Virus record (IMG/VR): IMGVR_UViG_2728369593_000002
DNA length: 28,060 nt
Reading direction: 5' to 3' (one strand)
Origin: a virus
Taxonomy: Duplodnaviria; Heunggongvirae; Uroviricota; Caudoviricetes
In this document: piece by piece, positions 1 through 28,060 of the stretch
How the letters are laid out: every line of letters begins with the position of its first letter
Position numbering within the stretch: the stretch's first letter is position 1
Notes under the pieces: generated by a model
Seen by the model: only the letters and a program-made list of their open reading frames with translations
What the model was told of the DNA's origin: nothing
Database searches by the model: none
Program-made: the position numbers and the translations under genes

Positions 1-6
1 CTTGGA

Positions 7-294
7 ATGGGCGACTGGCGATTCTTTATTAGTGAGCCGGGAATTATTTCAGTTGAGGATTCACCACCTGGCTGGGGATTACTTCACGTTGTTAACGGAA
101 GAGTACGGAAAGTACATGGATGGCCCAGGGGTAATTGCTGTTGGGGTAATCCTGACGATAAGCCATTTACTGGAATTAAGCAGGTTGAATGCGATTACAT
201 GTCATCTGCATTAAGGCGCATGGAGTTGAGAGGGCACCTTAATGAAATATATGACGGTGTAATTGTTAATAAGAAAGAAGGAAACGCGGCATGA
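7..294 (+). CDS. hypothetical nin-region phage protein; frame is open to base 1, so the true start may lie upstream of the window
   Basis: 95-codon ORF whose stop overlaps the next start as ATGA (291-294), a translational coupling typical of lambdoid nin genes. No family recognised. Confidence 0.35.
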   Translation: MGDWRFFISEPGIISVEDSPPGWGLLHVVNGRVRKVHGWPRGNCCWGNPDDKPFTGIKQVECDYMSSALRRMELRGHLNEIYDGVIVNKKEGNAA

Positions 295-944
295 TCGCTA
301 TTACCAAAGAGCGACTGCTGACAATCAAGCAGTGGCGCGAAACATACGGACCTGGCAGCAACGTTGTACTGCCAGCAGAAGAAGCGGAAGAACTGGCACG
401 AATTGCTCTGGTATCGCTGGAAGCAAAACCAATAGGTGCATTTCACATTGCAGAACAGCAAGTTGACGGCACAAGTGACTACATCAAGGATGGGGAGTGG
501 CCTATTGATAATGGGACAATTGAAGTATACGCCGCCCCTCCAGCGCCGGATGTGCCAGCTGTTCTGGAACGTTTGCAATCCATTGTAGCGGCCCCACGCA
601 CATTACCTCGCAGAAAAGAATGGGTTAGCGGGCAGCAGTACAGTTACGTACTTCTCGAAAACGTAGAAGCTATGGTTGATGAAGCCTGCCGCGCCGCCAT
701 GCGTAAGGCTGGCAACTCTCCGGTAACTCCGGATGGTTGGATAAGCTGTAGTGAGCGAATGCCGGATACCAAAACAGCCGTTCTTGTTGCCGTGGAGTTT
801 GACAGGAAAGGTGACTGGCGAATGAAATGGGCGACTTACATCCCTGGGCATCCTGACGCTAATGATGGGTGGATAATTCCTGGTGCGTCGTGGAAACCAT
901 CACACTGGATGCCTCTACCAGAACCGCCGCAAGAGGTGAGTTAA
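291..944 (+). CDS. DUF551-like phage protein
   Basis: 217 aa; C-terminal W/P-rich region (WISCSERMPDTKTAVLVAVEFD...KPSHWMPLPEPP) resembles the DUF551 domain of lambdoid prophages. Family assignment is from memory. Confidence 0.65.
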   Translation: MIAITKERLLTIKQWRETYGPGSNVVLPAEEAEELARIALVSLEAKPIGAFHIAEQQVDGTSDYIKDGEWPIDNGTIEVYAAPPAPDVPAVLERLQSIVAAPRTLPRRKEWVSGQQYSYVLLENVEAMVDEACRAAMRKAGNSPVTPDGWISCSERMPDTKTAVLVAVEFDRKGDWRMKWATYIPGHPDANDGWIIPGASWKPSHWMPLPEPPQEVS

Positions 945-1027
945 TGAGTTGGCCTGAAGCATTCGCAACGGTAGGAATTGCAATGGCGGTGGCGCTGGTA
1001 GTGTATTCGGTTTGCCGCTGGGGGTAG
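944..1027 (+). CDS. 27-aa hydrophobic peptide (MSWPEAFATVGIAMAVALVVYSVCRWG), putative small membrane protein
   Basis: ATG overlaps the DUF551 stop as TAATG; GAGGTG Shine-Dalgarno 5 nt upstream; single predicted transmembrane helix. Too short for the ORF track. Confidence 0.35.
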   Translation: MSWPEAFATVGIAMAVALVVYSVCRWG

Positions 1028-1186
1028 GGTATTAGAAAAACGCCCCGCCTCATAGGTTGGGCGTCTGAGAGGCGGAGGCGGGAGTTATTACATAGTGACA
1101 CAACAATACCTGATTTTGTATTGAAGCAGGGAAGATGTGACTACATATTGAGTTATGTGCGCGTACGTCAAACACGGGAGGTTATC

Positions 1187-1276
1187 GTGCTGGTTCTGAA
1201 AGGGGCGCTGGCTATTGTATCTGTGATGGCAATTTATTGCTTTGTTGTTGTTCTTATTGATCGCTTTTCTGATTGA
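1187..1276 (+). CDS. 29-aa hydrophobic peptide (VLVLKGALAIVSVMAIYCFVVVLIDRFSD), GTG start
   Basis: Strong GGGAGG Shine-Dalgarno (1176-1181) 5 nt upstream of GTG at 1187; single hydrophobic helix. Confidence 0.3.
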   Translation: MLVLKGALAIVSVMAIYCFVVVLIDRFSD

Positions 1277-1399
1277 TTTCGTGTTGGCGAGTTGGCGGGA
1301 GTTAAGTAGAATTGCTGCGGGTGCTTGAGGCTATCTGCCTCAGGCATGAACACCAAAGGCAGATAGAGAAAAGCCCCAGTTAACATTACGCGTCCTGCA

Positions 1400-2560
1400 A
1401 GACGCTTAACATTAATCTGAGGCCCAATCTATGTCTCACAAATGTAGGTTAGCCTCTTACGTGCCGAAAGGCAAGGAGATGTATGGGTCCACCACATATT
1501 GCAATTTTTATTCTCTTTTAAAATATATTCCACGGGCGTCATTAGTGCGAGCGCCTTGTGGGGTCTTTTGCTGTTATACAGCACCAGATATTCCGCCAGC
1601 TTCTGGTTAAATAGCGCCAGATCTTCAAAGAGTAAAATCTCATTAAATTCAATAAACTGCTCTCTTAACGTCCGGTTAAAACGTTCACAGATAGCGTTCA
1701 TTTTTGGCGTGTAGGGATAGGTCCAGAGGTGTTTGATAGCGGCTTCCTGCAGCGTTTTGTCGAAGTTTCCCAGGAACTCTTTTCCGTTATCTGTGATTAT
1801 CTGGCTGATACCGACCGGGAACAACCGGGCTGCGCGGCTGAAGAAGTGATTGACGATATCACTGTTGAGTGACGGCACAGCCAGCGCCAGCGCGTAATTG
1901 CTGCATTCGTCGATCATGGTGATGACATAGCGACGCAGTTCGCCCATTCTGAGCTCAATGGCGTCCATCCCAATGAGCTCACCTGTCTTTGCCGGGCGGT
2001 AGTGCTTTGGCCTGCGGGGTTTGGCAGACCGCTTTTTGACAAGCAGTGCCTTCCCCCGCGATCCCAGACGCACAGGTATCATCCGCATTTTATCATGTGC
2101 GGCAGCGATCATTCTGCCGATGGTGGAAACACTCGGACAGGCCAGATAGCGCTGTTCGCACCAGGGCTTCAGGCGAACAAAAATCTGCTCTTTACCGAGG
2201 TTCGGCAGCTCTGTCCTGAGGCGTCGAATCTCTTTCAGCACATCGGGATGCCAGTGTTTTTTTCGTCGCACCAGAGGTGCCTTACTGTGCGGGATTAGCC
2301 CCTCAGGTCCTTCCTTGTTCAGTAACTGACGCCACCAGTAAAGCGTGCGGCAGGACACGCCAAAGGCTTCAGAAGCTGCAGAAATACCGTGTTTATCCCA
2401 GAAGTGCAGAGCCTTCATTCTCATTGTTGCTATATCAGCCATCACTGAAAGCCTCAACGCATAATCGGCCGTTTGGTAGTACTTAGGATAGCCAACCATC
2501 AGATGCTGCATTTGCATAGTGCAATCTCCACTTACTTATCCGGAGGCAATTGCAATATCT
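1400..2560 (-). mobile_element. IS481-family-like insertion sequence (boundaries approximate; terminal inverted repeats not identified)
   Basis: Lone minus-strand transposase gene inside an otherwise + strand phage operon. Approx. 1.1 kb unit consistent with the IS481 family. Confidence 0.45.
1429..2517 (-). CDS. DDE transposase, IS481-family-like (N-terminal HTH plus rve integrase core)
   Basis: 362 aa with IITDNGKEF and YNSKRPHKAL motifs typical of rve-core transposases. GGAG Shine-Dalgarno upstream of the ATG on the minus strand. True start could be an internal Met (MADIATM...). Confidence 0.8.
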   Translation of the reverse strand: MQMQHLMVGYPKYYQTADYALRLSVMADIATMRMKALHFWDKHGISAASEAFGVSCRTLYWWRQLLNKEGPEGLIPHSKAPLVRRKKHWHPDVLKEIRRLRTELPNLGKEQIFVRLKPWCEQRYLACPSVSTIGRMIAAAHDKMRMIPVRLGSRGKALLVKKRSAKPRRPKHYRPAKTGELIGMDAIELRMGELRRYVITMIDECSNYALALAVPSLNSDIVNHFFSRAARLFPVGISQIITDNGKEFLGNFDKTLQEAAIKHLWTYPYTPKMNAICERFNRTLREQFIEFNEILLFEDLALFNQKLAEYLVLYNSKRPHKALALMTPVEYILKENKNCNMWWTHTSPCLSARKRLTYICET

Positions 2561-2588
2561 CTGTGAACTTACACAGGAGAAGCAGGCT

Positions 2589-2744
2589 ATGAAGCAGCAA
2601 AAGGCGATGTTAATCGCCCTGATCGTCATCTGTTTAACCGTCATAGTGACGGCACTGGTAACGAGGAAAGACCTCTGCGAGGTACGAATCCGAACCGGCC
2701 AGACGGAGGTCGCTGTCTTCACAGCTTACGAACCTGAGGAGTAA
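2589..2744 (+). CDS. hokD: Hok/Gef family type I toxin, 51 aa (HokD/RelF-like)
   Basis: MKQQKAMLIALIVICLTVIVTALVTRKDLCEVRIRTGQTEVAVFTAYEPEE has the Hok transmembrane helix and conserved C..C..E periplasmic tail. AGGAGA Shine-Dalgarno 8 nt upstream. The listed 2550..2744 ORF is the same frame with an N-terminal extension. Confidence 0.85.
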   Translation: MKQQKAMLIALIVICLTVIVTALVTRKDLCEVRIRTGQTEVAVFTAYEPEE

Positions 2745-2813
2745 GAGACCTGGTGGGGGAGAAATCCCTCGCCACCTCTGATGTGTCAGGCATCCTCAAT
2801 GCACCCGCACTTA

Positions 2814-2836
2814 ACCCGCTTCGGCGGGTTTTTTGT
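2814..2836 (+). terminator. intrinsic terminator downstream of hok
   Basis: ACCCGC-TTCG-GCGGGT hairpin followed by a T6 run. Confidence 0.6.
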
Positions 2837-2870
2837 TGCGCGCTGAATACGCAGGGTGAAAAATAACCAT

Positions 2871-2935
2871 ATATTTGATTATATACACAACAAAAAATAA
2901 AAGTCATTGCACCTGCACATTAAATAATCAAATAT
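2871..2935. repeat. 13-bp inverted repeat pair (TATATTTGATTAT ... ATAATCAAATATA) in an AT-rich intergenic region; candidate operator
   Basis: Exact reverse-complement arms at about 2870-2882 and 2924-2936, upstream of the small gene at 3020. Confidence 0.4.
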
Positions 2936-3019
2936 ACGACGTGAAATAAATATTTTTCAGATTAATATTTTTGTCTCTATGTGGATATAACCGTTTGCAC
3001 TTATAAACCTGGAGGCATC

Positions 3020-3232
3020 GTGGAAAAAATAAAGAAACTATTTAGTAGCAAATATGCAGTCATACGTCGTGATGACCTGTCAGTTATAGTCGAAATGGAT
3101 TACTTCCCTGAAACCAAAAAATCAATGATGTATCGTAATGGTCGAAAGGCAATTTTTTTACCGATGAGGGTAAGTGACATTATGGGAAATGATAAACTGC
3201 TGGATGAATTGCGAGTCAGAGCATCCTGTTAG
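3020..3232 (+). CDS. small hypothetical protein (about 70 aa), GTG start
   Basis: GGAGG Shine-Dalgarno (3011-3015) 4 nt before GTG 3020, same frame as listed ORF 2981..3232. No family recognised. Confidence 0.4.
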   Translation: MEKIKKLFSSKYAVIRRDDLSVIVEMDYFPETKKSMMYRNGRKAIFLPMRVSDIMGNDKLLDELRVRASC

Positions 3233-3247
3233 TATTGGCATTAATTC

Positions 3248-3256
3248 TGGTATACT
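3248..3256 (+). promoter_or_regulatory. candidate extended -10 promoter (TGgTATACT) for the DUF1367/ybcO/Q gene block
   Basis: TG dinucleotide one base upstream of TATACT, about 48 bp before the 3304 start codon. Confidence 0.3.
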
Positions 3257-3303
3257 ACATAACGGGCTGAACACCCATTCTACTGCGCCAGCGGAGAACT
3301 ACG

Positions 3304-3903
3304 ATGGCGCATATACAACTGGTCAAACAAACCTATTCCGGATTACTTCTCCCGGCGACGCCGGAGAGTTGCGATTTTTTGCATCAAATCAAAATAGGTG
3401 AGTGGATACACGCGGACTTTAAGCGAGTGCGTAACTACGCGTTCCACAAGCGTTTTTTCAAACTCCTGCAACTGGGATTCGATTACTGGACTCCGAACGG
3501 TGGGGCGATCACGCCTCGAGAACGAGAACTGGTATCAGGCTTCGTTGAGTATCTGTGCGAATCAGTTGGTCGGGAACACACTCCAGCCCTGAGCGAAGCC
3601 GCAGAGCAATATCTGAATGCCGTTGCGACACGCAGAACCCGGGATACGGCATTGCTCAAGTCATTTGACGCTTTCCGCGAATGGGTAACCATTCAGGCCG
3701 GATTTTACACCGAGCATATTTATCCGGACGGTAGCCACGGGCGTCGGGCGAAATCCATTGCTTTTGCGAATATGGACGAAACCGAGTTTCAGCAGGTTTA
3801 TAAAGCCGTACTGAATGTGCTGTGGAACTGGATCCTGTTCCGTAAATTCTCCTCTCCGGAGGAAGTCGAAAATGTGGCCGCGCAGCTTCTGGAGTTTGCG
3901 TAA
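3304..3903 (+). CDS. DUF1367-like lambdoid phage protein
   Basis: 199 aa; GGAG Shine-Dalgarno 7 nt upstream; sits directly upstream of ybcO-like and Q-like genes as in lambdoid prophages. Family assignment is from memory. Confidence 0.6.
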   Translation: MAHIQLVKQTYSGLLLPATPESCDFLHQIKIGEWIHADFKRVRNYAFHKRFFKLLQLGFDYWTPNGGAITPRERELVSGFVEYLCESVGREHTPALSEAAEQYLNAVATRRTRDTALLKSFDAFREWVTIQAGFYTEHIYPDGSHGRRAKSIAFANMDETEFQQVYKAVLNVLWNWILFRKFSSPEEVENVAAQLLEFA

Positions 3904-4193
3904 TGGTGGATTTACGTAAAGCGGCAAAAGGTCAGATGTGTACAGTCAGAATTCCTGGCTACTGCAATCACAATCCCGAAACGTCCGTGCTGGCGCATTA
4001 CAGGCTGGCGGGGACGTGTGGAACAGCGACAAAACCACACGATATGCAGGCAGCGATTGCCTGCAGCTCATGCCACGATTTAATCGACGGGCGGGTAAAA
4101 ACCAGCGATTACACCAAAGAAGAATTGCGCCTGATGCATGCAGAAGGTGTTTTTCGCACACAAGAAATCTGGAGAAAGGAAGGTTATTTATGA
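3903..4193 (+). CDS. ybcO: YbcO-like (DUF1364) putative nuclease, Cys-rich
   Basis: 96 aa with VRIPGYCNHNPETSVLAH...CGTATKP...IACSSCHD, matching the YbcO family of DLP12-type prophages. Start overlaps the upstream stop. Confidence 0.75.
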   Translation: MVDLRKAAKGQMCTVRIPGYCNHNPETSVLAHYRLAGTCGTATKPHDMQAAIACSSCHDLIDGRVKTSDYTKEELRLMHAEGVFRTQEIWRKEGYL

Positions 4194-4744
4194 TTTACCC
4201 AACAAATACAGGCAAAAGCGGGGAACACCTTCGTCTCACCACGCTGGAAAGTGTCTGGATTCAGGGAAAACTGCGCATGTGGGGGCGCTGGTCGTATATT
4301 GGCGGCGGTAAGACGGGAAATATGTTCAACCAGTTGCTGACCTCTAAAAAGCTGACAAAAACGGCAATTAACGAGGCGCTCCGGAGGATGAAAAAAGCAG
4401 GTCTGGACAAACCTGAGCTTGAGGCTTTTTTGCGGGATATGATCAACGGCAAGCAAAAAAGCTGGCTGGTGCATTGTACTGATGCAGAGGCGTTATGCAT
4501 TGATCGGGTGATTAGTGAAGTGCTGGCAGAACACCCAGGATTGATTTGTATCCTCCGGCAACGATATGAAGGGAGGGGGATGACTAAGCGCAAAATGGCT
4601 GAATTGCTGAATGATTCACACCCTGAGTGGTGTTACGCCACGTGCCGTAATCGCATAGATGCGTGGTTGAAAATGGCAGAGTTTATGCTCTATCTGCCGA
4701 TGCGTGATGCATTCTCTTCCGGGGATCTAAAAACCGTCTGTTGA
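4190..4744 (+). CDS. late-gene antiterminator Q-like protein
   Basis: 184 aa from ATG 4190 (ATGA overlap with ybcO stop). A pR'-like promoter and short terminator follow immediately, upstream of the lysis cassette. The listed 3938 start is rejected because it overlaps ybcO. Confidence 0.6.
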   Translation: MIYPTNTGKSGEHLRLTTLESVWIQGKLRMWGRWSYIGGGKTGNMFNQLLTSKKLTKTAINEALRRMKKAGLDKPELEAFLRDMINGKQKSWLVHCTDAEALCIDRVISEVLAEHPGLICILRQRYEGRGMTKRKMAELLNDSHPEWCYATCRNRIDAWLKMAEFMLYLPMRDAFSSGDLKTVC

Positions 4745-4770
4745 CTCAATCTGTTATCCGGGGCTATATT
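4741..4770 (+). promoter_or_regulatory. pR'-like late promoter: -35 TTGACT (4741-4746), 18-bp spacer, -10 TATATT (4765-4770)
   Basis: Sigma-70 consensus-like hexamers abutting the Q stop codon, the position of pR'/qut in lambdoid phages. Confidence 0.5.
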
Positions 4771-4831
4771 CCTCACGCGTCAGCAAAATCTGGCGTCGGG
4801 ATTGGCGTCCTGGATAGAGACCGCGACAGAT

Positions 4832-4857
4832 ACACGCCGCGAGCGTGTTTTTTATTG
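4832..4857 (+). terminator. tR'-like intrinsic terminator about 60 nt downstream of the pR'-like promoter
   Basis: ACACGC-CGCGA-GCGTGT hairpin followed by TTTTTTATT. Confidence 0.5.
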
Positions 4858-5014
4858 TCGTATGCACGCGCACATCTGAATTATGGTGGGCTGTGTGGGG
4901 GCGGAGAGATCCGCGCCGGTCGGTTTCCCGGTTACGCCAACCCTGCACAGTTCACCACCAGATGATTGGCGTCGTCGGTGGTGAGTTATTAAGAAACCAC
5001 CAGAGGGCGTCATT

Positions 5015-5527
5015 ATGACAACTCAAATTTCTGTTGAAACTCTCTCCCCGATCACCCATAACCAGATTCCTGTTATTACCACCGAACTTTTGGCGCAGCT
5101 TTACGGCACTGAGCCGGTGCGCATTCGCCAGAATCATCATGAGAACAAAGTACGCTTCGTTGAAGGGAAACACTTTTTCAAAGTTGTTGGTAATGACCTT
5201 AAAGAATTGCGGGTAGCTTTAAACTACTCACAAAATTTGCGGGTTACTTTAAGTAACTCACAAAATTTGCAACCATCTTTAAGAGGGTTACAAATTTCCC
5301 CGAAAGCCCGCTCCCTCATCCTCTGGACAGAACGCGGAGCAGCCCGTCATGCCAAAATGCTCGAAACCGATCAGGCGTGGGATGTGTTCGAAAAAGCTGG
5401 AAGACTGCTATTTCAGACAAAAAGGATCCGTCAGCGCCAGCTTCATGCCAGAAAAAGTTTACGACACGCGAGTTCTCTGTTATCAGCGAGGCGGTGTCAC
5501 TGTTTCCACAATTCAGTTGCGGGATGA
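5015..5527 (+). CDS. ORF6N/KilA-N-like DNA-binding domain protein (antirepressor-like moron); the C-terminus probably continues in ORF 5349..5630 after a frame break
   Basis: N-terminal region (ITTELLAQLYGTEPVRIRQNHHENKVRFVEGKHFFKV ... LILWTERGAARHAKMLE) resembles the ORF6N domain. The last 35 residues of this frame are Arg-rich and look out of frame. Confidence 0.55.
   Translation: MTTQISVETLSPITHNQIPVITTELLAQLYGTEPVRIRQNHHENKVRFVEGKHFFKVVGNDLKELRVALNYSQNLRVTLSNSQNLQPSLRGLQISPKARSLILWTERGAARHAKMLETDQAWDVFEKAGRLLFQTKRIRQRQLHARKSLRHASSLLSARRCHCFHNSVAG
5205..5294 (+). repeat. three tandem, progressively degenerate copies of a 30-bp unit inside the ORF6N gene
   Basis: aattgcgggtagctttaaactactcacaaa / atttgcgggttactttaagtaactcacaaa / atttgcaaccatctttaagagggttacaaa; encodes LRVALNYSQN-LRVTLSNSQN-LQPSLRGLQI. 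Confidence 0.55.
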
Positions 5528-5725
5528 TGATATTGTTATTTCCCTTGAGTCATGGCTGGAACTGGCGAGAGCCAATGGTTGGTTTGTTGTTCGCAGAGAT
5601 AAACTGGTGGAAAGGCTGATGCAGCTTTAAAAAAGTTCTTGCAATTTTAGCCATAAACTGCTTCAATTTCGGTATGCTTCGCAAAGCTGTATCGCGAGGC
5701 GAACCAAGCGCATGCACTTTACCAG

Positions 5726-5756
5726 AACCCGCCATTGAGCGGGTTTTGTTGTTTCT
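5726..5756 (+). terminator. intrinsic terminator downstream of the ORF6N gene
   Basis: AACCCGC-CATTGA-GCGGGTT hairpin followed by TTTTGTTGTTT. Confidence 0.5.
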
Positions 5757-5978
5757 GACGGATAGAAAAAATGAAATAGCTAAATAAAAAGAATGCATTG
5801 GATGCCATATATTGGCAACGTGACGACAGCGTTAATCTGGTCGGGCTCCCATGGCGACGTAGTGAGGGAGAGGAAGCGTAAAGCATCACTGAGTTACGGT
5901 TGGCACCCGGTTTAACGCGTAAGTGGCCTGATAAAGAGATAGTGCGCCGCGGCACTCACAGCGGCAACGATTAACTGA

Positions 5979-6003
5979 CCTCGGCATTTGCCGAGGTTTT
6001 TTA
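5979..6003 (+). terminator. intrinsic terminator upstream of the lysis cassette
   Basis: CCTCGGC-ATTT-GCCGAGG hairpin followed by a T6 run. Confidence 0.55.
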
Positions 6004-6102
6004 TTTAAGGCCGCAGACAGGCCCATTTAGTGCAACGCCTTTCCCCGTTTCCGCTCCTGGAATATTCGGGGATTTTTTATTCCCTCAATTTGCACCCGCG
6101 AT

Positions 6103-6462
6103 ATGTGCGAGGTGAGAGATGATGAAATGCCTCATAACCCAAATACCTGGCCGGACTGGCTGGAGTTGTTTCAGAGCTGGTGGCGTGGAGACACTCCGCT
6201 GGGCGCAGTGATTATGTCGATCGTTATGGCTGGTTTGCGCATCGCCTATTTTGGCGGTGGTGGGGGCTGGAAACGAAAAACGCTTGAGATTTTGCTCTGT
6301 GGTGCCCTGACGCTGACCTTTGCATCCGCGCTTGAGTATGTCGGATGGCCTAAATCACTTTCTGTTGCCATTGGTGGTGGGGTGGGGCTGATTGGTGTTG
6401 ATGCTATTCGTGGTGCGGCAATGAGGGTCATCGGTAACAAGTTCGGTGCCCATAAGGAGTAA
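6103..6462 (+). CDS. class I holin, lambda S-like; possible dual start (Met at 6103 and Met at 6127)
   Basis: Three predicted transmembrane segments, Gly-rich loops and a charged C-terminal tail; GAGGTGA Shine-Dalgarno precedes the second Met at 6127. Lies immediately upstream of the endolysin. Confidence 0.8.
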   Translation: MCEVRDDEMPHNPNTWPDWLELFQSWWRGDTPLGAVIMSIVMAGLRIAYFGGGGGWKRKTLEILLCGALTLTFASALEYVGWPKSLSVAIGGGVGLIGVDAIRGAAMRVIGNKFGAHKE

Positions 6463-6465
6463 TTA

Positions 6466-6942
6466 ATGCAGACACTTAATTCCCAGCGTAAAGCTTTCCT
6501 TGATATGGTGGCATGGTCAGAAGGAACAGATAACGGACGGCAGAAAACCAGAAATCACGGTTATGATGTTATTGTCGGTGGCGAACTGTTCACTGATTAC
6601 TCCGATCACCCCCGCAAACTTGTCACGCTAAATCCGAAACTCAAATCAACAGCCGCCGGACGTTACCAGCTTCTTTCACGCTGGTGGGATGCCTACCGCA
6701 AGCAACTTGGTCTGAAAGATTTTTCTCCAGAAAGCCAGGATGCTGTAGCGCTGCAGCAGATTAAAGAGCGTGGCGCTTTACCGATGATTGACCGCGGCGA
6801 TATTCGTCAGGCAATCGACCGTTGCAGCAATATCTGGGCTTCGTTGCCGGGCGCTGGTTACGGTCAGTATGAACATAGAATCGGTGACCTGATTGCCCGA
6901 TTTAAAGAAGCTGGTGGGGGGGTAAATGAAGCTGAGATATAA
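6466..6942 (+). CDS. R: endolysin, lambda R-type lytic transglycosylase
   Basis: 158 aa; NSQRKAFLDMVAWSEGTDNGRQKTRNHGYDVIVGGELFTDYSDHPRKLVTLNPKLKST...RGDIRQAIDRCSNIWASLPGAGYGQ is near-identical to lambda R as recalled. Confidence 0.9.
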   Translation: MQTLNSQRKAFLDMVAWSEGTDNGRQKTRNHGYDVIVGGELFTDYSDHPRKLVTLNPKLKSTAAGRYQLLSRWWDAYRKQLGLKDFSPESQDAVALQQIKERGALPMIDRGDIRQAIDRCSNIWASLPGAGYGQYEHRIGDLIARFKEAGGGVNEAEI

Positions 6943-7318
6943 GCTGGTTATTGTTGCCTTCTTTGTTACCGTCATCGGTTCTTTTATCTGGTCTGCCGGG
7001 CATTACTACAGCAAATATCAGCACGAAAAGGAGCGCGCTGATGAGGCTGTACGAAATGCTGAATCTGCAACAGCCATTACCAGTAACGTCCTGCAATCAC
7101 TGCAAATCATCAATACAGTTATAGAGGCTAACCAGCATGCAAAACAGCAGAGCGCACTGGAGTCACAGAGAACCCAGGAAGATATCAAAGTGGCTGTTGC
7201 GGATGATGATTGCGCTGTTCGTGTTGTTCCTTCTGGCGCAGTTAAGCGGTTGCACGAATACGCGAACGGTATACGTGTCGGTGCCGGTCATTCCGTTACC
7301 AGCAAGTCTGACGGCTGA
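6926..7318 (+). CDS. Rz: i-spanin (Rz-like)
   Basis: N-terminal transmembrane helix then a helical periplasmic domain; start overlaps the endolysin stop; contains the overlapping o-spanin frame. Confidence 0.6.
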   Translation: MKLRYKLVIVAFFVTVIGSFIWSAGHYYSKYQHEKERADEAVRNAESATAITSNVLQSLQIINTVIEANQHAKQQSALESQRTQEDIKVAVADDDCAVRVVPSGAVKRLHEYANGIRVGAGHSVTSKSDG

Positions 7319-7481
7319 AACACCCCAGCCAGATTTACCCGACCCGTTTACGTGGGGAGCCAGCCTTAACCTGAATGTTGCGTTGTTGTCAGCGTTAGCA
7401 CAGTGCAACAGGGATAAGGCTGATATCAGGACTTTTGAGAAAAACAGGGCAGCACAAACCAATGGCACGATTAAACGTTGA
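7203..7481 (+). CDS. Rz1: o-spanin (Rz1-like) outer-membrane lipoprotein, overlapped with and extending past Rz
   Basis: Starts inside Rz in the +1 frame; signal peptide with lipobox LSGC; proline-rich mature region (VPVIPLPASLTAETPQPDLPDP). Confidence 0.55.
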   Translation: MMIALFVLFLLAQLSGCTNTRTVYVSVPVIPLPASLTAETPQPDLPDPFTWGASLNLNVALLSALAQCNRDKADIRTFEKNRAAQTNGTIKR

Positions 7482-7647
7482 AGTTATCCCACCAGACAGC
7501 GAAACGATGAACGAGATTTTTGCAGAGATTGAACGTAAATATGCGCATCAGCCGATGACGCCAAAAGTTATCGATGAAATGCAACGCGAAGCGGCGCGCC
7601 TTGTAAGGCGAGTGACAAACACGAAGGTTACGTTTGTTCGGGACTGA
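7462..7647 (+). CDS. small hypothetical protein (about 61 aa) between spanins and terminase
   Basis: Internal Met of listed ORF 7435..7647; no recognised family; overlaps the Rz1 3' end. Confidence 0.3.
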   Translation: MARLNVEVIPPDSETMNEIFAEIERKYAHQPMTPKVIDEMQREAARLVRRVTNTKVTFVRD

Positions 7648-7704
7648 CATTACAGAAGCTCCTTTGATAAGGGGCTTCGATAATGTCACTAAGAGGAATA
7701 ATTC

Positions 7705-8455
7705 ATGGCAAAACCGGACTGGGAGGCCATCGAATCGGCATACCGGGCCGGAGTCCTTAGCCTCCGTGATATAGGCGAGAAATACGGCGTTACAGAAGGG
7801 GGCTATCAGGAAGAGGGCCAAAAAGCTTGGTTGGGTACGCAGTGGCGGTACGCAGGTTTGCAAAAATGGTACGCAAAAAAGAAAAGTGCGTACCAGCAGA
7901 AAGCCTGCCATTACTGGCCTTACACAAAAAGGTACGCAACCAAAAACAGAACCTACACTGGATACGAAACCGATACGCGGAATGCGTACCGATCCCCCGA
8001 CTAACCCATTCCAACCCGGTAACCAGCAGGCATTAAAACACGGTGGTTATGCCCGTCGCCTTCTGCTCAAAGATGAGGTGATAGAGGACGCTAAAGCGTT
8101 GACGCTCGAGGACGAATTATTTCGCCTTCGTGCTAACAACCTTGTCGCTGCAGAGAATATTGGTCGGTGGCTGGTGTCGCTGGAAGATGCTAATGGGGAC
8201 CAGGAAAGGAAGATGCTGATGGAAAATATCAGCGCCGCCGAGAAAGCAATGATGCGCAATACAGTTCGTATTGAGTCCATCGTTGGCACGCTTGCGACGG
8301 TAGGAAAAATATTTGCTGATACAGCCTACCGCAAGGCCGCCACTGATAAGGTGTCTCTGGAGGCTGATCGTCTTCGCCGTGATGCAGGTATTGATGATGG
8401 CAATGGAGAGCGTGACCTCAATGACTTCTACTCTGACATCCAAACCGACGCTTAA
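7705..8455 (+). pseudogene. terminase small subunit, split by a +1 frame break at a G5 run (7798-7802); may be a real frameshift or a homopolymer sequencing error
   Basis: N-terminal HTH MAKPDWEAIESAYRAGVLSLRDIGEKYGVTEG is in one frame. The expected continuation AIRKRAKKLGWVR ... NPFQPGNQQALKHGGYA is in the next frame and ends at 8455. Removing one G restores a single ORF of about 249 aa. Confidence 0.65.
7834..7990. repeat. array of the 8-mer GGTACGCA (4 direct copies, 2 inverted copies TGCGTACC) within the small terminase gene; candidate pac/terminase recognition site
   Basis: Direct copies at 7834, 7847, 7868, 7931; inverted copies at 7887 and 7983; degenerate GATACGAAA/GATACGCGG nearby. 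Confidence 0.55.
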
Positions 8456-9824
8456 TCCGGCTTTACGTAGTTTCTGGACTACGCGGGCACGTAACAAAGT
8501 GCTTTATGGTGGCCGGTCATCGTCAAAATCATGGGATGCCGCTGGCATTGCCATATTTCTGTCGAATAAATACACCCTGCGTTTTTGTTGTGCCCGTCAG
8601 ATCCAGAATAAAATCGAAGAGTCGGTTTATACCCTGCTCAAAATTCAGATAGACAGGTTTGGCCTGCGGCACCGTTTCCGGATTCTGAACAACAAAATCA
8701 TTAACCGGGTTACTGGCTCGGAATTTGTTTTTTATGGATTATGGCGCAACATCGAAGAAATTAAATCACTGGAGGGGATCGATGTGTTGTGGCTGGAAGA
8801 AGCCCACGCACTGACGGAATACCAGTGGAAAATTCTGGAGCCAACGATCCGTAAAGAGGGTTCGGAATGCTGGTTCATATTCAACCCCGGACTTGTTACT
8901 GATTTCGTCTGGCGCAACTTCGTTGTTGATCCGCCCGAAGGCACTCTCATCCGCAAAATTAACTATGACGAAAATCCGTTTCTGTCTGACACCATGCTTA
9001 AGGTTATCGACGCGGCGCGACGCCGTGATCCGGATGGTTTTAAACATGTGTATGAGGGCGTTCCGGAGTCTGATGATGATGCGGCAATCATCAAACTGTC
9101 CTGGATAGAAGCCGCAGTGGATGCGCACAAAACGTTAAATTTCGAACCCAGTGGAAGAAAGCGTATTGGCTTTGACGTGGCTGACAGTGGTACAGATAAG
9201 TGCGCTAACGTTTACCGTCACGGATCCGTTGTTTTCTGGGCCGACGAATGGAAGGCCAAAGAAGATGAATTACTGAAGAGCTGCCAGCGTACTTATCAGG
9301 CGGCGCTGGAGCGTGAAGCAGATATTGTTTACGACTCTATCGGTGTTGGTGCGTCTGCCGGTGCTAAATTCTCTGAAATTAACGCTGACCGGAAGAGCGA
9401 GAATGCATACGCGCGACGTGTGAATTACCAGAGGTTTAACGCTGGTGCTGGTGTGCATGAACCAGATGACGAATACAACGGCATCCCCAACAAAGACTTT
9501 TTCGCAAATCTTAAGGCTCAGGCATGGTGGCTGGTGGCTGACCGTTTCAGAAATACGTTTAACGCCATTAACAACGGAGAACAGTATCCTGTGGATGAGC
9601 TGATCAGCATAGATTCTCGTTGTCCGTTGCTTGAAAAGCTGAAACTGGAACTGACAACACCTCATCGCGATTTTGACCGTAACGGACGTGTGATGGTCGA
9701 AAGTAAAAAAGACCTCGCAAAACGCGAGATACCGTCACCAAACGTTGCTGACGCATTCATTATGGCCTTCGCGCCAATTGATACATCGCTGGATATCTGG
9801 GAACAGCTGGGGAGACAGGCCTGA
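8421..9824 (+). CDS. terminase large subunit
   Basis: 467 aa from ATG 8421 (GGAGAG Shine-Dalgarno upstream). Walker A-like YGGRSSSKS and nuclease-domain acidic residues. The listed 8313 start is rejected because it overlaps TerS. Confidence 0.9.
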   Translation: MTSTLTSKPTLNPALRSFWTTRARNKVLYGGRSSSKSWDAAGIAIFLSNKYTLRFCCARQIQNKIEESVYTLLKIQIDRFGLRHRFRILNNKIINRVTGSEFVFYGLWRNIEEIKSLEGIDVLWLEEAHALTEYQWKILEPTIRKEGSECWFIFNPGLVTDFVWRNFVVDPPEGTLIRKINYDENPFLSDTMLKVIDAARRRDPDGFKHVYEGVPESDDDAAIIKLSWIEAAVDAHKTLNFEPSGRKRIGFDVADSGTDKCANVYRHGSVVFWADEWKAKEDELLKSCQRTYQAALEREADIVYDSIGVGASAGAKFSEINADRKSENAYARRVNYQRFNAGAGVHEPDDEYNGIPNKDFFANLKAQAWWLVADRFRNTFNAINNGEQYPVDELISIDSRCPLLEKLKLELTTPHRDFDRNGRVMVESKKDLAKREIPSPNVADAFIMAFAPIDTSLDIWEQLGRQA

Positions 9825-11290
9825 TGGCACGAAACAAACAAGCCCTGCGGAGAACTGCGCAGGCCACAGCTGATGGTTATGAGAATTTTATTGCCCGCGT
9901 AGGGATGCAGACACCTAACCAGCACTCAGCATCCACCTACCGGGCTAATTTCACCAGTCGTAACCGCATGCTGGTGGAATGGTCCTATCGTTCATCCTGG
10001 ATCATCGGCGAAGCGGTCGATGCTATCCCGGATGATATGACCCGCAAAGGCATTCGCATCACTTCGGAAATTGATGCAAAAGATCGTGGCATTCTCGAAT
10101 CACAACTGGATGAGTTGCAAATCTGGGATGCGCTGAATGACGTACTGAAATGGTCGCGCCTCTACGGCGGCGCGGTGGGTTTCATCATGATTGAGGGGCA
10201 GGCACCAATGACCCCGCTGCGACCCGAAACCATCGGTAAGGGCAAGTTTAAGGGGATTCTCCCGCTCGACCGCTGGATGATTGACCCGGTACTGACCCGC
10301 CGCATTAAAGATATGGGGCCGGACCTGGGTAAACCTGAGTTTTACGATGTGGTGACCACCGCAACGGGAATTCCTGCCTGGCGCATTCATCACAGTCGAC
10401 TGATTCGCTTTGATGGCGTCACGCTGCCATTTCAGCAGAAGATGACCGAGAACGAATGGGGAATGTCGGTTGTGGAGCGTATCTGGGATCGTCTTACCGC
10501 GTTCGACAGCGCTACTGTCGGCGCGGCGCAGCTGGTCTACAAAGCGCATCTGCGCACCTACAGCGTGGAGAAGCTACGCGAGCTTATCGCACTTGGTGGT
10601 CCTGCGTATGAAGCGTTGCTGAAGAATATTGACCTGATTCGACAGTTCCAGAGCAATGAAGGCATGACGCTCATGGACTCGCGGGATAAGTTTGAAACCC
10701 ATCAGTACAGCTTCAGTGGTCTGGATGACATCCTTTCACAGTTTGCAGAACAGATTAGTGGCGCTGTTGGTATCCCACTGGTGCGGTTGTTCGGACAGTC
10801 CCCGAAGGGATTTTCTAACGGCGATGCAGACCTTGCCAACTATTACGACCGGGTAAGCTCGTTGCAGGAGAGGCGTTTACGTCTTCCGGTGCGGCGGATA
10901 CTGGACATCATGCATCGTTCGGAACTTGGCAAGCCGCTCCCGGATGATTTCACGTTTGAGTTTAACCCGCTCTGGCAAATGTCTGATGTCGATCGTTCAA
11001 CGGTGGCGTTAAATACCACCAACGCAATCAGTACAGCGCTGGGTGATGGTCTGATGACACTGAAAGCCGCTATGACTGATTTGCGCGAAAATTCTGACGT
11101 AACCGGCATCGGGGCATCCATTACCGACGAGGACATAGAGAATGCCGAAGACGAAGCGCCGCCCGGCATCGGCGAACCTGATGACGAACCGCAGGAACCG
11201 TCAGGCGGAAATCCGGTATCGAATCAGTCTACGCAGGATAGCGCGGGCGGTCGGGGACATCGTAAATGGTCGCTACGATGGTTCAAATGA
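9824..11290 (+). CDS. portal protein
   Basis: 488 aa directly after TerL with a one-base stop/start overlap (TGATG); acidic C-terminal region. Portal-like by position and size. Confidence 0.8.
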   Translation: MARNKQALRRTAQATADGYENFIARVGMQTPNQHSASTYRANFTSRNRMLVEWSYRSSWIIGEAVDAIPDDMTRKGIRITSEIDAKDRGILESQLDELQIWDALNDVLKWSRLYGGAVGFIMIEGQAPMTPLRPETIGKGKFKGILPLDRWMIDPVLTRRIKDMGPDLGKPEFYDVVTTATGIPAWRIHHSRLIRFDGVTLPFQQKMTENEWGMSVVERIWDRLTAFDSATVGAAQLVYKAHLRTYSVEKLRELIALGGPAYEALLKNIDLIRQFQSNEGMTLMDSRDKFETHQYSFSGLDDILSQFAEQISGAVGIPLVRLFGQSPKGFSNGDADLANYYDRVSSLQERRLRLPVRRILDIMHRSELGKPLPDDFTFEFNPLWQMSDVDRSTVALNTTNAISTALGDGLMTLKAAMTDLRENSDVTGIGASITDEDIENAEDEAPPGIGEPDDEPQEPSGGNPVSNQSTQDSAGGRGHRKWSLRWFK

Positions 11291-11915
11291 CAGTATCACG
11301 GAAATTATTGCGGCGCTGGAGCGCTACAGTGAAATCATAACCCCCTGGGCGACAAAGGTCGCGGAAAACTTTACTGCGGATCTAACCCGGCAGAACGAGA
11401 AAGTTTGGCGGCAACACAGCAAGAACATCAGTCGCGAGCTCCGCAATCTTGTGGAAAGCGCTCCTGTGGGCCAGGTGATGCAATCCATCATCGCCGAACA
11501 GGTCAAGTACATCAAATCGCTACCCCTCGAGGCGGCTGACAGGGTGTACGACATCCAGAATCGGGCGACAGAAGCTGTTGTGACCGGCGGGAGAGCAGAA
11601 CATTTTGCTAAAGAAATAGCCGCATCGGGTGATATAGCAAAGTCCAGAGCTGACCTGATTGCCCGTACTGAACTTGGACGTGCAACCGGCGCGCTGGATC
11701 AGGCGCGTGCGCTGTCAATTGGTTCGAATGGTTATATCTGGCGTACAGCCGAAGATGGTGACGTCAGGCATTCTCATCGGGAAATGGAAGGTAAATTTGT
11801 CGAATGGGGCAAACCTCCAACGCTTGATGGCATGACCGGTCACGCTGGCGAGCTCCCGAATTGTCGCTGTTATAAAGAAATCGTTTTTCCCACTTCCCAA
11901 TCTTATCCCGCCTGA
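11142..11915 (+). CDS. MuF-like (SPP1 gp7 family) head morphogenesis protein; start uncertain
   Basis: C-terminal region ARTELGRATG...YIWRTAEDGDVRHSHREMEGKFVEW...NCRC resembles the Phage_Mu_F domain. No canonical start codon lies downstream of the portal stop, so it either overlaps the portal by about 150 nt or is joined to it by another frame break. Confidence 0.6.
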   Translation: MPKTKRRPASANLMTNRRNRQAEIRYRISLRRIARAVGDIVNGRYDGSNDSITEIIAALERYSEIITPWATKVAENFTADLTRQNEKVWRQHSKNISRELRNLVESAPVGQVMQSIIAEQVKYIKSLPLEAADRVYDIQNRATEAVVTGGRAEHFAKEIAASGDIAKSRADLIARTELGRATGALDQARALSIGSNGYIWRTAEDGDVRHSHREMEGKFVEWGKPPTLDGMTGHAGELPNCRCYKEIVFPTSQSYPA

Positions 11916-11929
11916 ATCGCAGGTAACCC

Positions 11930-13150
11930 ATGAAATATTTTTTCAATACCCGGCTGGGAGAAACCCGCTACCAGCTGGCTGACGGCTCGTTGCTGTGCAA
12001 AGACGTGCCGATAGGACGAACAGGTAAGCAGCTCTATGGTGCTGATGACCTGCCAAAACTGAAACCCGATAAGTTCGGTGAAATAGTCGTCACGCGTTCT
12101 CCTGAGCAGGTATTCCATCCGGCCACGCTTGCCTCATTCGAAGGGATGAGCATCACGATTCTGCATCCTGAAGATGAAAACGGGAATGTGCGGCTGGTAA
12201 ATCCCGAGAACTGGAAAGAGCTTGCTGTCGGGCACCTCCAGAATGTCCGGCGCGGGACGGGTGAGCAGTCTGATTTGATGCTGGTTGACCTTATCGTCAA
12301 AGACGAAAGCGCCATTCAGCTTATCGAAGATGGCCTGCGCGAAGTGTCGTGCGGCTATGACGCGGAGTATGAGCAGACCGAGCCAGGTAAAGCCGAGCAG
12401 GTCGATATTACCGGAAACCATGTGGCTCTTGTCCCTAAAGGCAGAGCCGGAAATCGTTGTGCAATTGGAGACAGAGACACAATGGCAAATCAAAAGAAAA
12501 GCTGGTGGACCCGCATGCGCACGGCCATCAAAACGGGTGACGCTGACACCATGAACGAACTGGTGGAGTCGGCTCCCGCATCGGTTACAGGAGATGAGGG
12601 GGATTTGCCGCAGGGCGTTAATCTCAACATCAACCTGTCCCCGCAGCAACCGCTACCGGACAAAGCACCAGAGATGGGCGGAGGTCCAACCGGCGACAGT
12701 GATGATGACCTCAAAACATTACTGAAAGCCCTGCTGGCTAAGCTGGAAGGAAATGCGACGGGCGATAACGACAATAAGCCTGACGATAATCCGACCGGTG
12801 ACGGCGAGGACGATGAAGAGGAAACCACGATTACTGGTGACTCAGCCTGGCGTGCCGAAGTTATCGTTCCGGGTATCGATCTCAGCCGTAAGATGAAACC
12901 GACCGCGTTCAAACGTGAGGTTCTGGCTTCTGCTGACAAAACGCTGGTTCGCCAGATCGTCGGTGATGCGGATATCCGCAAATTGCCGAAACAATCGGTC
13001 GACATGGCGTTTAATGCCGTGTCTGAGATTGCCAAAGGGCGAAACACCCGCGCCACCACCGGCGATGCACAGCGCCCAAACATGGGCATGACCAGTATCG
13101 CTTCCCTGAACAAACAAAACGCTGAATTCTGGGCAAACCGTAAAGGGTAA
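11930..13150 (+). CDS. DUF2213-like scaffold/prohead protease-like protein with acidic low-complexity linker
   Basis: 406 aa between the MuF-like and capsid genes; D/E/G-rich central region. Family and role are inferred from position and recalled similarity. Confidence 0.5.
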   Translation: MKYFFNTRLGETRYQLADGSLLCKDVPIGRTGKQLYGADDLPKLKPDKFGEIVVTRSPEQVFHPATLASFEGMSITILHPEDENGNVRLVNPENWKELAVGHLQNVRRGTGEQSDLMLVDLIVKDESAIQLIEDGLREVSCGYDAEYEQTEPGKAEQVDITGNHVALVPKGRAGNRCAIGDRDTMANQKKSWWTRMRTAIKTGDADTMNELVESAPASVTGDEGDLPQGVNLNINLSPQQPLPDKAPEMGGGPTGDSDDDLKTLLKALLAKLEGNATGDNDNKPDDNPTGDGEDDEEETTITGDSAWRAEVIVPGIDLSRKMKPTAFKREVLASADKTLVRQIVGDADIRKLPKQSVDMAFNAVSEIAKGRNTRATTGDAQRPNMGMTSIASLNKQNAEFWANRKG

Positions 13151-13153
13151 AAA

Positions 13154-13660
13154 ATGAATAATGTATTTCTGTACCGGATGCCTGTTGGCATTGCCGGGGC
13201 TGTCTCTCGCCCGCAGGACTTAACCGTCGAACCGGTGGTCCTTAAATCCGATAACGCCTTCGCTGCCTATGGCCTGGCTGGTAAATACGATGATGACGGT
13301 TTTTTCGTGCCGCTGGCAGATGGTGATACCGCAGACAAGGTGAAGGGGATCTACGTGCGCCCTTATCCGACCACGTCGCAGCCGGACATGGTTCGCCAGG
13401 TGGGAACAGGCAAGAACTTCCCGGGCGACGCCATGAAGCGTGGCTACGTGACCGTTAATCTCGGTTCTGATTTTGATGCCAGCACCATCAAAAAAGGCGA
13501 CCCGGTATACGTTGTCGTCTCCACTGATGAATCCATCAAAGTGCCGCTGGGTGGATTCATGGCCACGTCAGTCAGTGGCAAAAACGTGGTGCTGACCAAC
13601 GCTGAATTCACAGGTGCCGGTGATGCTGACGGCAATGCAGAAATTTCCTGGAAGATTTAA
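13154..13660 (+). CDS. hypothetical head protein (possible decoration or structural protein)
   Basis: 168 aa immediately upstream of the major capsid gene. Confidence 0.45.
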   Translation: MNNVFLYRMPVGIAGAVSRPQDLTVEPVVLKSDNAFAAYGLAGKYDDDGFFVPLADGDTADKVKGIYVRPYPTTSQPDMVRQVGTGKNFPGDAMKRGYVTVNLGSDFDASTIKKGDPVYVVVSTDESIKVPLGGFMATSVSGKNVVLTNAEFTGAGDADGNAEISWKI

Positions 13661-13671
13661 GGAACAGACGA

Positions 13672-14613
13672 ATGATTACTTTTGATCAGGCAACCGTTGA
13701 CAGCTCTGGTGCCTTTCTCATCGGGGAGCTGGAGCGACTCGACCAGACGCTGAACCTGCCACTGGTGGGGTACACCTGGACCCGCGATATCCAACTGCGT
13801 GAAGATGTCTCCATCGCAGATGACATTTCCAGCTGGACGAATACCAGCTTTGCCGCTGCGGGTACTGGTGCAAATCCGAATGGCAAAAACTGGGTAGGCA
13901 AAGACTCAACCGCTATTGCTGGCGTGAACGTGGATATCGGCAAATCCGGTAACCCGCTGAACCTGTGGGGGATGGAACTTGGCTGGACGGTCATAGAATT
14001 GCAGGCTGCTCAGCAGGTCGGCCGCCCGATTGATACGCAGAAGTATGACGGTATGCAACTGAAATGGCAGATGGATAACGATGAACAGGTATATGTTGGC
14101 GATTCTGCATTAAACCTGAAAGGCCTTGTTACCCTGGACGGCGTGCCTGTCAACAACGCTGCCAAAACGTGGGCAACCTCAACACCGGACGAAATCCGCG
14201 CAAGCATTAACCAGGTGCTGTCTGATGCGTGGGCCGCTTCCGGTTACTCTGTGGTTCCGCGTGATTTGCTGATCCCGCCTGAGCAGTTTGCTCTGTTGTC
14301 CAGCATCATCGTTTCATCTGCGGGTAACCAGTCCCTGTTGACGTATCTTCAGACCAACACCATCAGCTATCACCAGAACGGTGTTCCGCTGAATATCCGC
14401 GCGGTTAAATGGCTGAAAGGCCGTGGTGTGGGGAAAAAGGATCGCATGGTTGCGTACACCAACGATAAAAAATACGTCCGCTACCCGCTGGTTCCGCTTC
14501 AGAGCGTGCCGGTGCAGTATCGCGGTCTGTATCAGATCGTCACTTACTACGGCAAGCTGGGTGCAGTCGAGCCAGTGTACAAAGAAACCATTTCGTACGT
14601 TGATGGCATTTAA
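13672..14613 (+). CDS. major capsid protein (DUF2184-like)
   Basis: 313 aa at the capsid position, followed by a GC-rich hairpin. Family assignment is from memory. Confidence 0.65.
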   Translation: MITFDQATVDSSGAFLIGELERLDQTLNLPLVGYTWTRDIQLREDVSIADDISSWTNTSFAAAGTGANPNGKNWVGKDSTAIAGVNVDIGKSGNPLNLWGMELGWTVIELQAAQQVGRPIDTQKYDGMQLKWQMDNDEQVYVGDSALNLKGLVTLDGVPVNNAAKTWATSTPDEIRASINQVLSDAWAASGYSVVPRDLLIPPEQFALLSSIIVSSAGNQSLLTYLQTNTISYHQNGVPLNIRAVKWLKGRGVGKKDRMVAYTNDKKYVRYPLVPLQSVPVQYRGLYQIVTYYGKLGAVEPVYKETISYVDGI

Positions 14614-14620
14614 CAGCCAC

Positions 14621-14642
14621 ATGGCCCCCCTGGCGGGGCCAT
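14621..14642 (+). promoter_or_regulatory. GC-rich RNA hairpin downstream of the capsid gene (no U-tract); possible transcript stabiliser or attenuator
   Basis: ATGGCCCC-CCTGGC-GGGGCCAT perfect 8-bp inverted repeat. Confidence 0.3.
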
Positions 14643-14655
14643 TAAGGATGACCCG

Positions 14656-14874
14656 ATGGCAAAAAATGATGCAGTAATACACGTACATACCCCGTTTGTG
14701 CTCACGCTTCCCGACGGTTCACGGCGCGAGTTTGTTAAAGGCCGTCATGCTGTGGAGGAAGAAGTTGCCACGCACTGGTTCACTCGTGCGCACGCGGAAG
14801 TATCCGTTGGCAAAGCCACAGACGCGCGTAATGAGGTAAAAAAATGCCAAAGAATCAAAGTCTGCCAGCGGTAA
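14656..14874 (+). CDS. hypothetical head-tail joining protein
   Basis: 72-codon ORF; 3' end overlaps the next gene, whose ATG has a GAGG Shine-Dalgarno. Confidence 0.4.
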
Positions 14875-15251
14875 GTGATTTTCGCCGCGACTTCCCGCAG
14901 TTTGCTGACCCTGCCAAATATCCCGAAGCGCAAATCCAGTTTCGTCTGAATCTGGCCGATGAACTGCTGAGTGAAAACGTCACCGGCAAAAAGTTGTTTC
15001 CGTACTTTGCCGGATTGTTCGTTGCGCACTACATGACGCTCTGGGCGGCAGACAGCAGAGCGATGCTGGCTGGTGGTCCGGGCGGTTCAACCAATGGTGT
15101 TCAGTCCTCAAAGTCCGTTGACAAGGTAAGCGTCAGCTATGACACCAGCGCGACGCTGAATCCTGATGCAGGTTTCTGGAATAACACCCGATATGGCGCT
15201 GAATTTTATCAGTTGATCACGATGTTCGGTGCAGGCGGTCGCCAGCTATGA
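14844..15251 (+). CDS. DUF4054-like head-tail connector protein
   Basis: 135 aa, good Shine-Dalgarno, stop overlaps the next start (ATGA). Confidence 0.5.
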
Positions 15252-15802
15252 GTTTCAAAAGCGGTGTAACAACGAGGGTGGATAACGCTAAGGCCATTCT
15301 GGATGCGCTCAGGTCGTTAACCAAAAAAGATGTGCTGGTCGGCATCCCTTCGGAAGACAGCGAGCGGGATGATGTTCCGTTTGGTAATGCGGGCATCGGT
15401 TACCTCAACGAATACGGCTCACCAGAGCAGAACATCCCGCCACGACCTCACCTGGTCCCCGGCGTTAAATCGGCAGAAGAGCAGACGGTGCCGCAGCTCA
15501 AAACCGCGGCGCAGGCTGCTCTTGATGGTAATGCTGCGGGAGCAGAACGCGCACTCAACCGTGCCGGAACGCTGGCCGCTAATGGCGTCAGGCGTTACAT
15601 GACTATTACCGGCTTTACGCCGCTTGCTGACAGCACTGTTGAAGCCCGGGCTCGTCGGGGGCGCAAGGGGGCAACACTGGAACTTGCCCGGCGTGTTGCT
15701 GGCGAATCTCCCGGAACCGATCTGGCGAAACCATTAATTGACACCGGGCAATATCGCAGAGCGATTACCCATGTAGTGAGGGATAAAGATGCCGACTCTT
15801 GA
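15248..15802 (+). CDS. hypothetical virion protein (head completion or neck)
   Basis: 184 aa, translationally coupled to neighbours. Confidence 0.5.
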
Positions 15803-16178
15803 TGTAACAGATGTGCTTTTTGACCCCGATTTTTGCGACTTCAATTTGTGGGTAACACGCCGAGTGCAAACGGTGGATGAGGACGGGATCGGCAGCGACA
15901 GCGAAGTTAAAAAGCAGTTTGCCGGAGTCGTAACTGTTGATCGCTCTCTGGAAAACCGTCGTATGCAGGCCGGGCAGGTAATCAGTGGTGCAATTCTGAT
16001 TGTGACGACTGAGCGACTGACGCAGGGACAGACTGGCCGTGATGCCGATATCGTGACGTATCAGGGCCGTGATTATCGTGTGACTTTCGTCGACCCGTAT
16101 ACAGCGTATGGTGCCGGATTCGTTCAGGCGCATTGTGAGTTGCTGCCGTTTGATGGGGGAATTCCGGTTGAGCAATAA
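15789..16178 (+). CDS. hypothetical virion protein (head-tail adaptor-like)
   Basis: 129 aa, overlaps upstream stop. Confidence 0.5.
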   Translation: MPTLDVTDVLFDPDFCDFNLWVTRRVQTVDEDGIGSDSEVKKQFAGVVTVDRSLENRRMQAGQVISGAILIVTTERLTQGQTGRDADIVTYQGRDYRVTFVDPYTAYGAGFVQAHCELLPFDGGIPVEQ

Positions 16179-16716
16179 CACCAGCACAGAGCGCGGATGG
16201 CTGATACCAACCAGTGGCGATCCGGATTATGACGAAGCGCTCGACAGGCTGTTAAGCCAGTGGATGCGTAACGTTTCCGGTCTGTCTGCCGGGATGGTTC
16301 GTCCGCGCTGGCAGAAAGAGCAACCGCCACTGCTACCGGCTGAAACGAACTGGTGTGCGTTTGGGGTTATCGGATGGTCAGGTGATGACAGTCCGGCATT
16401 CACCAGACAGACCGATGATGGCTCTCAGCTCTGGCGGCATGAAACGATTGAGTGTATGGCTTCGTTTTATGGACCGGCGGGGATGGTATATGCGTCCCGG
16501 TTTCGTGACGGTATATCTGTGCCGCAGAACAATGCAGCACTGAATGCGCTGGGGCTGTCTCTTGGCGATTACACAGGTCTGACTCCCTTCCCTGAACTTA
16601 TTAATCAGCAATGGGTCCGCCGCTACGATATGACGGTGCGCCTGCGCCGGAAGGTTGTGCGCGAGTACGGTATTAAATCGCTGGTGGAAGCACCAGTCAT
16701 CTTTTTCGGAGATTAA
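16153..16716 (+). CDS. hypothetical tail-completion-like protein
   Basis: Internal ATG of listed ORF 16108..16716; precedes the sheath gene. Confidence 0.45.
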   Translation: MGEFRLSNNTSTERGWLIPTSGDPDYDEALDRLLSQWMRNVSGLSAGMVRPRWQKEQPPLLPAETNWCAFGVIGWSGDDSPAFTRQTDDGSQLWRHETIECMASFYGPAGMVYASRFRDGISVPQNNAALNALGLSLGDYTGLTPFPELINQQWVRRYDMTVRLRRKVVREYGIKSLVEAPVIFFGD

Positions 16717-16719
16717 GCT

Positions 16720-17865
16720 ATGGCACAGGGCTTGCCTGTATCAAACGTTGTTAATGTTGATGTGATCATGTCGCCGCGTGCAGCATCAGGGAGAAATTTT
16801 GGTGCATTACTCATTCTCGGCCCGTCCACAATCATTCCGGTAAGTGAGCGCATTCGTCGTTATTCTGCCGCGGAAGATATTGGAAAAGATTTTGGCGTGG
16901 AATCACCAGAATATAAAGCTGCGCAGGTGTTTTTCTCACAATCACCGAAACCTCAGGAGGTTTTTGTTGGTCGTTGGGTGAAAACGAAGGGAGACAGCGA
17001 ACAGGCCACGCCTGAGACGCTGGAGCAGGCTGTGAATGCCATACTCGATTATACTTCATGGTATGGGCTGGGGATTGCAGACGATGAAGATATTCCGGAT
17101 GCAGACTGGCTGAAAGTGGCTGCGGCGATCGAATCCTCTTCTGTAAGCCGTATTCTGGCGATTACGACAAGCGATGATAAATGCCTGCAGACTGCATCCA
17201 GCGATGATTTGGCATCAAAACTGAAAACCGCCGGATATTCACGCAGTTTTATTCAGTATTCATCGGGTAATAAATACGCTGCGTTATCTGCATTTGGCCG
17301 GGCATTCACGGTTAATTTCAATGGCAGTAATACCGCGATTACGCTCAAGTTTAAGCAGGAGCCGGGTGTCGGGTATGAAACACTGACAGTCAGCCAGGCA
17401 TCGGCACTTGATGCAAAAAACTGCAATGTGTTCGTGTACTATCAGAATGATACAGCTATCCTCCAGCAGGGAGTGATGGCTAACGGCGATTTCTTTGATG
17501 AACGCCACGGCCTGGACTGGTTACAGAATTATGTGCAGACCAACCTCTATAACCTGCTTTATACCAGCACCACGAAGGTTCCCCAGACTGAAGCCGGTAT
17601 TACCCGACTGTTATCAAATGTTGAAAAATCACTGGATCAGGCCGTTCAGAATGGACTGATTGCTCCGGGCGTATGGAACGGGGGCGACCTTGGCCAGTTG
17701 TCATCAGGTGACACGCTGCCCAAAGGTTATTACGTATACGCCCAGCCGCTGGATGAACAGGCACAATCAGAACGTGAAGCCCGTAAGGCTCCGGTGATTC
17801 AGGCTGCAATAAAACTTGCAGGCGCGGTTCATTACGCTGACGTACAGATTAACGTTGTTCGCTAA
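16720..17865 (+). CDS. contractile tail sheath protein (DUF3383-like)
   Basis: 381 aa immediately upstream of the tube gene. Family assignment is from memory. Confidence 0.65.
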
Positions 17866-17875
17866 GGGGAAGTGA

Positions 17876-18317
17876 ATGTCTACCTATTCTTTTATGGATG
17901 TCACTGCGACGCTGACCGGGCCGACCGGTTCGATTGACCTCGGGTACGGTTCTGCAAGTTCTGAAGAGGGGATTGGTGGTTGCGATGGGCGGTCCTAAAA
18001 ACACCATGACCATCGGTGCTGATGGTGAAGTGATGCACAGCCTCCATGCAGATAAAAGCGGGACGATTACCGTTAACCTTCTGAAGACATCACCGACAAA
18101 TAAAAAATTGTCGCTGGCGTATAACGCACAGAGCCAGTCTTCTGCCACATGGGGGAATAACGTTATCGTGATCCGCAACAAGGTCAGCGGCGACATCATC
18201 ACGGCACGCAGTGTTGCGTTCCAGAAACAACCGGATAATGCCAACGCTAAAACCGGTAATACGATGCCGTGGGTGTTTGACTGCGGCAAGATTGACCAGT
18301 TTCTCGGGGAGTTTTAA
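17876..18317 (+). pseudogene. tail tube protein (DUF3277-like) with a +1 frame break near 17975-17976; may be real or a sequencing error
   Basis: ATG 17876 with GGGGAAG Shine-Dalgarno gives MSTYSFMDVTATLTGPTGSIDLGYGSASSEEGI, then stops after 7 more codons. The next frame continues VVAMGGPKNTMTIGADGEVMHSLHADKSG to 18317. Deleting one G in GATTGGTGG joins them into about 146 aa. Confidence 0.6.
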
Positions 18318-18320
18318 TAC

Positions 18321-18773
18321 ATGGAATTCGAAATCAAAGGCGTGAAATATCGCGTGGCAAAACTCAGCGTTTTTGACCAGCTGAAAGTGACCCGCAAACT
18401 TCTGCCGGTGCTGGCAGGAATGATGTCAGATTTCGGGAGCATTCGCTCCCGTTTGCCTGCTGACGGCAAAATCGACACCGTGAAATTCGAGCAGTTAAAA
18501 CCGGTGTTTGAAACCATGCTCCCGCGTATCGCTGAGGAACTGTCTTCCCTGACCGAAGATGACACCGATGCGATTATTCACCCCTGTCTTGCGGTGGTAT
18601 CGCGGCGTCATATGGACGGATGGGTGCCGGTATTTACCCGGGGCGAACTGATGTTTGATGATATTGACCTGCTGGTCATGCTTCATCTGGTGGCGCGGGT
18701 GGTCGCCGATTCGCTGGGAAATTTTTTGCCTACGCCCCTTACCAGCACGACGCAGAGCCTGCAACAGGGCTGA
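18321..18773 (+). CDS. tail assembly chaperone (lambda gpG analogue)
   Basis: 150 aa between tube and tape measure genes; slippery heptamers near the 3' end. Confidence 0.65.
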   Translation: MEFEIKGVKYRVAKLSVFDQLKVTRKLLPVLAGMMSDFGSIRSRLPADGKIDTVKFEQLKPVFETMLPRIAEELSSLTEDDTDAIIHPCLAVVSRRHMDGWVPVFTRGELMFDDIDLLVMLHLVARVVADSLGNFLPTPLTSTTQSLQQG

Positions 18774-18961
18774 CGTTTAACAGCCTGCCGGACGGGCTGT
18801 CCTACCTTCTCAATCCGGTTGACGCCGGGTTAATTCCTTATACAGCACTTAAAGATGGCTCTGTCGATTTGTACGACATTGCTCTCTTGAATGACCATCT
18901 GGCGGTAAAAGCGGATAACCAGCGGCGCATTGAGAAATGGAGAGAGGATAATGAACGCTGA
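18321..18961 (+). CDS. tail assembly chaperone -1 frameshift fusion product (gpGT analogue)
   Basis: A AAT TTT / T TTT TTG slippery heptamers (18719-18728) in the zero frame. The -1 frame is open from there to TGA at 18959-18961 with no start codon of its own. Confidence 0.5.
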
Positions 18962-18999
18962 AACTATTAAAGATTTCCTCGGTCTCGCTTGGCTTCAGT

Positions 19000-20958
19000 G
19001 TGGATGATGCAGGAGCGAAAAAGTTCGGTTCTGTCCTCGCCGGTACAACTGCAAATGTCATCAAAATGGGGCTGGCTGTTGAAGGAGCTGCGCTGTCCGT
19101 GGTGGCCTTCACGGCTAAGATCGCCTCTGGTCTGGATAATCTTTACTGGGCGTCACAGCGCACCGGCGCGACAGTCCAGGGAATTCAGTCTATTGGCTAT
19201 GCGGTTTCGCAGGTTGGCGGCAGCGTGGACGCTGCGCGATCTTCTCTGGAAAGCCTCTCCCGGTTTATTCGTAACAATCCCGGTGCAGAAGGCTTTCTGA
19301 ATCGCCTGGGCGTACAGACCCGTGATGCCAGCGGTAACATGCGTGACATGGCCGCTATCTTTACGGGCGTTGGACAGAAACTCAGCAGCATGCCGTATTA
19401 CCGGGCTAACCAGTATGCGCAGATGCTGGGCATTGACGAAAATACCCTGATGGCTATGCGTCGCGGAGTGGGGCAGTTCAGCGCTCAGTATTCAGAAATG
19501 GTGAAAGCGATCGGATTTAATGCCGATCAGGCTGCCTTATCGTCAAACCGGTTTATGACCTCGCTGAAATCGCTCGGTGAAATGGCCGGGATGGCGCGGG
19601 ACAAAATCGGATCGAATCTTGCGGACGGACTGGCGGGGCAGATTGATAACCTGCGCAAAAAGATAATTGAAAATTTTCCCAAAATTGAAGTCACCATCAC
19701 AAAGGTCATAAAGGGGATCCTCTGGCTGGGTGAGATAGTCGGGCGGGTAGCATTTCGGATAGTCGATGGTGTCGGAGATATCATCGAGTGGTGGGGGAAA
19801 CTGGATGCCGAAACGAAAACCCTGATAGAGGTTATCGGCGGTCTGGTTGTCGCCATGCGGATACTTAACTCTACTTTCTGGATGTCACCTATAGGGCTGA
19901 TTACCGGTCTGATCGTGGCTCTCGGTCTCTTGTGGGAAGACTACAAAACATGGAAAGAAGGCGGTAACAGTCTTATCGACTGGGAAAAATGGCAACCGGC
20001 AATAGATAAAGCGAAGGATGCGATCACCTGGCTTCGTGATCACCTTCTGGAACTAAAAGATGGTGTTGGCGGCTGGCAAAATGCACTGGAAATCCTCGGT
20101 ACATTCATCGCGGGTGTCTGGGTATCCAGGGTTCTGGGGGCTTTCGGAAAAATATCAGGTTTACCGGTCCCACCCTGGCTTAAATTGTGGGCGCTTTACG
20201 CGGGCTATATTGTTAGTGACAGAGAAAATATTGCCGATAGCGCAAAATCTTCACTGAGGTATACGAAGCGAATTATCGGCGACACGCTGGCTGCTATTGG
20301 TATAAAAACAGATATCGGACGCAGGGATGTCAGTGAGGTCCGTGAATGGCCTGCGTGGATGGACTGGTTGCACGGGGGACCCGGTAAAGTTATCCGGCAG
20401 GGACAGAGTAACGGTGTAGTGCATGGCTCCAACGTCCAGCCCGACATCCCCGGCGGCGGCACTCTTGCTGATCGCAACAATAACCCCGGGAACATTCGCC
20501 CGGTGAGCGGTAAAGGGTTCCGGTTTTTCGAATCAGCGCTTGAGGGCTGGGAGGCGATGAAAAACCAGCTCATGCGTTACTTTACCGGGAAAACAACCGG
20601 ACGGGCATTACAGACTATTCAGGATATTGTCAGTACCTGGGCCCCGGCAGGTGATAACAACGATCCGAAAAAGTATGCACAGGATGTTGCGAAATGGATG
20701 GGAGTATCACCGAATGCAATATTGAATCTTACAGATCCCCGGACTATGGGAGCATTGATGCAGTCGATGGCGCGCAAAGAAGGTTATTCAAACTGGAACA
20801 GCCCGCTGGCGTATCAGGCCGCCGCTGGCAGCCTTAACCAGCAGACTGTTATAAATGTTCATGGAGTTAACAACCCTCAGGAGGCGGCTAATCTGATTGC
20901 TGACAAGCAGGGGGCTGTAAATGCCAGGGCGGTACAGCAATTGAAAGGGCCTGCGTGA
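19000..20958 (+). CDS. tail tape measure protein; true start may be ATG 18951 with a frame break near 18981
   Basis: 652 aa, helical, with a hydrophobic central segment, after the chaperone pair. The listed GTG at 19000 lacks a Shine-Dalgarno, whereas ATG 18951 has GGAGAGAGG upstream. Confidence 0.8.
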   Translation: MDDAGAKKFGSVLAGTTANVIKMGLAVEGAALSVVAFTAKIASGLDNLYWASQRTGATVQGIQSIGYAVSQVGGSVDAARSSLESLSRFIRNNPGAEGFLNRLGVQTRDASGNMRDMAAIFTGVGQKLSSMPYYRANQYAQMLGIDENTLMAMRRGVGQFSAQYSEMVKAIGFNADQAALSSNRFMTSLKSLGEMAGMARDKIGSNLADGLAGQIDNLRKKIIENFPKIEVTITKVIKGILWLGEIVGRVAFRIVDGVGDIIEWWGKLDAETKTLIEVIGGLVVAMRILNSTFWMSPIGLITGLIVALGLLWEDYKTWKEGGNSLIDWEKWQPAIDKAKDAITWLRDHLLELKDGVGGWQNALEILGTFIAGVWVSRVLGAFGKISGLPVPPWLKLWALYAGYIVSDRENIADSAKSSLRYTKRIIGDTLAAIGIKTDIGRRDVSEVREWPAWMDWLHGGPGKVIRQGQSNGVVHGSNVQPDIPGGGTLADRNNNPGNIRPVSGKGFRFFESALEGWEAMKNQLMRYFTGKTTGRALQTIQDIVSTWAPAGDNNDPKKYAQDVAKWMGVSPNAILNLTDPRTMGALMQSMARKEGYSNWNSPLAYQAAAGSLNQQTVINVHGVNNPQEAANLIADKQGAVNARAVQQLKGPA

Positions 20959-21608
20959 TGGACTTTTTATCTGTTTTACTGCAGCAGCGAACCCGCTCAA
21001 TAGGAATAATTATTCCTGATGTGGTTATTACCGAAAAGCACACTGACGCCCTGGAAATTACGGAACATCCGGTTGAACAGCCCACGAATGCTGGTGCCAG
21101 TGGTGAGGACGCTGGTTACATATCAGAACACGCATTCAGGCGCCCTTCTGAGGTTGTGATGGAAACCGGTTTTTCCGGAGGCGGATCGCTGCTTGATTTT
21201 GCCAGTAACCTGACTGCTACCAGTTTACTGGGGCTGAGCCCGAAAGAACTGTATCAGGAACTGCTTAACCTGCAGCGGAATCGTATTCCTTTCGATGTGA
21301 CAACCGGCAAGCGTATTTACAACAATATGTTGATAAAAACGCTGGAGGTCACGACCGATAAGAGTAGTGAAAATGTGCTTCTGGCGACACTTACCCTCAG
21401 GGAAGTAATTATTACCTCCACGCAGTCAGTCAGGGTTGCCCCGAAAAACAATATGACCGAGGGAGTCGGAACGTCTGCTGTGCAGAATACAGGCACCAAA
21501 ACAACGGTGCCGCCGAATAATTCCATTCTGAAATCGCTGCCACAGATGGCGCAAGAAGGTATCTCCACTGTTGATGGGTATTTGAGCAATTTATTTCTGG
21601 GAAGGTGA
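20955..21608 (+). CDS. hypothetical tail/baseplate protein
   Basis: 217 aa, start overlaps the tape measure stop. Confidence 0.45.
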   Translation: MMDFLSVLLQQRTRSIGIIIPDVVITEKHTDALEITEHPVEQPTNAGASGEDAGYISEHAFRRPSEVVMETGFSGGGSLLDFASNLTATSLLGLSPKELYQELLNLQRNRIPFDVTTGKRIYNNMLIKTLEVTTDKSSENVLLATLTLREVIITSTQSVRVAPKNNMTEGVGTSAVQNTGTKTTVPPNNSILKSLPQMAQEGISTVDGYLSNLFLGR

Positions 21609-21611
21609 TTC

Positions 21612-21914
21612 ATGAAAGCCGTAGAAATCCCACTGGTTGCTGACAATCAGACTTTTGCCACCACAATTAACGGTTCGGTTTATCACCTGTCTGTCATCTG
21701 GCGAGGTGAGTACTGGGTTCTGGATCTTGCTGACAGCAATGGCTCCGCCATTATATCAGGTATACCGATGATTACGGGGGCTGACTTGCTGGCACAGTAT
21801 CGATATATGGATCTGGGTTTTTCTCTGGTGGTGCTCTGCGATGTGGCAGGGCAGGAGAATCCGACGCAATTCGATCTTGGAACGCTCTCACACCTCTATG
21901 TTTTCACGGAGTAA
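21612..21914 (+). CDS. hypothetical baseplate-associated protein
   Basis: 100 aa, tightly packed between tail genes. Confidence 0.45.
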   Translation: MKAVEIPLVADNQTFATTINGSVYHLSVIWRGEYWVLDLADSNGSAIISGIPMITGADLLAQYRYMDLGFSLVVLCDVAGQENPTQFDLGTLSHLYVFTE

Positions 21915-21916
21915 CA

Positions 21917-22951
21917 ATGTCGAAAAACTGGATGCGTCACTTTGAATTATTGCTTGTTGATGATAAGGGCGACGGGATAAAAATTTCTGAGCTTAAAGTC
22001 ACTTTCAATATTCAGAAAATGCCTGCGACCATATTTAATGGATTCGTTGGGAATTTTAAGGTTTATAACCTGTCCCCTACCACTCAGAACCGGATTATGC
22101 AGAAGGAGTTTTCGCGTATACAGGTTATTGCCGGATACAAGGGGCAACCGGATGCAGCAGGTAATTATCCTGATGAAAACGTTGGTATGATATTCAATGG
22201 AGATATCCGTTTTACTGTCACTGGTAAAGATAATGCCACAGACAGTTGGATCATGTTGCAGTGTATTGACAGCTGGGAAGGCCACCTGAACGCAAGTGTG
22301 AAAACCACAGTGGCAGCTGGCTGGAAGTACAGCGATCTTTTCAGTCTGGGTATGAAATCATTCGAACCATATGGCATCGAATCCGGCGCAGTTCCTGACA
22401 TGCCTGAAACGGTATTTCCCCGGGGTCGCGTTGTTTATCAAAACACATCAAGGTTGATGAATCATATCGCAGGGCAGTGTAAGGCTAACTGGTGGTATGA
22501 AAATAATCTGGTAAATATTGTTCCTGAAGATAAATATATTGGTGTTGCTACGGTGTTGAATGCTAACACCGGGCTTATCGGTATGCCACAGCAGACGATG
22601 GGAGCTGGCGTAAATGTCAGATGTCTGATTAATCCAAATATTAAGCTCGGTGGGCTTATTCGTCTGGATCAGGCATCTGTATACCGTGCCTCTTTGAGTA
22701 ATGACCAGGTAGCGAAATCGCCAGCACGACTGGATGAGTCTGAAAGCGACGGTAATCTCTACGTTAACGGTCTGCCAGGCATGTCACAGCCTGCCAGCAT
22801 TAATACTGACGGTGATTACATTGTGGGCAGCATTGATTATACTGGCGACACCCGAGGGCAGGCGTGGTATATGGACCTGCTTTGCCTGGCTAAAGGTGGC
22901 AAAGAACTATTGGCAAAAGGCACTTTGGACAAAGTCGGAGATGTAGAGTGA
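21917..22951 (+). CDS. baseplate hub-like protein
   Basis: 344 aa downstream of the tape measure and upstream of the spike; role inferred from position and size. Confidence 0.45.
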   Translation: MSKNWMRHFELLLVDDKGDGIKISELKVTFNIQKMPATIFNGFVGNFKVYNLSPTTQNRIMQKEFSRIQVIAGYKGQPDAAGNYPDENVGMIFNGDIRFTVTGKDNATDSWIMLQCIDSWEGHLNASVKTTVAAGWKYSDLFSLGMKSFEPYGIESGAVPDMPETVFPRGRVVYQNTSRLMNHIAGQCKANWWYENNLVNIVPEDKYIGVATVLNANTGLIGMPQQTMGAGVNVRCLINPNIKLGGLIRLDQASVYRASLSNDQVAKSPARLDESESDGNLYVNGLPGMSQPASINTDGDYIVGSIDYTGDTRGQAWYMDLLCLAKGGKELLAKGTLDKVGDVE

Positions 22952-22973
22952 AAAAAGTATTTTTTGGTTATTC

Positions 22974-23282
22974 TTGGCCCTGCCGTTAACAGTTTCGGCG
23001 GCAACGCAGTGCGGACCATTCCGCTTTGATGCTGGTAATGATGGCCTCATGCACATCAATGGTCAAAAGCCAGAAACACAAAAAATGACCTTTTTGAAAC
23101 AAAAAGACGATTTCGATAATGTCATGATGCAATGGATGTTACCTGATCCTAATACTGGACGTTGGTTAGGTATGGACTACATCAAACGAAACAAAAAAGC
23201 GATCCTCAACGTTGAAGTTATCCGCAAAAATATGGACGACCCTCGGGAGTTCTGGACGTATGATTGCCGGAAGGTGAAGTGA
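22974..23282 (+). CDS. small secreted/periplasmic protein (moron); likely true start GTG 22948, which requires a one-base frame correction in a T6 run
   Basis: Listed ORF begins at TTG with a truncated signal peptide. GTG 22948 (GGAG Shine-Dalgarno upstream) encodes VKKVFF, and with T7 instead of T6 (22960-22965) reads MKKVFFWLFLALPLTVSAA|TQCG, a complete signal peptide. Confidence 0.4.
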   Translation: MALPLTVSAATQCGPFRFDAGNDGLMHINGQKPETQKMTFLKQKDDFDNVMMQWMLPDPNTGRWLGMDYIKRNKKAILNVEVIRKNMDDPREFWTYDCRKVK

Positions 23283-23312
23283 TCTTTACCAACACAACTG
23301 TATTAATCATTG

Positions 23313-23352
23313 CTCTCTCATCTTGAATATGCGCTAATCTGTACATGTACAG
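23313..23352 (+). promoter_or_regulatory. candidate promoter (-35 TTGAAT 23313-23318; -10 TAATCT 23335-23340) with overlapping 14-bp perfect palindrome CTGTACATGTACAG (23339-23352) as putative operator
   Basis: Sigma-70-like hexamers with 16-bp spacer; the palindrome spans the -10/+1 region immediately upstream of the antitoxin Shine-Dalgarno. Confidence 0.45.
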
Positions 23353-23362
23353 AGAGGGTGCT

Positions 23363-23776
23363 ATGAAAACCATTACTTATACACAAATGCGTTCGGATTT
23401 ATCTGCCACGCTGGAATTGTTACGCTCAGGTGAGAGTGTAACGGTAACGCAACGGGGGAAGCCTGATACTGTTATCAGTGCAAAAACCGTTGATAAGGTG
23501 GTGTCTGGAAAAGAAATTAAGCCACAAAACAAAACGATAGATGCGCATCTTGCACAGTTAATTTCATCTAATTTATCCCCACAGGTAACGGAGGGAGTCA
23601 TGAAGTTTACTAAGCAATTAGATGTCCTTCTGCAGTCTGATGAGGCGCGCCAGGCAATGATGAAGGCTGCCAATGCTGCACTTGCCCTGCAGGGCGTATC
23701 AGAGTCATTTATTAAAGCTTTGCAACATACTCAGACTAAGCATGCGGAAATTATAAAAAAACTGGAAGATAAATAA
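23363..23776 (+). CDS. Phd/YefM-family antitoxin with long C-terminal extension (137 aa)
   Basis: N-terminus MKTITYTQMRSDLSATLELLRSGESVTVTQRGKPDTVI matches the Phd/YefM fold signature. GAGGG Shine-Dalgarno upstream; stop overlaps the Doc start (TAATG). Confidence 0.7.
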   Translation: MKTITYTQMRSDLSATLELLRSGESVTVTQRGKPDTVISAKTVDKVVSGKEIKPQNKTIDAHLAQLISSNLSPQVTEGVMKFTKQLDVLLQSDEARQAMMKAANAALALQGVSESFIKALQHTQTKHAEIIKKLEDK

Positions 23777-24183
23777 TGGCTGAGATTACGTTTCTTTCGG
23801 TTGATGAGGTTATTGCGATTCAGAAAAGTACGCTGCCGAACAGCGGGCAGCCTGATATAGGTAAGCTCGAAGGTGCCCTGAACAGGGTGCATAATCTGCA
23901 CATATATGAAGGCTGTGAGGATTTATTTAAATTTGCCGCTATGTATATGGTAGCAATAGCGAAGTCTCACGCTTTTAACGATGCCAACAAGCGAACAGCT
24001 TTCCAGGCCACCAGCATTTTCTTGCTAATGAATGGCTATGAACTTAACACCTCCATGGAGTTGGTGAAGTTGACTATCTTTGCTGCTACTGGAGAAGCTG
24101 ATTGTGATAATACTGCACTGGCACTAAAACTCTTGTCAGATTATAAGAATGAGCTGCTGGCAGACACGATTACTGGATACTGA
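23776..24183 (+). CDS. doc: Doc (death-on-curing) Fic-family toxin
   Basis: 135 aa with the Doc active-site motif HAFNDANKRTA; translationally coupled to the upstream Phd-like gene. Confidence 0.85.
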   Translation: MAEITFLSVDEVIAIQKSTLPNSGQPDIGKLEGALNRVHNLHIYEGCEDLFKFAAMYMVAIAKSHAFNDANKRTAFQATSIFLLMNGYELNTSMELVKLTIFAATGEADCDNTALALKLLSDYKNELLADTITGY

Positions 24184-24215
24184 TAGCGTATCAACGGTAA
24201 ACGTAAAATGTGTAT

Positions 24216-24239
24216 AACCCGCCGTCGAGCGGGTTTTTT
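24216..24239 (+). terminator. intrinsic terminator downstream of doc
   Basis: AACCCGC-CGTCGA-GCGGGTT hairpin followed by a T6 run. Confidence 0.6.
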
Positions 24240-24254
24240 ATGTCTGGAGAAAAT

Positions 24255-25007
24255 ATGCCAGTTTCACTTTCCTCTCAACTCGGCAGTAAAGAACAGGCCG
24301 ATGTAAGACTTGCTGGTTCTGTCATGTCGGTGCTGCGTGTTTCTATGCCCGGTATCGTCCAGTCATTTGATCAGGACACGGTAACGGTAGTTGTTCAACC
24401 AGCGATTAAAGGTTATGAGCCGGACTCAAATGGAATCAACCAGTCGACGACATTACCCCTGCTGGTGGATGTGCCAGTGGTATTTCCGCGCGGCGGAGGC
24501 TGTACGTTGACTTTTCCGGTAAAAGCCGGTGATGAATGTCTGGTGATTTTTTCCGATCGTTGTATTGATTTCTGGTGGCAGAACGGCGGGATACAGGAGC
24601 CGGTCGATGACAGAATGCATGATTTATCGGATGCATTTTGTATTGTCGGTCCCCAGTCGCAGGCGAGGAAGATTAGCGGTATTAATACCAGTGCCACACA
24701 GTTGCGTAGTGACGACGGCAGCACCTATTTTGAGCTTAATCCTGATACCAGGAAAATTAAAATTGTCGCTCCGGGTGGTCTTGATGTGGTTGCCCCTCTG
24801 GCTGATTTTTCTGAGAAAGTAACCATTCATGGCCTGTTAACCTGGATGGGGGGCATGGTGGGGTCTGTGGTTTCTGGTGTGGCTTCAAAAATCACTGGTG
24901 CTGTTGAGTTCTTGGGGAGCGTGAAGGCTAACGGCAAGCCAATCGATGATACGCACACTCATGGTGGTGTTCAGCGCGGTGGAAGCAGTACCGACGGGGT
25001 AAACTGA
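24255..25007 (+). CDS. baseplate spike/assembly protein (gpV-like)
   Basis: ATG 24255 with GGAG Shine-Dalgarno; the listed 24210 start lies inside the terminator. Gly-rich C-terminus with a THTHGG motif. Confidence 0.6.
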   Translation: MPVSLSSQLGSKEQADVRLAGSVMSVLRVSMPGIVQSFDQDTVTVVVQPAIKGYEPDSNGINQSTTLPLLVDVPVVFPRGGGCTLTFPVKAGDECLVIFSDRCIDFWWQNGGIQEPVDDRMHDLSDAFCIVGPQSQARKISGINTSATQLRSDDGSTYFELNPDTRKIKIVAPGGLDVVAPLADFSEKVTIHGLLTWMGGMVGSVVSGVASKITGAVEFLGSVKANGKPIDDTHTHGGVQRGGSSTDGVN

Positions 25008-25360
25008 TGCGATACAGACGTGAAGACGCCGATGGCGATTACACCTTTGGCAGCGGTGATGACACCTGGCTGATTAACTCACCGGAGGCCGTGGCGCAGG
25101 CGGTAAAAACGCGATTCGAATTGTGGTATGGGCAATGGTTTCTCGACACCACCGAGGGGACTCCGTGGATCCAGTCCGTACTCGGTAAGCAGAAGCCTGA
25201 AACCTACAACCTGGCGATCCGTAAGCGCATCCTCGAAACGCGGGGCGTTAAATCAATCCTCTCTTTCAATACGACGGTGGATACCACGACCCGACGTGTC
25301 ATGTTTTCCGCTGAAATCGACACTCTTTATGGAATAACGACTGTTACATCGGAGGCGTAA
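25007..25360 (+). CDS. baseplate wedge protein (gpW/gp25-like)
   Basis: 117 aa between spike and J-like genes; start overlaps upstream stop. Confidence 0.5.
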   Translation: MRYRREDADGDYTFGSGDDTWLINSPEAVAQAVKTRFELWYGQWFLDTTEGTPWIQSVLGKQKPETYNLAIRKRILETRGVKSILSFNTTVDTTTRRVMFSAEIDTLYGITTVTSEA

Positions 25361-26559
25361 TGGCTCTGAACCTTGATTCTCTCGGTTTATCTGCAAAGGT
25401 AACCGCGGAGGGGATCAGTGCGCCTGATTATCAGACGATACTCAGCACCCTGATTAGCTATTTTCAGCAGATTTATGGCAGTGATGCCTACCTCGAACCG
25501 GACAGCAAAGACGGCCAGATGGTGGCTCTGATGGCGCTGGCGATTCATGATGCCAATAATATGGCGATAACTGTCTACAACTGTTTTTCACCGGCAACCG
25601 GCTATGGGGCTGCACTGACCAGTAACGTGAAAATAAATGGTATTTCACGTAAAGGCGCGACGAACTCTACGGTTGATTTGCTTCTTGCAGGAACTGCCGG
25701 AACAACCATCATTAATGGCAGCGTGAAAGACAGTAATAATGTGATATGGCGTTTGCCTGCTTCAGTAGTGGTCGGCGTGGATGGTACAGTGATGGCGACC
25801 GCAACATGTTCCGTCAGTGGTGCAGTGGCGGCGCTGGCTGGAACTATCACTGAAATTAATACGCCAACCCGTGGCTGGGTTTCGGTAACCAATCCTGCTG
25901 CAGCTACTGTGGGCACTCCGGCAGAAACTGACGCGGAGTTACGTATCCGCCAGTCGCAGAGTGTTGCGTTGCCATCAATAACCCCATTTGAAGCACTGGA
26001 TGGTGCTGTTTCTAATGTTACCGGTGTAACCCGCCACAAACTCTATGAAAACGATACTGGTTCGGAGGACGGTAACGGGTTACCGCCACACTCTGTTGCT
26101 GTAATTGTGGATGGCGGTGATGTAACGGATATTGCTCAGGCTATCAGAGGGAATAAAGGCCAGGGGACAGCCACTCACGGTACAACATCCGTTACGGTTC
26201 CGGATAAATACGGCAATCCCCATGTAATCAAATTCTCGCGTTCCAGTGATGTGCCTGTTTATGCCCGGATTAAATTAAAAGTTTTTACGGGTTATACCTC
26301 ACAGATAGGGCAGCAGATCCAGCAGGCTATTTCCGACTATATCAATAGTCTGATGATTGGTGATTCGGTCCTTTTAAGTCGCATTTACTCACCGGCGAAT
26401 CTTGGCGTGGTGAGTGGCGGGAATGCACGCTATTACGATATTCAGGAACTGACGATTGGGAAATCCCAGGGGACTTTGTCGTCATCAAACATTGATATCA
26501 GATATAACGAATCTGCGTCCTGTACCCCGGAAAATATCGTTATAACGGTGGAGTCATGA
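25360..26559 (+). CDS. baseplate J-like protein
   Basis: 399 aa in conserved gene order W-J-I upstream of the tail fibre. Confidence 0.65.
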   Translation: MALNLDSLGLSAKVTAEGISAPDYQTILSTLISYFQQIYGSDAYLEPDSKDGQMVALMALAIHDANNMAITVYNCFSPATGYGAALTSNVKINGISRKGATNSTVDLLLAGTAGTTIINGSVKDSNNVIWRLPASVVVGVDGTVMATATCSVSGAVAALAGTITEINTPTRGWVSVTNPAAATVGTPAETDAELRIRQSQSVALPSITPFEALDGAVSNVTGVTRHKLYENDTGSEDGNGLPPHSVAVIVDGGDVTDIAQAIRGNKGQGTATHGTTSVTVPDKYGNPHVIKFSRSSDVPVYARIKLKVFTGYTSQIGQQIQQAISDYINSLMIGDSVLLSRIYSPANLGVVSGGNARYYDIQELTIGKSQGTLSSSNIDIRYNESASCTPENIVITVES

Positions 26560-27236
26560 GCAAATACACCGAACTAATCACAAACTACCACGCCTCCAAA
26601 CCTAAATTTCTTTCACATGTTGATCTGATGACCCGGCCGCTTATTGATGTTGCGGCTGCCACCAGAGGGCTGATTACTGCATTTGATATCGACTCTGCGG
26701 TTGGTGTGCAACTTGACATTCTGGGATTGTGGATCGGACGTAGCCGTGTTGTCAGCCAGCCTATTTCAGGTGTCTATTTCAGCTGGGATACCGACGGGAT
26801 TGGATACGATCAGGGGGTATGGCAGGGACCATACGATCCTGATTCAGGATACATGTATCTCAGCGATGAAACTTATCGTGTCATTCTTAAAGCGAAGACT
26901 GCGATTAATAACTGGGACGGACGGAATGATTCGCTTCCGGCAATTCTTGACGCGGCAACAGCAGGATCCGGGCTGCGAATGCAGATTGTCGATAACCAGG
27001 ACATGACGATATCGGTCTGGGTCTTTCCTGATACTGATATTTCAGATGTATCGCGTGAGTTAATTGCTGCAATTAAACAGGGATATCTCACAGTAAAAGC
27101 CGCCGGGGTGTGGGCGGGTGGTATTGAAACACCTTCGGTGGAAACCCCATCGGAAGGTTCAAAATTTTTTGGTTTTGATATGGATAACGAATTTATCAGT
27201 GGTTTTGATGTAGGGGCATGGGGAGTATTACTCTGA
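26556..27236 (+). CDS. baseplate/tail protein I-like (DUF2612-like)
   Basis: 226 aa; stop overlaps the tail fibre start (TGATG). Confidence 0.55.
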   Translation: MSKYTELITNYHASKPKFLSHVDLMTRPLIDVAAATRGLITAFDIDSAVGVQLDILGLWIGRSRVVSQPISGVYFSWDTDGIGYDQGVWQGPYDPDSGYMYLSDETYRVILKAKTAINNWDGRNDSLPAILDAATAGSGLRMQIVDNQDMTISVWVFPDTDISDVSRELIAAIKQGYLTVKAAGVWAGGIETPSVETPSEGSKFFGFDMDNEFISGFDVGAWGVLL

Positions 27237-28060
27237 TGGCAAAAAATGACTTTAAAGCATTCGCAACGGGTAAAAATGCCAATGTTATGTCGCAGGAGGA
27301 ATGGGAAGCGTTGCCTGCGCTTTTATCCGGATTTACAGCAGGGAAAGCCTCCAGTGCGCAAGTCAATAAGGTTATTCGGCAGGCCAGCTTTATTGCTGCA
27401 GCTCTGGCCCAGTTTGTAAGTGATAAAACGCAACGGGATGTGCTTGATAATGGTGATCTGCCCGGTTTTGTTGAATTGCTGGGATCGGGGTTTGCTGTTG
27501 AATACCTGAGCCGCAAGAATCCGTTTGGTGATATCAAATCGGATGGCACGGTGAAAACGGCTCTCGAAAAACCTTGGTTTGGGAGAAGGAGCTCCAGCTA
27601 TTGGCGTTCCGTTCTTCTGGCCGTCCGCTGCAATGCCAGATACCGTAATCGATAGCTGGTCCGGTATGGTGTTTTTGAAGTTCAACGGCGCGAAATTCTC
27701 TGCCACTGATTACCCTGTGCTGGCGAAAGTGTTTCCGGCGCTGGCATTACCTGACGCACGCGGTGATTTCATTCGTATCTGGGATGATGGGCGCGGGATT
27801 GATGTCGGACGTACCCTACTTTCAGGGCAATCACACACAATTATGGATCATGCACACAATATGGAATTGTGGACGGGGGACGGGCTTGCCGCAGGAAGTG
27901 CACGGGAAGGAGTAAACCCAGGAATACTGGCTACATATGGTGACGGGGGAATAGTTAAAACGGACGAACCCGGTCTTAAGGTGCCTTCCTCACTACGAGC
28001 TATTAGCTCTCGTAGTGTTAAACGTTATGGTGAAATTAGTGGAAATGTAGGTACAGAAAC
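27236..28060 (+). pseudogene. tail fibre protein, 3' partial (runs off window), with a +1 frame break at an A5 run (27567-27571); may be real or a sequencing error
   Basis: N-terminal frame ends in Arg-rich out-of-frame sequence at 27655. The adjacent frame reads NLGLGEGAPAIGVPFFWPS...LPDARGDFIRIWDDGRGIDVGR...HTIMDHAHN (tail-collar-like) to the window end. A4 instead of A5 joins them. Confidence 0.6.

Follow-up and report, generated by a model that had tools for sequence, protein, structure and literature searches.

The DNA analysed here, a stretch of 28,060 nucleotides referred to as the window, belongs to an E. coli lambdoid prophage whose closest complete genome is that of strain A25, with 99.8% identity over the region of interest. 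In this region, a DUF551 gene is followed by two very short open reading frames, ORF1 and ORF2, and these in turn by a hok locus that carries an IS481-family insertion (Table 1). ORF1 encodes the peptide MSWPEAFATVGIAMAVALVVYSVCRWG (27 aa) and ORF2 the peptide MLVLKGALAIVSVMAIYCFVVVLIDRFSD (29 aa): Each contains a single hydrophobic stretch, and the highest Kyte-Doolittle mean over 17 residues is 2.24 for ORF1 and 2.99 for ORF2. Coordinates, Shine-Dalgarno (SD) sequences and hydropathy agree with a sequence-only reading of the window, which had proposed two mini-ORFs, each with a strong ribosome-binding site and a single hydrophobic helix. When both strands of the window were scanned for ORFs of 20-40 aa that combine an SD-like motif with a hydrophobic 17-mer of at least 2.2, ORF1 and ORF2 were the sole ORFs returned; the chance expectation for the same scan, derived from 100 first-order Markov randomisations, is a mean of 0.04. 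Both ORFs are unannotated in the RefSeq (PGAP) genomes that contain the same DNA because they fall below gene-caller length limits, which bears out the claim of the sequence-only reading that they are too short for standard gene finders.

Table 1. Features of the window around ORF1 and ORF2.
Feature	Position	Strand	Basis
DUF551 gene (TAA at 942-944)	291-944	+	Pfam, E = 1.6e-21
SD of ORF1, GAGGTGA, within the 3' end of the DUF551 gene	933-939	+	Sequence reading
ORF1, 27-aa single-helix peptide gene (ATG 944-946, TAG 1025-1027)	944-1027	+	Sequence and comparison
Hairpin (1041-1080) followed by a U-run (1040-1036), terminator-like, directly after ORF1	1036-1080	-	Folding
Predicted sigma-70 promoter of ORF2 (-35 TTGAAG 1121-1126, 17-nt spacer, -10 CATATT 1144-1149)	1121-1149	+	
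SD of ORF2, GGGAGG, 5 nt ahead of the GTG	1176-1181	+	Sequence reading
ORF2, 29-aa single-helix peptide gene (GTG 1187-1189, TGA 1274-1276)	1187-1276	+	Sequence and comparison
hok promoter (TTGGCG, 17-nt spacer, TAGAAT), 8 nt past the ORF2 stop	1284-1312	+	Conserved sequence
hok mRNA 5' leader (tac stem, mok start, Sok target)	1319-1479	+	Rfam RF01794 and relatives
IS481-family insertion sequence	1480-2574	-	Alignment with IS-less relatives
IS481-family transposase, as given by the ORF tool	1429-2517	-	ORF listing
hokD-type toxin ORF, 51 aa	2589-2744	+	Pfam HOK_GEF, E = 1.2e-23; hokD in RefSeq relatives

The mini-ORFs had further been placed between nin-type genes and an IS/hok region. The downstream part of this description holds, as both the IS481 element and hokD are present, but the upstream genes are early genes of the Ead/Ea22/DUF551 type and not nin genes. 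Beyond hokD follow a rem homologue (according to the RefSeq annotation of related prophages), DUF1367, YbcO and DUF1133/Q-like genes, and past the latter isrK and C4-type RNAs. The order and sizes of the ORFs farther downstream fit lysis and virion genes, an assignment that is putative; the ORFs at 6103-7318 are taken as a putative lysis cassette by position and size alone.

The leader of the hok locus matches the Rfam family RF01794 ('sok') with 114 bits in hok-sense orientation. In relatives free of the insertion, window position 1479 is joined directly to position 2575: The IS481-family element measures 1095 bp, is accompanied by the 6-bp direct repeat AGGAGA at 1474-1479 and 2575-2580, and is placed between the hok SD and the hok leader. 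On one side of it lie the hok ORF and the predicted Sok promoter, whose position was taken from the IS-less relatives, and on the other side the hok promoter, the mok start and the Sok target. Because the element splits these parts from each other, the toxin-antitoxin copy of the window is, to judge from its sequence, very probably inactive. It thereby resembles the IS-disrupted hok loci that exist in K-12. ORF1 and ORF2 are untouched by the insertion.

Conservation, modularity and distribution of the two ORFs

Viral contigs were scanned twice with sequence patterns and then searched by local BLAST for homologues of ORF1, which yielded 91 loci with a product of 27 aa in almost all cases. Amino-acid replacements are of the conservative hydrophobic kind, and residues W3, P4, E5, A6, F7, G11, A15, Y21, S22, R25 and W26 are the same in all nine variants that were aligned. 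Length variants remain in frame, comprising one 6-nt deletion and in-frame duplications; the rare database entries of more than 29 aa are mostly stop-loss variants, the others being frameshift or in-frame-duplication variants. The ATG overlaps the upstream stop codon in 90 of the 91 loci (as ATGA, TAATG or TGATG), and a GGAGG-type motif stands 8-10 nt ahead of it in almost all of them, whichever gene end comes before. For 71 loci, the upstream ORF could be extracted: These genes form a mosaic Ead/Ea22/DUF551 group, and three unrelated C-terminal gene ends (...PLPEPPQEVNQ, ...GLISVEDVLR and ...LKNIEQEVNR) precede ORF1. Similarity to the window begins at the ATG and ends at the stop codon, behind which the 91 loci continue into at least 12 different downstream contexts, among them the ORF2 module, a further early gene and terminator hairpins of several kinds; in 933W, the hok promoter follows 31 nt downstream of ORF1 with no ORF2 between them. 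Our main argument for ORF1 being coding is that the edges of the module are codon boundaries, to which the conserved start/stop overlap and the conserved SD are added. Judged by these boundaries, ORF1 appears as a self-contained gene module. Moreover, the start/stop overlap and the location of the SD within the preceding gene constitute the typical arrangement of translational coupling, which suggests that ORF1 is a translationally coupled terminal cistron.

ORF1 is widespread and largely overlooked. A tblastn search located it in 90 phage records, including 933W, VT2-Sakai, VT1-Sakai, ArgO145 and the virulent Vequintavirinae phage Av-05, and in all four records that were inspected (933W, ArgO145, VT1-Sakai and Av-05) it occupies an unannotated gap right after the upstream gene. 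Among 5426 complete E. coli genomes, 1610 (about 30%) carry ORF1; a single genome may have as many as seven copies, the total is roughly 3000, and the same set holds it at 163 plasmid places. One exact variant is found in GenBank under the names 'bacteriophage protein' or 'hypothetical protein'. A fusion of ORF1 to DUF551, as the clustering with DUF551 proteins of 121 aa might imply, was rejected: The entries in question are contig-edge fragments mislabelled as DUF551, and 'GGES' is an upstream extension of the ORF1 frame and therefore no sign of a genuine fusion. A tandem ORF1 query of the protein database likewise returned only 'hypothetical' variants with a stop-loss, a frameshift or an in-frame duplication, besides the same kind of mislabelled fragments.

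The corresponding scan of viral contigs for ORF2 produced 35 loci, of which 33 are full-length and invariably encode 29 aa from a GTG start preceded by an SD; the SD position reads AGGAGG, GGGAGG or AGGAGA in all ORF2 loci. By the sequence upstream of ORF2, three unrelated classes can be told apart: The window belongs to class A; class B makes up the majority and has about 200 nt of its own conserved upstream sequence; class C is of the HannyBb type. In all three classes, TTGAA(G/T)-N17-CATATT is found at a constant distance from the GTG, and a TACGTC(A/C)A block as well as the SD are also kept. In the window, we read TTGAAG-N17-CATATT as a predicted sigma-70 promoter belonging to ORF2 itself, from which transcription would start near 1156-1158, the leader of about 30 nt being counted from this predicted start. 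On the downstream side, each ORF2 copy with enough sequence (33 full-length loci) is followed by the hok promoter, the leader and a hokD-type ORF. No terminator separates ORF2 from the hok promoter, and a transcript from the ORF2 promoter should therefore run on into hok. This linkage is one-way: In 933W, the same hok promoter precedes hokW and follows ORF1 directly in the absence of ORF2, so that the ORF2 sequence is not required for the presence of a hok promoter. Upstream of hokB and hokC of K-12, no comparable mini-ORF was found.

ORF2 is present in 1891 of the 5426 complete E. coli genomes (about 35%), with roughly 2100 copies in total, and never annotated in them. Among 185,579 species representatives, it is confined to Shigella and three short MAG contigs, which are probably mis-binned. 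The variant in the window is an unusual one with 66-76% amino-acid identity to the common forms; a 51-aa extended form of ORF2 gave no match in the protein database.

The peptide frames are conserved in related prophages, as the sequence-only reading had expected of genuine genes: Frame, length, start and stop are kept in the 91 ORF1 and the 33 full-length ORF2 loci. The mean pN/pS is 0.38 for ORF1, whose most divergent pair differs by 11 synonymous and 13 non-synonymous changes (pS 0.58, pN 0.22), and 0.42 for ORF2; these ratios take no account of phylogeny and come from loci that had been selected by an exact DNA pattern within the respective ORF, and values of about 0.4 on ORFs shorter than 90 nt are only moderate evidence of purifying selection. 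Together with frame conservation, in-frame indels only, and module edges that coincide with ORF ends, they make it well supported at the level of sequence comparison that ORF1 and ORF2 are real, overlooked, conserved mini-genes with an SD and a single helix each.

A homologue of ORF2 has been catalogued before. In Table S4 of 'The Cryptic Bacterial Microproteome' by Fesenko et al. (PMC11188072), the copy of BL21 (NC_012971.2, 1591437-1591524, minus strand, sequence VLVLKCTLAIVAVMAIYCLVIVLMDHLSD) is listed as cluster Escherichia_98807 within the predicted-coding Entero67K set, with a dN/dS of 0.46, 13 retapamulin initiation-site reads, and 38 footprint reads over 90% of the ORF. ORF2 of the window has 72% amino-acid identity to VLVLKCTLAIVAVMAIYCLVIVLMDHLSD and occupies the same position relative to hokD. 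BL21 has a mosaic junction at TACGTCAA and the end of a DUF977 gene in place of the ORF2 promoter, and its signal therefore says little about that promoter. Ribosome profiling, which had been named as a way of checking translation, thus speaks for ORF2 and not for ORF1: The former has the published BL21 signal, and for the latter the available parts of the Fesenko et al. tables (PMC11188072) and the supplements to the Sakai small-gene study hold no comparable entry. Even for ORF2 the translation support is weak, as it consists of 13 initiation reads from a different variant in a copy devoid of the ORF2 promoter. ORF2 is already on record as a predicted microprotein, and ORF1 is represented in GenBank just by scattered hypothetical entries; neither peptide string had a match in the full-text literature or in the Sakai small-gene supplements.

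The type I toxin question and other readings

Small size and hydrophobicity raise the question whether ORF1, ORF2 or both are type I toxins, i.e., membrane-damaging peptides whose translation an antisense RNA represses, as it does in hok/sok, a resemblance to which the sequence-only reading had drawn attention. With 27 and 29 aa, both products lie within the range of small (<60 aa) hydrophobic toxin ORFs, and in size, hydrophobicity and strength of the SD they resemble toxins such as Hok/Gef, Ibs, Ldr, TisB, ShoB and Zor. ORF2 moreover has a predicted promoter of its own, adjoins a real hok/sok system, and is preceded in the window by a hairpin and U-run on the minus strand. The resemblance does not extend to an antisense partner: Neither within ORF2 nor behind it do the three locus classes have a minus-strand promoter at a conserved position, contrary to the conserved antisense promoter that had been envisaged, and a relaxed promoter scan of representatives of these classes found only the positions of the ORF2, hok and known Sok promoters conserved. 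The ORF2 mRNA shows no better complementarity to the Sok-like RNA than its shuffled versions do, and the same applies to its complementarity to the minus-strand sequence upstream of ORF2 in any class; Sok and a divergent upstream RNA were both rejected as regulators of ORF2 on this ground. Between 900 and 1520, Rfam reports the hok leader alone. The hairpin itself (-22.5 kcal/mol, z = -4.2 in the window) is strong in the window's lineage alone, and a conserved minus-strand terminator after ORF1 was rejected, as the hairpin is weak in relatives and displays neither covariation nor compensatory changes.

Further differences concern the transcripts and the proteins. A long structured leader like that of the toxins named above is not predicted for ORF2, whose 5' UTR would measure about 30 nt, and ORF1 has no leader of its own: It is apparently coupled to a larger gene upstream and is followed by many different contexts, so that a dedicated antitoxin would have no place. 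Neither peptide matches HOK_GEF (PF01848) or any other Pfam family even at E-values up to 10. When several variants per peptide were compared with Pfam, NCBIfam, PHROGs and PADLOC, sub-threshold matches were the only outcome (KdpF, ATP synthase c and phrog_4612 at E ~0.02), and these reflect hydrophobic composition. The available BL21 data in addition place ribosome footprints on ORF2 in ribosome-profiling cultures (PMC11188072). Because no antisense RNA is detectable and no protein family matches, membership of ORF1 and ORF2 among the type I toxins is not supported, and we hold it to be quite unlikely; a distant, trans-encoded antitoxin RNA is possible. A Pas prophage sRNA in the spacer was rejected since Pas genes adjoin lysis genes, and a holin or antiholin was rejected since ORF1 and ORF2 are early-region ORFs, some 5 kb ahead of the putative lysis cassette. 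No PHROG with a lysis function matched either ORF.

A reading without any peptide would treat the two segments as conserved but untranslated DNA: ORF1 would be a linker for the recombination of mosaic modules, ORF2 an extended hok regulatory region, and the frames would be incidental. This is difficult to reconcile with the retention of start, stop, SD, length and frame among copies of 80-97% DNA identity, with the conservative hydrophobic replacements and the in-frame length variants, and with the initiation-site signal and footprint coverage available for ORF2 of BL21 (PMC11188072). A regulatory role of the ORF2 segment also conflicts with hokW of 933W, where the same hok promoter does without it, and with K-12 hokB and hokC, where no comparable upstream element occurs. 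Although both segments lie exactly at mosaic junctions, pN/pS is just moderately below 1, and neither peptide has been detected to date, we judge this reading very unlikely. ORF2 might instead be an accessory of hok/sok, either as a co-transcribed membrane peptide that modulates the insertion or toxicity of Hok or through transcription that interferes with the hok promoter: It is linked to hok in 33 of 33 full-length loci examined, only 8 nt without a terminator lie between its stop and the -35 element of hok, and it is confined to hokD/hokW-type loci while being absent upstream of hokB and hokC of K-12. Such linkage could, however, also reflect a shared backbone block of Qin-like prophages, and HokW/SokW of 933W/Sp5 is a functional toxin-antitoxin system (PMC8621323) in the absence of ORF2. 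Hok is, moreover, nearly invariant, so that there is no co-variation with ORF2 to exploit, and we consider an accessory role unlikely. A further-reaching proposal, by which ORF2 would be a third, protein component that tunes Hok or hok transcription and ORF1 an early membrane effector acting on a host membrane protein, strikes us as distinctly doubtful; if it were true, ORF1 and ORF2 would be parts of prophage induction physiology in about one third of E. coli genomes that are absent from annotation.

Proposed roles and relation to known small membrane proteins

Beyond the sequence features, conservation, modularity and ORF2-hok linkage observed above, we favour, with a probability of about 0.6, the reading that both ORFs are protein-coding and specify very small single-pass inner-membrane peptides of E. 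coli/Shigella lambdoid prophages, which are carried by two different modules. Of the descriptions offered by the sequence-only reading, small phage membrane modulators is the most plausible one; the mode of action that we infer for both peptides is a helix-helix interaction within the membrane rather than regulated toxicity. ORF1 would close the mosaic array of Ead/Ea22/DUF551 early genes as its final cistron. Since its start overlaps the preceding stop and its SD lies inside that gene, it would be translated by coupling upon transcription of the early operon, i.e., after prophage induction or during infection. By the positive-inside rule, its acidic N-terminus and the arginine near its C-terminus would favour an N-out/C-in topology. 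The invariant N-terminal WPEAF motif and a face of small residues (G11, A15 and S22) may allow the helix to pack on itself or on a partner membrane protein, and ORF1 would then act through helix-helix contacts rather than through hydrophobicity alone.

ORF2, in turn, would be the first gene of a hokD/hokW-type module; it starts with GTG behind a strong SD and has a predicted sigma-70 promoter. Its own promoter would permit production in the lysogen, and the transcript would continue into the hok leader. Lys5 and the acidic C-terminus would, by the same rule, place the peptide N-in/C-out. The strong SD, the lack of a detectable repressor RNA, and the footprints in BL21 make it more likely that ORF2 is a modulator rather than a potent toxin.

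AcrZ, CydX and YohP are small single-pass inner-membrane proteins of E. coli that were found by ribosome profiling or tagging, and small membrane proteins are frequently regulators of transporters, of sensors or of lysis. ORF1 and ORF2 share with these proteins and with the Entero67K set (PMC11188072) a length of less than 50 aa, one hydrophobic helix, omission from annotation, a conserved frame and moderate purifying selection. Unlike AcrZ, CydX and YohP, they are prophage-borne, restricted to Escherichia/Shigella and not core genes. Temperate phages carry 'morons' as well as small membrane proteins, for instance superinfection-exclusion or lysis-timing peptides. Like morons, both ORFs are discrete mobile mosaic modules, and ORF2 has a predicted promoter of its own inside a prophage operon; unlike the small membrane proteins of temperate phages, they are located outside the putative lysis cassette and not beside the immunity region. 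ORF1 and ORF2 belong with the small prophage membrane proteins, a known kind, and the finding is real but modest: It closes two annotation gaps, its practical value is modest, and no new mechanism is demonstrated. ORF2, which travels with hok, and ORF1, which closes the early-gene array, are candidates for affecting prophage induction, lysis timing and host physiology. Either of them occurs in about one in three complete E. coli genomes, and ORF1 is found in Shiga-toxin phages such as 933W and Sp5.

Sequence boundaries upstream of ORF2 and hok

ORF2 is the 29-aa single-helix peptide gene directly upstream of the hok promoter. In BL21(DE3) (NC_012971.2, about 1591437-1591560; locus L250, 3438-3560), the conserved TACGTCAA block is the precise site of a mosaic junction. 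In place of the ORF2 promoter stands the 3' end of a DUF977 gene, and the annotated stop of this gene falls inside ORF2. The same TACGTCAA block also forms the homology boundary when class A loci, the upstream sequence class that includes the window, are compared with those of class C (HannyBb type).

Most ORF2-hok loci belong to class B and have in common about 200 nt of conserved sequence on their upstream side (L056, about 2590-2815; also L020, L105, L115, L077, L097 and others), which starts with the hairpin GTCCGCTTT..AAAGCGGAC. On the far side of this hairpin nearly every locus has a different flank, and in E. coli genomes variable cargo sits upstream of it: L251, for example, has a SIR2-family gene there, and L252 an integrase together with a hypothetical gene. 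The hairpin position looks like the boundary of a cargo or defence hotspot.

The hok/sok locus of the window is itself split by an IS481-family element (see the table), which leaves the hok promoter, leader, mok start and Sok target on one side and the hok ORF with the predicted Sok promoter on the other. Among the loci examined, this insertion occurs only in the window and in strain A25, the closest complete E. coli genome. The Rfam match to RF01794 ('sok') at 1319-1485 has the same sense as hok and stops at the hok ATG; RF01794 therefore models the hok mRNA leader and not the strand of the antisense Sok RNA, and it can mislead when strands are called from it.

Coordinates of features in the window
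Feature	Position	Strand	Details
Hairpin with U-run, directly after ORF1	1036-1080	minus	strong; -22.5 kcal/mol, z = -4.2
IS481-family element	1480-2574		6-bp target duplication AGGAGA at 1474-1479 and 2575-2580
isrK, C4 antisense RNA and a1/b1 target element	4764-4962		73, 67 and 48 bits, respectively
ORF6N-domain gene	5015-5527		just downstream of the preceding elements

ORF1 and ORF2 in other backgrounds

Rare alleles of ORF1, the 27-aa single-helix peptide gene, carry in-frame expansions within the helix (AMAMAMAM or a 15-residue duplication; E. coli records P0054 and P0016), by which the product becomes long enough to be annotated. ORF1 is also present in the virulent Vequintavirinae phage Av-05 (KM190144; L249, 1201-1284), where it again has the ATGA overlap and takes up the space that separates two annotated genes. 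Plasmids of about 96 kb (H144, H145), which may be phage-plasmids, carry ORF1 as well. The minus-strand hairpin that follows ORF1 in the window is degenerate in relatives and may be a relic of the kind of bidirectional terminator found after ORF1 in other contexts. The E. coli-type ORF2-hok segment recurs on short contigs of 2.6-3.3 kb (L255, L257, L258) assigned to metagenome-assembled genomes of Collinsella, 'Candidatus Scatousia' and Haemophilus; these contigs are probably mis-binned prophage DNA.

A c4-ant-like gene arrangement

Within the lambdoid late-control region of the window, the isrK, C4 and a1/b1 elements together with the ORF6N-domain gene resemble an immunity or anti-repressor cassette of the c4-ant kind known from P1/P7.

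Follow-up and report, generated by a model that had tools for sequence, protein, structure and literature searches.

A hokD-type hok/sok locus of a lambdoid prophage is split by an IS481-family insertion sequence whose clade probably targets promoters

Genes and features of the interrupted locus

The window, i.e. the whole stretch of 28,060 nucleotides analysed here, belongs to a prophage with a lambdoid early region and a myovirus-type late region. The toxin frame originally predicted at 2589-2744 (+ strand) is borne out as a complete Hok/Gef ORF of 51 codons. Its 51 aa product matches Pfam PF01848 (HOK_GEF) over residues 6-47 with 82.9 bits (1.2e-23; cut-off 22), and near-identical copies carry the PGAP name hokD. 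The Shine-Dalgarno sequence (SD) of hok, AGGAGA (2575-2580, + strand), lies 8 nt before the ATG. On the same strand the frame is followed by the fbi element CCTCAATGCACCC (2794-2806), complementary to the 5' tac element at 1319-1330, and by the intrinsic terminator of the hok mRNA found in a terminator scan (2813-2836). The duplex of tac and fbi amounts to -26.6 kcal/mol, and the fold of a reconstructed hok mRNA of 417 nt, whose 3' end is this terminator, pairs the 5' end (tac) with the 3' end (fbi).

Divergent to hok, a transposase ORF of 362 codons is present at 1429-2517 (- strand). The two start codons are separated by 71 nt, in agreement with the original prediction of an IS481-like transposase about 70 bp away. 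The ORF possesses an HTH domain and passes the Pfam thresholds for rve and rve_3. IS481 (NF033577) is the best family by far, with E = 5.4e-66 and 223.0 bits against a cut-off of 224, and the IS3 model falls far behind with 98.7 bits; PGAP labels of copies read 'IS481 family transposase' or 'integrase core domain-containing protein'. The insertion sequence (IS) itself provides 346 codons, the hok leader the remaining 16 codons and the stop: the frame contains no stop codon inside the IS, and the final codon that the element provides is completed precisely at its left tip. The flank-encoded tail, 16 aa long here, ranges from 2 to more than 100 aa elsewhere. As a consequence for annotation, PGAP often labels the gene as partial, because the stop codon lies outside the element. 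In the window the frame runs across the putative sok promoter (Psok) to a stop codon at 1429-1431 that overlaps the mok ATG; since it reads out into the sok region, the transposase mRNA probably ends at the Sok terminator.

The IS comprises 1095 bp (1480-2574, - strand). Its ends at 1480 (TGTATGGGTCCAC...) and 2574 (...GTGAACTTACAC) were set by comparing the window with an ldr array (locus L004), the yegH-galF spacer (L005) and a ColV plasmid (L006), so that the boundaries rest on four unrelated contexts in addition to an empty site. The termini form imperfect inverted repeats of 27 nt, which begin with TGT and contain a perfect core of 11 nt; the left repeat (TGTATGGGTCCAC...ATATTGCAATT) is located at 1480-1506, the right repeat (AATTGCAATAT...GTGAACTTACAC) at 2548-2574. 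The empty site, an uninterrupted hokD locus of strain STEC308 (L003), is colinear with 1290-1479 plus 2575-2850 and contains AGGAGA once, while the motif flanks the IS twice in the window (left copy at 1474-1479). The insertion is therefore clean, with a target-site duplication (TSD) of 6 bp, and the duplicated AGGAGA is the hok SD itself. The right tip of the IS at 2574 is 14 nt from the hok ATG. Both features of the IS481 family, terminal inverted repeats and a short TSD, are present. The element is about 76% identical to an ISKpn28-type element, and a scan of genome contigs for its exact end found it, outside E. coli, in E. albertii only. Its mobility is evident from copies in several unrelated contexts, with 37 distinct flanks in metagenomes, and a perfect 6-bp TSD occurs at all unrearranged sites seen with both flanks.

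The original prediction saw no mok/sok control region, and here it requires correction: comparison with the intact hok/sok locus L003 reveals that the leader is displaced by the IS, not absent. The only sigma-70-like site found within 1200-2900, TTGGCG-17-TAGAAT (1284-1312, + strand, promoter scan), is a candidate hok promoter (Phok) and ends 6 nt ahead of position 1 of a match to Rfam RF01794. This family is named sok and models the hok mRNA leader in sense orientation, ending at the hok AUG. The match (1319-1485, + strand) is full length and scores 114.3 bits against a gathering score of 59, its final 6 nt being IS sequence. According to this match and the colinearity with L003, the hok mRNA leader occupies 1319-1479 (+ strand), with tac (1319-1330), the Sok target region and the mok start. 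The IS had been supposed to occupy the space of the promoter, mok and sok. It does lie directly upstream of hok and fills the DNA there, but the control region is intact at 1284-1479, now 1.1 kb from hok. Neither a sok gene at 2520-2590 nor IS ends well clear of the hok leader were found.

The intact allele (L003) possesses a mok-like frame of 70 codons, which starts 57 nt upstream of hok, in frame with it, and reads MSHKCRLASYVPKGKEKQA followed by Hok. As seen from the translations of L003 and of the window and from the ORF list, the window retains the first 16 codons of this frame (MSHKCRLASYVPKGKE; 1431-1478, + strand); the frame is cut after codon 16, enters the IS and stops at 1610. Leader, mok frame and hok are no longer contiguous, and the locus is a disrupted member of its family.

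On the - strand, a hexamer scan detected promoter-like hexamers of sok at 1446-1474, consisting of a -35 element TTGCCT (1474 to 1469), a 17-nt spacer and a -10 element TAACCT (1451 to 1446). This putative Psok has just 7 of 12 consensus matches; its position is one that we take to be homologous to Psok of plasmid R1, and it fits the promoter register of the other insertion sites of the IS clade. A Sok-like antisense RNA with a free 5' tail, a long hairpin and a U-run is predicted from the fold at 1362-1440 (- strand), with -32.5 kcal/mol and z = -5.8 (200 shuffles) for hairpin and U-run. The sok gene to the left of the IS is probably working.

State of hok and Sok after the insertion

Inserted inside the leader at the hok SD, the IS splits the locus into a control half on the left, which carries Phok and tac together with the Sok target, the start of mok and the region of the sok gene, and a toxin half on the right, which keeps the SD, the hok ORF, fbi and the terminator. 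The toxin frame is cut off from Phok and tac as well as from the Sok target and the start of mok. Because the promoter and the translational coupling to mok are both lost, hok is probably silent; Sok can, judging from the preserved left half, still be produced. The notion of another silenced copy is thereby upheld in that the IS disrupts the locus next to the toxin frame and silence is the most likely outcome, but not in the replacement of the control region, which is still there.

It had also been proposed that an outward-reading promoter of the IS drives hok, which would then be free of mok/sok control. The hok SD and ORF are intact at 14 nt from the IS tip, and a -35-like TTGCAA is present 18 nt from the tip; this hexamer also serves as the -35 of the orzO promoter at a locus with a residual IS footprint. 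However, a -10-like hexamer is missing 16-19 nt from this TTGCAA, where the junction reads ACAGGA/AGGAGA, and two scans of 2380-2600 detected no sigma-70-like promoter facing hok. Furthermore, the allele with its intact hok ORF persists in 55 complete genomes and 14 viral contigs, which is hard to reconcile with an unregulated toxin. It is unlikely that hok is driven by the IS, and a toxin expressed from an IS promoter outside mok/sok control appears very improbable.

Another possibility is that hok is still expressed and regulated, by read-through from Phok across the IS into an mRNA of about 1.5 kb with tac and fbi at its ends. Both elements are intact, and the terminator scan predicts none of the intrinsic type on the + strand from 1319 to 2813, a stretch that includes the IS. 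Such an mRNA would, however, lack the coupling of mok and hok, and since the mok frame stops at 1610 it would contain about 980 nt that are untranslated and antisense to the transposase gene. Untranslated RNA antisense to a gene favours Rho termination and RNase III cleavage. We regard regulated read-through as decidedly unlikely and prefer a hok silenced by the loss of both promoter and mok coupling. A hairpin of the IS end with the hok SD was considered as a translational block and rejected, being weak (-7.6 kcal/mol, z = -0.9).

Recurrence of the insertion and its promoter register

Among 5426 complete E. coli genomes, the intact hokD-type locus is present in 3865, the IS-split hokD locus in 55 and the K-12-type relE-hokD junction in 1165. 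The IS occurs anywhere in 1218 of these genomes, at 1671 places and with a maximum of 38 places per genome, reached in strain IAL7255 (NZ_CM130730.1). In viral contigs the hokD site is the location of 14 out of 18 IS copies. If all split alleles went back to a single ancient insertion, inherited vertically with the prophage, their shared position would say nothing on targeting, and identical TSDs and junctions in all hokD alleles are what such a descent predicts. But hokD alleles with a leader identity to the window of only 94% or 79% carry IS copies that are 99.7-99.8% identical, and near-identical elements in diverged leaders imply that the same hokD site was hit repeatedly. Empty sites with 98-99% identity to the flanks are common, and other Hok subfamilies carry the IS with different TSDs. 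Descent from one insertion is hardly credible on these grounds.

The IS and its ISKpn28-type relatives precede ldr and no fewer than nine different hok genes at a distance of 0-16 nt, and their orientation is the same in every case. When metagenomes were scanned for the right IS end, 119 matches with 37 distinct right flanks were obtained. Eight of the 37, all metagenomic, contain a complete Hok-family ORF starting 4-16 nt from the IS tip, namely HokD, two R1-like Hoks, a HokE-like toxin (two sites), a HokA-like, a SrnB-like and one divergent Hok. The ninth toxin flank, with an Ldr ORF 14 nt from the tip, has its source in the complete-genome ldr locus (L004) and not in the metagenome scan. 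The right end points towards the toxin in 9/9 flanks. Both flanks are available for the ldr locus of a complete genome, arranged as rdlD, TSD, IS, TSD and ldr, for a hokE-like gene at cysH-iap in 36 genomes (sok leader, AGACAT, IS, AGACATG-hokE-like), and for the plasmid hok next to psiA in complete genomes. The 76%-identical ISKpn28-type element is inserted at the homologous AGGAGA of a different, Klebsiella-type plasmid hok locus, and a 20-nt IS footprint, recognised relative to the native locus, is present at the orzO -35. A single IS clade has in this way interrupted ldr and many hok genes, repeatedly and with base precision.

The TSDs of 6 bp begin with A in 35 of 37 sites and are usually preceded by CA. 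On the strand leading outward from the left IS end the sites read TTG, the complement of TSD base 1 being the first T of TTGNNN. At this base a -35-like hexamer starts, and a -10-like hexamer follows 16-18 nt further. Besides Psok of the window (TTGCCT-17-TAACCT), this register is found for PrdlD (TTGTAA-17-TATTCT), for PorzO at the locus with the 20-nt IS footprint (TTGCAA-17-TATAAT) and for non-TA sites with TTGACT-17-TATCGT, GTGACA-17-TATCGT, TTTACT-17-TATAAT and TTGAAA-16-TTAAAT. The starts predicted for PrdlD and PorzO agree with the 5' ends of the Rfam antitoxin matches.

As promoter criterion we required a -35 with at least 4/6 matches, a -10 with A2 and T6 and at least 3/6 matches, and a spacer of 16-18 nt. 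Applied at the exact register, this criterion, which was picked after the first 20 sites had been seen, is passed by 8 of 14 independent site classes, against a background pass rate of 0.55% for positions in general and 7.4% for those with TTG. Sites obtained after the criterion was fixed pass in 7 of 10 cases (p ~1e-6 by our own arithmetic on the TTG background). Three further complete-genome copies all pass (TTGACA-17-GAGTAT, TTGCAA-17-CATACT and TTGCCA-17-GATAAT), as do four of seven new viral-contig sites. The ungapped position-wise majority of 23 independent classes reads TTGACA, 17 nt, T-A-t-A-a-T, in fixed register at the left IS end. Nine of these 23 classes are not promoter-like; several of them are without a TSD and some are rearranged. 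Many sites stem from metagenome or viral contigs with one flank only.

Two other target signals were tried and rejected. A small hairpin 5' of the TSD is present in hokD, at locus L118 and partly in ldr, with inconsistent geometry, and the -35 register was preferred over it. A plain sequence motif is reduced to YCA|A as the only common part (GGCA|AG in hok leaders), which is too short for specificity.

Selection alone could produce such a distribution if the IS had no real target preference and only toxin-disarming or harmless insertions survived near hok, ldr and promoters. Insertions at such sites are expected to be neutral or beneficial, unrelated ISs also hit K-12 hok loci (IS186 downstream of hokC, PMC3562002), and the nine classes that are not promoter-like likewise agree with it. 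Under selection for toxin loss, however, insertions should be spread over about 350 bp and face either way, whereas a single orientation is observed, with TSD starts 4-16 nt before the ATG of at least nine hok genes. In addition, the register with the -35 holds to the single base, the -10 signal greatly exceeds the TTG-matched background, and the A-first TSD with its preceding CA indicates a choice at the sequence level. We consider selection as the sole cause unlikely, though survivorship could add to the enrichment of promoter sites.

The IS clade thus probably targets promoters: it appears to land 5 bp ahead of the -35 hexamers of sigma-70 promoters, in a constant register and co-oriented with the promoter, which is left intact. 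In type I toxin-antitoxin (TA) loci the constitutive antitoxin promoter (Psok, PrdlD, PorzO) is situated just upstream of the toxin translation start, and an insertion there spares the antitoxin promoter and detaches the toxin ORF from its leader. This arrangement of hok, ldr and zor loci would account for the position and orientation of the IS at hokD. A more specific proposal, for which we see an even chance, is that ISKpn28-like elements integrate at this distance from the -35 with a preference for type I antitoxin promoters, guided either by promoter-bound RNA polymerase or by a transposase that reads TTGACA in the manner of a sigma factor. The explanation as a whole, an ISKpn28-related IS of the IS481 family that transposed into the hokD-type hok/sok locus of a lambdoid prophage and silenced hok, as a member of a promoter-targeting clade, is in our judgement highly likely.

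Comparison with known systems

The locus is of a known kind, a hok/sok system disrupted by an insertion sequence, and as a single locus it is ordinary. Pedersen and Gerdes are said to have described in 1999 that hokA of E. coli K-12 is associated with IS150, and hokC and hokE with IS186. In the window as in the IS-inactivated K-12 hok loci, the IS is located near an intact hok frame but outside it, and disrupts the long-range architecture of the hok mRNA. In K-12, IS186 lies 3' (downstream) of hokC/gef and disrupts fbi (PMC3562002). In contrast, the window contains an IS of the IS481 family 5' of hok, at the SD, which separates the whole leader from the ORF, and its position, unlike those in the K-12 hok loci, recurs across many hok subfamilies.

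Insertions of ISKpn28 are noted in passing for IncHI5 plasmids, 'upstream of hokG' (PMC6339943), and reported for Klebsiella prophages, 'upstream of hol' (PMC6908951); both papers list the insertions singly, with no rule on hok or promoters. Where the literature searched connects IS481 or ISKpn28 with hok or with the targeting of promoters, it does so incidentally and makes no general statement. The window element shares with ISKpn28 about 76% nucleotide identity, the same terminal 25-30 nt, a TSD of 6 bp and the AGGAGA site in a plasmid hok locus, and the prophage hot spot GTTTCA|ATRCTC is common to both. It differs from ISKpn28 as a distinct E. coli / E. albertii variant.

The relBE-hokD (relF) region of the K-12 prophage Qin possesses the same hokD gene, located downstream of relBE in the same orientation; unlike the window, it has a relBE-bearing segment in place of leader and IS. 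The match of K-12 hokD (relF) to the intact locus begins no earlier than the first A of AGGAGA, which is exactly the right IS junction of the window. The relBE-bearing segment ends with ...GCGTTGACA in three contexts: Qin hokD, a pndA-like hok of an IncI1-type plasmid, at the SD, and unrelated plasmid sequence (L129), the last being a mosaic plasmid region and uninformative. Within 10 kb of Qin neither an IS remnant nor a hok leader was found. Two interpretations of this region were rejected, the relE-hokD spacer as a diverged IS end, for which there is no homology to the right IS end and no IS remnant, and a transposon nature of the relBE segment, for whose inverted repeats no matching left copy was found. 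A link of the K-12 relBE-hokD arrangement to the IS is suggestive.

The new part would be the base-precise, oriented insertion of an IS clade next to promoters, with type I antitoxin promoters favoured. Promoter-upstream targeting by any IS is not described in the literature searched, and if true, this would be the first promoter-targeted insertion by a bacterial IS and would explain in terms of mechanism why ISs so frequently separate hok and ldr toxins from their leaders. Should the register reflect the mechanism of transposition, it would explain chromosomal hok loci hit by ISs beside and not in the toxin frame; it would amount to a 'safe-harbour' strategy, not described for bacterial ISs in the same literature, and it would supply a natural tool marking active promoters.

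Elements that target signals are known from other systems: IS1397 and ISKpn1 insert in REP/BIME palindromes, class C group II introns at terminators, and Ty3 and Tf1 at eukaryotic promoters. With all of these the window element shares a fixed register next to a recurrent signal and an insertion that is kept harmless. Unlike in those elements, it is the upstream edge of sigma-70 promoters in bacteria that would act as the signal.

K-12 hokD and the relBE segment

The homology of K-12 hokD (relF; L007/L131, Qin) to the intact hokD locus begins at the first A of AGGAGA, the base that corresponds to window position 2575, i.e. the first base of the right target-site duplication (TSD) copy adjoining the IS. 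Neither a hok leader nor an IS remnant was found in 10 kb of K-12 Qin. An IS-split allele may be the ancestor of the K-12 hokD "rearrangement".

The ydfW-flxA-ydfV-relBE segment is 99.6% identical to K-12 across 2,080 bp, and its end, ...GCGTTGACA, occurs in three contexts: at hokD in K-12 Qin (L007/L131), at a pndA-like hok, joined at its Shine-Dalgarno sequence (L128/L130; plasmid pSTEC2018_166-c, 1700-2720), and at unrelated sequence (L129; pEC21Z063-100K, 1700-1800). The pndA-like hok of pSTEC2018_166-c is present in a second copy, a 235-bp duplication, with its native leader retained. The segment behaves like a discrete unit; an inverted repeat was sought for it and not found.

Further IS copies and their traces

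An IS copy of 99.7% identity is located in the sseA-sseB spacer of E. coli 2015C-4136CT1 (L169), with sseA on one side and the IS128/ryfA (timP toxin) RNAs on the other, where it adjoins a perfect TTGACA firing toward sseA. Two sites, the yegH-galF spacer (L005) and the iroB-iss region of ColV plasmids (L006), have older copies of ~93% identity that are fixed across many genomes and plasmids; the ColV copy lacks a TSD. One further locus (L088) combines the right flank of the ColV copy with an ldr/rdl leader at the left, an arrangement indicative of recombination between IS copies. At L044 (1183-3184), ~2 kb of DNA lie between two IS copies in direct orientation, a layout resembling that of a composite transposon.

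The metagenomic zorO-orzO locus L015 (357-384) possesses a 20-nt footprint exactly matching the right tip of the IS (ATATCTCTGTGAACTTACAC). The footprint sits immediately at the -35 hexamer of the orzO promoter, which reads TTGCAA-17-TATAAT (-35, spacer length in nt, -10). The native E. coli zor-orz locus (L168) does not contain this footprint.

Within the IS the transposase ORF meets no stop codon; its frame ends flush with the left tip (window 1429-1480; left ends in the ldr array L004, the yegH-galF spacer L005, and loci L013, L118 and L127). Flanking DNA contributes both the stop codon and a C-terminal tail of 2 to >100 aa, and because the stop codon lies in the flank, the gene is often flagged as partial by PGAP.

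Prophage late-control region and shared hot spot

Elsewhere in the window, Rfam matches to c4-a1b1 (4764-4816), isrK (4777-4853) and C4 antisense RNA (4879-4962) are located directly downstream of an antiterminator-like ORF. The region 4764-4962 has the appearance of an antisense immunity module of the P1/P7 type, or else of an isrK-type module, situated in the late-control region of the prophage.

One prophage hot spot, GTTTCA|ATRCTC, adjoining TTGAAA-16-TTAAAT, is used both by the window-type IS and by the ISKpn28-type IS of 76% identity (viral contigs L136, L150, L151 and L158). In prophages of Klebsiella, a site reported as "upstream of hol" (PMC6908951) is probably this one.

Follow-up and report, generated by a model that had tools for sequence, protein, structure and literature searches.

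The window, by which we mean the whole stretch of DNA that was analysed (28,060 bp), constitutes the entire contig AKYH01000082.1 of the draft assembly GCA_001605745.1. A literature search for AKYH00000000, AKYH01 or GCA_001605745 gave no paper naming the accession. The gene order of the prophage carried on the window, which runs through terminase, portal, Mu-F-like protein and major capsid and goes on with sheath (DUF3383), tube (PF11681), chaperone with DUF6889, tape measure and baseplate J, is the same as that of Escherichia phage vB_EcoM-611R5 (97% DNA identity over 64% of the query) and, more distantly, of Salmonella phage SEN34 (80% DNA identity over 50% of the query). Identity to the window is 97-98% in many complete E. 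coli genomes, 23 of which span 80% or more of the query; the tube and tape measure region had no match at 99% identity or above in a set of 5,426 complete E. coli genomes from RefSeq. The prophage site in the relatives adjoins pphA-yebW-yebV. The accessory cassettes of the window are mosaic, comprising a PBSX-type large terminase module and, at 23345-24183, a Phd/Fic-Doc pair. An IS481-type element occupies an intergenic position (1480-2574), and many E. coli genomes have the same junction between it and hokD.

Frame breaks in seven prophage genes

The initial annotation, made from the sequence of the window, had listed six genes that are each interrupted by a single-base frame break. All six breaks were found to be present, and each of the named genes is split relative to its homologues. 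The list was incomplete, as a seventh broken gene, belonging to the STY1053 family, had been omitted. The seven genes and their breaks, in order along the window, are as follows.

ORF6N-domain gene: 5015-5630, + strand; cluster of four +1 changes at 5391..5460
Small terminase gene: 7705-8455, + strand; G5 at 7798..7802, G4 in relatives
STY1053-family gene: 14656-14874 in its present reading, + strand; A7 at 14838..14844, A6 in relatives
Tail tube gene: 17876-18317, + strand; GG at 17975..17976, single G in relatives
Tape measure gene: ATG 18951, stop 20958, + strand; GG at 18981..18982, single G in relatives
Secreted-protein gene: 111 aa, GTG 22948, stop 23282, + strand; T6-GG-T2 at 22960..22969 (codons 5-7), T7-G-T3 in relatives
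Tail fibre gene: start 27218 or 27236, runs off the contig end at 28060, + strand; A5 at 27567..27571, A4 in relatives

In the ORF6N-domain gene, A5 runs at 5391-5395, 5419-5423 and 5452-5456 and a T3 run at 5458-5460 correspond to A4, A4, A4 and T2 in the relatives, and the shorter runs were present in 10/10 of the other loci covering these sites. Shortening only the run at 5419-5423, as was first proposed, does restore read-through, but there are four insertions and 21 residues stay unlike those of the homologues. The corrected product has 203 aa, is the same as in nine relatives and matches Pfam ORF6N with E = 5e-19. The break in the small terminase gene gives rise to ORFs of 99 aa and 157/189 aa. 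G4 was found at this site in 14/14 other loci and in 2/2 species-representative genome matches, and the corrected protein (249 aa, the same as in nine relatives) was assigned to phrog_370, terminase small subunit (E = 7e-95). The run in the STY1053-family gene lies at the 3' end of the gene, just ahead of the ATG of the next gene, and alters the last 11-12 residues; A6 was present in all four of the other loci with the same flanks. Correction of this run changes a frameshifted form of 72 aa into a product of 73 aa, the same as in two other loci (L007 and L012).

The tail tube gene is divided into ORFs of 40 aa and 113/127 aa, and a single G occupies the site in 47/47 other loci, 35/35 metagenome contigs among them. 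The corrected tube protein of 146 aa is the same as in five relatives and matches Pfam PF11681 (E = 1e-60). The tape measure break, which had been placed one base too far upstream (18980-18981), lies 30 nt into the gene and leaves an ORF of 652 aa that re-starts at GTG 19000, 18 nt downstream of the break; all 34 of the other loci have a single G here. The corrected tape measure protein of 668 aa is the same as in L007, L009 and L012, and matches phrog_2276, tape measure, with E = 1e-248.

The secreted protein of the relatives starts VKKVFFCLF, has a signal-peptide-like N-terminus and matches phrog_3443, of unknown function. The site in this gene is compound, with a net loss of one base and a truncated product of 102 aa, and T7-G-T3 was found in 10/10 other loci. 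Lengthening T6 to T7, the repair suggested earlier, brings the gene back into frame but leaves a Trp at the position of a Cys in the relatives, and the product equals that of the relatives only once the compound site is set back to T7-G-T3. The tail fibre gene is cut off at 27655 by the A5 run, giving a product of 139 aa, and A4 was present in 8/8 other loci.

Reversal of all ten changes restored all seven genes. When the reconstructed proteins were compared with their homologues, as the initial annotation had proposed, five products were the same as those of the relatives after removal of the insertions, and the tail fibre ORF, of at least 280 aa, read through to the end of the contig. The earlier count was of five insertions and one deletion; the changes are nine +1 insertions and one compound site with a net effect of -1.

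Homologues with the same split structure, which by the initial annotation would have counted against an error, were looked for and none was found; in the comparison with related E. coli myovirus-type prophages and phages, the seven split genes occur on the window contig only. An exact-sequence look-up that spanned about 15 billion proteins likewise placed the seven break-spanning products, together with the 652-aa ORF that re-starts in the tape measure gene, on the window contig only. In the same look-up, the intact sheath and the intact chaperone were found on 11 and 731 contigs, respectively. The 157-aa terminase ORF, present on 13 contigs, was set aside as evidence because it lies wholly downstream of the break.

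Run-length changes and substitutions in near-identical copies

The near-identical loci compared with the window included L017 (GCA_002461645.1) and L012 (Logan SRR25740492). Aligned with L017 over 11.3 kb, the window had no mismatch and five insertions of one base; aligned with L012 over 21 kb, it had two mismatches and six gaps of one base. At the first of these mismatches (12396) the window and L017 have the same base, and the second belongs to the compound site (22960-22969). Indels aside, the nearest relatives are 0-2 bases different over 11-21 kb. Between the window and each other assembly of the prophage there are 4-7 one-base gaps; over stretches of 3.5-21 kb, the other assemblies have 0-1 such gaps for 0-108 substitutions.

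Within 2575-27867, comparison with the near-identical copies revealed ten private run-length sites and no isolated private substitution, the mismatches to the nearest relatives numbering 0-2 over these 25 kb. At each of the ten sites a run of identical bases is longer or shorter by one and nothing else differs, the compound site being made up of three adjacent changes of this kind; by computation, a random inserted base would match its neighbour just 43% of the time. The density is about one site per 2.5 kb, with nine of the ten being +1 and four falling inside 68 nt of the ORF6N gene. The runs concerned are 1-7 bases long, with no more than two bases at three of the ten sites. The window-type run length was absent at all ten sites from every other locus fetched (4-47 loci per site, 35 of them metagenome contigs), and none of the indels was carried by the relatives at 0-4 substitutions (L017, L012, L007 and L020).

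No nonsense mutation, deletion or in-gene IS insertion was seen in 2575-27867 against the nearest relatives. The earlier statement that the prophage has no other lesions holds for 5015-28060; the IS481-family element lies upstream of that interval, in non-coding DNA.

Even mismatch-repair-defective E. coli acquires about 6-7 substitutions per small indel (PMC8510543). At a substitution to indel ratio of 7:1 for such strains, finding ten indels among 12 events has a binomial probability of about 1.5e-7, which puts the pattern well outside what chance would give. The per-run change rate in the window climbs with run length, from 0.01% for single bases through 1.9% for runs of 4 to 20% for runs of 7; this dependence was dropped as a discriminator, since it fits miscounting and slippage alike.

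Origin of the frame breaks

Because near-identical copies elsewhere differ from the window almost only at one-base run-length changes, the frame breaks are very probably an artefact of sequencing or assembly and not mutations in the bacterium. The initial annotation had also favoured an artefact over a decaying cryptic prophage, and the comparison, with its private indels and its uninterrupted genes in relatives, agrees with that preference. Consensus or base-calling errors would have miscounted runs of identical bases in the draft assembly, mostly as +1 overcalls. The cluster within 68 nt, the excess of +1 changes and the triple adjacent miscount fit a locally poor consensus better than independent mutations. 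The data may have come from an indel-prone chemistry such as 454 or Ion Torrent and/or have been of low coverage, a guess that we base on the 2012-style accession prefix and the type of error. In legacy 454 and Ion Torrent assemblies, homopolymer miscounts are known to create false frameshifts (PMC6742220). The changes in the window resemble such miscounts in being +/-1 run changes, mainly overcalls, that are scattered but locally clustered in one draft assembly, and in vanishing against short-read assemblies of the same element; they differ in that two of the sites, instead of being classical long homopolymers, are single G bases that read GG in the window. We infer the technical cause from indels that are private, confined to run length and unaccompanied by isolated private substitutions. 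The underlying prophage would most likely be intact and unremarkable within a common group of E. coli myovirus-type prophages, and all seven genes, from ORF6N to tail fibre, would be uninterrupted, as they are in the near-identical relatives.

Alternatively, the indels may be real, if slippage during replication disabled the cryptic prophage of one strain at short runs and left it non-inducible. We consider this unlikely, although every lesion alters run length and the rise of the change rate with run length is what slippage would produce. Prophage structural genes are without selection in a lysogen and are dispensable, so that real frameshifts would be tolerable, and the IS481-family element is a genuine mobile-element insertion elsewhere in the prophage. 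The junction of this element with hokD is, however, common in other E. coli genomes and so does not indicate strain-specific decay. Ten indel sites without an isolated private substitution are hard to reconcile with the approximately 7 or more substitutions per indel expected of E. coli even when mismatch repair is lacking, and the indels are absent from all relatives, metagenome contigs and database proteins. Slippage is least likely in runs of 1-2 bases, where three of the sites lie, and the close grouping of four sites and the triple adjacent change also argue against it. The mixed spectrum of nonsense mutations, deletions and in-gene IS insertions that decay would bring was not seen, and lesions produced by decay are expected to be inherited and thus present in clonal relatives, but the relatives at 0-4 substitutions carry none.

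Real indels that arose in one strain as a short burst, with a strong +1 bias and no substitutions, would suggest a frameshift-specific process such as targeted inactivation of the structural genes of a resident phage, which we regard as very unlikely; if true, it would mean that an unusual mutational process acts on, or has been selected in, the prophage.

There is hardly any prospect that reads from paralogous prophage copies in one genome were merged into a chimeric consensus, through a collapsed-repeat assembly error as opposed to faulty base calling. Lambdoid and related prophage modules are multi-copy in E. coli (for this region, a median of 2 and a maximum of 9 matching places per genome), sequences of the ORF6N region are present in many prophages, and a variable tandem repeat of 30 nt is found about 110 nt upstream of the ORF6N cluster. 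Mixing of paralogues should nevertheless bring mainly substitutions, of which none was seen, and pure run-length miscounts also occur in the tail genes, of which most genomes have one copy only (median 1 place per genome). A chimera would at most contribute to the ORF6N cluster, where it would still be an artefact and lead to the same practical conclusion.

It is equally far-fetched that the breaks are sites of programmed ribosomal frameshifting, transcriptional slippage or run-length switching. Programmed -1 frameshifting does occur in the tail assembly chaperone gene of tailed phages, and a candidate slippery site, A_AAT_TTT, is present in the window at 18719-18725. This site is not among the reported breaks, however, and is the same in 32 other loci; it probably marks a true, conserved frame change, predicted to lead from the chaperone ORF into the DUF6889 frame. 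The candidate is comparable to the lambda G/GT-type chaperone frameshift, whereas the reported breaks have neither slippery-site conservation nor split homologues. The homologues have one uninterrupted ORF at all seven genes and no conserved split architecture, run lengths at all ten sites are invariant in the other loci, without length polymorphism, and runs of 1-7 bases are below the length typical of contingency loci. Programmed frameshifting and phase variation were both rejected on the grounds that the homologues are unsplit and the run lengths invariant.

Consequences for annotation

With an artefact as the preferred reading, the breaks leave known phage biology unchanged and their value is practical. 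Annotation pipelines would flag seven prophage genes as frameshifted pseudogenes, and completeness tools could score the prophage as defective; on present evidence, which comes from sequence comparison, the prophage should not be given that label. The contig, and probably the whole of GCA_001605745.1, is unfit without polishing for inferring pseudogenisation, inducibility or gene content.

A C6 run at 14620-14625 was also considered as an eleventh private insertion and was rejected, as it is common to L007, L011, L012 and L013. The C5/C6 difference at this position is a natural intergenic variant and the sole natural length polymorphism seen.

The contig and its prophage genes

An exact-protein look-up identified the window as the complete contig AKYH01000082.1 (28,060 bp) of draft assembly GCA_001605745.1, which is prophage DNA from end to end. 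The genes are ordered as follows.

Leftmost block: late-regulatory genes DUF551, hokD, DUF1367, YbcO and DUF1133, and the ORF6N gene
Between the ORF6N and terminase genes: lysis genes
Right of the lysis genes: small terminase, PBSX-type large terminase, portal, Mu-F-like protein, major capsid
Right of the major capsid: sheath (DUF3383), tube (PF11681), tail chaperone, tape measure
Rightmost block: baseplate genes, then the start of the tail fibre

Prophages of this type are common in E. coli, many complete genomes matching at 97-98% identity, with at least 80% of the query covered in 23, and pphA-yebW-yebV-rsmF adjoins the prophage in the fetched relatives. Escherichia phage vB_EcoM-611R5 is 97% identical to the window over 64% of the query. 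Position 1 lies in the DUF551 region and position 28060 inside the tail fibre gene, where relatives diverge, with inverted tail-fibre and assembly genes and a pinE invertase lying downstream; at both ends a break in a short-read assembly would be expected.

An IS481-family element of 1,095 bp (1480-2574) lies directly upstream of hokD, with the 6-bp sequence AGGAGA directly duplicated on either side (1474-1479 and 2575-2580). Its transposase ORF (1429-2517, minus strand) extends beyond the left boundary of the element into flanking DNA. The insertion is missing from the nearest related prophage loci (L016, L017, L019 and L022), and the IS-hokD junction was found in other complete E. coli genomes at 99.7-99.8% identity over its full length. 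Within the baseplate cluster, a Phd/YefM-like antitoxin gene and a Fic/Doc toxin gene (23345-24183) separate the secreted-protein gene from the spike gene. The pair is also found in loci L005, L007 and L012; in L001, L003 and L004 it is replaced by a DUF4282 gene, which suggests a swappable accessory cassette. The tail assembly chaperone gene holds, shortly before its end, a candidate site for programmed -1 ribosomal frameshifting, A_AAT_TTT (18719-18725), which would lead from the chaperone ORF (18321-18773) into a DUF6889 ORF (about 18725-18961), which ends 10 nt past the tape measure ATG and was missed by the gene caller on this contig. The context of the site is identical in 32 other loci, and the arrangement is of the same type as lambda G/GT.

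Run-length changes private to the window

The window was aligned to five annotated relatives, and much closer relatives were then found by looking up the sheath and DUF1367 proteins for exact matches. Against the five, the window carried one base more at every insertion site and one base fewer in the secreted-protein gene, and further private one-base insertions came to light that the initial annotation, which listed six frame breaks, had not included.

Private run-length changes (window; relatives)
5391-5395, ORF6N gene: A5; A4
5419-5423, ORF6N gene: A5; A4
5452-5456, ORF6N gene: A5; A4
5458-5460, ORF6N gene: T3; T2
7798-7802, small terminase: G5; G4
14838-14844, STY1053-family gene (newly added): A7; A6
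17975-17976, tail tube: GG; G
18981-18982, tape measure: GG; G
22960-22969, secreted-protein gene: T6-GG-T2; T7-G-T3
27567-27571, tail fibre: A5; A4

All the runs named in the initial annotation are present, with the tape measure GG at a corrected position, and each of its six genes does carry a private change; the STY1053-family gene had been left out. None of the other fetched loci had window-type run lengths, the relatives' form being found in 10/10, 10/10, 10/10, 14/14, 4/4, 47/47, 34/34, 10/10 and 8/8. Single-base gains make up nine of the ten sites, four changes are packed into 68 nt, starting some 110 nt past a 30-nt tandem repeat in the ORF6N gene, and the secreted-protein site is a triple adjacent miscount; the pattern looks more like locally poor consensus than independent mutations. 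Runs of just 1-2 bases hold three of the ten sites.

Locus L017 (GCA_002461645.1) aligned to 2575-13908 with no mismatches and five one-base insertions on the window side. L012 (Logan assembly of SRR25740492) aligned to 6813-27867 with two mismatches and six one-base gaps, and L007 (GCA_047897415.1) showed four mismatches and the same six gaps. Because one of the L012 mismatches (12396) is common to L017 and the other is part of the compound site 22960-22969, these alignments hold no isolated private substitution in 2575-27867. Ten other assemblies of the prophage, compared pairwise, gave 0-1 one-base gaps per 0-108 substitutions over 3.5-21 kb; pairs including the window always gave 4-7 gaps, even with 0-4 substitutions.

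The imperfect 30-nt repeat (5207-5283, about 2-2.5 copies, encoding a LNYSQNL / LSNSQNL motif) varies in copy number, L024 having one unit fewer and L003 being short by 53 nt (36 + 11 + 6). The spacer that follows the major capsid gene has a C6 run (14620-14625), which was rejected as a private error: it is a natural intergenic length polymorphism, C6 also in L007, L011, L012 and L013 and C5 in L001, L002, L003, L005 and L009.

Corrected genes and products elsewhere

Taking out nine insertions and adding one T at the compound site gave ORFs of 203 aa (ORF6N; PF10543, E = 5e-19), 249 aa (small terminase; phrog_370, E = 7e-95), 73 aa (STY1053), 146 aa (tube; PF11681, E = 1e-60), 668 aa (tape measure; phrog_2276, E = 1e-248) and 111 aa (secreted protein), with the tail fibre open up to the contig end. 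For the first five, the products match those of relatives exactly. The single-base repairs proposed initially were sufficient for frame and insufficient for sequence in two genes: in ORF6N, 21 residues still differed from homologues because four insertions are present, and in the secreted protein, T6 to T7 left Trp where every relative has Cys, identity being reached only with T7-G-T3.

Among about 15 billion proteins, seven break-spanning products (170-aa ORF6N, 99-aa terminase N-part, 72-aa STY1053, 40-aa and 113-aa tube parts, 102-aa secreted protein and 139-aa fibre N-part) occurred exactly on the window's contig only, as did a 652-aa tape measure restarting 18 nt downstream of the break; the intact sheath and chaperone occurred on 11 and 731 contigs, respectively. 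A pattern scan permitting both run lengths found a single G at the tube site in 35/35 metagenome contigs, and a similar scan found G4 at the terminase site in 2/2 species-representative genomes.

Sequencing error or genuine decay

We are confident that the frame breaks are sequencing or assembly miscounts and that the prophage genes are intact. Homopolymer error, already favoured by the initial annotation, is supported by indels private to the window, the lack of isolated private substitutions there and the match of corrected genes to relatives. False frameshifts from homopolymer miscounts are a recognised trait of legacy assemblies from 454 and Ion Torrent data (PMC6742220); naming a particular chemistry here would be a guess.

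Genuine decay by slippage in this strain alone is very improbable. The hit rate at private sites climbs with run length, which fits miscounting and slippage alike, and indel rates in mismatch-repair-defective E. coli rise exponentially with run length (PMC8510543). However, decay needs ten frameshifts to have arisen with almost no substitutions, and not one indel is common to any relative. Even mismatch-repair-defective E. coli accumulate about 6-7 substitutions per small indel (means per CDS of 6.02 substitutions and 0.85 indels; 4,847 versus 790 in genes; PMC8510543), and at that ratio ten indels in at most 12 events have P ~1.5e-7. A consensus chimeric between paralogues could contribute to nothing beyond the ORF6N cluster, and would likewise be an artefact. 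Recoding or phase variation at the breaks is contradicted by homologues, none of which shares the split gene structure, and by their invariant run lengths. The present evidence does not justify scoring the prophage as defective.

The 109-aa protein STH74211.1, from a 5.05-Mb E. coli contig, shares a 90% cluster with the window's 99-aa terminase N-fragment, and its source assembly may carry a break of its own in the small terminase gene.

Follow-up and report, generated by a model that had tools for sequence, protein, structure and literature searches.

By its sequence relationships, the gene at positions 5015–5630 is the antirepressor of a regulatory cassette controlled by the IsrK and C4 RNAs, in E. 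coli the counterpart of a prophage switch that is already known. The window is the whole stretch of DNA that was analysed, the 28,060-bp WGS contig AKYH01000082.1. Judged by the alignments and RNA family matches given below, its segment 4741–5630 is a self-contained prophage regulatory cassette of known kind and not free-standing cargo, and the gene is correctly filed as the output of the sRNA-controlled induction switch known from Gifsy-1, a prophage of Salmonella Typhimurium. We consider it highly probable that the locus is explained jointly by this known IsrK/C4 antirepressor cassette and by a frame break that most likely arose in sequencing or assembly. The coordinates of all features are collected in Table 1.

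Table 1. Features of the antirepressor cassette and of the leader downstream of it, as positions in the window
Feature	Position	Strand	Basis or remark
Q-type antiterminator gene, DUF1133 family	4190..4744	+	Pfam DUF1133, 358 bits; weak Phage_antitermQ, 27.5 bits
Cassette promoter, PisrK counterpart (TTGACT, 18 nt, TATATT)	4741..4770	+	sigma-70-like scan, 10/12 matches
IsrK sRNA with its own intrinsic terminator	4777..4853	+	Rfam RF01394, 73.3 bits (gathering score 50)
C4-type antisense RNA	4879..4962	+	Rfam RF01695, 66.7 bits (gathering score 45)
Upstream ORF, 33 aa	4883..4984	+	ATG corresponds to the start of Gifsy-1 orf45
b2-like site, GATTGGCGTC	4964..4973	+	just downstream of C4
Antirepressor gene, ORF6N domain and small C-terminal domain	5015..5630	+	Pfam, PHROG, Gifsy-1 homology
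Three tandem 30-bp units	5207-5236, 5237-5266, 5267-5296	+	TRF; inside the ORF6N domain
A5 run, A4 in intact homologues; first frame break	5391..5395	+	alignments with DEC5A and Z1323CEC0003
A5 run, one base over intact homologues; second extra base	5419..5423	+	alignments with DEC5A and Z1323CEC0003
AAAAAGTTT, AAAAGTT in intact genes; third and fourth extra bases	5452..5460	+	A run 5452-5456, T run 5458-5460
Candidate late promoter PR′ (TTGCAA 5639-5644, 17 nt, TTCAAT 5662-5667)	5639..5678	+	inferred from position
First leader terminator-like hairpin, then TTGTTGTTTCT	5723..5748	+	terminator scan
Conserved structured RNA element	5804..5925	+	covariation test; covariance model
P0 of the RNA element, variable hairpin	5804-5816		
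Pb of the RNA element	5818-5821 with 5829-5832		
PK1 of the RNA element	5824-5827 with 5840-5843		
P3 of the RNA element	5846-5850 with 5866-5870		
PK2 of the RNA element	5861-5865 with 5886-5890		
P5 of the RNA element	5876-5877 with 5883-5884		
P4 of the RNA element	5897-5899 with 5907-5909		
Second strong intrinsic terminator, GACCTCGGCATTTGCCGAGGTT and T run	5977..5998	+	terminator scan; upstream of the holin gene

Organization of the regulatory cassette

The antirepressor gene lies between a Q gene of the DUF1133 family and a lambda-type holin gene (6103–6462), which agrees with the placement between Q and the lysis cassette made in the first-pass annotation. No tRNA genes were found in this slot. 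Directly 5′ of the gene, three Rfam families match above their gathering thresholds: RF01394 (IsrK), RF01695 (C4) and RF03163 (c4-a1b1), the last with 48.2 bits against a gathering score of 46.7 at 4764–4816. The stop codon of Q overlaps the −35 hexamer of the cassette promoter, which is the sole sigma-70-like site flagged by the consensus scan across 4600–6200, and in the alignment the homology to the promoter regions of Gifsy-1 and VT2-Sakai begins exactly at this hexamer. From the hexamer to the antirepressor ATG, the window (4741–5025) aligns end to end with the isrK-orf45 leader of Gifsy-1, in which PisrK has been shown to drive the transcription of anrP (PMC4825925).

The terminator of IsrK is formed by the hairpin at 4832–4848, which is followed by a U run. 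This hairpin had been taken for a tR′-like terminator 5′ of the gene, and that assignment is replaced by the terminator of the sRNA. Six terminator-like hairpins with T runs were found in the scanned region, where 1.7 were expected, and they include those at 4832–4848, 5723–5748 and 5977–5998.

The first two hairpins of IsrK are the a1/b1 target sites of C4, and the C4-type RNA occupies the same position as STnc1160, the C4-like RNA of Gifsy-1. Its ACGCCAA (4934–4940), as read from the sequence, is complementary to the UUGGCGU of both b1 and the b2-like site. In addition, the GATTGGCGTC of the b2-like site repeats the 10 nt of the b1 loop sequence (4800–4809) without a mismatch and is the longest exact word common to the IsrK region and the downstream leader. 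The ATG at 4883 lies outside the b2-like site, and no a2 site was identified in the cassette. Whole-RNA duplex energies of C4 with IsrK and with the downstream leader were not better than those of shuffled sequences (equalled in 44/300 and 87/300 shuffles, respectively), and because the shuffled controls scored comparably, duplex folding was set aside in favour of the repeated word and the complementarity. The predicted pairing of C4 with its targets rests on the 7-nt complementarity, the 10-nt repeated word and the Rfam matches.

The end of the upstream ORF (4984) lies 31 nt short of the antirepressor ATG at 5015, with no ATGA overlap. The frame that would overlap the antirepressor start (4845–5018) is without a conserved ATG, and a 2-nt indel shifts the frame of the upstream ORF in the window, in DEC5A and in the Stx phages relative to Gifsy-1.

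The mechanism proposed for the cassette follows from homology with Gifsy-1 (Hershko-Shalev et al. 2016, PMC4825925) and with P1 immI. Most transcripts from the cassette promoter would end at the IsrK terminator and yield the 77-nt sRNA, and the read-through transcripts would include the C4 RNA and an antirepressor mRNA that is closed to translation. Whether the upstream ORF, and after it the antirepressor, is translated would depend on how IsrK (a1/b1), the C4 loops and the b2-like site near this ORF pair with one another. The antirepressor would inactivate the prophage repressor and lead to induction, including the expression of Q. Since the upstream ORF of the window has a 31 nt gap instead of the ATGA overlap, the translational coupling of Gifsy-1 may not operate identically here.

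The antirepressor gene and its product

In the contig, the gene is split into ORFs 5015–5527 (170 aa) and 5349–5630. Annotation sees only an "ORF6N domain-containing protein". The HMM search bears out the ORF6N domain that had been proposed: ORF 5015–5527 matches Pfam ORF6N (PF10543) over aa 12–115 with 69.6 bits, against a cutoff of 27.8. The match has ~18 extra residues compared with the 86-position profile, roughly two repeat units. The protein corrected for the frame break matches 'anti-repressor' families of PHROG along its whole length, the profile phrog_2379 with an E value of 4.6e-93 (residues 1–203 on profile positions 1–187 of 187), and ORF 5349–5630 matches positions 105–187 of the same profile.

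We take STM2616 of Gifsy-1 to be AnrP; it is homologous along its full length, at 52% identity over 99% of the query (E 5e-52). The homologues are uninterrupted proteins of 185–203 aa, and none was found to end at the equivalent of 5527 with a separate gene downstream. The 52%-identical homologue AnrP and the family names point to antirepressor activity of the 203-aa protein; for AnrP, repressor inactivation leading to induction is known (PMC4825925).

A search with the C-terminal 56 aa against 1.84 billion representative proteins returned only 10 clusters at E ≤ 1e-3, and on this evidence the C-terminal domain of the antirepressor is small and narrowly distributed. A PDB sequence search with the antirepressor gave no match at E ≤ 1, and NCBIfam holds no family matching the antirepressor, STM2616 or Q. 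The AlphaFold2 model of the 203-aa protein was unusable (mean pLDDT 36; shallow alignment of 25 sequences, all ≥89% identical).

The ORF6N domain contains a real tandem repeat, whose units encode, in order, LRVALNYSQN, LRVTLSNSQN and LQPSLRGLQI. It had been described as a triplication at 5205–5294, but it consists of two good copies, identical at 25/30 positions, and a degenerate third (18/30 and 18/30), together spanning 5207–5296. The two good copies (5207–5266) are the only site in the window where adjacent 30-mers reach 25/30. The comparison of repeat copy number that had been suggested gave 1 to 4 units among the relatives, and the Gifsy-1 protein has none. On a weaker reading, the 10-aa repeat of the ORF6N domain, whose number of units varies from none to four, may tune antirepressor specificity. 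The repeat-number polymorphism represents a natural allelic series for probing the role of this insertion in the ORF6N domain.

Interruption of the reading frame

The earlier proposal that the C-terminus continues in ORF 5349–5630 was correct. The break itself and the A5 run at 5419–5423 to which it had been assigned are also present, but four extra bases are involved instead of one, and the product has 203 aa and not about 205. Judged against a 99.2%-identical intact gene, the break consists of four separate one-base excesses within 70 bp, and the removal of all four bases gives exactly the 203-aa WP_000211421.1, whose intact sequence is present on 389 contigs. Compared with DEC5A, the CDS has zero substitutions and four insertions. 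A single-base deletion in the run at 5419–5423 also fuses both ORFs, but its product is chimeric, with ~22 residues for which no homologue gives a match. Among about 15 billion proteins, the 170-aa product occurs a single time, on this contig.

Five further insertions specific to the window lengthen existing runs, at 7798, 14625, 14838, 17975 and 18981. Four of these stand out against two independent relatives; the one at 7798 was comparable with a single relative. At least two split open frames of structural genes, the DUF3277 gene included, and a single-base repair reopens each of those frames. Four errors in 70 bp are far denser than in the rest of the contig, and an artefact requires locally poor reads at this place.

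From these comparisons, an artefact of sequencing or assembly in the draft contig is the likeliest cause of the frame break; the real gene would in that case code for the intact 203-aa protein. Alternatively, the four insertions may be real and the gene a genuine pseudogene in a decaying, domesticated prophage, in which the loss of the C-terminal domain would lock the prophage in by blocking IsrK-triggered induction. The contig contains other interrupted genes of this prophage, an IS transposase gene is located at the left end of the window, and defective lambdoid prophages are frequent in E. coli. However, 9/9 window-specific insertions extend an existing run by exactly one base, which is the signature of homopolymer over-calling and not of decay. 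Decay would also bring substitutions, which are absent from the CDS in the comparison with DEC5A, and among thousands of contigs with this gene the allele occurs only once. We consider a pseudogene improbable, and the apparent one should not be counted as prophage decay before the reads are checked.

The breaks fall in A5 runs, which are potentially slippery, and programmed frameshifting or transcriptional slippage at these runs might yield both an ORF6N-only and a full-length protein. Four separate compensating events would be needed to restore the protein in this way, though, and all homologues are single-frame with A4 runs, the longer runs being conserved in no relative. The intact A4 homologues on 389 contigs effectively refute slippage, and we give it a negligible probability; an artefact in the draft contig is the reading that we keep.

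Probable late promoter and leader downstream of the gene

By comparison with related loci, the segment 5639–5678 is a probable late promoter PR′. It was missed by the consensus scan because its −10 hexamer is without the A at position 2. A −10-like TATGCT follows at 5673–5678, perhaps a sigma-dependent pause. Five relatives that have no cassette show the same promoter arrangement (TTGATT or TTGCAA, 17 nt, TTCAAT or TTGAAT) right behind the stop codon of Q, and in these the sequence from about 5652 onward directly follows that stop codon. The antirepressor gene is probably upstream of the late promoter and not within the late operon.

Both leader hairpins are conserved: the one at 5723–5748 is kept with compensatory changes in three loci, all without the antirepressor gene, and the one at 5977–5998 is kept in the same manner in plasmid copies. 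They had been recognized as two further terminators bracketing the gene, and they do exist, but as part of a separate leader that directly follows Q in cassette-less relatives.

In the model drawn from the first-pass annotation, the gene is a moron, cargo of the late operon, standing independently between tR′ and the lysis genes and inactivated or phase-switched by one slip in the A5 run at 5419–5423. In agreement with this, the gene is physically between Q and the holin gene, a promoter of its own is present, and one A removed at 5419–5423 opens a continuous frame. Its predicted function, however, is phage regulation and not host benefit, and it is part of an IsrK/C4 cassette that also occurs in the nin region of Stx phages, with the upstream terminator belonging to IsrK. 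The intact homologues differ at four runs, and the one-base repair leaves the unmatched residues described above. Besides, the likely PR′ is downstream of the gene, and a cassette placed between Q and this promoter is not cargo of the late operon. We find an independent moron very improbable and retain the gene as a regulatory antirepressor in an RNA-controlled cassette.

A conserved RNA element in the leader

A conserved structured RNA element is located between the two leader hairpins. The covariance model matches it with 123 bits at 5818–5925, ~108 nt; helices Pb, PK1, P3, P4 and P5 show compensatory changes, and the element includes two hairpin-loop pseudoknots. The helices GCGUUAA/UUAACGC and GGUCGGG/CCCGGUU, considered for the same region, gave way to Pb and PK1 on the strength of the compensatory changes. 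The TATATT at 5808–5813 was rejected as a −10 hexamer, as it is the loop of a covarying hairpin.

The element occurs as one copy per locus in 84 related loci; it is present in 64 viral contigs and in about a dozen genera, nearly all of them Enterobacterales. It always heads long operons, which follow either Q and the likely PR′, or cI-type repressor genes, or a plasmid gene of the NusG family. Its position after cI-type repressor genes is the PL position, where nutL or putL would lie. Rfam has no family for the segment 5804–5925, and a literature search with the contig accession and sequence strings of the element returned nothing. The 24B_1 RNA of phage Phi24B belongs to another locus and has no bearing on this one. 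It is possible, if doubtful, that the ~108-nt element at 5818–5925 represents an undescribed family of structured leader RNAs, which would be the only possibly new item at this locus.

By analogy, the element may act in cis on the elongating RNA polymerase as a processive antiterminator, or it may recruit a NusG/RfaH-like factor. The put RNA of HK022 is a cis-acting processive antiterminator of about 70 nt with two stems (PMC9378689). Like put, the window element is found in leaders of long phage operons, a resemblance in position only, and it likewise has a short GACG/GUCG-type helix near the 5′ end and a terminator after it (PMC9378689). In contrast to put, it has ~108 nt with pseudoknots and a single copy per locus. 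No homology between the two was detected: the covariance model gave no match better than E = 9 in HK022 20000–40751. If functional, the element offers a new handle on the passage of late and early-left phage operons through terminators.

Comparison with known systems

The isrK-orf45-anrP locus of Gifsy-1 and the window present a common order of Q, promoter, IsrK with its terminator, a C4-like RNA overlapping a short ORF, and antirepressor. The slot between Q and the lysis genes is also the same, with STM2616 following Q (STM2617); the antirepressors are homologous over their full length, in both domains, as are the leaders. In Gifsy-1, IsrK has been reported as an activator and not only as a repressor target (PMC4825925). 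The two loci differ in the family of Q, which is DUF1133 here and phage 82-like in Gifsy-1. The upstream ORF has 33 aa and no overlap in the window, whereas orf45 of Gifsy-1 has 45 aa (reconstructed) and an ATGA overlap, and the window protein, at 52% identity, carries two extra 10-aa repeat units.

In the immI region of P1 and P7 (c4, icd, ant), a short ORF precedes ant. A C4 antisense RNA, flanked by a1/b1 and b2-like sites, is processed there from the antirepressor transcript (Citron & Schuster 1990; Biere et al. 1992). Both Rfam features of this system, C4 (RF01695) and c4-a1b1 (RF03163), are present in the window cassette. The likeness is drawn from these RNA features; the window antirepressor is of the ORF6N type. 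Unlike in immI, the a1/b1 half of the window cassette ends in its own terminator and would, by homology with Gifsy-1, form a separate sRNA (IsrK).

The leader of orf34-ant, in the nin region of VT2-Sakai, is 97% identical to that of the window. In the Stx phages, identity is 98–99% over the first 470 bp of the stretch searched, which take in 65 bp upstream of the gene and its first ~405 bp, with all three repeat units. Their cassette precedes Q and lies between ninE and roi, and the gene is annotated as ant. Its C-terminus is P22_AR_C (PF10548), whereas the window protein has the small domain, a domain swap immediately behind the conserved LEDCYF motif. Judged by these alignments, the cassette is portable: VT2-Sakai and other Stx phages have in their nin region a copy that is near-identical in the leader and in the first part of the gene. 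The switch occurs widely among E. coli prophages and also among Stx phages, in which spontaneous induction drives toxin release.

Gene content and the interrupted reading frame

The gene between Q and the lysis genes was correctly spotted by the first-pass annotation but mis-filed: it belongs to the sRNA-controlled antirepressor cassettes, a class already described. Both overlapping ORFs that had been described exist (Table), and the proposed ORF6N domain was recovered in ORF 5015..5527 by Pfam (69.6 bits, cutoff 27.8, aa 12–115). The upstream neighbours are a Q-type gene and a YbcO/DUF1364 gene; downstream, a holin gene is accompanied by a lysozyme-like ORF and, in the spanin position, a further gene.

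Table. Features of the antirepressor region and its flanks.
Feature	Position	Strand	Size	Remarks
Q-type gene	4190-4744			upstream; DUF1133 and weak Phage_antitermQ match
Sigma-70-like promoter	4741-4770			TTGACT, 18 nt, TATATT; just 5′ of IsrK; sole such site from scan of region
a1/b1 targets of C4	4764-4816			Rfam 48.2 bits, above gathering score
isrK RNA	4777-4853			Rfam 73.3 bits, above gathering score
C4 antisense RNA	4879-4962			Rfam 66.7 bits, above gathering score
ORF6N ORF	5015..5527		170 aa	ORF call
Overlapping ORF, C-terminal part	5349..5630		93 aa	ORF call
Extra base 1	5391-5395			A4 to A5
Extra base 2	5419-5423			A4 to A5
Extra base 3	5452-5456			A4 to A5
Extra base 4	5458-5460			T2 to T3
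Probable PR′	5639-5678	+		TTGCAA, 17 nt, TTCAAT, then -10-like TATGCT
Conserved RNA element	5804-5925	+	~108 nt plus variable hairpin just upstream	5818-5925 almost invariant
Lambda-type holin gene	6103-6462			downstream

Escherichia coli O55:H7 DEC5A carries a 99.2%-identical stretch with an uninterrupted 612-nt gene (WP_000211421.1, 203 aa, annotated merely as "ORF6N domain-containing protein"), which runs past the equivalent of 5527, where a separate downstream gene had been considered. Alignment with it revealed, in place of the single frame break supposed earlier, four extra bases, every one extending a homopolymer. There are no substitutions within the CDS, and deletion of the four bases recovers WP_000211421.1 exactly. 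The one-base repair formerly suggested at the second A5 run does open a frame, but with about 22 residues (KAGRLLFQT...) that are absent from every homologue.

In a set of about 15 billion proteins, the 170-aa product was seen a single time, on the 28,060-bp NCBI contig that is the window itself (AKYH01000082.1, GCA_001605745.1); the intact 203-aa sequence is present on 389 contigs. Five more single-base insertions set the window apart from close relatives (7798, 14625, 14838, 17975 and 18981), each duplicating the neighbouring base; four differ from both DEC5A and Z1323CEC0003, while 7798 is comparable only with the latter. Two or more of them interrupt reading frames, which become continuous again once a single base is corrected: the DUF3277 gene (17975), where 146 codons became 40 + 133, and likewise a 250-codon frame at 7702-8455 (7798). 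Together with a one-base deletion in a CC run at 23200, these insertions point to homopolymer errors contig-wide. The four extra bases could be genuine and the gene a private pseudogene, which we consider improbable, since decay would not look like +1 run extensions without substitutions. The near-exclusive occurrence of such extensions fits homopolymer over-calling, and the frame break is most likely a sequencing artefact.

Repeat and C-terminal domain

The 30-bp triplication described earlier is a real repeat, though only two units (5207-5236 and 5237-5266) are well conserved, with 25/30 identical positions, a level reached by adjacent 30-mers across the whole window only at 5207-5266; the third (5267-5296) is degenerate, 18/30 identical to either of the others. 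The repeat is located within the ORF6N domain, N-terminal to the conserved RSLILWTERGAARHAKML block. The proposed copy-number comparison showed variation among close relatives, from no units in STM2616 of Gifsy-1 to one in phage Lys19259Vzw, two in phage pPE4 (193 aa), three in the window, DEC5A and VT2-Sakai (203 aa) and four in Stx2a_WGPS4. In a survey of 135 protein records, mostly the 120 best homologues, three length classes predominated; of the 117 records that matched the flanking motifs, 77 had 193 aa, 33 had 203 aa and 6 had 185 aa. These classes are compatible with slipped-strand or unequal exchange on the 30-bp repeat, and the polymorphism is genuine but modest.

For the C-terminal 56 aa, searches of Pfam, NCBIfam and PDB gave no match, and just ten related clusters were found among 1.84 billion representatives (E ≤ 1e-3). 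For the whole 203-aa protein, AlphaFold2 on a shallow alignment returned pLDDT 36, no usable model. PHROG profiles named anti-repressor cover the corrected 203-aa protein full length (phrog_2379, E 4.6e-93), and antirepressor activity of the E. coli protein is putative.

Regulatory region and probable late promoter

Within C4, ACGCCAA (4934-4940) is complementary to UUGGCGU, which sits in an exact 10-nt word, GATTGGCGTC, with one copy at 4800-4809, within IsrK's second hairpin, and the other directly 3′ of C4 (4964-4973). A terminator scan of 4600-6200 returned 6 sites against 1.7 expected, with terminator-like hairpins bearing T runs at 4832-4848, 5723-5748 and 5977-5998. The first, previously called tR′-like, is IsrK's own terminator; the other two are present as described but are not specific to the antirepressor, as the stretch that holds them follows Q in relatives.

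The stretch between roughly 5652 and 6005 has its equivalent directly 3′ of the Q stop codon in five relatives (L063, L023, L022, L046 and L032), whose Q is DUF1133-type by sequence, and after a different Q gene in another prophage (L013). In those five, the junction presents promoter-like TTGATT/TTGCAA, 17 nt, TTCAAT/TTGAAT, then a -10-like TATGCT and a hairpin equivalent to 5723-5748. Since relatives without the cassette have this arrangement directly after Q, 5639-5667 is the probable late promoter PR′; from their position, 5723-5748 and 5977-5998 would be its leader terminators, and the IsrK-antirepressor cassette appears to have been inserted between Q and PR′. At the cassette junction, the last codons of Q differ, and its stop codon overlaps the cassette -35 hexamer. 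Gene content is swapped at 5758-6108, from antirepressor to holin: in DEC5A and Z1323CEC0003 this segment is occupied by other hypothetical genes (about 1 kb), and of 5426 complete E. coli genomes only 36 have the window's version.

Structured RNA element

Between the two leader terminators lies an element whose segment 5818-5925 is nearly unchanged across unrelated contexts. A degenerate 35-nt pattern derived from it was found in 64 IMG/VR contigs, and its 23-nt core at 14 loci. These loci represent about a dozen GTDB species, and the element is known from about a dozen genera, with Enterobacterales making up nearly all in both counts. Its covariance model found exactly one copy per locus at 84 loci and no match in the HK022 early region, and no similarity to HK022 put was detectable; comparison of the window and ten diverse loci with Rfam 15 gave no family that covers it.

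Covariation was evaluated on 32 distinct sequences with a hand-built structure including two pseudoknots. Pairing was observed in 93% of cells, against 33-46% with partners slid, and the covariation score was 0.169 against 0.107 ± 0.007 in shuffles (0/500 as high). Compensatory changes occur at eight pairs, such as C-G to A-U in PK1, the loop-to-downstream helix, and C-G to U-A in P3. Indels of 1–3 nt and an inserted hairpin of 15–16 nt make it unlikely that the element is coding. In one subgroup (viral and genomic loci L025, L043, L044, L058 and L088), the short P5 hairpin is swapped for one 15–16 nt longer (GGCGCATAGCGC), P5 being a variable-length stem, as in structured RNAs.

The element is located after Q or after the antirepressor, 5′ of the holin gene; 320-590 nt downstream of HTH + Peptidase_S24 repressor genes, on the same strand (8 of 10 sampled loci), with an N-like gene following in some; directly 3′ of a NusG-family gene in a Serratia plasmid; and in non-mobilizable plasmids of 47–49 kb. 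It always heads long operons, after Q, cI-type repressor or NusG-family genes, and such contexts are the positions of processive antitermination signals. As a candidate leader or antitermination RNA acting in cis, it deserves a separate look; the interest of the antirepressor finding itself is low.

Other features of the window

A sok antitoxin RNA match (Rfam, 114 bits) and a Hok/Gef ORF are separated by about 1.1 kb (1319-1485 and 2589-2744), and between them a minus-strand transposase gene with rve-integrase domains ends near 2517; the hok/sok locus may have been split or duplicated by IS insertion. DEC5A has a Phd/YefM-Doc toxin-antitoxin pair within the baseplate/tail gene cluster (24318-25138 of its locus, L003), replaced by a different gene in Z1323CEC0003. 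The window probably has the pair too, as about 23364-24184 aligns across it.

Comparison with Stx phages and Gifsy-1

VT2-Sakai and numerous other Stx phages have a leader 97% identical to that of the window. A search with the stretch starting 65 bp upstream of the gene gave 98–99% identity over its first 470 bp, which include about 405 bp of the gene. There the gene is annotated ant, and a P22_AR_C domain replaces the C-terminus right after the conserved LEDCYF motif. These phages carry the cassette upstream of Q, within the nin region; it is therefore a portable IsrK/C4 regulatory module, not late-operon cargo or the moron of the first-pass annotation.

The architecture of the window is that of the Salmonella prophage Gifsy-1, where the order is antQ, isrK, orf45, anrP, and the operon is driven by PisrK. 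In Gifsy-1, the majority of transcripts terminate as short IsrK, and those that read through give a translationally inactive mRNA; acting in trans, IsrK makes the orf45 ribosome-binding site accessible, anrP translation is coupled to that of orf45, and AnrP boosts antQ expression and induces the prophage (PMC4825925). STM2616, directly after Q (STM2617) in the Gifsy-1 record, was taken as AnrP from its position and the description in PMC4825925. It shares 52% identity with the corrected protein over 99% of its length (E 5e-52), the leader aligns with window 4741-5025, from the -35 hexamer through the start codon, and the start ATG of orf45 is conserved (4883). Unlike in Gifsy-1, a 2-nt indel leaves a 33-aa upstream ORF that ends 31 nt before the antirepressor ATG, and therefore no ATGA overlap, which is also missing in DEC5A and the Stx phages. 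By analogy, apart from the coupling step, which may work differently, the E. coli cassette most likely works as shown for Gifsy-1.

Follow-up and report, generated by a model that had tools for sequence, protein, structure and literature searches.

Positions 7705 to 8455 of the 28,060-nt stretch of DNA analyzed here (the window) carry two open reading frames (ORFs) in adjacent frames. The locus raises the question whether these are two genes or the remains of one, and, if one, whether the interruption exists in the organism or only in the sequence on record. The first-pass annotation had read the two ORFs as a small terminase (TerS) gene split at a run of five G residues, with the implication that the prophage is defective in packaging. 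The element concerned is an E. coli prophage with a lambdoid early region and a myovirus late region.

Direct reading of the sequence places the G5 run at 7798–7802 on the plus strand, with GAA directly 5′ of it. The upstream ORF (7705–8004, frame 1) encodes 99 residues, MAKPDW...EKYGVTEG followed by an unrelated tail, GYQEEGQKAW... (in full, MAKPDWEAIESAYRAGVLSLRDIGEKYGVTEG, then GYQEEGQKAWLGTQ...RSPD). In frame 2, a TAG stop codon at 7772–7774 is followed by an open frame that extends to the stop codon at 8453–8455, with the peptide ...GAIRKRAKKLGWVR...NPFQPGNQQALKHGGYA... (also given as ...GAIRKRAKKLGWVRSGGTQ...NPFQPGNQQALKHGGYA...DIQTDA). The earliest start codon in this frame past the TAG is a GTG at 7886, which would yield 189 residues, and the recorded gene call for the downstream frame starts at the ATG at 7982 and comprises 157 residues. 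All of the coordinates and both of the peptide stretches given in the first-pass annotation, including the stop codon upstream in the second frame, proved to be correct.

When one G is removed from the run, the ORF at 7705–8004 and the frame-2 segment 7802–8455 are joined into a single protein of 249 amino acids. This is exactly the protein annotated in close relatives (WP_021572526.1 and WP_001118114.1), the translations of which read ...YGVTEGAIRKRAKKLGWVR..., identical to the fusion that had been proposed from the sequence. The segment 7705–7801 (plus strand) encodes residues 1–32 (MAKPDW...YGVTEG) and is identical to the intact homologues up to the G run, and the frameshift point lies at codon 32/33, where the relatives have one G fewer. 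The continuation, residues 33–249 (AIRKRAKKLGWVR...DIQTDA and the stop codon), is encoded in frame 2 of the same strand at 7802–8455, has no start before the GTG at 7886 or the ATG at 7982, and in tblastn is 98% identical to the intact homologue at the amino-acid level. The out-of-frame tail between them (7802–8004, frame 1, plus strand, GYQEEGQKAW...RSPD and a stop codon) has no PHROG or Pfam match past residue 32 of the ORF, and is not conserved as a protein sequence. Read in this way, the two ORFs are the halves of one small-terminase gene, split by one extra G.

The assignment of the gene rests on several observations. Against the PHROG profiles, the labels of which are annotations and not experimental results, the intact protein matches PHROG 370 ("terminase small subunit") with an E-value of 7.2e-95 over residues 1–248 and profile positions 1–272 of 284, and five other TerS PHROGs give weaker matches to its N-terminus. 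The 99-aa ORF of the window matches PHROG 370 and PHROG 1206 over residues 1–32 only, and the 189-aa ORF covers profile positions 71–272 of PHROG 370 (E-value 1.9e-73). A database search yielded 2237 homologues, the best 120 of which show 86–99% identity; in a sample alignment of homologues GVTEGAIRKRAKK is invariant. Aligned to the conceptual fusion, these best 120 homologues are all single ORFs of 249–267 aa with 100% coverage. If the gene genuinely ended near 8004 and a separate protein started at 7886, homologues with that arrangement would be expected, but 120 of the 120 best homologues are uninterrupted.

The gene order in the window and in all of its relatives is lysis genes, a 61-aa ORF, the TerS gene, the large terminase gene (TerL; PF04466, PBSX family) and the portal gene. 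The large terminase gene (8421–9824, plus strand) overlaps the 3′ end of the small terminase gene and is itself intact, as its 467-aa product is recovered in one frame by tblastn at 99.6% identity and belongs to the PBSX family (Pfam Terminase_3, PF04466). In E. coli PEC178, S163-2 and Z1323CEC0003 the equivalent of the split gene is a single 750-nt CDS (249 aa, "hypothetical protein") that overlaps a "PBSX family phage terminase large subunit," and in Klebsiella phage GZ7 a homologous 777-nt CDS is annotated as "terminase small subunit." Throughout RefSeq the family carries the name "hypothetical protein," and the TerS annotation is missing or inconsistent for this prophage group.

Domain and structure searches add little to the assignment by name. 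A Pfam scan of the intact protein and both fragments gave only sub-threshold helix-turn-helix (HTH) hits, to Sigma70_r4, an HTH_AsnC-type family and HTH_50 (residues 7–42, E-values 0.007–0.14, below the curated cut-offs), and no match for the C-terminal part. A phmmer search against PDB sequences retrieved no relevant match, only a spurious weak one to Cif. An AlphaFold2 (AF2) monomer model of an intact homologue, built on a shallow alignment and with a mean pLDDT of 60.8, predicts N-terminal helices at residues 6–15, 20–27 and 31–41 (pLDDT 82–90), a disordered linker at 48–103 and a long helical hairpin at 104–198, with a pLDDT of 72–90 over residues 130–190. A Foldseek search with this model against the PDB gave nothing with an E-value below 0.5, and generic coiled coils only. 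A three-helix N-terminal domain followed by a linker and a helical hairpin agrees with the general TerS layout of solved examples. We accept the gene at 7705–8455 as a putative TerS on the basis of the PHROG profile, the synteny and the labels given by other annotators. Its putative role would be to recognize the phage DNA and to recruit the large terminase for headful packaging. In terms of the model, 7705–7801 (plus strand) codes for helices 1 and 2 of the HTH-like N-terminal domain and the break at residue 32/33 falls at the start of predicted helix 3, so that the N-terminal domain of the frameshifted product would be incomplete.

The linker-coding part of the gene has a further property. 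The octamer GGTACGCA occurs six times in the 28-kb window, four times directly and twice inverted, and every copy lies within 157 nt at 7834–7990; 0.78 copies are expected by chance in the whole window, and none of 100 shuffles reached six. The cluster is kept at 4–6 copies in all relatives, from E. coli as well as Klebsiella. Phage pac sites can lie inside terminase genes and be made of short repeats, as in P22, SPP1 and P1; by analogy, the octamer cluster may be a pac or TerS-recognition site. The same region contains a 12-nt unit that encodes N/SGTQ and carries one GGTACGCA each (7846–7880 in the window; alignment columns 44–75), and the copy number of this unit varies. The different protein lengths of the family (249, 254, 258, 262, and 266 aa) result from the copy number of the 12-nt unit, a tandem repeat of variable number in the disordered linker of TerS.

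Two further features of the element were noted in passing. In the early region of the prophage, an IS481-family transposase gene (362 aa, 1429–2517, minus strand) lies immediately upstream of hokD, and the IS-hokD junction recurs in other E. coli genomes at equal length and with 99.8% identity. A Phd/YefM-Doc toxin-antitoxin pair is located at 23363–24180, between baseplate and spike genes, with 100% protein identity to the pair in E. coli O55:H7 DEC5A. At this position other relatives have a DUF4282 gene, which points to a moron-like swap.

With the gene read as one, the question becomes whether the fifth G is present in any other copy. With a query of approximately 1 kb around the site, matches were obtained in 19 phage records and in 217 complete genomes of E. 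coli. The top E. coli hits are 99.3–99.8% identical, with 1001 bases of the window aligned to 1000, and at the break the DNA alignment differs by a single G (G5 in the window, G4 in the others). One of these, E. coli PEC178, is 99.8% identical over 1001 nt, which makes a chance resemblance untenable, and besides the extra G there is just one other difference. The intact protein is present as WP_021572526.1 in E. coli PEC178 and PEC422 and as WP_001118114.1 in S163-2, Z1323CEC0003, GCEC19, 8178, and E9. In these relatives (99.3–99.8% DNA identity over 1 kb) the gene has, as in the window, the lysis cassette on one side and the PBSX-family large terminase on the other, but it has G4 and one uninterrupted ORF instead of G5 and two. 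The more distant Klebsiella phages GZ7 (UVD31909.1) and ST405-OXA48phi1.2 (approximately 88% DNA and 89–92% protein identity) have the same gene order; the Klebsiella proteins (254–267 aa) differ by extra 12-nt units (N/SGTQ, each with GGTACGCA) and a short C-terminal extension, and are unframeshifted.

The length of the run is invariant outside the window. With a 111-nt probe centered on the run, 42 of 42 E. coli complete genomes have G4 (110 bases align, and none of the genomes is 100% identical to the probe), as do all 38 of the other fetched loci that contain the motif. The exact 27-nt G5 pattern has no match in collections of viral, species-representative genome or metagenome contigs, and the G4 version of the pattern is found in 24 viral contigs. 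At the protein level, the exact 99-aa product is on record on only one contig, AKYH01000082.1 (assembly GCA_001605745.1), and the intact 249-aa protein on 748 contigs. Within 7705–8455 the window has zero private substitutions.

The exact 157-aa product of the window, which has also been called on approximately 20 other contigs, was considered as a sign that the break recurs. Nine of these places were examined (L035–L039 and L041–L044), and all have G4 and are broken elsewhere, by a change from A6 to A5 (equivalent to 7876–7881) in eight of the nine and from A5 to A4 (7862–7866) in the remaining one. In several cases the large terminase gene, too, is fragmented or has escaped gene calling, and one NCTC protein switches frame several times; the A-run frameshifts in these other assemblies are probably for the most part homopolymer-deletion errors of long-read sequencing. 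As different frameshifts, several of them in error-rich loci, these cases give no support to recurrence at the G run. A further apparent broken copy, in E. coli B27 (L045, NZ_AP027424.1, 1461–2237), was likewise discarded, since its ORF is intact (258 aa) and PGAP annotates only a 162-aa CDS with a shorter start.

These data also bear on the possibility that the G5 run has a function, either as a programmed +1 ribosomal frameshift site or as a phase-variable switch of packaging. In the former case the P-site tRNA-Gly would slip from GGG to the overlapping GGG, after which GCU AUC AGG... would be read and ...TEGAIRKR... restored; as a matter of sequence logic, slipping by +1 on GGG_GGC would yield exactly the wild-type protein. 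In the latter case the tract would toggle packaging competence, and the A6-to-A5 and A5-to-A4 frameshift alleles at other short runs of the linker region in other assemblies could be taken in favor of recoding or switching. These alleles, however, are homopolymer deletions, and at several of the loci the TerL gene is fragmented or uncalled (L041–L043), which suggests long-read errors. The two-frame arrangement itself occurs in none of the 38 loci, none of the 42 complete genomes and none of the best 120 protein homologues. Contingency tracts that support high-rate slippage are typically 7 nt or more, and a 5-nt run is far shorter than the known ones; moreover, no G3 or G5 variants are seen among hundreds of copies, G4 being present everywhere but in this contig. 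Programmed frameshifting and phase variation were rejected for want of conservation of the arrangement and of any variation in tract length, and we consider a functional role of the run highly improbable. Equally improbable is the speculative variant of a real G5 whose effect is in part circumvented, with tRNA-Gly slipping by +1, which would give a trickle of full-length TerS next to an HTH-less C-terminal fragment. If it were true, packaging would be attenuated or altered in specificity, for example in favor of non-specific (transducing) packaging.

This leaves two readings of a G5 that is found in one contig only: a real mutation, or an error in the sequence. A genuine and recent +1 frameshift, in a prophage undergoing decay in this strain, would remove the N-terminal DNA-recognition domain at the third helix and leave at most a C-terminal fragment of 157–189 aa (from the ATG at 7982 or the GTG at 7886), and the prophage would fail to recognize and package its own DNA. 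Inactivation of prophages by point mutation is common, and for this gene a real, inherited nonsense allele is known. In Shigella flexneri the same gene is inactivated by a nonsense substitution, with no indel, and encodes 165 aa (e.g., OOO97770.1; L025, P0021). The identical product is found on 76 contigs, from which it follows that the allele is inherited and has been independently re-sequenced. This is how real inactivation looks, unlike the singleton G5: a true decay lineage is normally common to clonal relatives, as the Shigella allele is, and the G5 allele is present in no other assembly even though the intact protein is on 748 contigs.

To place the extra G in the context of the rest of the contig, the window was compared with two independent complete-genome relatives and then with 29 loci. 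Over its whole length it has 11 private 1-nt indels, 10 of which are insertions that each duplicate the neighboring base and one of which is a deletion. Four insertions lie within 68 nt (5391–5460, plus strand) and jointly break the ORF6N-domain gene: A5 instead of A4 at 5391–5395 and at 5419–5423 (in both cases 9 of 9 covering relatives have one base fewer), A5 instead of A4 at 5452–5456 and T3 instead of T2 at 5458–5460 (8 of 9 relatives in both cases). Apart from the G5 run, the remaining sites, all given for the plus strand, are located in the late part of the window. C6 replaces C5 at 14625–14630, in the intergenic region after the major capsid gene (absent in 8/8 relatives), and A7 replaces A6 at 14838–14844, just upstream of the ATG of the next gene, where it alters the C-terminus of the product of an STY1053-family gene. 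GG replaces G at 17975–17976, so that the tail tube gene is split and yields two products, of 40 and 113 aa (absent in 11/11 relatives), and again at 18981–18982, approximately 10 codons into the tape-measure/lytic transglycosylase gene (absent in 8/8 relatives), the homology of which begins at residue 11 in tblastn. The single deletion, T6 instead of T7 with an adjacent T-to-G substitution at 22961–22966, breaks the first codons of a 111-aa gene, and an A5-for-A4 insertion at 27567–27571 (absent in 5/5 relatives) lies in the tail fibre gene, where the tblastn homology ends at residue 117. At every site except 18981 no more than one of the covering relatives sides with the window; at 18981 three of four relatives differ in a looser tally, and eight of eight under strict criteria.

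With the proteins of the relatives as tblastn queries, 7 of approximately 39 genes are broken or altered, namely those for the ORF6N-domain protein, TerS, the STY1053-family protein (at its C-terminus), the tail tube, the tape measure (at its N-terminus), the 111-aa protein (at its N-terminus) and the tail fibre. The approximately 39 genes keep 87–100% amino-acid identity, and the approximately 32 unbroken ones are each recovered in a single frame at 93–100%; no nonsense substitutions or internal deletions were found by tblastn in the approximately 39 genes. The IS481-family element by hokD has the same length as its copies elsewhere and no indels, although it is too short to inform on errors.

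As a control, six complete-genome relatives of similar length were subjected one by one to the same strict criterion for private 1-nt indels. In this leave-one-out comparison the window has seven private indels, against 0, 0, 1, 1, 0, and 0 in the controls. Private substitutions number 45 in the window and 39–123 in the relatives. Because private substitutions are not raised, the window is an outlier for 1-nt indels only, and not for general divergence or decay. A mismatch-repair mutator background was considered as a source of the indels and is unlikely for the same reason.

Part of this pattern would also fit decay. Several other genes of the contig are frame-broken as well, as would be expected of a defective prophage, an IS481-family element has inserted in the early region, and duplications of a neighboring base are also a product of replication slippage. 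Against decay stand the ratio of 10 insertions to one deletion, the four insertions in 68 nt, the lack of accompanying nonsense substitutions or deletions in the approximately 39 genes, and a number of private substitutions that does not exceed that of intact relatives and is zero within 7705–8455. Taken together, we regard a real frameshift in a decaying prophage as unlikely, though clearly less so than a recoded or switching tract.

Instead, the break in the TerS gene most likely is a sequencing error, because ten further private single-base indels of this kind occur on the contig. We infer from this pattern that the G5 run is very probably a homopolymer artefact of sequencing or assembly in a draft contig, and that the real gene encodes an ordinary, intact TerS. 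The organism would then have a G4 run and an uninterrupted ORF of 249 aa, and the fifth G would be an over-call at a homopolymer, made in base calling or in assembly. The excess of indels as a whole is by the same reasoning inferred to be technical and not mutational. Four insertions in 68 nt are expected of a stretch of low-quality reads and would be very improbable as independent mutations, and the pattern as a whole is what would be expected from over-calling at short runs combined with locally poor reads, rather than from independent mutations in a decaying prophage. The AKYH accession prefix presumably indicates a draft of the 2012 era.

Errors of this kind have been described. In 454-type assemblies of E. 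coli, private 1-base homopolymer indels are the dominant false positives and fall with coverage; for derivatives of E. coli K-12, private 1-base gaps and insertions at runs were overwhelmingly sequencing errors, approximately 90% of the errors in the study being in runs of 5 or more (PMC3045373). The window resembles the homopolymer indel errors of flow-based or long-read E. coli assemblies in that it has private 1-base indels at runs, confined to a single assembly, that give apparent frameshifts and are sometimes clustered (PMC3045373). It differs in the length of the runs, which are mostly of 5 or more nt in that study (PMC3045373), whereas several of the indels in the window are at 1–4 nt. 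Two of the insertions turn a lone G into GG, outside any run, and several of the runs have no more than 4 nt, which speaks against an artefact, and the run-length profile does not perfectly fit the 454 platform alone. The frequent decay of prophages by frameshift in E. coli and Shigella also counts against an artefact, although not enough to displace it as the very probable explanation.

The structural part of the first-pass annotation thus stands, as the two ORFs read as halves of one small-terminase gene, and the packaging-defective prophage that it implied does not, given that the G5 is unique to this contig and one of 11 private indels in it. A homopolymer frameshift of a phage gene in a draft contig is an ordinary finding, whether technical or real. 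Seven phage genes look broken here, most likely for a technical reason, and the contig, and probably the whole assembly GCA_001605745.1, is unfit for pseudogene calls or for statements on prophage integrity without checks at the level of the reads. The biological consequence is small; were the frameshift real, it would add one more prophage inactivated in its packaging machinery, a well-known type of event. The more useful by-product of the analysis is the octamer cluster in the linker-coding part of the TerS gene, which may represent the pac site of a widespread group of E. coli and Klebsiella prophages.

Follow-up and report, generated by a model that had tools for sequence, protein, structure and literature searches.

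A candidate pac site inside a prophage small terminase gene: an octamer array that changes together with the predicted recognition helix of TerS

Introduction

What is the purpose of an octamer that is repeated six times within a small terminase gene? The question is raised by GGTACGCA, whose six copies in the 28,060-bp stretch of DNA analyzed here (the window, an Escherichia coli prophage) all fall within the 157 bp of positions 7834-7990. How pac-type small terminases choose viral DNA is still poorly understood, and most prophage pac sites are not predictable. We know of no established pac site for phage ES18.

An earlier note on this DNA proposed that the repeats form a candidate pac site of the kind used by P22, and that the motif should be counted elsewhere in the genome as a check. 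Our main reading, to which we assign a probability of roughly 0.7, is that the GGTACGCA copies are sequence-specific sites for the HTH domain of the prophage's own TerS, and that they jointly constitute the recognition part of its pac. This reading is favored because related phages change the motif and the helix that would read it together.

Results

The gene that holds the array can be assigned with ease, because its match to PHROG 370 (Table 1) runs the full length of the frame-corrected protein (residues 1-248). Its product is 249 aa long once one extra G is removed. As given, however, terS is split into two open reading frames (7705-8004 and 7886-8455). The extra base, a single G in the run at 7798-7802, was seen by alignment to four Klebsiella phages. 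Intact homologues of terS are present in Klebsiella phages and in 99%-identical E. coli prophages, and an intact prophage is carried, for example, by E. coli APEC E19057 (NZ_CP126934). Of 42 complete E. coli genomes with a match to the 101 bp surrounding the run, none has the extra G. When compared with a 99%-identical prophage, the window has at least eight private one-base insertions, mostly in homopolymers. Because the extra G is private to the window and is one of many private homopolymer insertions, the frameshift is most likely a sequencing error. Programmed frameshifting at the G run was considered and rejected, given that relatives have a single open frame and that the window is rich in such insertions.

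Genes for holin, lysozyme, and Rz/Rz1 lie 5' of terS. On its 3' side is the large terminase gene terL, whose RefSeq orthologue is annotated as "PBSX family phage terminase large subunit," followed at 9824-11290 by a gene in portal position (the RefSeq orthologue is a DUF1073 protein) and by morphogenesis genes beyond. The Rha-like protein of Chronis has no match in the window. The terS region is present in 217 of 5,426 complete E. coli genomes, and TerS has 2,230 homologues, mostly named "hypothetical protein." No Pfam family reaches threshold with the TerS protein.

The predicted architecture of TerS begins with a confident three-helix domain. AlphaFold2 places its helices at residues 6-15, 20-27, and 31-41 with pLDDT values of 82-90, and residues 17-41 weakly match the Pfam families Sigma70_r4 and HTH_AsnC. 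On this model, helix 3 (EGAIRKRAKKL; aa 31-41, encoded at about 7795-7828) is likely to be the recognition helix. A linker predicted to be disordered follows, and beyond it are long C-terminal helices; the model is confident only for the HTH domain and for parts of these C-terminal helices. A phmmer search of TerS against PDB sequences found no relative, and a Foldseek search of the AlphaFold model against the PDB returned long-helix noise only (best E = 0.66). The array spans codons from the end of the HTH domain into the disordered linker.

Table 1. Features of the terS region of the window. Positions are those of the window.
Feature	Positions	Strand	Remarks
Small terminase gene terS	7705-8455	+	PHROG 370 "terminase small subunit," E = 7e-95
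N-terminal three-helix HTH DNA-binding domain (aa 1-45)	7705-7840	+	Predicted by AlphaFold2; weak Pfam matches
Run of five G (four in relatives)	7798-7802	+	One-base insertion; frameshifts terS within codons of the likely recognition helix
Motif copy 1, GGTACGCA	7834-7841	+	Read W-V-R-S (VR frame)
Predicted disordered linker (aa 48-103)	7847-8014	+	pLDDT below 50
Motif copy 2, GGTACGCA	7847-7854	+	Read G-T-Q
Degenerate copy, GGTTTGCA	7855-7862	+	Perfect GGTACGCA in Klebsiella relatives
Motif copy 3, GGTACGCA	7868-7875	+	Read G-T-Q
Inverted copy (TGCGTACC on the + strand)	7887-7894	-	Read V-R-T
Motif copy 4, GGTACGCA	7931-7938	+	Read G-T-Q
Second inverted copy	7983-7990	-	Read M-R-T within conserved IRGxRT segment
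Large terminase gene terL	8421-9824	+	Pfam Terminase_3, E = 4e-38; 35-nt overlap with the 3' end of terS

The four direct and two inverted copies of GGTACGCA that had been reported earlier match ours exactly in coordinates and in number. For the entire window, a mean of 0.78 copies is expected, and none of 100 dinucleotide-preserving shuffles contained six or more. With six copies in 160 bp, GGTACGCA also forms the top 8-mer cluster of the window, compared with at most four for any 8-mer in 100 Markov-simulated windows. One-mismatch copies elsewhere in the window number 24 against 18.9 expected, which is the chance level. Tandem Repeats Finder reported no tandem repeat at 7600-8200; the array thus consists of interspersed short motifs with unrelated spacers and is not a tandem repeat.

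Among related loci, the conserved core is the heptamer GTACGCA, which is preceded by G in 79% of cases and followed by A in 65%. The proposed count against the rest of the genome bears out the enrichment. Over 80 related loci, the heptamer occurs at 28.6 per kb inside the array and at 0.062 per kb in the flanks, or about 460-fold more densely, where the array is taken as nucleotides 100-330 of the gene (a 230-bp stretch) and the flanks as 5 kb, about 700 kb in total. A pac site is expected to lie in or next to the small terminase gene and to be unique or nearly so in its genome. The array lies within terS and holds all six octamers of the window. Klebsiella phage GZ7, whose complete genome is 42 kb, has ten heptamers, seven of them inside 161 bp of terS, and these form its sole heptamer cluster. 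We give a negligible probability to a chance or compositional cluster, and likewise to a motif for restriction-modification, defense, or some other unrelated factor; only the GTAC within the motif speaks for these. The result of the shuffles, an enrichment conserved over hundreds of loci, and the covariation of the motif with the adjacent HTH (see below) all stand against it.

Not all of the near copies noticed earlier appear to belong to the array. GGTTTGCA does have a counterpart in the Klebsiella relatives, from which the E. coli lineage differs in that one 12-bp unit, TGGTACGCAAAG, has been lost and one copy has been degraded to GGTTTGCA. On the other hand, GATACGAA (7961) and GATACGCG (7972) lie inside TKPIRG, a protein-conserved segment that also occurs, with GATACG-like copies, in phage RothC. 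They are probably outside the array and coding sequence only, because this segment is kept in relatives that have another HTH and motif. The least conserved copy is that at 7983, which is missing from the Chronis-type C-terminal variant and from more distant relatives. This copy and the degenerate copies may be coding coincidences.

Because the copies lie in a coding region, they might reflect the protein rather than the DNA, and the region had earlier been described as encoding a repetitive GTQ-rich linker. Such a linker is read only after removal of the insertion, and only three of the six copies are GTQ; one is VR, and the two inverted copies are VRT and MRT. Across 160 non-redundant related loci, GTACGCA is read as VRx 408 times, as [GSR]TQ 279 times, and in inverted form as [VML]RT about 80 times. 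In the linker, 67% of Val-Arg pairs are spelled GTA-CGC and 29% GTG-CGT (the inverted motif); outside it, in the remainder of terS and the neighboring open reading frames, the GTA-CGC spelling accounts for 3%. Similarly, Thr-Gln is written as ACG-CA in 93% of cases in the linker versus 52% elsewhere. With two forward reading frames and the reverse in use, and with abnormal codon choice, the array is by these measures a DNA-level signal and not a protein repeat, with the GTQ repeat as its by-product.

The contrary explanation holds that a GTQ/VR-rich flexible linker is the selected feature, and that the DNA repetition reflects peptides repeated by slippage or duplication. It would fit with copy numbers that shift by 12-bp (4-codon) units, with the range of 249 to 266 aa for TerS among relatives, and with the predicted disorder of the linker. 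We nevertheless find it extremely unlikely. A repeat peptide would be expected to use one frame and ordinary codons, whereas here a single heptamer gives three unrelated peptides from two forward frames and the reverse, and codon choice is extreme relative to that for the same dipeptides elsewhere. Moreover, the spacers that separate the copies are not conserved, variant lineages swap VR, VS, and VA in the linker yet keep the DNA pattern GGTNNNCA, and a purely synonymous GTA/GTT switch tracks a residue of the helix.

The arrangement of the copies is also conserved. Direct copies are most often spaced by 12 bp (159 cases), 13 bp (135), or 15 bp (75), and in 50 cases they abut, at 8 bp from start to start. 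A run of three or more direct copies is followed by an inverted core within 45 bp at 136 of 161 GTACGC-class loci and at 41 of 45 GTTCGC-class loci, and this inverted core sits 18-19 or 28 bp past the last direct copy. The window matches the layout: its direct cores are found at positions 7835, 7848, and 7869, the inverted one at 7888, and the inverted copy at 7887 stands 19 bp past the last direct copy of the run.

Direct and inverted copies could in principle act via secondary structure, as an mRNA hairpin or a DNA cruciform that regulates translation or marks cleavage. A perfect 9-bp inverted repeat with an 11-nt loop does exist at 7867-7875 and 7887-7895 (TGGTACGCA...TGCGTACCA), and an inverted copy 18-28 bp past the direct run is a conserved feature. 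However, most copies are direct and have no pairing partner, and a stem would require complementarity alone, not a sequence that tracks a protein helix. The TAINK class, in addition, retains direct copies without an inverted core within 45 bp. Thus, we regard a role for secondary structure as very unlikely.

The variation of the array among relatives bears on its function. The commonest 7-mer in the 215 bp after each HTH was found de novo at 226 non-redundant loci and compared with the sequence of the predicted recognition helix (Table 2). Part of the GTACGCA class had been ascertained by motif, and protein-ascertained sets give the same result. Each helix type has its own heptamer, almost without exception.

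Table 2. Helix types and the commonest heptamer of the adjoining array.
Helix	Top 7-mer	Loci	Octamer
xxGAIRK	GTACGCA	about 160/161	GGTACGCA
xxTAIRK	GTTCGCA	about 44/47	GGTTCGCA
HGAINK	GTATCCA	4/4	GGTATCCA
HTAINK	GTTTCCA	5/5	GGTTTCCA
HTAIQK	GTTGCCA	6/6	GGTTGCCA
HNTILK	GTGACCA	singleton
HVSIHK	GTTAACA	singleton
HVAIAK	GGTTACC	singleton

The correspondence can be followed on a single scaffold of the HK639 type, where three orthologous direct copies are GGTACGCA, GGTTCGCA, GGTATCCA, GGTTTCCA, or GGTTGCCA, depending on the helix. These orthologous copies vary at motif positions 4-6 only, and in the three arrays that have a downstream inverted copy, this copy shifts in step (GCGTAC, GCGAAC, or GGATAC). 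Motif base 4 is A or T according to whether helix position 33 is G or T; the resulting GTA/GTT change is synonymous for Val in the VR and VS frames and is present in every copy. Bases 5-6 are CG, TC, or GC according to whether helix position 35 is R, N, or Q, and here the linker residue changes from Arg to Ser to Ala. Both residues fall in predicted helix 3 of the three-helix domain. The combinations (G,R), (T,R), (G,N), and (T,N) are all found, and such a four-gamete pattern requires repeated coordinated change of helix and motif.

A second, unrelated-looking type of HTH (MAKPDWGALQ...) shows a similar pairing, of SAKRYIK with TGCGAAT and of SARRYIK with TGCGCA[AG], and occurs together with its motifs on at least three different C-terminal cores. 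TerS relatives of the Stx/933W type carry four copies of GATCAT at a 12-bp period and two of TGCGCAAA. These distant, Stx-type relatives are the only ones with GATCAT repeats.

On balance, the pattern favors a recognition code in which residue 33 sets base 4 and residue 35 sets bases 5-6 of the GGTNNNCA octamer, carried by a self-contained cassette of HTH and array that would recombine onto different TerS cores and TerL families. Because under 100 bp separate the HTH from the array, so that they are co-inherited, and because the lineages are non-independent, the association is partly one of linkage, with few truly independent co-changes.

Movement of the cassette can be seen in several phages. 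HK639, SEN34, Edwardsiella GF-2, Erwinia phage 49, and Klebsiella 2b LV-2017 have only the first 45-50 residues in common with the window TerS, and all five carry 3-4 copies of GTACGCA and an inverted core directly after the HTH, read mostly as L-V-R-K or E-V-R-K. A scan of viral contigs for three GTACGCA at 12-15-bp spacing, which used no protein information, gave 79 analyzable loci; at 70 of these, the array lies in an open reading frame with this HTH directly upstream. The recognition helix at the scan loci is essentially always [ST][ED]GAIRKRAK, and the exceptions are contig-truncated or frameshifted terS genes, plus a few unrelated tandem-repeat open reading frames.

Exchange is also evident among the phages Chronis, GZ7, and RothC. 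Chronis has a window-type HTH and array on one C-terminal core (core B), whereas GZ7 has the same HTH and array on another (core A), and the mosaic boundary between the two lies just after the array. Klebsiella phage RothC has the Chronis core with a different N-terminal HTH; it contains no GTACGCA, and copies of TGCGAAT are in the place of the array. Because HTH and array are shared across differing C-termini, they move as one cassette. The TerL partners of the array vary as well, with Terminase_3 in the window and Terminase_6N in HK639, Shamal, and RothC. Overall, the array is conserved across hundreds of loci in several host genera.

Potential sources of mapped packaging data were examined and rejected. 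ES18 and the LF82 prophage Gally, whose pac region has been mapped in terS, both belong to other TerS families and have no such array; the TerS sequence of Gally presumably resembles Sf6 gp1. The records of Klebsiella phages RCIP0034 and RCIP0098 start inside terS, as if at a mapped terminus, but neither their paper nor the Mulock announcement contains a terminus analysis.

Discussion

The proposal of a candidate pac site in a small terminase gene has been strengthened by the match to PHROG 370, the adjoining terL, the enrichment of the motif, and its covariation with the helix. From these sequence data, we infer physical binding of TerS to the array, wrapping of DNA, the position of the cut, the direction of packaging, and packaging as the purpose of the site. 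After late-gene expression, a TerS oligomer would display several HTH domains, each of which would read one octamer. The sites offered to it would be three to five direct copies, 12-13 (sometimes 15) bp apart, and then an inverted copy 18-28 bp on. As a result, concatemeric DNA would be wrapped or bent on TerS, whose C-terminal core would recruit TerL. A cut by TerL near the array would then begin a headful packaging series. Sites within coding sequence would be tolerated here because they fall in a disordered linker, where the constraint costs the protein little, and the amino acids (VR, GTQ, and RT) would simply follow the DNA motif.

The serious alternative, though we judge it improbable, is that the octamers are real sites for the TerS HTH but have another purpose. 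They might serve autoregulation of terS and terL through a roadblock or translational effect, or they might be an accessory "enhancer" with the true pac elsewhere. Covariation argues for binding and is silent on its purpose, and the array is situated 130-290 nt into terS, inside the transcribed late operon. Against such a role, the surroundings show no evident promoter or operator, it would be unusual for an operator to sit midway through its own open reading frame, and the array is the only cluster in a complete relative genome. TerS HTH domains are known to recognize packaging sites, such as lambda cosB (PMC4669245) and SPP1 pac (PMC4737164), and pac lies inside terS in P22, P1, SPP1, and Gally.

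In the searchable part of the literature, we found no description of the array or of its covariation, and no mapped packaging start, footprint, or binding assay for any phage with the HTH-array cassette. Headful packaging is reported for Erwinia phage 49, which has the same cassette (PMC7317114). For most other array-bearing phages, the packaging mode is presumptive.

Our comparisons support the view that the array is a multicopy candidate for pac or TerS binding inside terS, which is a known kind of site, and that its putative recognition code is unusually legible. Location of pac within terS has been described for P22, SPP1, and Gally (PMC11260489, PMC4737164, bioRxiv 10.1101/2022.10.28.514194). 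P22, to which the array had originally been likened, is a headful phage whose pac likewise lies within the small terminase gene. Also, wobble-position mutations that leave TerS unchanged can inactivate the P22 pac (PMC11260489). The analogy is otherwise poor, as pac in P22 is one asymmetric stretch of about 22 bp (17-nt consensus) rather than an array, and the P22 TerS is of a different family. The pac of P1, the pac boxes of SPP1, and cosB of lambda appear to be closer analogues.

The P1 pac is located within pacA, the small-terminase gene, and its hexamer, TGATCA/G, contains GATC and is regulated by Dam methylation. Like the array, it occupies about 160 bp of that gene and repeats a short motif many times, and a complex multicopy site of this type is improbable by chance in host DNA. 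The two differ in that GGTACGCA contains no GATC, nor do its flanks in the direct run, and PacA and the window TerS are not detectably related. Furthermore, the P1 repeats, seven hexanucleotides in a complex pac (PMC11260489), form two clusters that flank the cut, whereas the window has a direct run plus inverted copies.

In SPP1 and SF6, pac comprises boxes A, B, and C, with direct repeats that span promoters and the start of the TerS gene (PMC4737164). An N-terminal HTH is displayed on the TerS ring, and a DNA-wrapping model places adjacent HTHs about one DNA turn apart (PMC4737164). The window resembles this system in its sets of direct repeats at the TerS gene and its N-terminal HTH. However, the SF6 HTH binds pac DNA weakly and with little or no repeat specificity, and the SPP1 HTH likewise appears to be non-specific (PMC4737164), which means that repeats near terS are not always read specifically. 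The boxes are also poorly conserved between SPP1 and SF6, whereas the window motif is invariant within its lineage. A motif that is invariant within a lineage and covaries with a helix implies direct base readout.

Lambda cosB is intergenic, upstream of Nu1, and consists of 16-bp sites. It shares with the array the presence of several TerS-HTH sites in mixed orientation (lambda R2 is opposite to R3 and R1). In addition, specificity among lambda, 21, and N15 is set by residues of the gpNu1 recognition helix matched to base pairs (PMC4669245), which is the same logic as the helix-motif covariation in the window family. The differences are nonetheless large. Lambda packages from cos, with nicking at cosN and a TerL of the GpA type, whereas the window TerL is of the Terminase_3 or PBSX type, and relatives of the window phage are reported or presumed to be headful. 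Where cosB has three sites and an IHF site, the window family has 4 to 10 octamers, all inside the terS coding region.

Concluding remarks

The finding makes a candidate packaging site readable from sequence in a large family, with 2,230 homologues that include many Klebsiella and Pseudomonas prophages, and present in about 4% of complete E. coli genomes. The covariation of helix and motif makes the specificity of TerS for pac directly testable by specificity swaps and wobble recoding. If the code is true, packaging specificity would be predictable from sequence and could be reprogrammed by one or two substitutions plus synonymous recoding. This would then be the first pac-type system in which TerS recognizes DNA sequence-specifically and in a combinatorial manner that is open to direct test. 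From where pac lies and which way it points, one could predict which of the host genes adjoining these prophages are exposed to lateral transduction, and a known pac would permit the design of packageable plasmids or phagemids for these phages.

Frameshifts in the prophage sequence

Aligned with NZ_CP126934, an E. coli prophage to which it is 99% identical, the window shows numerous private one-base insertions, mostly in homopolymer runs. One of these frameshifts terS, the small-terminase gene. Four others, all inside 62 bp, split the gene for an ORF6N-domain (Rha-like) regulator into overlapping ORFs, and the orthologue in the E. coli relative is an unbroken 582 bp. Overall, these insertions look more like errors of sequencing or assembly than like pseudogenization.

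The interval separating the lysis cassette from terS holds a small conserved ORF of unassigned function, which matches PHROG 12811 (E = 1e-38).

Features of the window and of related phages
Feature	Position	Remark
Private one-base insertion, terS	7798-7802	frameshift
Other private one-base insertions	5396, 5419, 5456, 5458, 17975, 18981, 27567	comparison with NZ_CP126934
ORF6N-domain (Rha-like) regulator gene	5015-5630	broken into overlapping ORFs
ORF upstream of terS	7435-7647	PHROG 12811
Large-terminase partner, window	8421-9824	Terminase_3
Large-terminase partner, HK639, Shamal and RothC		Terminase_6N

Repeat arrays and mosaic terminases

Among relatives (alignment A1, columns about 170-200 and about 300; L010-L089), the number of GTACGCA-core motif copies in the array differs in steps of 12 bp, or four codons, and the length of TerS therefore varies from 249 to 266 aa. 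The boundary between GZ7-type and Chronis-type gene mosaics falls directly after this array. A single cassette of HTH and array is also found with differing large-terminase families (L005, L009 and L091 compared with the window).

Long tandem 15-bp repeats coding for (A/V)QVRT in three unrelated viral contigs (L102, L143 and L158) include GTACGCA by coincidence and do not represent terS arrays.

A second type of N-terminal HTH, MAKPDWGALQ...GLNYxSA[KR]RYIK, carries arrays of its own (Klebsiella phage RothC, L009 580-650; L216-L295) and is joined to no fewer than three distinct C-terminal cores of TerS. Its K variant pairs with TGCGAAT, frequently as the palindrome TGCGAATTCGCA, and its R variant with TGCGCA[AG].

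A distant TerS homologue, encoded by Stx-converting phage P27 (L090, about 1139-1275) and shared by 933W-type Stx phages, has repeats after its own HTH, at the position equivalent to that of the window array. Four GATCAT copies with a 12-bp period, translated as IDHE/TDHE, are followed by two copies of TGCGCAAA. The GATCAT copies include Dam GATC sites. The arrangement resembles the pac hexamers of phage P1.

Follow-up and report, generated by a model that had tools for sequence, protein, structure and literature searches.

A single extra G that splits the tail tube gene of an Escherichia coli prophage contig is probably a sequencing or assembly error

When the gene for a phage tail tube reads as two pieces, is the phage dead, is the protein made whole during expression, are there in fact two genes, or is the record at fault? 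The question is raised by the tube gene of a 28,060-nt stretch of DNA (the window, by which we mean the whole stretch that was analysed), which an exact-protein look-up with its sheath identified as the entire contig AKYH01000082.1 of draft assembly GCA_001605745.1. As read directly, an ATG at 17876 opens a 40-codon ORF that ends at a TAA at 17996-17998 (17876..17998; + strand, as are all features below except where stated). GGGGAAG lies upstream of this ATG, and the ribosome-binding region 5' of the start codon (17864..17875, AAGGGGAAGTGA) reads the same in relatives. The first 33 codons, MSTYSFMDVTATLTGPTGSIDLGYGSASSEEGI, are those of intact homologues, with residues 1-33 at 100 % identity to the intact tube by tblastn, and the last seven residues (GGCDGRS) are out of frame and derive from the frameshift. 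The remainder of the tube protein is encoded in the +1 frame, which from 17934 meets no stop codon before the one at 18315-18317 and in which the gene caller started a 113-aa ORF (17976..18317) at an internal GTG, at 17976, lying within the tube gene 4 nt 3' of GAGGGG. The initial annotation had placed the break after 33 codons of the tube, as both the ORF reading and the alignment with relatives bear out, and had described the downstream frame as a continuation of the tube without any start signal; it is indeed a continuation, but GTG 17976 does follow GAGGGG.

The gene is a tail tube gene of the DUF3277 type, as had been claimed from the letters. The repaired or intact protein matches Pfam PF11681 (previously DUF3277; its copies carry either the name Phage_Tube_PhiTE or the name KPP10_Orf10) with 204.5 bits, the gathering cut-off being 25 bits; the comparison with DUF3277-type tube proteins that had been proposed as a check thus succeeds over profile positions 1-144 of 144. 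The repaired protein also resembles the solved tube of cyanophage Pam3 (PDB 8hdr; E 1.1e-9 over query residues 1-137) and the tube proteins 9mt4 and 9c39 (E ~2e-8), and its available homologues are >90 % identical to it. The gene stands where a tube gene of this kind belongs, between an intact PF11863 (DUF3383) sheath gene (16720..17865; E 2.5e-101, protein 100 % identical to that of relatives) and a PF21822 tail assembly chaperone gene (18321..18773), intact by profile match and by comparison with relatives, with the tape measure gene next. The Pam3 tube subunit folds into a beta-barrel with two four-stranded sheets, to which a hairpin is added, and the hexamers stack around the tape measure (PMC9942802). 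By homology with that structure, the intact protein encoded here would be expected to assemble on the baseplate into stacked hexamers that enclose the tape measure and lie inside the DUF3383 sheath.

A single base separates the window from an intact gene. In alignments with E. coli PEC399 (L001) and phage vB_EcoM-606R2 (L002), both of which are annotated with a single 441-nt DUF3277 gene, the window has ATTGGTGG where they have ATTGTGG, that is, one extra, frame-shifting G in the GG at 17975..17976, where relatives have a single G. When base 17975 is deleted, a 441-nt ORF is restored, and its 146-aa product exactly matches an intact allele (P0047) that is present on 11 other contigs. The earlier proposal that a one-base deletion would restore a protein of about 146 aa is therefore correct, as is the string in which the extra base was placed, GATTGGTGG, although that string lies at 17971-17979 and not, as had been given, at 17970-17978. 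All relatives examined have one uninterrupted ORF of ~146 codons, which in the window is broken at 17975.

No other sequence examined shares the extra G. The tube gene is carried by 309 of 5,426 complete E. coli genomes. A 71-nt query with the site at its centre matched 305 genomes, none of which had the extra G; none was identical to the query, and the best identity was 98.6 % (70/71, one gap). A 30-mer with the extra G had no match in viral and metagenome contigs, while the intact 29-mer, which lacks it, occurs in 105 viral contigs. The contigs of representative genomes matched neither the 30-mer nor the intact 29-mer; that collection lacks the allele and is hence uninformative. Nor does the extra G occur in the related loci L003-L011, L013-L015, L017 and L019-L021. 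Every homologue examined, in 305 genomes, 4 isolated phages and 105 viral contigs, keeps the tube in one frame. Among ~15 billion proteins, the frameshift products of 40, 113, 652, 99, 170 and 102 aa are each found on exactly one contig, the window.

One could envision that the two ORFs are genuine separate genes, a small upstream peptide followed by an independently initiated protein of 113-127 aa. The GTG at 17976 has the Shine-Dalgarno-like GAGGGG 4 nt upstream and was chosen by the gene caller, and 27 contigs from other assemblies are annotated with a 113-aa form that has the same start codon (P0018); these annotations probably come from the gene caller's choice of start or from similar assembly errors. 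However, the two pieces follow one another within a single Pfam domain: the N-terminal fragment matches PF11681 at profile positions 1-33 (35.7 bits, E 9.9e-9) and the C-terminal fragment at positions 35-144 (157.1 bits, E 3.5e-46). In addition, essentially all relatives have one ORF, the 40-aa ORF exists on one contig only and owes its last seven residues to the frameshift, and the 113-aa ORF lacks the best-conserved N-terminal block of the family. An independent downstream ORF is mechanically conceivable, but we rejected it because the two ORFs make up consecutive parts of a single domain, and we regard a pair of genuine genes as highly improbable. Independent expression of the downstream ORF, which the initial annotation had named as the finding that would overturn its reading, is not the relevant alternative.

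Recoding would leave the tube gene functional: a programmed +1 ribosomal frameshift, perhaps prfB-like, or transcriptional slippage would join the two frames, and full-length tube would still be made. GAGGGG lies just 5' of the shift point, where a Shine-Dalgarno-like element could act, and recoding does occur in this gene cluster, since the adjoining chaperone gene has a true programmed -1 site. Near the end of that gene lies a canonical -1 slippery heptamer, T_TTT_TTG (18722-18728), from which the -1 frame runs without interruption across the DUF6889 segment (18728-18961) to a TGA at 18959-18961, predicting a 213-aa fusion of the G/GT type; relatives are annotated with DUF6889 as a separate small gene. 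The gene cluster of the tube thus has a counterpart of the programmed -1 frameshift of lambda G/GT, in that T_TTT_TTG leads through an open -1 frame into DUF6889. This site, however, belongs to the next gene and is conserved, whereas the tube break leads into the +1 frame, lacks conservation and has no slip site. The frame break recurs in none of the homologues counted above from genomes, phages and viral contigs, and GAGGGG, present in all intact copies, simply spells the codons for E-E-G. By inspection, the context AUU GGU GGU UGC offers no stop or rare codon, no repeat that would allow re-pairing and no pause element, and a change from G to GG does not create a slippage-prone tract. A programmed +1 frameshift was rejected because the break is not conserved and no slip site accompanies it, and recoding of either kind seems to us improbable in the extreme; even taken jointly, recoding and two separate genes account for very little of the probability.

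The extra G in the tube gene is not the only change of its kind. The window has ten private one-base indels, nine insertions and one deletion, and at each of them all relatives agree against it. Four insertions break an ORF6N gene: A4 to A5 at 5391, 5419 and 5456, and TT to TTT at 5458. An insertion from G4 to G5 at 7798 splits a 249-aa gene upstream of the large terminase gene, and one from A6 to A7 at 14838 falls in the last codons of an STY1053-like gene, of which only the C-terminus is affected, and in the spacer between the Shine-Dalgarno sequence and the ATG of the next gene. The G-to-GG insertion at 17975 in the tube gene is followed by another at 18981 (CTCGGTC against CTCGTC), which frameshifts the tape measure/lytic transglycosylase gene (18951..20958) after 10 codons; by tblastn, residues 11-668 of that protein are 100 % identical to those of relatives in another frame. 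The single deletion shortens T7 to T6 next to a T-to-G change (22959-22968) and frameshifts a 111-aa gene of the baseplate region that follows E217_gp41, and an insertion from A4 to A5 at 27567 frameshifts the tail-fibre gene. All nine insertions are copies of the adjacent base, and 7 of the 10 indels alter runs of four or more identical bases. The four insertions at 5391-5458 fall inside 68 nt, a clustering that 4 of 10 random sites would show by chance with a probability of ~5e-6.

Outside these sites the prophage appears pristine. When the relatives' proteins were compared with the window by tblastn, 32 of 39 genes were found to encode products identical to those of relatives (one with a single substitution), and the seven genes that differ are exactly those carrying the indels. 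The same comparison detected no in-frame or premature stop in the other 32 genes.

Nucleotide comparisons with near-identical prophages of other assemblies, which the exact-protein look-ups had also yielded, give the same picture. Against its nearest relative, L020, the window has 2 mismatches and 6 one-base indels over 21,055 nt (6813-27867); against L025 and L028 it has 0 mismatches and 5 insertions over 5.4 kb (2575/2803-8000); and positions 1-1479 have 3 mismatches and no indel against relatives. Counted outside the IS element, the total for the window is ~5 substitutions versus 10 one-base indels, a density of about one indel per 2.7 kb. Over the same 21 kb, L019 and L020 differ by 45 substitutions and 0 gaps, L015 and L020 by 2 substitutions and 0 gaps, and pairs that include L017 by 71-108 substitutions and 2 gaps. 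The excess of indels in the window as compared with relatives is significant (Fisher p 4e-8 to 5e-10), and the indel-to-substitution ratio on its private branch is at least 50-fold above that of the lineage. In L017 (GCA_023546125.1), 2 nt are deleted from a Dit-like baseplate gene at the equivalent of window positions 21316-21317, where the annotation has no gene; possibly this represents another frameshift or error, in a different assembly.

These observations bear directly on a further reading, namely that the insertion is real and very recent and that the prophage is defective, having no tail tube and hence no contractile tail. The sequence as deposited does show the break, prophages are known to decay, and this one carries an IS481-family insertion. 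Under such circumstances, the gene would yield the 40-aa peptide and at best a 113-aa, N-terminally truncated protein started from GTG 17976. Missing from that protein would be residues 1-33, which correspond to PF11681 positions 1-33 and include the best-conserved block common to the Pam3 tube and this one (M..YS..VTATL.G), so that the truncated product would probably lack the two-sheet beta-barrel fold of the Pam3 gp14 type (PMC9942802). A real mutation of this kind would, however, have had to arise together with the other frameshifts, ten in all, in the time of ~5 substitutions, in a lineage that shows at most 2 gaps per 45-108 substitutions; four independent insertions in 68 nt are very unlikely (~5e-6); and the 32 other genes are free of nonsense substitutions, deletions and amino-acid changes, save for a single substitution in one gene. 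Moreover, seven genes inactivated by one class of lesion, in a proportion of 9 insertions to 1 deletion, do not correspond to a spontaneous spectrum known for E. coli from mutation-accumulation studies. The signs by which decay would be recognized (nonsense substitutions, deletions, raised amino-acid change) are absent from the prophage, which has 0 in-frame stops and collinear gene content. Prophage decay as the main cause was rejected, the indel-to-substitution ratio and the clustering being incompatible with the pattern among relatives, and we consider a real, recent loss of the tube unlikely.

Alternatively, all ten indels could be real and have arisen in a burst of mostly +1 frameshifts, caused for example by an acridine- or ICR-191-like mutagen or by a frameshift-biased mutator state. 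A burst of this kind is in our view decidedly unlikely; were it true, it would have inactivated seven genes, those for tube, tape measure and tail fibre among them, within the time of about five substitutions in a prophage that is otherwise pristine. Were the tube frameshift real, it would merely add to the inactivated prophages of an E. coli type that is common, and would not amount to a new mechanism.

The split of the tube gene thus very probably arose as an error during base calling or assembly of a draft contig, a conclusion that follows from comparative and statistical evidence. The extra G is private and is accompanied by nine other private one-base indels against ~5 substitutions, and an error of sequencing or assembly is therefore the most likely explanation, rather than a dead phage; the earlier claim that the broken tube leaves the phage without a contractile tail is for the same reason unsupported. 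The excess of one-base indels as a whole is, in all likelihood, technical rather than mutational. The change occurs in one record and in no independently obtained sequence of this allele, one-base indels exceed substitutions on the private branch, and the indels alter the length of runs of identical bases. Homopolymer-length miscalls are suggested because the indels are private, are almost all insertions that duplicate a neighbour, fall mostly in short homopolymers and include a cluster of four, and because there are essentially no substitutions and the proteins are otherwise conserved. At the tube gene, a single G would have been read as GG at 17975/17976, and the real gene would be one 441-nt ORF for a 146-aa tail tube of PF11681 (DUF3277), as in phages Pam3, E217 and phiTE.

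Genuine change does exist in the prophage, which might be held against an artefact, but it is intergenic and common to other strains. The IS481-family insertion sequence occupies 1480-2574, between genes and just upstream of hokD, and is flanked by a 6-bp target duplication (AGGAGA). It carries an ORF on the minus strand (1429-2517) for a 362-aa rve transposase, which extends 51 nt past the left end of the element. The insertion is absent from the nearest relatives, and the same junction is found in other E. coli genomes at 99.8 %. Two further features concern the variable parts of the prophage. A Phd/Doc (Fic) toxin-antitoxin pair at 23363-24183 lies inside the block of baseplate genes, at a position held in L003-L005 by a DUF4282 gene, and this exchange points to a slot for swappable cargo. 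The end of the contig (27758-28060) matches L006 in the opposite orientation, and pinE lies just downstream in relatives, which fits with this end being part of a Pin-type invertible tail-fibre segment inside which the contig ends.

The contig is unsuitable as evidence that the prophage is defective, that its particles lack tails or that recoding takes place, and frameshifts elsewhere in GCA_001605745.1 warrant the same suspicion.

The prophage itself is a common E. coli element. The order of sheath, tube, chaperone and tape measure genes is shared with Pam3, whose tube is gp14 (8hdr), and with the intact E. coli prophage allele WP_000109249.1; in contrast to both, the window's ORF is split by the extra G into pieces of 40 aa and 113 aa. 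Once repaired, the window's tube is 100 % identical to an allele found on 11 contigs. The structural module is collinear with that of Escherichia phages vB_EcoM-606R2, 611R5, 683R1 and 689R2 at 97 % nucleotide identity, and with that of Salmonella phage SEN34, of the SEN34-like temperate myoviruses, at ~80 % identity; the records of the SEN34-like phages and of the E. coli prophages differ from the window in that their tube gene is intact. The remaining comparison is with a type of error rather than with a phage. Indels that misstate the length of a homopolymer are characteristic of assemblies from flow-based sequencing (454, Ion Torrent) or from long reads at low coverage. The window departs from this type in 2 of its 10 events, those at 17975 in the tube gene and at 18981, which change G1 to G2 outside any long homopolymer; the tube insertion is accordingly a less typical miscall than A4 to A5. 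It conforms to the type in that its indels are private, greatly outnumber substitutions, lie mostly in runs of four or more and include a local cluster of four, and in that every insertion duplicates the adjacent base.

Follow-up and report, generated by a model that had tools for sequence, protein, structure and literature searches.

Tail assembly chaperones that are made in a short and a long form by a -1 frameshift have been described in several kinds of tailed phage. In such G/GT-type pairs two proteins share one start, the long one is the minor product, and tail assembly requires both, while neither is found in virions. The chaperone of phage lambda contacts two partners, the tape-measure protein through its G part and the tube protein through its T part (PMC5009743). 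In phage P2, which has a contractile tail, the E/E+E' pair arises by a translational -1 frameshift at TTTTTTG, and downstream RNA structure is absent from this site both in P2 and in its relatives (PMC3091744). A conserved -1 shift, in this case associated with a GTTTTT motif, was described in 2025 for the chaperones of Pakpunavirus/Vandenendeviridae and Andersonviridae phages (PMC12846349).

We compared these systems with a 28,060-nt stretch of DNA, referred to here as the window, which covers the late genes of a SEN34/Brunovirus-like myovirus prophage of E. coli. Over the stretch that was queried, Escherichia phages vB_EcoM-689R2 and 606R2 are 98% identical to the window and Salmonella phage SEN34 is 76% identical, and related prophage DNA is present in 315 of 5426 complete E. 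coli genomes. The tail is of the contractile type, with a DUF3383 sheath gene (16720–17865) and a KPP10-type tube gene (17876–18317; KPP10_Orf10 family), the latter broken here by a homopolymer insertion. Next on the same plus strand come the gene for the short form of the chaperone ('G', 18321–18773) and the tape-measure gene, which starts at ATG 18951 and is itself followed by genes for a Dit-like baseplate protein, a plug and a hub. The order sheath, tube, chaperone, tape measure is also found in relatives, and the position of the chaperone gene between the tube and tape-measure genes is that of a G/GT-type pair.

The short form is a 150-aa protein, ending at TGA 18771–18773, that matches Phage_TAC_15 (PF21822) over residues 6–138 with 106.3 bits (E = 2.1e-30), well above the gathering cut-off of 22 bits, and that also matches the phrog_1688 tail assembly chaperone family (E = 1e-64). 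At 16–18 codons 5' of its stop, where the chaperone frame reads CTG GGA AAT TTT TTG CCT, lies the slippery cassette GGGAAATTTTTTG (18716–18728, plus strand). Three overlapping in-frame heptamers of the form X XXY YYZ can be read within it: G GGA AAT (18716–18722), A AAT TTT (18719–18725) and T TTT TTG (18722–18728). The preliminary description of this DNA had named the second and third of these, and their coordinates are exact; it had not listed G GGA AAT, and the overlap is one of three heptamers rather than two. The 33 long plus-strand ORFs of the window contain 25 in-frame heptamers in 7687 codons (3.25 per 1000 codons), and the packing of three of them into the 13-nt cassette exceeds chance. 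There are only two other heptamers in the window at which the -1 frame passes the stop of its gene, and both are trivial cases: one lies in a gene that is broken by homopolymer insertions, and at the other the -1 frame merely runs up against the following gene, which starts at an ATG of its own.

The -1 frame is open from 18668 to a TGA at 18959–18961, which leaves 78 sense codons counted from 18725 and 77 counted from 18728. The earlier proposal that this frame runs for about 78 codons to 18961 without its own start therefore holds, as both ATG and GTG are absent, and the only TTG codons (18869 and 18887) fall within a conserved domain, DUF6889. The extension (the 'T' part, 18728–18961, plus strand; 77 codons and the TGA) thus overlaps the end of the short ORF, continues beyond its stop and has no start of its own, as in G/GT-type pairs, and would bring the fusion product to ~213 aa. 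The DUF6889 domain (Pfam PF21829) occupies 18836–18952 on the plus strand, corresponding to residues 38–76 of the 78-aa -1 peptide, with a score of 73.4 bits (E = 1.2e-20; gathering cut-off 23.9 bits), and the same peptide matches phrog_4364 (E = 1.9e-23). The final codons of the extension are overlapped on the plus strand by the ribosome-binding site GGAGAGAGGA and the ATG of the tape-measure gene (18939–18953), and the fusion would terminate 8 nt into that gene. Around the tape-measure start, the sequence AAATGGAGAGAGGA(T/A)AATGAACGCTGA varies at one base between the window and three phage relatives, and in relatives the tape-measure CDS is annotated from the ATG equivalent to 18951.

The closest characterized analogue of this locus is P2 E/E+E' rather than lambda G/GT, because the tail is contractile and P2 also uses TTTTTTG. 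Like P2, the prophage is that of a contractile-tailed temperate enterobacterial phage with the chaperone just upstream of the tape-measure gene, and the last part of its short ORF contains the identical T TTT TTG, with no RNA structure downstream. It differs from P2 in its protein families, which are Phage_TAC_15 and DUF6889, with no P2 gpE Pfam family among the Pfam matches; in the length of the short form, which is 150 aa compared with 91 in P2; and in the heptamer being embedded in two further overlapping heptamers. With lambda gpG/gpGT the locus would share the same logic of an abundant short form and a rare long form made by a -1 shift. The lambda slip site is G GGA AAG, which the upstream G GGA AAT resembles; however, the lambda tail is non-contractile, and the conserved site here, judged from the comparative data, is the T run and not the GGA AAT heptamer. 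The Pakpunavirus-type chaperones also come from myoviruses whose tail module is of the same type (E217/KPP10-like sheath, tube and hub families), and they too have a conserved open -1 frame past the chaperone gene and a poly-T slippery motif near its 3' end, but none is among the 40 phage records that match the predicted fusion (below), and they are at best distant relatives.

True homologues of the window chaperone are found in Klebsiella phage Mulock (MN098327), which is 57% identical to the predicted fusion and carries the same GGGAAATTTTTTG cassette, and in the GC-rich Burkholderia phage Magia (NC_070954), which differs in having C CCT TTT at the homologous position. The GenBank entries of both phages give a two-piece joined CDS as a 'tape measure chaperone frameshift product', which is a predicted annotation. 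Our finding is an instance of known biology, the frameshift product already being annotated in Mulock and Magia, and the locus opens no new biological question.

The comparative set comprised 62 species-level Enterobacterales loci (45–85% protein identity) and 80 close viral contigs. Of the 62 diverse loci, 60 have T TTT TTN in frame at the site (55 with G in the last position, 4 with T and 1 with C), 13–18 codons ahead of the chaperone stop; one of the remaining two is a fragment at the end of a contig, and in the other the gene is interrupted. A -1 ORF of 75–82 codons encoding DUF6889 accompanies it in 58 of these 60, and the two truncated -1 ORFs include that of an Arsenophonus symbiont. 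All 80 close viral loci contain GGGAAATTTTTTG, and the -1 frame is intact in 76 of the 77 for which it is complete in the fetched sequence. A tblastn search with the predicted fusion against 50,697 phage records returned 40 matching records, at identities down to 30% and from hosts that include Klebsiella, Acinetobacter, Burkholderia, Bordetella, Ralstonia and others, and each of the 40 aligns in two pieces that correspond to two frames. The preliminary description had suggested an alignment with other chaperone pairs as a check, and this alignment finds the two-frame layout kept in relatives (60/62, 80/80 and 40/40). As expected of a G/GT-type system, the arrangement is retained in divergent relatives together with coding constraint in the -1 frame, and the G/GT-type frameshift first put forward for this gene is supported by its position, by its domain content and by strong comparative evidence.

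Of the three heptamers, only T TTT TTN is universal among the relatives; 8 of the 60 loci lack A AAT TTT, as counted from their context strings. A synonymous-site test on 59 distinct relatives shows that the run is frozen at the nucleotide level, with Phe always encoded as TTT (59/59), Asn as AAT (53/53) and Leu as TTG (54/54). At an invariant Phe 23 codons upstream, which serves as a control, TTT and TTC are about equally frequent (entropy 0.99 bit). Synonymous constraint 5' of the run reaches only ~9 nt (CTG GGA). A Shine-Dalgarno-like stimulator upstream of the site was also considered and rejected, as this ~9-nt constraint is accounted for by the overlapping heptamers themselves.

The pattern of variation also changes frame at the run. 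Mean entropies at the three codon positions are 0.78, 0.57 and 1.35 upstream of the run, counted in the chaperone frame, and 0.92, 0.83 and 1.31 in the overlap, counted in the -1 frame, so that the codon position with the highest entropy becomes that of the -1 frame as soon as the run has been passed, even within the overlap. Purifying selection in the -1 frame is evident from the first codon past the run, including the part that overlaps the C-terminal tail of the chaperone; variation here is concentrated at third positions, also upstream of any internal Met, and after the run 98% of sequences have Arg as the second residue and 100% have Pro as the fourth. In four lineages (L032, L050, L054 and L058), a -1-frame TAG, TAA or TGA lies immediately 5' of the T run, and because of these stops the -1 frame has to be entered within the run. 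The stops on the 5' side and the purifying selection on the 3' side therefore bracket the point of entry to the T run, and, judged from these sequence patterns, T TTT TTG is most likely the conserved slip site.

We conclude that the locus is very probably explained by programmed -1 ribosomal frameshifting of the kind known from phage tail assembly chaperones. Most ribosomes would translate 18321–18773 and release the 150-aa chaperone, while a minority would slip back by one nucleotide on T TTT TTG (18722–18728), with the P-site tRNA-Phe re-pairing from UUU to UUU and the A-site tRNA-Leu from UUG to UUU. The two heptamers that overlap this run, A AAT TTT and G GGA AAT, may also contribute in this lineage. 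Shifted ribosomes would read 77 further codons in the -1 frame, continue beyond the chaperone stop and terminate at 18959–18961, over the tape-measure start, to give a fusion of ~213 aa with DUF6889 at its C-terminus. Its junction is predicted to read …SLGNFLAYAPYQ… or …SLGNFFAYAPYQ…, and the junction peptide would be SLGNFLAYAPYQHDAEPATGLTFNSLPDGLSYLLNPVDAGLIPYTALK for a slip on T TTT TTG and …GNFFAYAP… for a slip on an upstream heptamer. If the lambda gpG/gpGT and P2 E/E+E' pairs are a guide, the N-terminal part common to both forms would coat the tape-measure protein and the rarer long form would recruit tail-tube subunits, so that tail polymerisation would start at a fixed stoichiometry; these roles of the N-terminal part and the extension are borrowed from the lambda model.

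A search for stimulatory elements downstream of the site gave negative results. RNAalifold on 37 diverse sequences found no conserved structure (2 base pairs, -0.12 kcal/mol), the fold of the window sequence is no more stable than those of shuffled versions (z = -0.17), and an Rfam scan returned no match at E <= 1; the locus has neither the conserved hairpin or pseudoknot nor the Rfam element of structure-stimulated sites such as dnaX, IS elements and viral pseudoknot sites. The lack of a stimulatory element is also the case for lambda and P2. Because no stimulator was found, the efficiency of the shift is probably low, at a few percent. An AlphaFold2 model of the fusion (P0001, 42-row alignment) has a mean pLDDT of 44 and a pTM of 0.30, which is too poor to provide structural support. 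In the literature we found no experimental report of the fusion product for this prophage or its chaperone family and no paper on Phage_TAC_15 (PF21822) or DUF6889 (PF21829), and the papers on SEN34 and Mulock mention neither the chaperone nor a frameshift.

The two domains also occur together in single reading frames. A DUF6889 profile search against 1.84 billion representative proteins returned 339 clusters, most of which are fragments of 40–90 aa with ragged N-termini, and about 10 of the best 150 matches are proteins of 190–210 aa in which the domain is C-terminal. A further profile, built from the natural fusions, was scored against 8000 candidates and gave 8 matches. Two in-frame Phage_TAC_15-DUF6889 proteins, one from a Methylobacterium genome (L149) and one from a metagenome contig (L150), were examined at the DNA level. 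Both loci have a GC content of 62–65%, and neither contains a heptamer or a T or A run of 5 or more. The possibility that these fusions are T7 sequencing errors was ruled out for this reason. The natural-fusion junctions …NLGVFLGMERP… and …NLQPYLTRERF… align with the predicted window junction …SLGNFLAYAPY…, for which the consensus among relatives is …SLGNFLARTPR…. In L150 (2007–3094), the fused gene is directly preceded by a separate, diverged TAC_15-only gene, and from this gene arrangement the L150 phage would make its short and long forms from two genes, as an alternative to frameshifting. In L149 (2501–3100), the fused gene is placed after the tape-measure gene and not before it.

An extended form of the proposal, which we regard as doubtful, is that G GGA AAT TTT TTG is a selected 'multi-site' slip signal and that the family switches over evolution between recoding and the two-gene solution of L150. 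If the multi-site part were true, adjacent heptamers would each contribute, giving a higher or more robust long-to-short ratio without RNA structure, and there would be two junction isoforms, …GNFF… and …GNFL…. Synonymous constraint back to the GGA codon and the existence of natural fusions are compatible with the extended proposal, though they do not demonstrate it.

The quality of the window sequence bears directly on any claim about a change of frame. When the window is aligned to L148, a 98%-identical prophage in E. coli Z1323CEC0003, it contains isolated +1 homopolymer insertions at 5391, 5419, 5456, 5458, 7798, 14625, 14838, 17975, 18981 and 27567, a pattern that is typical of homopolymer sequencing errors. 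Those at 17975 and 18981 flank the chaperone gene, both less than 1 kb from the site, and are probable sequencing errors. At 17975 an extra G (GATTGGTGG in the window versus GATTGTGG in two aligned relatives) splits the tube gene into an ORF of 40 aa from ATG 17876 and one of 127 aa from TTG 17934 to 18317. The gene is 442 nt long in the window versus 441 nt in relatives, and the tube region of related phages, like that of the complete E. coli genomes that match best, is two bases shorter in the alignment than that of the window. This insertion is probably a sequencing error and would otherwise be an inactivating mutation. At 18981 an extra G (CTCGGTCTC in the window versus CTCGTCTC in three phage relatives) produces a stop 18 codons past the tape-measure ATG, and the long ORF resumes at GTG 19000 with the true N-terminus lost. 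With both neighboring genes broken, the frame change in the chaperone could therefore not be called biological from the window sequence alone. The T6 run is not among the insertions and relatives carry the identical run, which bears out the earlier judgment that the frame change is biological rather than an error. The locus makes a clean teaching example of a programmed shift with homopolymer errors a few hundred bases away. Apart from 17975 and 18981, the insertions lie in A, G or C runs, and those at 5391–5458 appear to break an ORF6N-domain gene (5015–5630).

Three other explanations were weighed against programmed frameshifting. DUF6889 (~54 aa) could be a separate small gene, translated from a non-canonical start (the CTG at ~18797 that RefSeq uses, or one of the two TTG codons) or by termination-reinitiation, with the heptamers incidental to a conserved Gly-Asn-Phe-Leu motif. 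Stand-alone DUF6889 proteins do exist in RefSeq and other sources, with lengths of 46, 50, 54, 58, 62, 63 and 78 aa and essentially the same sequence, and in roughly one half of the diverse loci the -1 frame contains an ATG 29 codons after the run, from which translation of a 50-aa protein is conceivable. These database copies, however, begin at six different positions that vary between records; RefSeq E. coli entries treat the extension as a CDS of its own, a 'DUF6889 family protein' of 54 aa with CTG as its first codon (L147 1231–1395; L148 16780–16944). Such scattered starts are gene-caller output of the kind expected where a real start is lacking, and they are no sign of a conserved start. 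The preliminary description had raised the question of homologues whose downstream frame has its own start, and what we find instead is a set of inconsistent stand-alone starts, with the L147 copy at CTG. In the window lineage both ATG and GTG are entirely absent from the -1 frame, and purifying selection in this frame begins well upstream of the candidate starts, within the overlap. Amino-acid conservation alone does not explain the frozen synonymous sites of the run, and natural in-frame TAC_15-DUF6889 fusions are known. We consider a separate gene very improbable.

The fusion could also be made by normal translation if RNA polymerase were to add one U on the T6 run in some transcripts. The shift site is indeed a homopolymer, the run is T7 in four lineages, and a genomic T7 variant yields exactly the fused 213-aa ORF (P0001, a near-identical fused protein from a Logan assembly). 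A second Logan-derived protein, P0003, comes from a T5 run and has a +1-shifted ORF of 152 aa; P0001 and P0003 seem to reflect length variants of the homopolymer or errors in it. Run variants of the T7/T5 kind in public assemblies are seen at L004 2400–2410 (Logan SRR23924998) and in protein P0003. Productive slippage by bacterial RNA polymerase usually needs runs of about 8–9 residues or more, and the runs here fall short of this, with T6 in the window, T6–T7 in relatives and T4 in Magia, where the homologous C CCT TTT is a classical tandem-slippage heptamer. The P2 analogue, which uses TTTTTTG, has likewise been described as a translational frameshift (PMC3091744), and we give transcriptional slippage little credence. 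The remaining explanation is that a sequencing error or a pseudogenising indel has interrupted a single ancestral chaperone-DUF6889 gene. The window does carry at least 10 +1 homopolymer insertions relative to the 98%-identical prophage, two of which break the adjoining tube and tape-measure genes, and T7 and T5 variants of the run appear in Logan assemblies. The T6 run or the two-frame layout is nevertheless common to 80/80 close viral loci, L147, 60/62 diverse loci and 40/40 phage records; because an error would not be shared across relatives, this explanation is effectively refuted and we assign it next to no probability.

The main value of a programmed frameshift at this locus lies in annotation. 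Both RefSeq E. coli records that were inspected in detail split the long form into a 'phage tail assembly chaperone' and a 'DUF6889 family protein', and the same product names appear in the best 15 of the 315 matching complete genomes. DUF6889 can now be described as the C-terminal ('T') domain that Phage_TAC_15 chaperones acquire through the frameshift. In some older records the same fragment is named 'NTP pyrophosphohydrolase', a name for which we saw no basis.

Two further features of the window lie downstream of the chaperone. The C-terminal third of the tape-measure ORF (19000–20958) matches the endolysin/transglycosylase phage families phrog_873 and phrog_7182, and the product is called 'lytic transglycosylase' in RefSeq, so a domain that degrades the cell wall appears to be part of the tape measure. 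Amid the baseplate genes, at 23345–24183, are a Phd/YefM-type antitoxin (143 aa, Pfam E = 2e-7) and, as its partner, a Fic/Doc-family toxin (135 aa, E = 1.5e-10). The alignment between the window and L148 is interrupted between 23282 and 24216, and the pair looks like an accessory insertion that is missing from L148.

Follow-up and report, generated by a model that had tools for sequence, protein, structure and literature searches.

The window (the whole 28,060 bp stretch of DNA analysed here, draft contig AKYH01000082.1) carries one copy of a small gene in the slot between the baseplate hub and tail spike genes. The best overall explanation, and on balance a probable one, is that this gene belongs to a family of exported phage proteins with a fixed place in the tail module, that it would serve in some form of conflict, and that it is inactivated here by a one-base deletion in a run of seven Ts. 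The frame break is real in the window sequence, but it is not the native state of the gene. The initial annotation had placed a protein of about 110 aa, with a signal peptide and two cysteines, after the hub and before a Phd/Doc module. Profile matches bear out the position, and the corrected product is 111 aa long with both features. The gene had also been called AT-rich, which holds weakly; its GC content is 41-43%, against 47-51% in the flanks.

Gene Layout

The features of the slot are collected in Table 1. The small gene is translationally coupled to the hub gene, and the toxin-antitoxin genes that follow it lie in the variable part of the slot.

Table 1. Features of the hub-to-spike slot and its boundaries, in window coordinates.
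Feature	Position	Strand	Basis
Baseplate hub gene, 344 aa (Pfam E217_GP41, phrog_196), translationally coupled to the small gene	21917..22951	+	profile matches
Promoter-like site ATTACA-17-TATACT within the hub 3' end (-10 TATACT at 22838-22843)	22815..22843	+	scan
Hypervariable exchangeable cassette, last ~45 nt of the hub gene to about codon 88 of the small gene	22906..23210	+	identity profile L007 vs L003, 258 locus pairs
Shine-Dalgarno GGAG, 7 nt ahead of GTG 22948	22937..22940	+	sequence reading
Small exported-protein gene (STY1065/STY2022 family, PHROG 3443), frame-broken here	22948..23282	+	profile match, reading
5' fragment of the small gene: GTG start overlapping the hub stop, 13 codons, TAA	22948..22989	+	sequence reading
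Lesion, T6-GG where relatives have T7-G-T (one-base deletion plus adjacent T>G)	22960..22967	+	alignment
Remaining TTG ORF, 102 aa, without Shine-Dalgarno	22974..23282	+	ORF reading
Phd/Doc toxin-antitoxin cargo, variable part of the slot	23363..24183	+	profile matches
Phd	23363-23776	+	profile matches
Doc	23776-24183	+	profile matches
Intrinsic-terminator hairpin AACCCGCCGTCGAGCGGGTT followed by T6, just 5' of the spike ribosome-binding site	24216..24241	+	scan; all 30 loci
Tail spike gene (250 aa), which bounds the slot on the right	24255..25007	+	profile matches, relatives

Frame Break at the Start of the Small Gene

The start codon GTG 22948 and the hub stop share a GTGA overlap. Read from this GTG, the window gives GTG AAA AAA GTA TTT TTT GGT TAT TCT TGG CCC TGC CGT TAA, and the frame closes at 22987-22989. 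The rest of the gene is one base out of frame, as had been proposed for the T run. The ORF that remains, from TTG 22974 to a stop at 23280-23282, lies one base back from the frame of the GTG and has lost all but about 10 residues of the signal peptide (MALPLTVSAA); the n- and h-regions are missing. One base added to the T run (or to the A run) yields MKKVFFWLFLALPLTVSAATQCGPF...; the product is then 111 aa long, begins with a canonical signal peptide and has its two cysteines at codons 23010-23012 and 23265-23267.

In relatives this GTG starts an uninterrupted reading frame of 111 aa (336 nt in the intact homologue). Where the window reads GTATTTTTTGGTTATTC, relatives with this allele read GTATTTTTTTGTTTATTC (10 E. 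coli/NCBI loci, 13/14 IMG/VR contigs and 7/7 metagenome contigs). The run is T7-G-T3 in the relatives that carry the allele and T6-GG-T2 in the window. Among the more than 100 loci examined from E. coli, IMG/VR and metagenomes, the sole exception is L025/L078, which has a plain T6 run. L025, an independent IMG/VR contig, shows a plain T7-to-T6 change and zero other indels over 10 kb, so slippage here is either a genuine event or an error that recurs. The truncated TTG product is known only from contig AKYH01000082.1, and an exact-pattern scan of species-representative genomes returned zero copies of the window's allele. We found no family of homologues that starts at the TTG without a signal peptide, so the first of the conditions that the initial annotation had named for its own refutation does not hold.

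The frame break is most probably a sequencing or assembly error, since the window has four further unique one-base indels relative to prophages that are 99.7-99.9% identical to it. They break the tail tube gene in two and cut the tape-measure gene short. Four of the five unique indels are single-base insertions, two of which lengthen runs (G4 to G5 and A6 to A7) and two of which duplicate a single G. Compared with L007, which is otherwise identical over 9 kb, the window differs only by three one-base indels and two substitutions, one adjoining a homopolymer run and one inside the small-gene lesion. Compared with L155 (99.7%), it has five unique indels and eight substitutions outside one mosaic patch.

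A less likely account is that the frameshift is genuine and that the small gene is one of several real pseudogenes in a decaying prophage. Decay of prophages is common, the tube, tape-measure and other genes of the contig are also frame-broken, and L025 shows an isolated change at the same run. Against this, five unique indels to eight substitutions in the comparison with a 99.7% relative, and three to two in that with L007, is a ratio typical of base-calling error and not of neutral decay. The preponderance of single-base insertions that extend runs or double a G, the position of both L007 substitutions next to runs, and the restriction of the allele to one draft assembly argue in the same direction. 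Programmed -1 ribosomal frameshifting, transcriptional slippage or phase variation at the A6/T6 runs, as a control on expression of the exported protein, is highly improbable and we reject it: a -1 shift at GTG-AAA-AAA-G or A-TTT-TTT-G would restore the full signal peptide, and run length has changed independently in two contigs, but neither the out-of-frame arrangement nor the slippery run is conserved in relatives. Relatives that carry the window's allele have T7 and read in frame. Elsewhere in the family the signal-peptide codons mostly lack such a run; one of at least 6 occurs only in L016 (T6), L043 (T8), L013 and L042 (A6) and L059 (A7), with the A6/T7 pair in none. T6/T7 is also short for phase variation.

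The one-base problem itself is without biological weight. It warns of homopolymer-type errors in the contig, whose apparent pseudogenes (tail tube, tape measure and small gene) should not be over-interpreted.

Protein Family, Export and Predicted Fold

The small protein corresponds to the "STY1065/STY2022 family phage-derived protein" of NCBI's PGAP (WP_000755137.1) and to PHROG 3443. The phrog_3443 profile matches both the window ORF (E 1.1e-46) and the intact homologue (E 9.1e-48), and with one base corrected the window protein is 98% identical to WP_000755137.1-type proteins. As given, the window copy lacks the intact ORF of about 111 aa with a signal peptide that characterizes the family; with one base added it has it. 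The family is already catalogued, with its function unassigned in PGAP and PHROG, and its members come almost exclusively from Enterobacterales prophages. We found 134 homologues and a dN/dS of about 0.17, which together indicate a real gene. Searches of Pfam, NCBIfam and PADLOC gave no match, a PDB sequence search gave only chance matches to nanobodies, and a literature search returned nothing on the STY1065/STY2022 family. The large repetitive proteins P0187, P0191 and P0193 among the weak profile matches were discarded as spurious.

Export to the envelope is predicted from signal peptides and lipoboxes. A simple signal-peptide test was passed by 98/101 full-length homologues, and one sub-family consists of lipoproteins of about 290 aa (lipobox VAGC/VSGC) with the small-protein domain at the C-terminus. 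The native 111-aa precursor would be exported by the Sec pathway and cleaved after an A-x-A site (VSA/SAA). The two cysteines, in CGPF... and ...YDC, are invariant across the family. The predicted structure is an 8-stranded beta-barrel (pLDDT 86.6), in which the cysteines (Cys22 and Cys107) would lie on the first and last strands and probably form a disulfide. The structure-based search suggested by the initial annotation gave generic barrels only and no relative specific to the small protein.

Fixed Position, Allele Exchange and Arrays

The small gene lies in the hub-to-spike slot in every related prophage and phage examined, down to 28% identity (SEN34, Mulock, vB_EcoM-611R5 and 26 Enterobacterales species). 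Among the loci examined, the family is always in this one tail-module context and never elsewhere. Only the downstream cargo comes and goes between relatives. The small gene marks a cargo hotspot that holds toxin-antitoxin pairs, here Phd/Doc, and HEPN-like pairs. In SEN34-like temperate myoviruses the small gene holds a permanent place in an accessory slot flanked by hub and spike, and extra cargo inserts between it and the conserved terminator.

The occupant is fixed and its alleles are not. The tail module is conserved on the whole, and the small protein is its most variable gene product. We compared 258 locus pairs whose hub and spike are at least 95% identical; the mature small protein was less than 80% identical in 116 of them, with a minimum of 63.6% and a bimodal distribution. 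In the comparison of L007 with L003 the flanks of the cassette are about 100% identical between alleles. Two prophages co-resident in Pantoea dispersa are 97.7% identical in the hub, 96% in the spike and 73% in the small protein.

Tandem arrays are found in two of the 26 species loci and in none of the 80 IMG/VR loci. L057 (Serratia aquatilis) has a tandem array of seven to eight copies with short hub remnants, and L059 (Pseudescherichia vulneris) has four tandem copies in 261-nt repeats that span the hub 3' end. Each array copy bears a remnant of the hub 3' end. In 13/80 IMG/VR loci, 3' scars mark copies that were displaced. The hub fragments in the arrays show about 93% protein identity as far as ...CEARGADDL and diverge in the last 10-12 residues alone; this varying tail may be no more than the small gene's ribosome-binding region. 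The family, uncharacterised so far, is encoded by an exchanged cassette that is occasionally amplified into arrays, which we regard as of moderate interest.

Transcription Signals

The terminator is at the same place in 30/30 loci checked, with compensatory changes in its stem, and it is the only clean plus-strand terminator in 20 kb of late genes. It would close the slot just before the spike gene. Upstream, the GTGA overlap couples the small gene to the hub gene, so the small gene is at least co-expressed with the late tail genes. The promoter-like element inside the hub 3' end may additionally drive it. The scan score of this element is not above the shuffle expectation, and the Tyr-Thr codons beneath its -10 are almost invariant at synonymous sites (ACT in 28/29). 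The -10 is missing from the array-bearing loci L057 and L059, and the array cassettes show no recurrent promoter signal. Taken together, the synonymous conservation at the promoter-like site and the conserved terminator suggest expression of the small gene in the lysogen.

Possible Functions

An accessory, conflict-type role would fit the evolutionary pattern of the small gene. Tentatively, the protein may be a periplasmic specificity factor in phage-phage or phage-envelope conflict. Superinfection exclusion would be the likeliest version of this role. The protein would exclude by binding something shown in the periplasm by the incoming tail tip or by its receptor, and the variable N-terminal half of the barrel would set specificity. 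Against this, exclusion factors are not usually found throughout a phage lineage, as the small gene is. The small protein has no homology to characterised superinfection-exclusion proteins of the Sp, Sim or Llp/Cor type.

A cognate partner among the tail-tip proteins was considered and rejected. Very different small proteins are found on closely related backbones whose tape measure, Dit, plug, hub and spike are near-identical, so simple cognate pairing with them is not supported. The Mantel correlation of the small protein is r = 0.58 with the hub, 0.35 with the plug and 0.33 with the spike.

A more elaborate version of the specificity-factor reading is possible though doubtful. The SEN34-like myoviruses may carry an exchangeable cassette for a disulfide-stapled periplasmic barrel, sometimes a lipoprotein, that sets exclusion- or immunity-like specificity. 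Recombination would exchange the alleles, from the hub 3' end to the conserved 3' end of the small gene. Displaced or surplus alleles would pile up as arrays with hub-fragment scars, much like the orphan immunity genes of CDI, Rhs and T6SS loci. A promoter hidden in the hub coding sequence would drive the cassette, and the conserved terminator would insulate it from the late genes. Such an "immunity cassette" would be a class of phage system not described before. If the protein is an exclusion or specificity factor, it would offer a simple and testable handle on mutual exclusion among related prophages of E. coli, Salmonella and Klebsiella, which matters for prophage ecology and for the treatment of lysogens by phage therapy.

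Three other functions were weighed against a specificity factor. It is rather unlikely that the protein serves in lysogenic conversion, with the host envelope or an animal or plant host as its target (e.g., in serum resistance or adhesion), and has nothing to do with exclusion. An exported protein in a promoter- and terminator-bounded slot of a temperate phage (the promoter being putative) would suit such a role, as would allele variation within one host species. The confinement of the family to one phage tail-module context in the loci examined and its translational coupling to a late structural gene count against it, the arrays with hub remnants resemble collected specificities, and there is no similarity to known virulence factors.

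More unlikely still is inhibition of a peptidoglycan hydrolase in the periplasm, in the manner of PliC/MliC, Ivy or T4 Spackle, directed for example at the lytic-transglycosylase part of the tape measure of incoming phages. The small protein has no Pfam MliC match, and PliC ranks only 53rd among the generic barrels. Prophage pairs with small proteins that differ by 25-35% have tape-measure genes 94-99% identical. Variation in the central region of the tape measure does not follow small-protein type, and the window's tape measure has no SLT Pfam match.

The least likely of the three is a virion or tail-assembly component whose hydrophobic N-terminus is no signal peptide, even though the gene is flanked by two baseplate genes, shares bases with the hub stop codon and is carried by the whole lineage. 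The conserved A-x-A cleavage sites and the lipobox-bearing paralogues speak against it, the two invariant cysteines suit an oxidising compartment, and variation of up to 36% on tail backbones at least 95% identical is unlike a structural subunit. The E217 virion structure has the hub fold in common with these phages; gp41 (hub) and gp43 (tip) are built in it, and gp42 is never mentioned (PMC10329688).

Comparison with Known Systems

Once corrected by one base, the window copy agrees with the STY1065/STY2022 family in length, signal peptide, the two cysteines and the position after the hub; as given, it differs in its broken frame. Neither a Pfam or NCBIfam HMM match nor a solved structure exists for the family. 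The likeness to avidin/streptavidin-like barrels, to other 8-stranded calycin barrels and to PliC/MliC is one of generic fold only, at 4-11% identity and with no Pfam match.

The Spackle protein (Sp) of T4 prevents superinfection from the periplasm by blocking gp5, the lysozyme of the tail tip. It is all-helical and is an early gene of a lytic phage. Spackle and the small protein are both phage-encoded, of about 100 aa and equipped with a signal peptide; action in the periplasm on an incoming tail tip is hypothetical for the small protein. Our searches turned up no sequence or fold similarity between the two, and a tail-tip protein target is not supported here.

T5 Llp and Cor of phi80 and N15 are outer-membrane lipoproteins that mask the receptor FhuA. 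Like the small protein they are small exported proteins encoded beside tail genes, and some members of the small-protein family are lipoproteins. Most members, however, have a signal peptidase I signal and not a lipobox, and there is no homology. A receptor-side target, as with Llp and Cor, would explain why the small protein varies independently of the tail-tip proteins.

The tandem genes of L057 and L059, each following a 3' remnant of the upstream gene, resemble the orphan toxin-fragment/immunity arrays of CDI, Rhs and T6SS systems, and cassette replacement on a conserved backbone is common to both. The hub of the SEN34-like loci differs in having no toxin domain.

The morons of lambdoid phages are promoter-gene-terminator units inside late operons, e.g., HK97 gp15. 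The small gene had been called a moron, and that label stands only in part. It is not a sporadic insertion, being present in all relatives, its start overlaps the upstream structural gene, and its promoter is putative. What it has in common with morons is its place in a late tail operon, the strong conserved terminator downstream and a slightly lower GC content; it may also have a promoter of its own.

Frame break in the small secreted-protein gene

The finding in the window is real but ordinary: it is a broken copy of a named, uncharacterised exported prophage protein. The initial annotation described its reading frame accurately. A GTG at 22948 overlaps the hub stop codon (GTGA) and its frame runs for 13 codons to a TAA at 22987-22989, and the remaining ORF starts downstream at a TTG (Table). 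Adding a single base to the T run, or to the A run before it, fuses the two parts into MKKVFFWLFLALPLTVSAATQCGPF...YDCRKVK, a product of 111 aa. The gene has a GC content of 41-43%, vs. 47-51% in its flanks.

A megablast search of complete E. coli genomes found the gene in 54 genomes, and the annotated E. coli records that were fetched list it as a CDS of 336 nt that overlaps the hub stop codon. All relatives fetched that carry this allele have GTATTTTTTTGTTTATTC where the window has GTATTTTTTGGTTATTC; the intact reading is found in 13/14 IMG/VR contigs and 7/7 metagenome contigs carrying the allele. Thus, the window has a one-base deletion and an adjacent T>G change, and the gene in its native form lacks this frame break. 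The 102-aa truncated product was found on no further contig in the collection.

The broken copy probably arose via sequence error. The window is the entire draft contig AKYH01000082.1 of GCA_001605745.1, which looks error-prone. Its tail tube gene is also split (40 + 113 aa), the tape-measure start is truncated by an insertion (652 vs. 668 aa), and the ORF6N gene is disturbed by four further homopolymer insertions. Compared with L007, a prophage locus otherwise identical over 9 kb, the window differs by three one-base indels and two substitutions and nothing more; one substitution adjoins a homopolymer run and the other is the T>G within the lesion. Outside one mosaic patch, the comparison with L155 (99.7% identical, 16.5 kb) gave eight substitutions and five unique one-base indels. 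A C5-to-C6 change at 14625 is common to both, and is therefore a real polymorphism. Among the single-base insertions relative to prophages of 98-99.9% identity, six extend a short run, one doubles a single T, and two double a single G. Indels are about as frequent as substitutions (ratio near 1) and are mostly insertions of these kinds, which points to base-calling error in the draft assembly. Real decay is a less likely explanation. An independent contig (IMGVR_UViG_2675903468_000011; L025/L078) has a clean T7-to-T6 contraction at the same run and zero other indels over 10 kb. Error or mutation thus recurs at this run. Because the run is not conserved across family members, neither programmed slippage nor phase variation is likely.

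Coordinates of features, in the window unless a related prophage or phage locus (L-number) is named; P-numbers are protein relatives
Feature	Position	Strand	Remark
Dit-like protein, Pam3_gp18-type plug, E217_gp41-type hub			upstream of small gene
Hub ORF	21917-22951	+	ORF reading
Promoter-like site ATTACA-17-TATACT	22815-22843		only such site near or upstream of small gene
GGAG (Shine-Dalgarno)	22937-22940	+	sequence reading
Long ORF from TTG	22974-23282	+	102 aa; frame one base back, without Shine-Dalgarno
Phd	23363-23776		downstream of small gene
Doc	23776-24183		downstream of Phd
Cargo slot	23283-24215; L011 5457-6628; L053 4445-5594; L060 4384-5545; L061 4403-5588; L006 5507-5746; L058 3106-3701		
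Terminator hairpin	24216-24241	+	mid late tail operon
Split tail tube gene	17876-17998 plus 17934-18317		effect of single-base insertion
Indels vs. L007	17975; 18981; small gene		+G in tube gene; +G at tape-measure start; deletion
Unique one-base indels vs. L155	7798, 14838, 17975, 18981, 22967		
Single-base insertions vs. 98-99.9% identical prophages	5391, 5419, 5456-5458, 7798, 14838, 17975, 18981, 27567		
Array, Serratia aquatilis NZ_CP173186.1 (complete chromosome)	L057 1695-6583		7-8 divergent copies, hub-spike interval
Array, Pseudescherichia vulneris NBRC 102420	L059 629-2849		4 copies, hub-spike interval
Lipoprotein fusion sub-family	L060 3434-4300; L062 3422-4312		P0121-P0139; lipobox VAGC/VSGC/VTGC
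Extra small gene	L014 3828-4250; L016 3827-4273; L015 3824-4336		L014 is SEN34 gp21

Protein family

The intact protein is WP_000755137.1, named by PGAP as a STY1065/STY2022 family phage-derived protein. It matches PHROG 3443, listed there as function unknown; Pfam, NCBIfam, and PADLOC gave no match. Among 5.8 billion proteins searched there were 134 relatives of 108-122 aa, the named ones all from Enterobacterales. Only 56 clusters came out of an exhaustive profile search across 1.84 billion representatives; the family is therefore small. Median dN/dS is ~0.17. An alignment of 31 diverse members has 19 invariant columns, including both cysteines noted in the initial annotation, which may form a disulfide. 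The signal peptide proposed there is likewise supported: a positive n-region, hydrophobic core, and small-x-small cleavage site occur in 98 of the 101 members with a full N-terminus, shorter database entries being truncated gene calls. The domain also forms the C-terminal part of a lipobox-bearing lipoprotein of ~290 aa, known from Phytobacter, Enterobacter, Dickeya, and others. Together, the signal peptides and lipobox fusions give good support to the predicted export to the envelope. A beta-barrel fold is also predicted with good support from modeling. In the fusion sub-family the barrel domain lies behind the lipoprotein signal and a ~180-aa helical N-terminal domain, which contains at least four conserved motifs, plus two additional cysteines that are also conserved, and has no recognizable relative by Pfam or fold matching.

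Position, cargo slot, and transcription signals

The gene lies between the hub and Phd/Doc, as originally placed, and the spike that follows Doc has an OB-fold domain at its N-terminus and a GpV apex motif. One arrangement, with the hub first, then the small gene, any cargo, and the spike, is kept in all E. coli prophages examined, in 26 loci representing one Enterobacterales species each (representative genomes), and in Salmonella phage SEN34, Klebsiella phages Mulock and ST340-VIM1phi10.1, and E. coli phage vB_EcoM-611R5, where the small protein is only 28-35% identical to that of the window. Small gene and spike are 65 bp to 1.8 kb apart, and this stretch is a cargo hotspot that holds Phd/Doc, DUF4282, HEPN-like pairs, membrane proteins, or further small secreted proteins; the majority of this cargo had no PADLOC or Pfam match. 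Since the cargo varies and the small gene is constant, the toxin-antitoxin cassette is the variable moron and the small gene the fixed resident. Calling the latter a moron was thus only partly apt: the terminator-bounded slot fits the term, and its presence in every related locus examined does not.

Phd/Doc occurs in the slot twice independently, and Mu-F-like small proteins are also among the cargo. Two-gene modules (~265 aa plus ~130-165 aa) recur; the small partner has a weak HEPN_IX match in L011 and a common RxxYY(S/A) motif in L053, L060, and L061. A perfect palindrome, TGTACATGTACA, at 23340-23351 just 5′ of the phd start is likely the Phd/Doc operator. The SEN34, Mulock, and vB_EcoM-611R5 branch has an extra small gene (140-170 aa) after the secreted-protein gene, and its SEN34 product has an N-terminal hydrophobic segment.

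A strong hairpin of intrinsic-terminator type (AACCCGC-loop-GCGGGTT plus T6-7) precedes the ribosome-binding site of the spike gene by 12-20 nt in 30/30 loci inspected (besides the window, L001, L003, L011, L013, L015, L016, and L038-L063). It is kept whatever the cargo, its stem shows compensatory changes, and across 20 kb of late genes in the window no other clean terminator lies on the + strand. The −10 of the promoter-like site (22838-22843) overlies the hub codons Tyr-Thr (TAT-ACT). Across 30 distinct hub sequences their synonymous positions are near-invariant (ACT 28/29, 0.22 bit), vs. freely varying four-fold codons next to the −10 (1.5-1.9 bit). This pattern suggests a putative internal promoter within the hub 3′ end. 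With promoter and terminator, the slot could be an autonomous unit readable in the lysogen, and lambdoid Q-type antitermination would carry late transcription through the slot terminator. A Q-like gene is present.

Cassette exchange and arrays

Within a tail module that is otherwise conserved, nothing varies as much as the small gene. Among 258 locus pairs in which the hub (residues 1-300) and spike are each at least 95% identical, the mature small protein is <80% identical in 116 (minimum 63.6%), with a bimodal distribution. Between the E. coli alleles L007 and L003, nucleotide identity is ~100% up to ~45 nt short of the hub stop, falls abruptly to 20-70% as far as ~codon 88 in the small gene (window ~22906-23210), and is back at 100% thereafter, Phd/Doc included. 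Two prophages co-resident in Pantoea dispersa S68 have nearly identical tail proteins (Dit 100%, hub 97.7%, spike 96%) but only 73% identity in the small protein. In such pairs the DNA upstream (tape measure, Dit, plug, and hub) keeps 94-99% identity, so the small protein varies without following those tail-tip proteins.

In 13/80 IMG/VR loci (remnant loci L066-L078, L141, L143, and L144; e.g., L066 5339-5413) the last 25 aa of a second copy persist as a remnant, 5 nt past the intact gene's stop; the window has no such remnant. The remnant is a scar of cassette replacement.

Two loci hold tandem arrays of divergent copies, in which each copy follows the remnant of a hub 3′ end. The Serratia aquatilis array has mostly intact copies with signal peptides, a single frame-shifted copy, and an inserted IS element (transposase). 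In Pseudescherichia vulneris a hub 3′-end copy of ~190 nt precedes each of the four copies. Among these hub copies the DNA diverges by up to 30% and the protein hardly at all, which argues that the cassettes were imported from different phages with the donor hub end.

Possible function

The initial reading as a periplasmic accessory factor is reasonable. Export, diversifying cassette exchange, arrays, and the terminator-bounded cargo hotspot lead us to propose, tentatively and at somewhat less than even confidence, a specificity factor in conflict, most simply superinfection exclusion. The universally conserved terminator-bounded slot with its allele cassettes and occasional arrays is the part worth experiment. 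None of the hub, spike, plug, Dit, and tape-measure proteins is the target in a simple cognate sense. The protein may act on a periplasm-exposed part of the incoming tail or, alternatively, on the receptor side, where T5 Llp and Cor act. Past the position of the window's 3′ end, related E. coli prophages (L012 29112-30786) have a pinE-type invertase beside tail-fibre and assembly genes of opposite orientation. Host range may therefore be switchable, making it harder to link the small protein to one receptor.

Rivals to a specificity factor are a peptidoglycan-hydrolase inhibitor, a lysogenic-conversion factor, and a structural component. With regard to the last, hub gp41 and tip gp43 are built in the E217 cryo-EM paper, which nowhere mentions gp42 (PMC10329688); this is compatible with a non-virion gene at this position in distant relatives, gp42 being compared by position.
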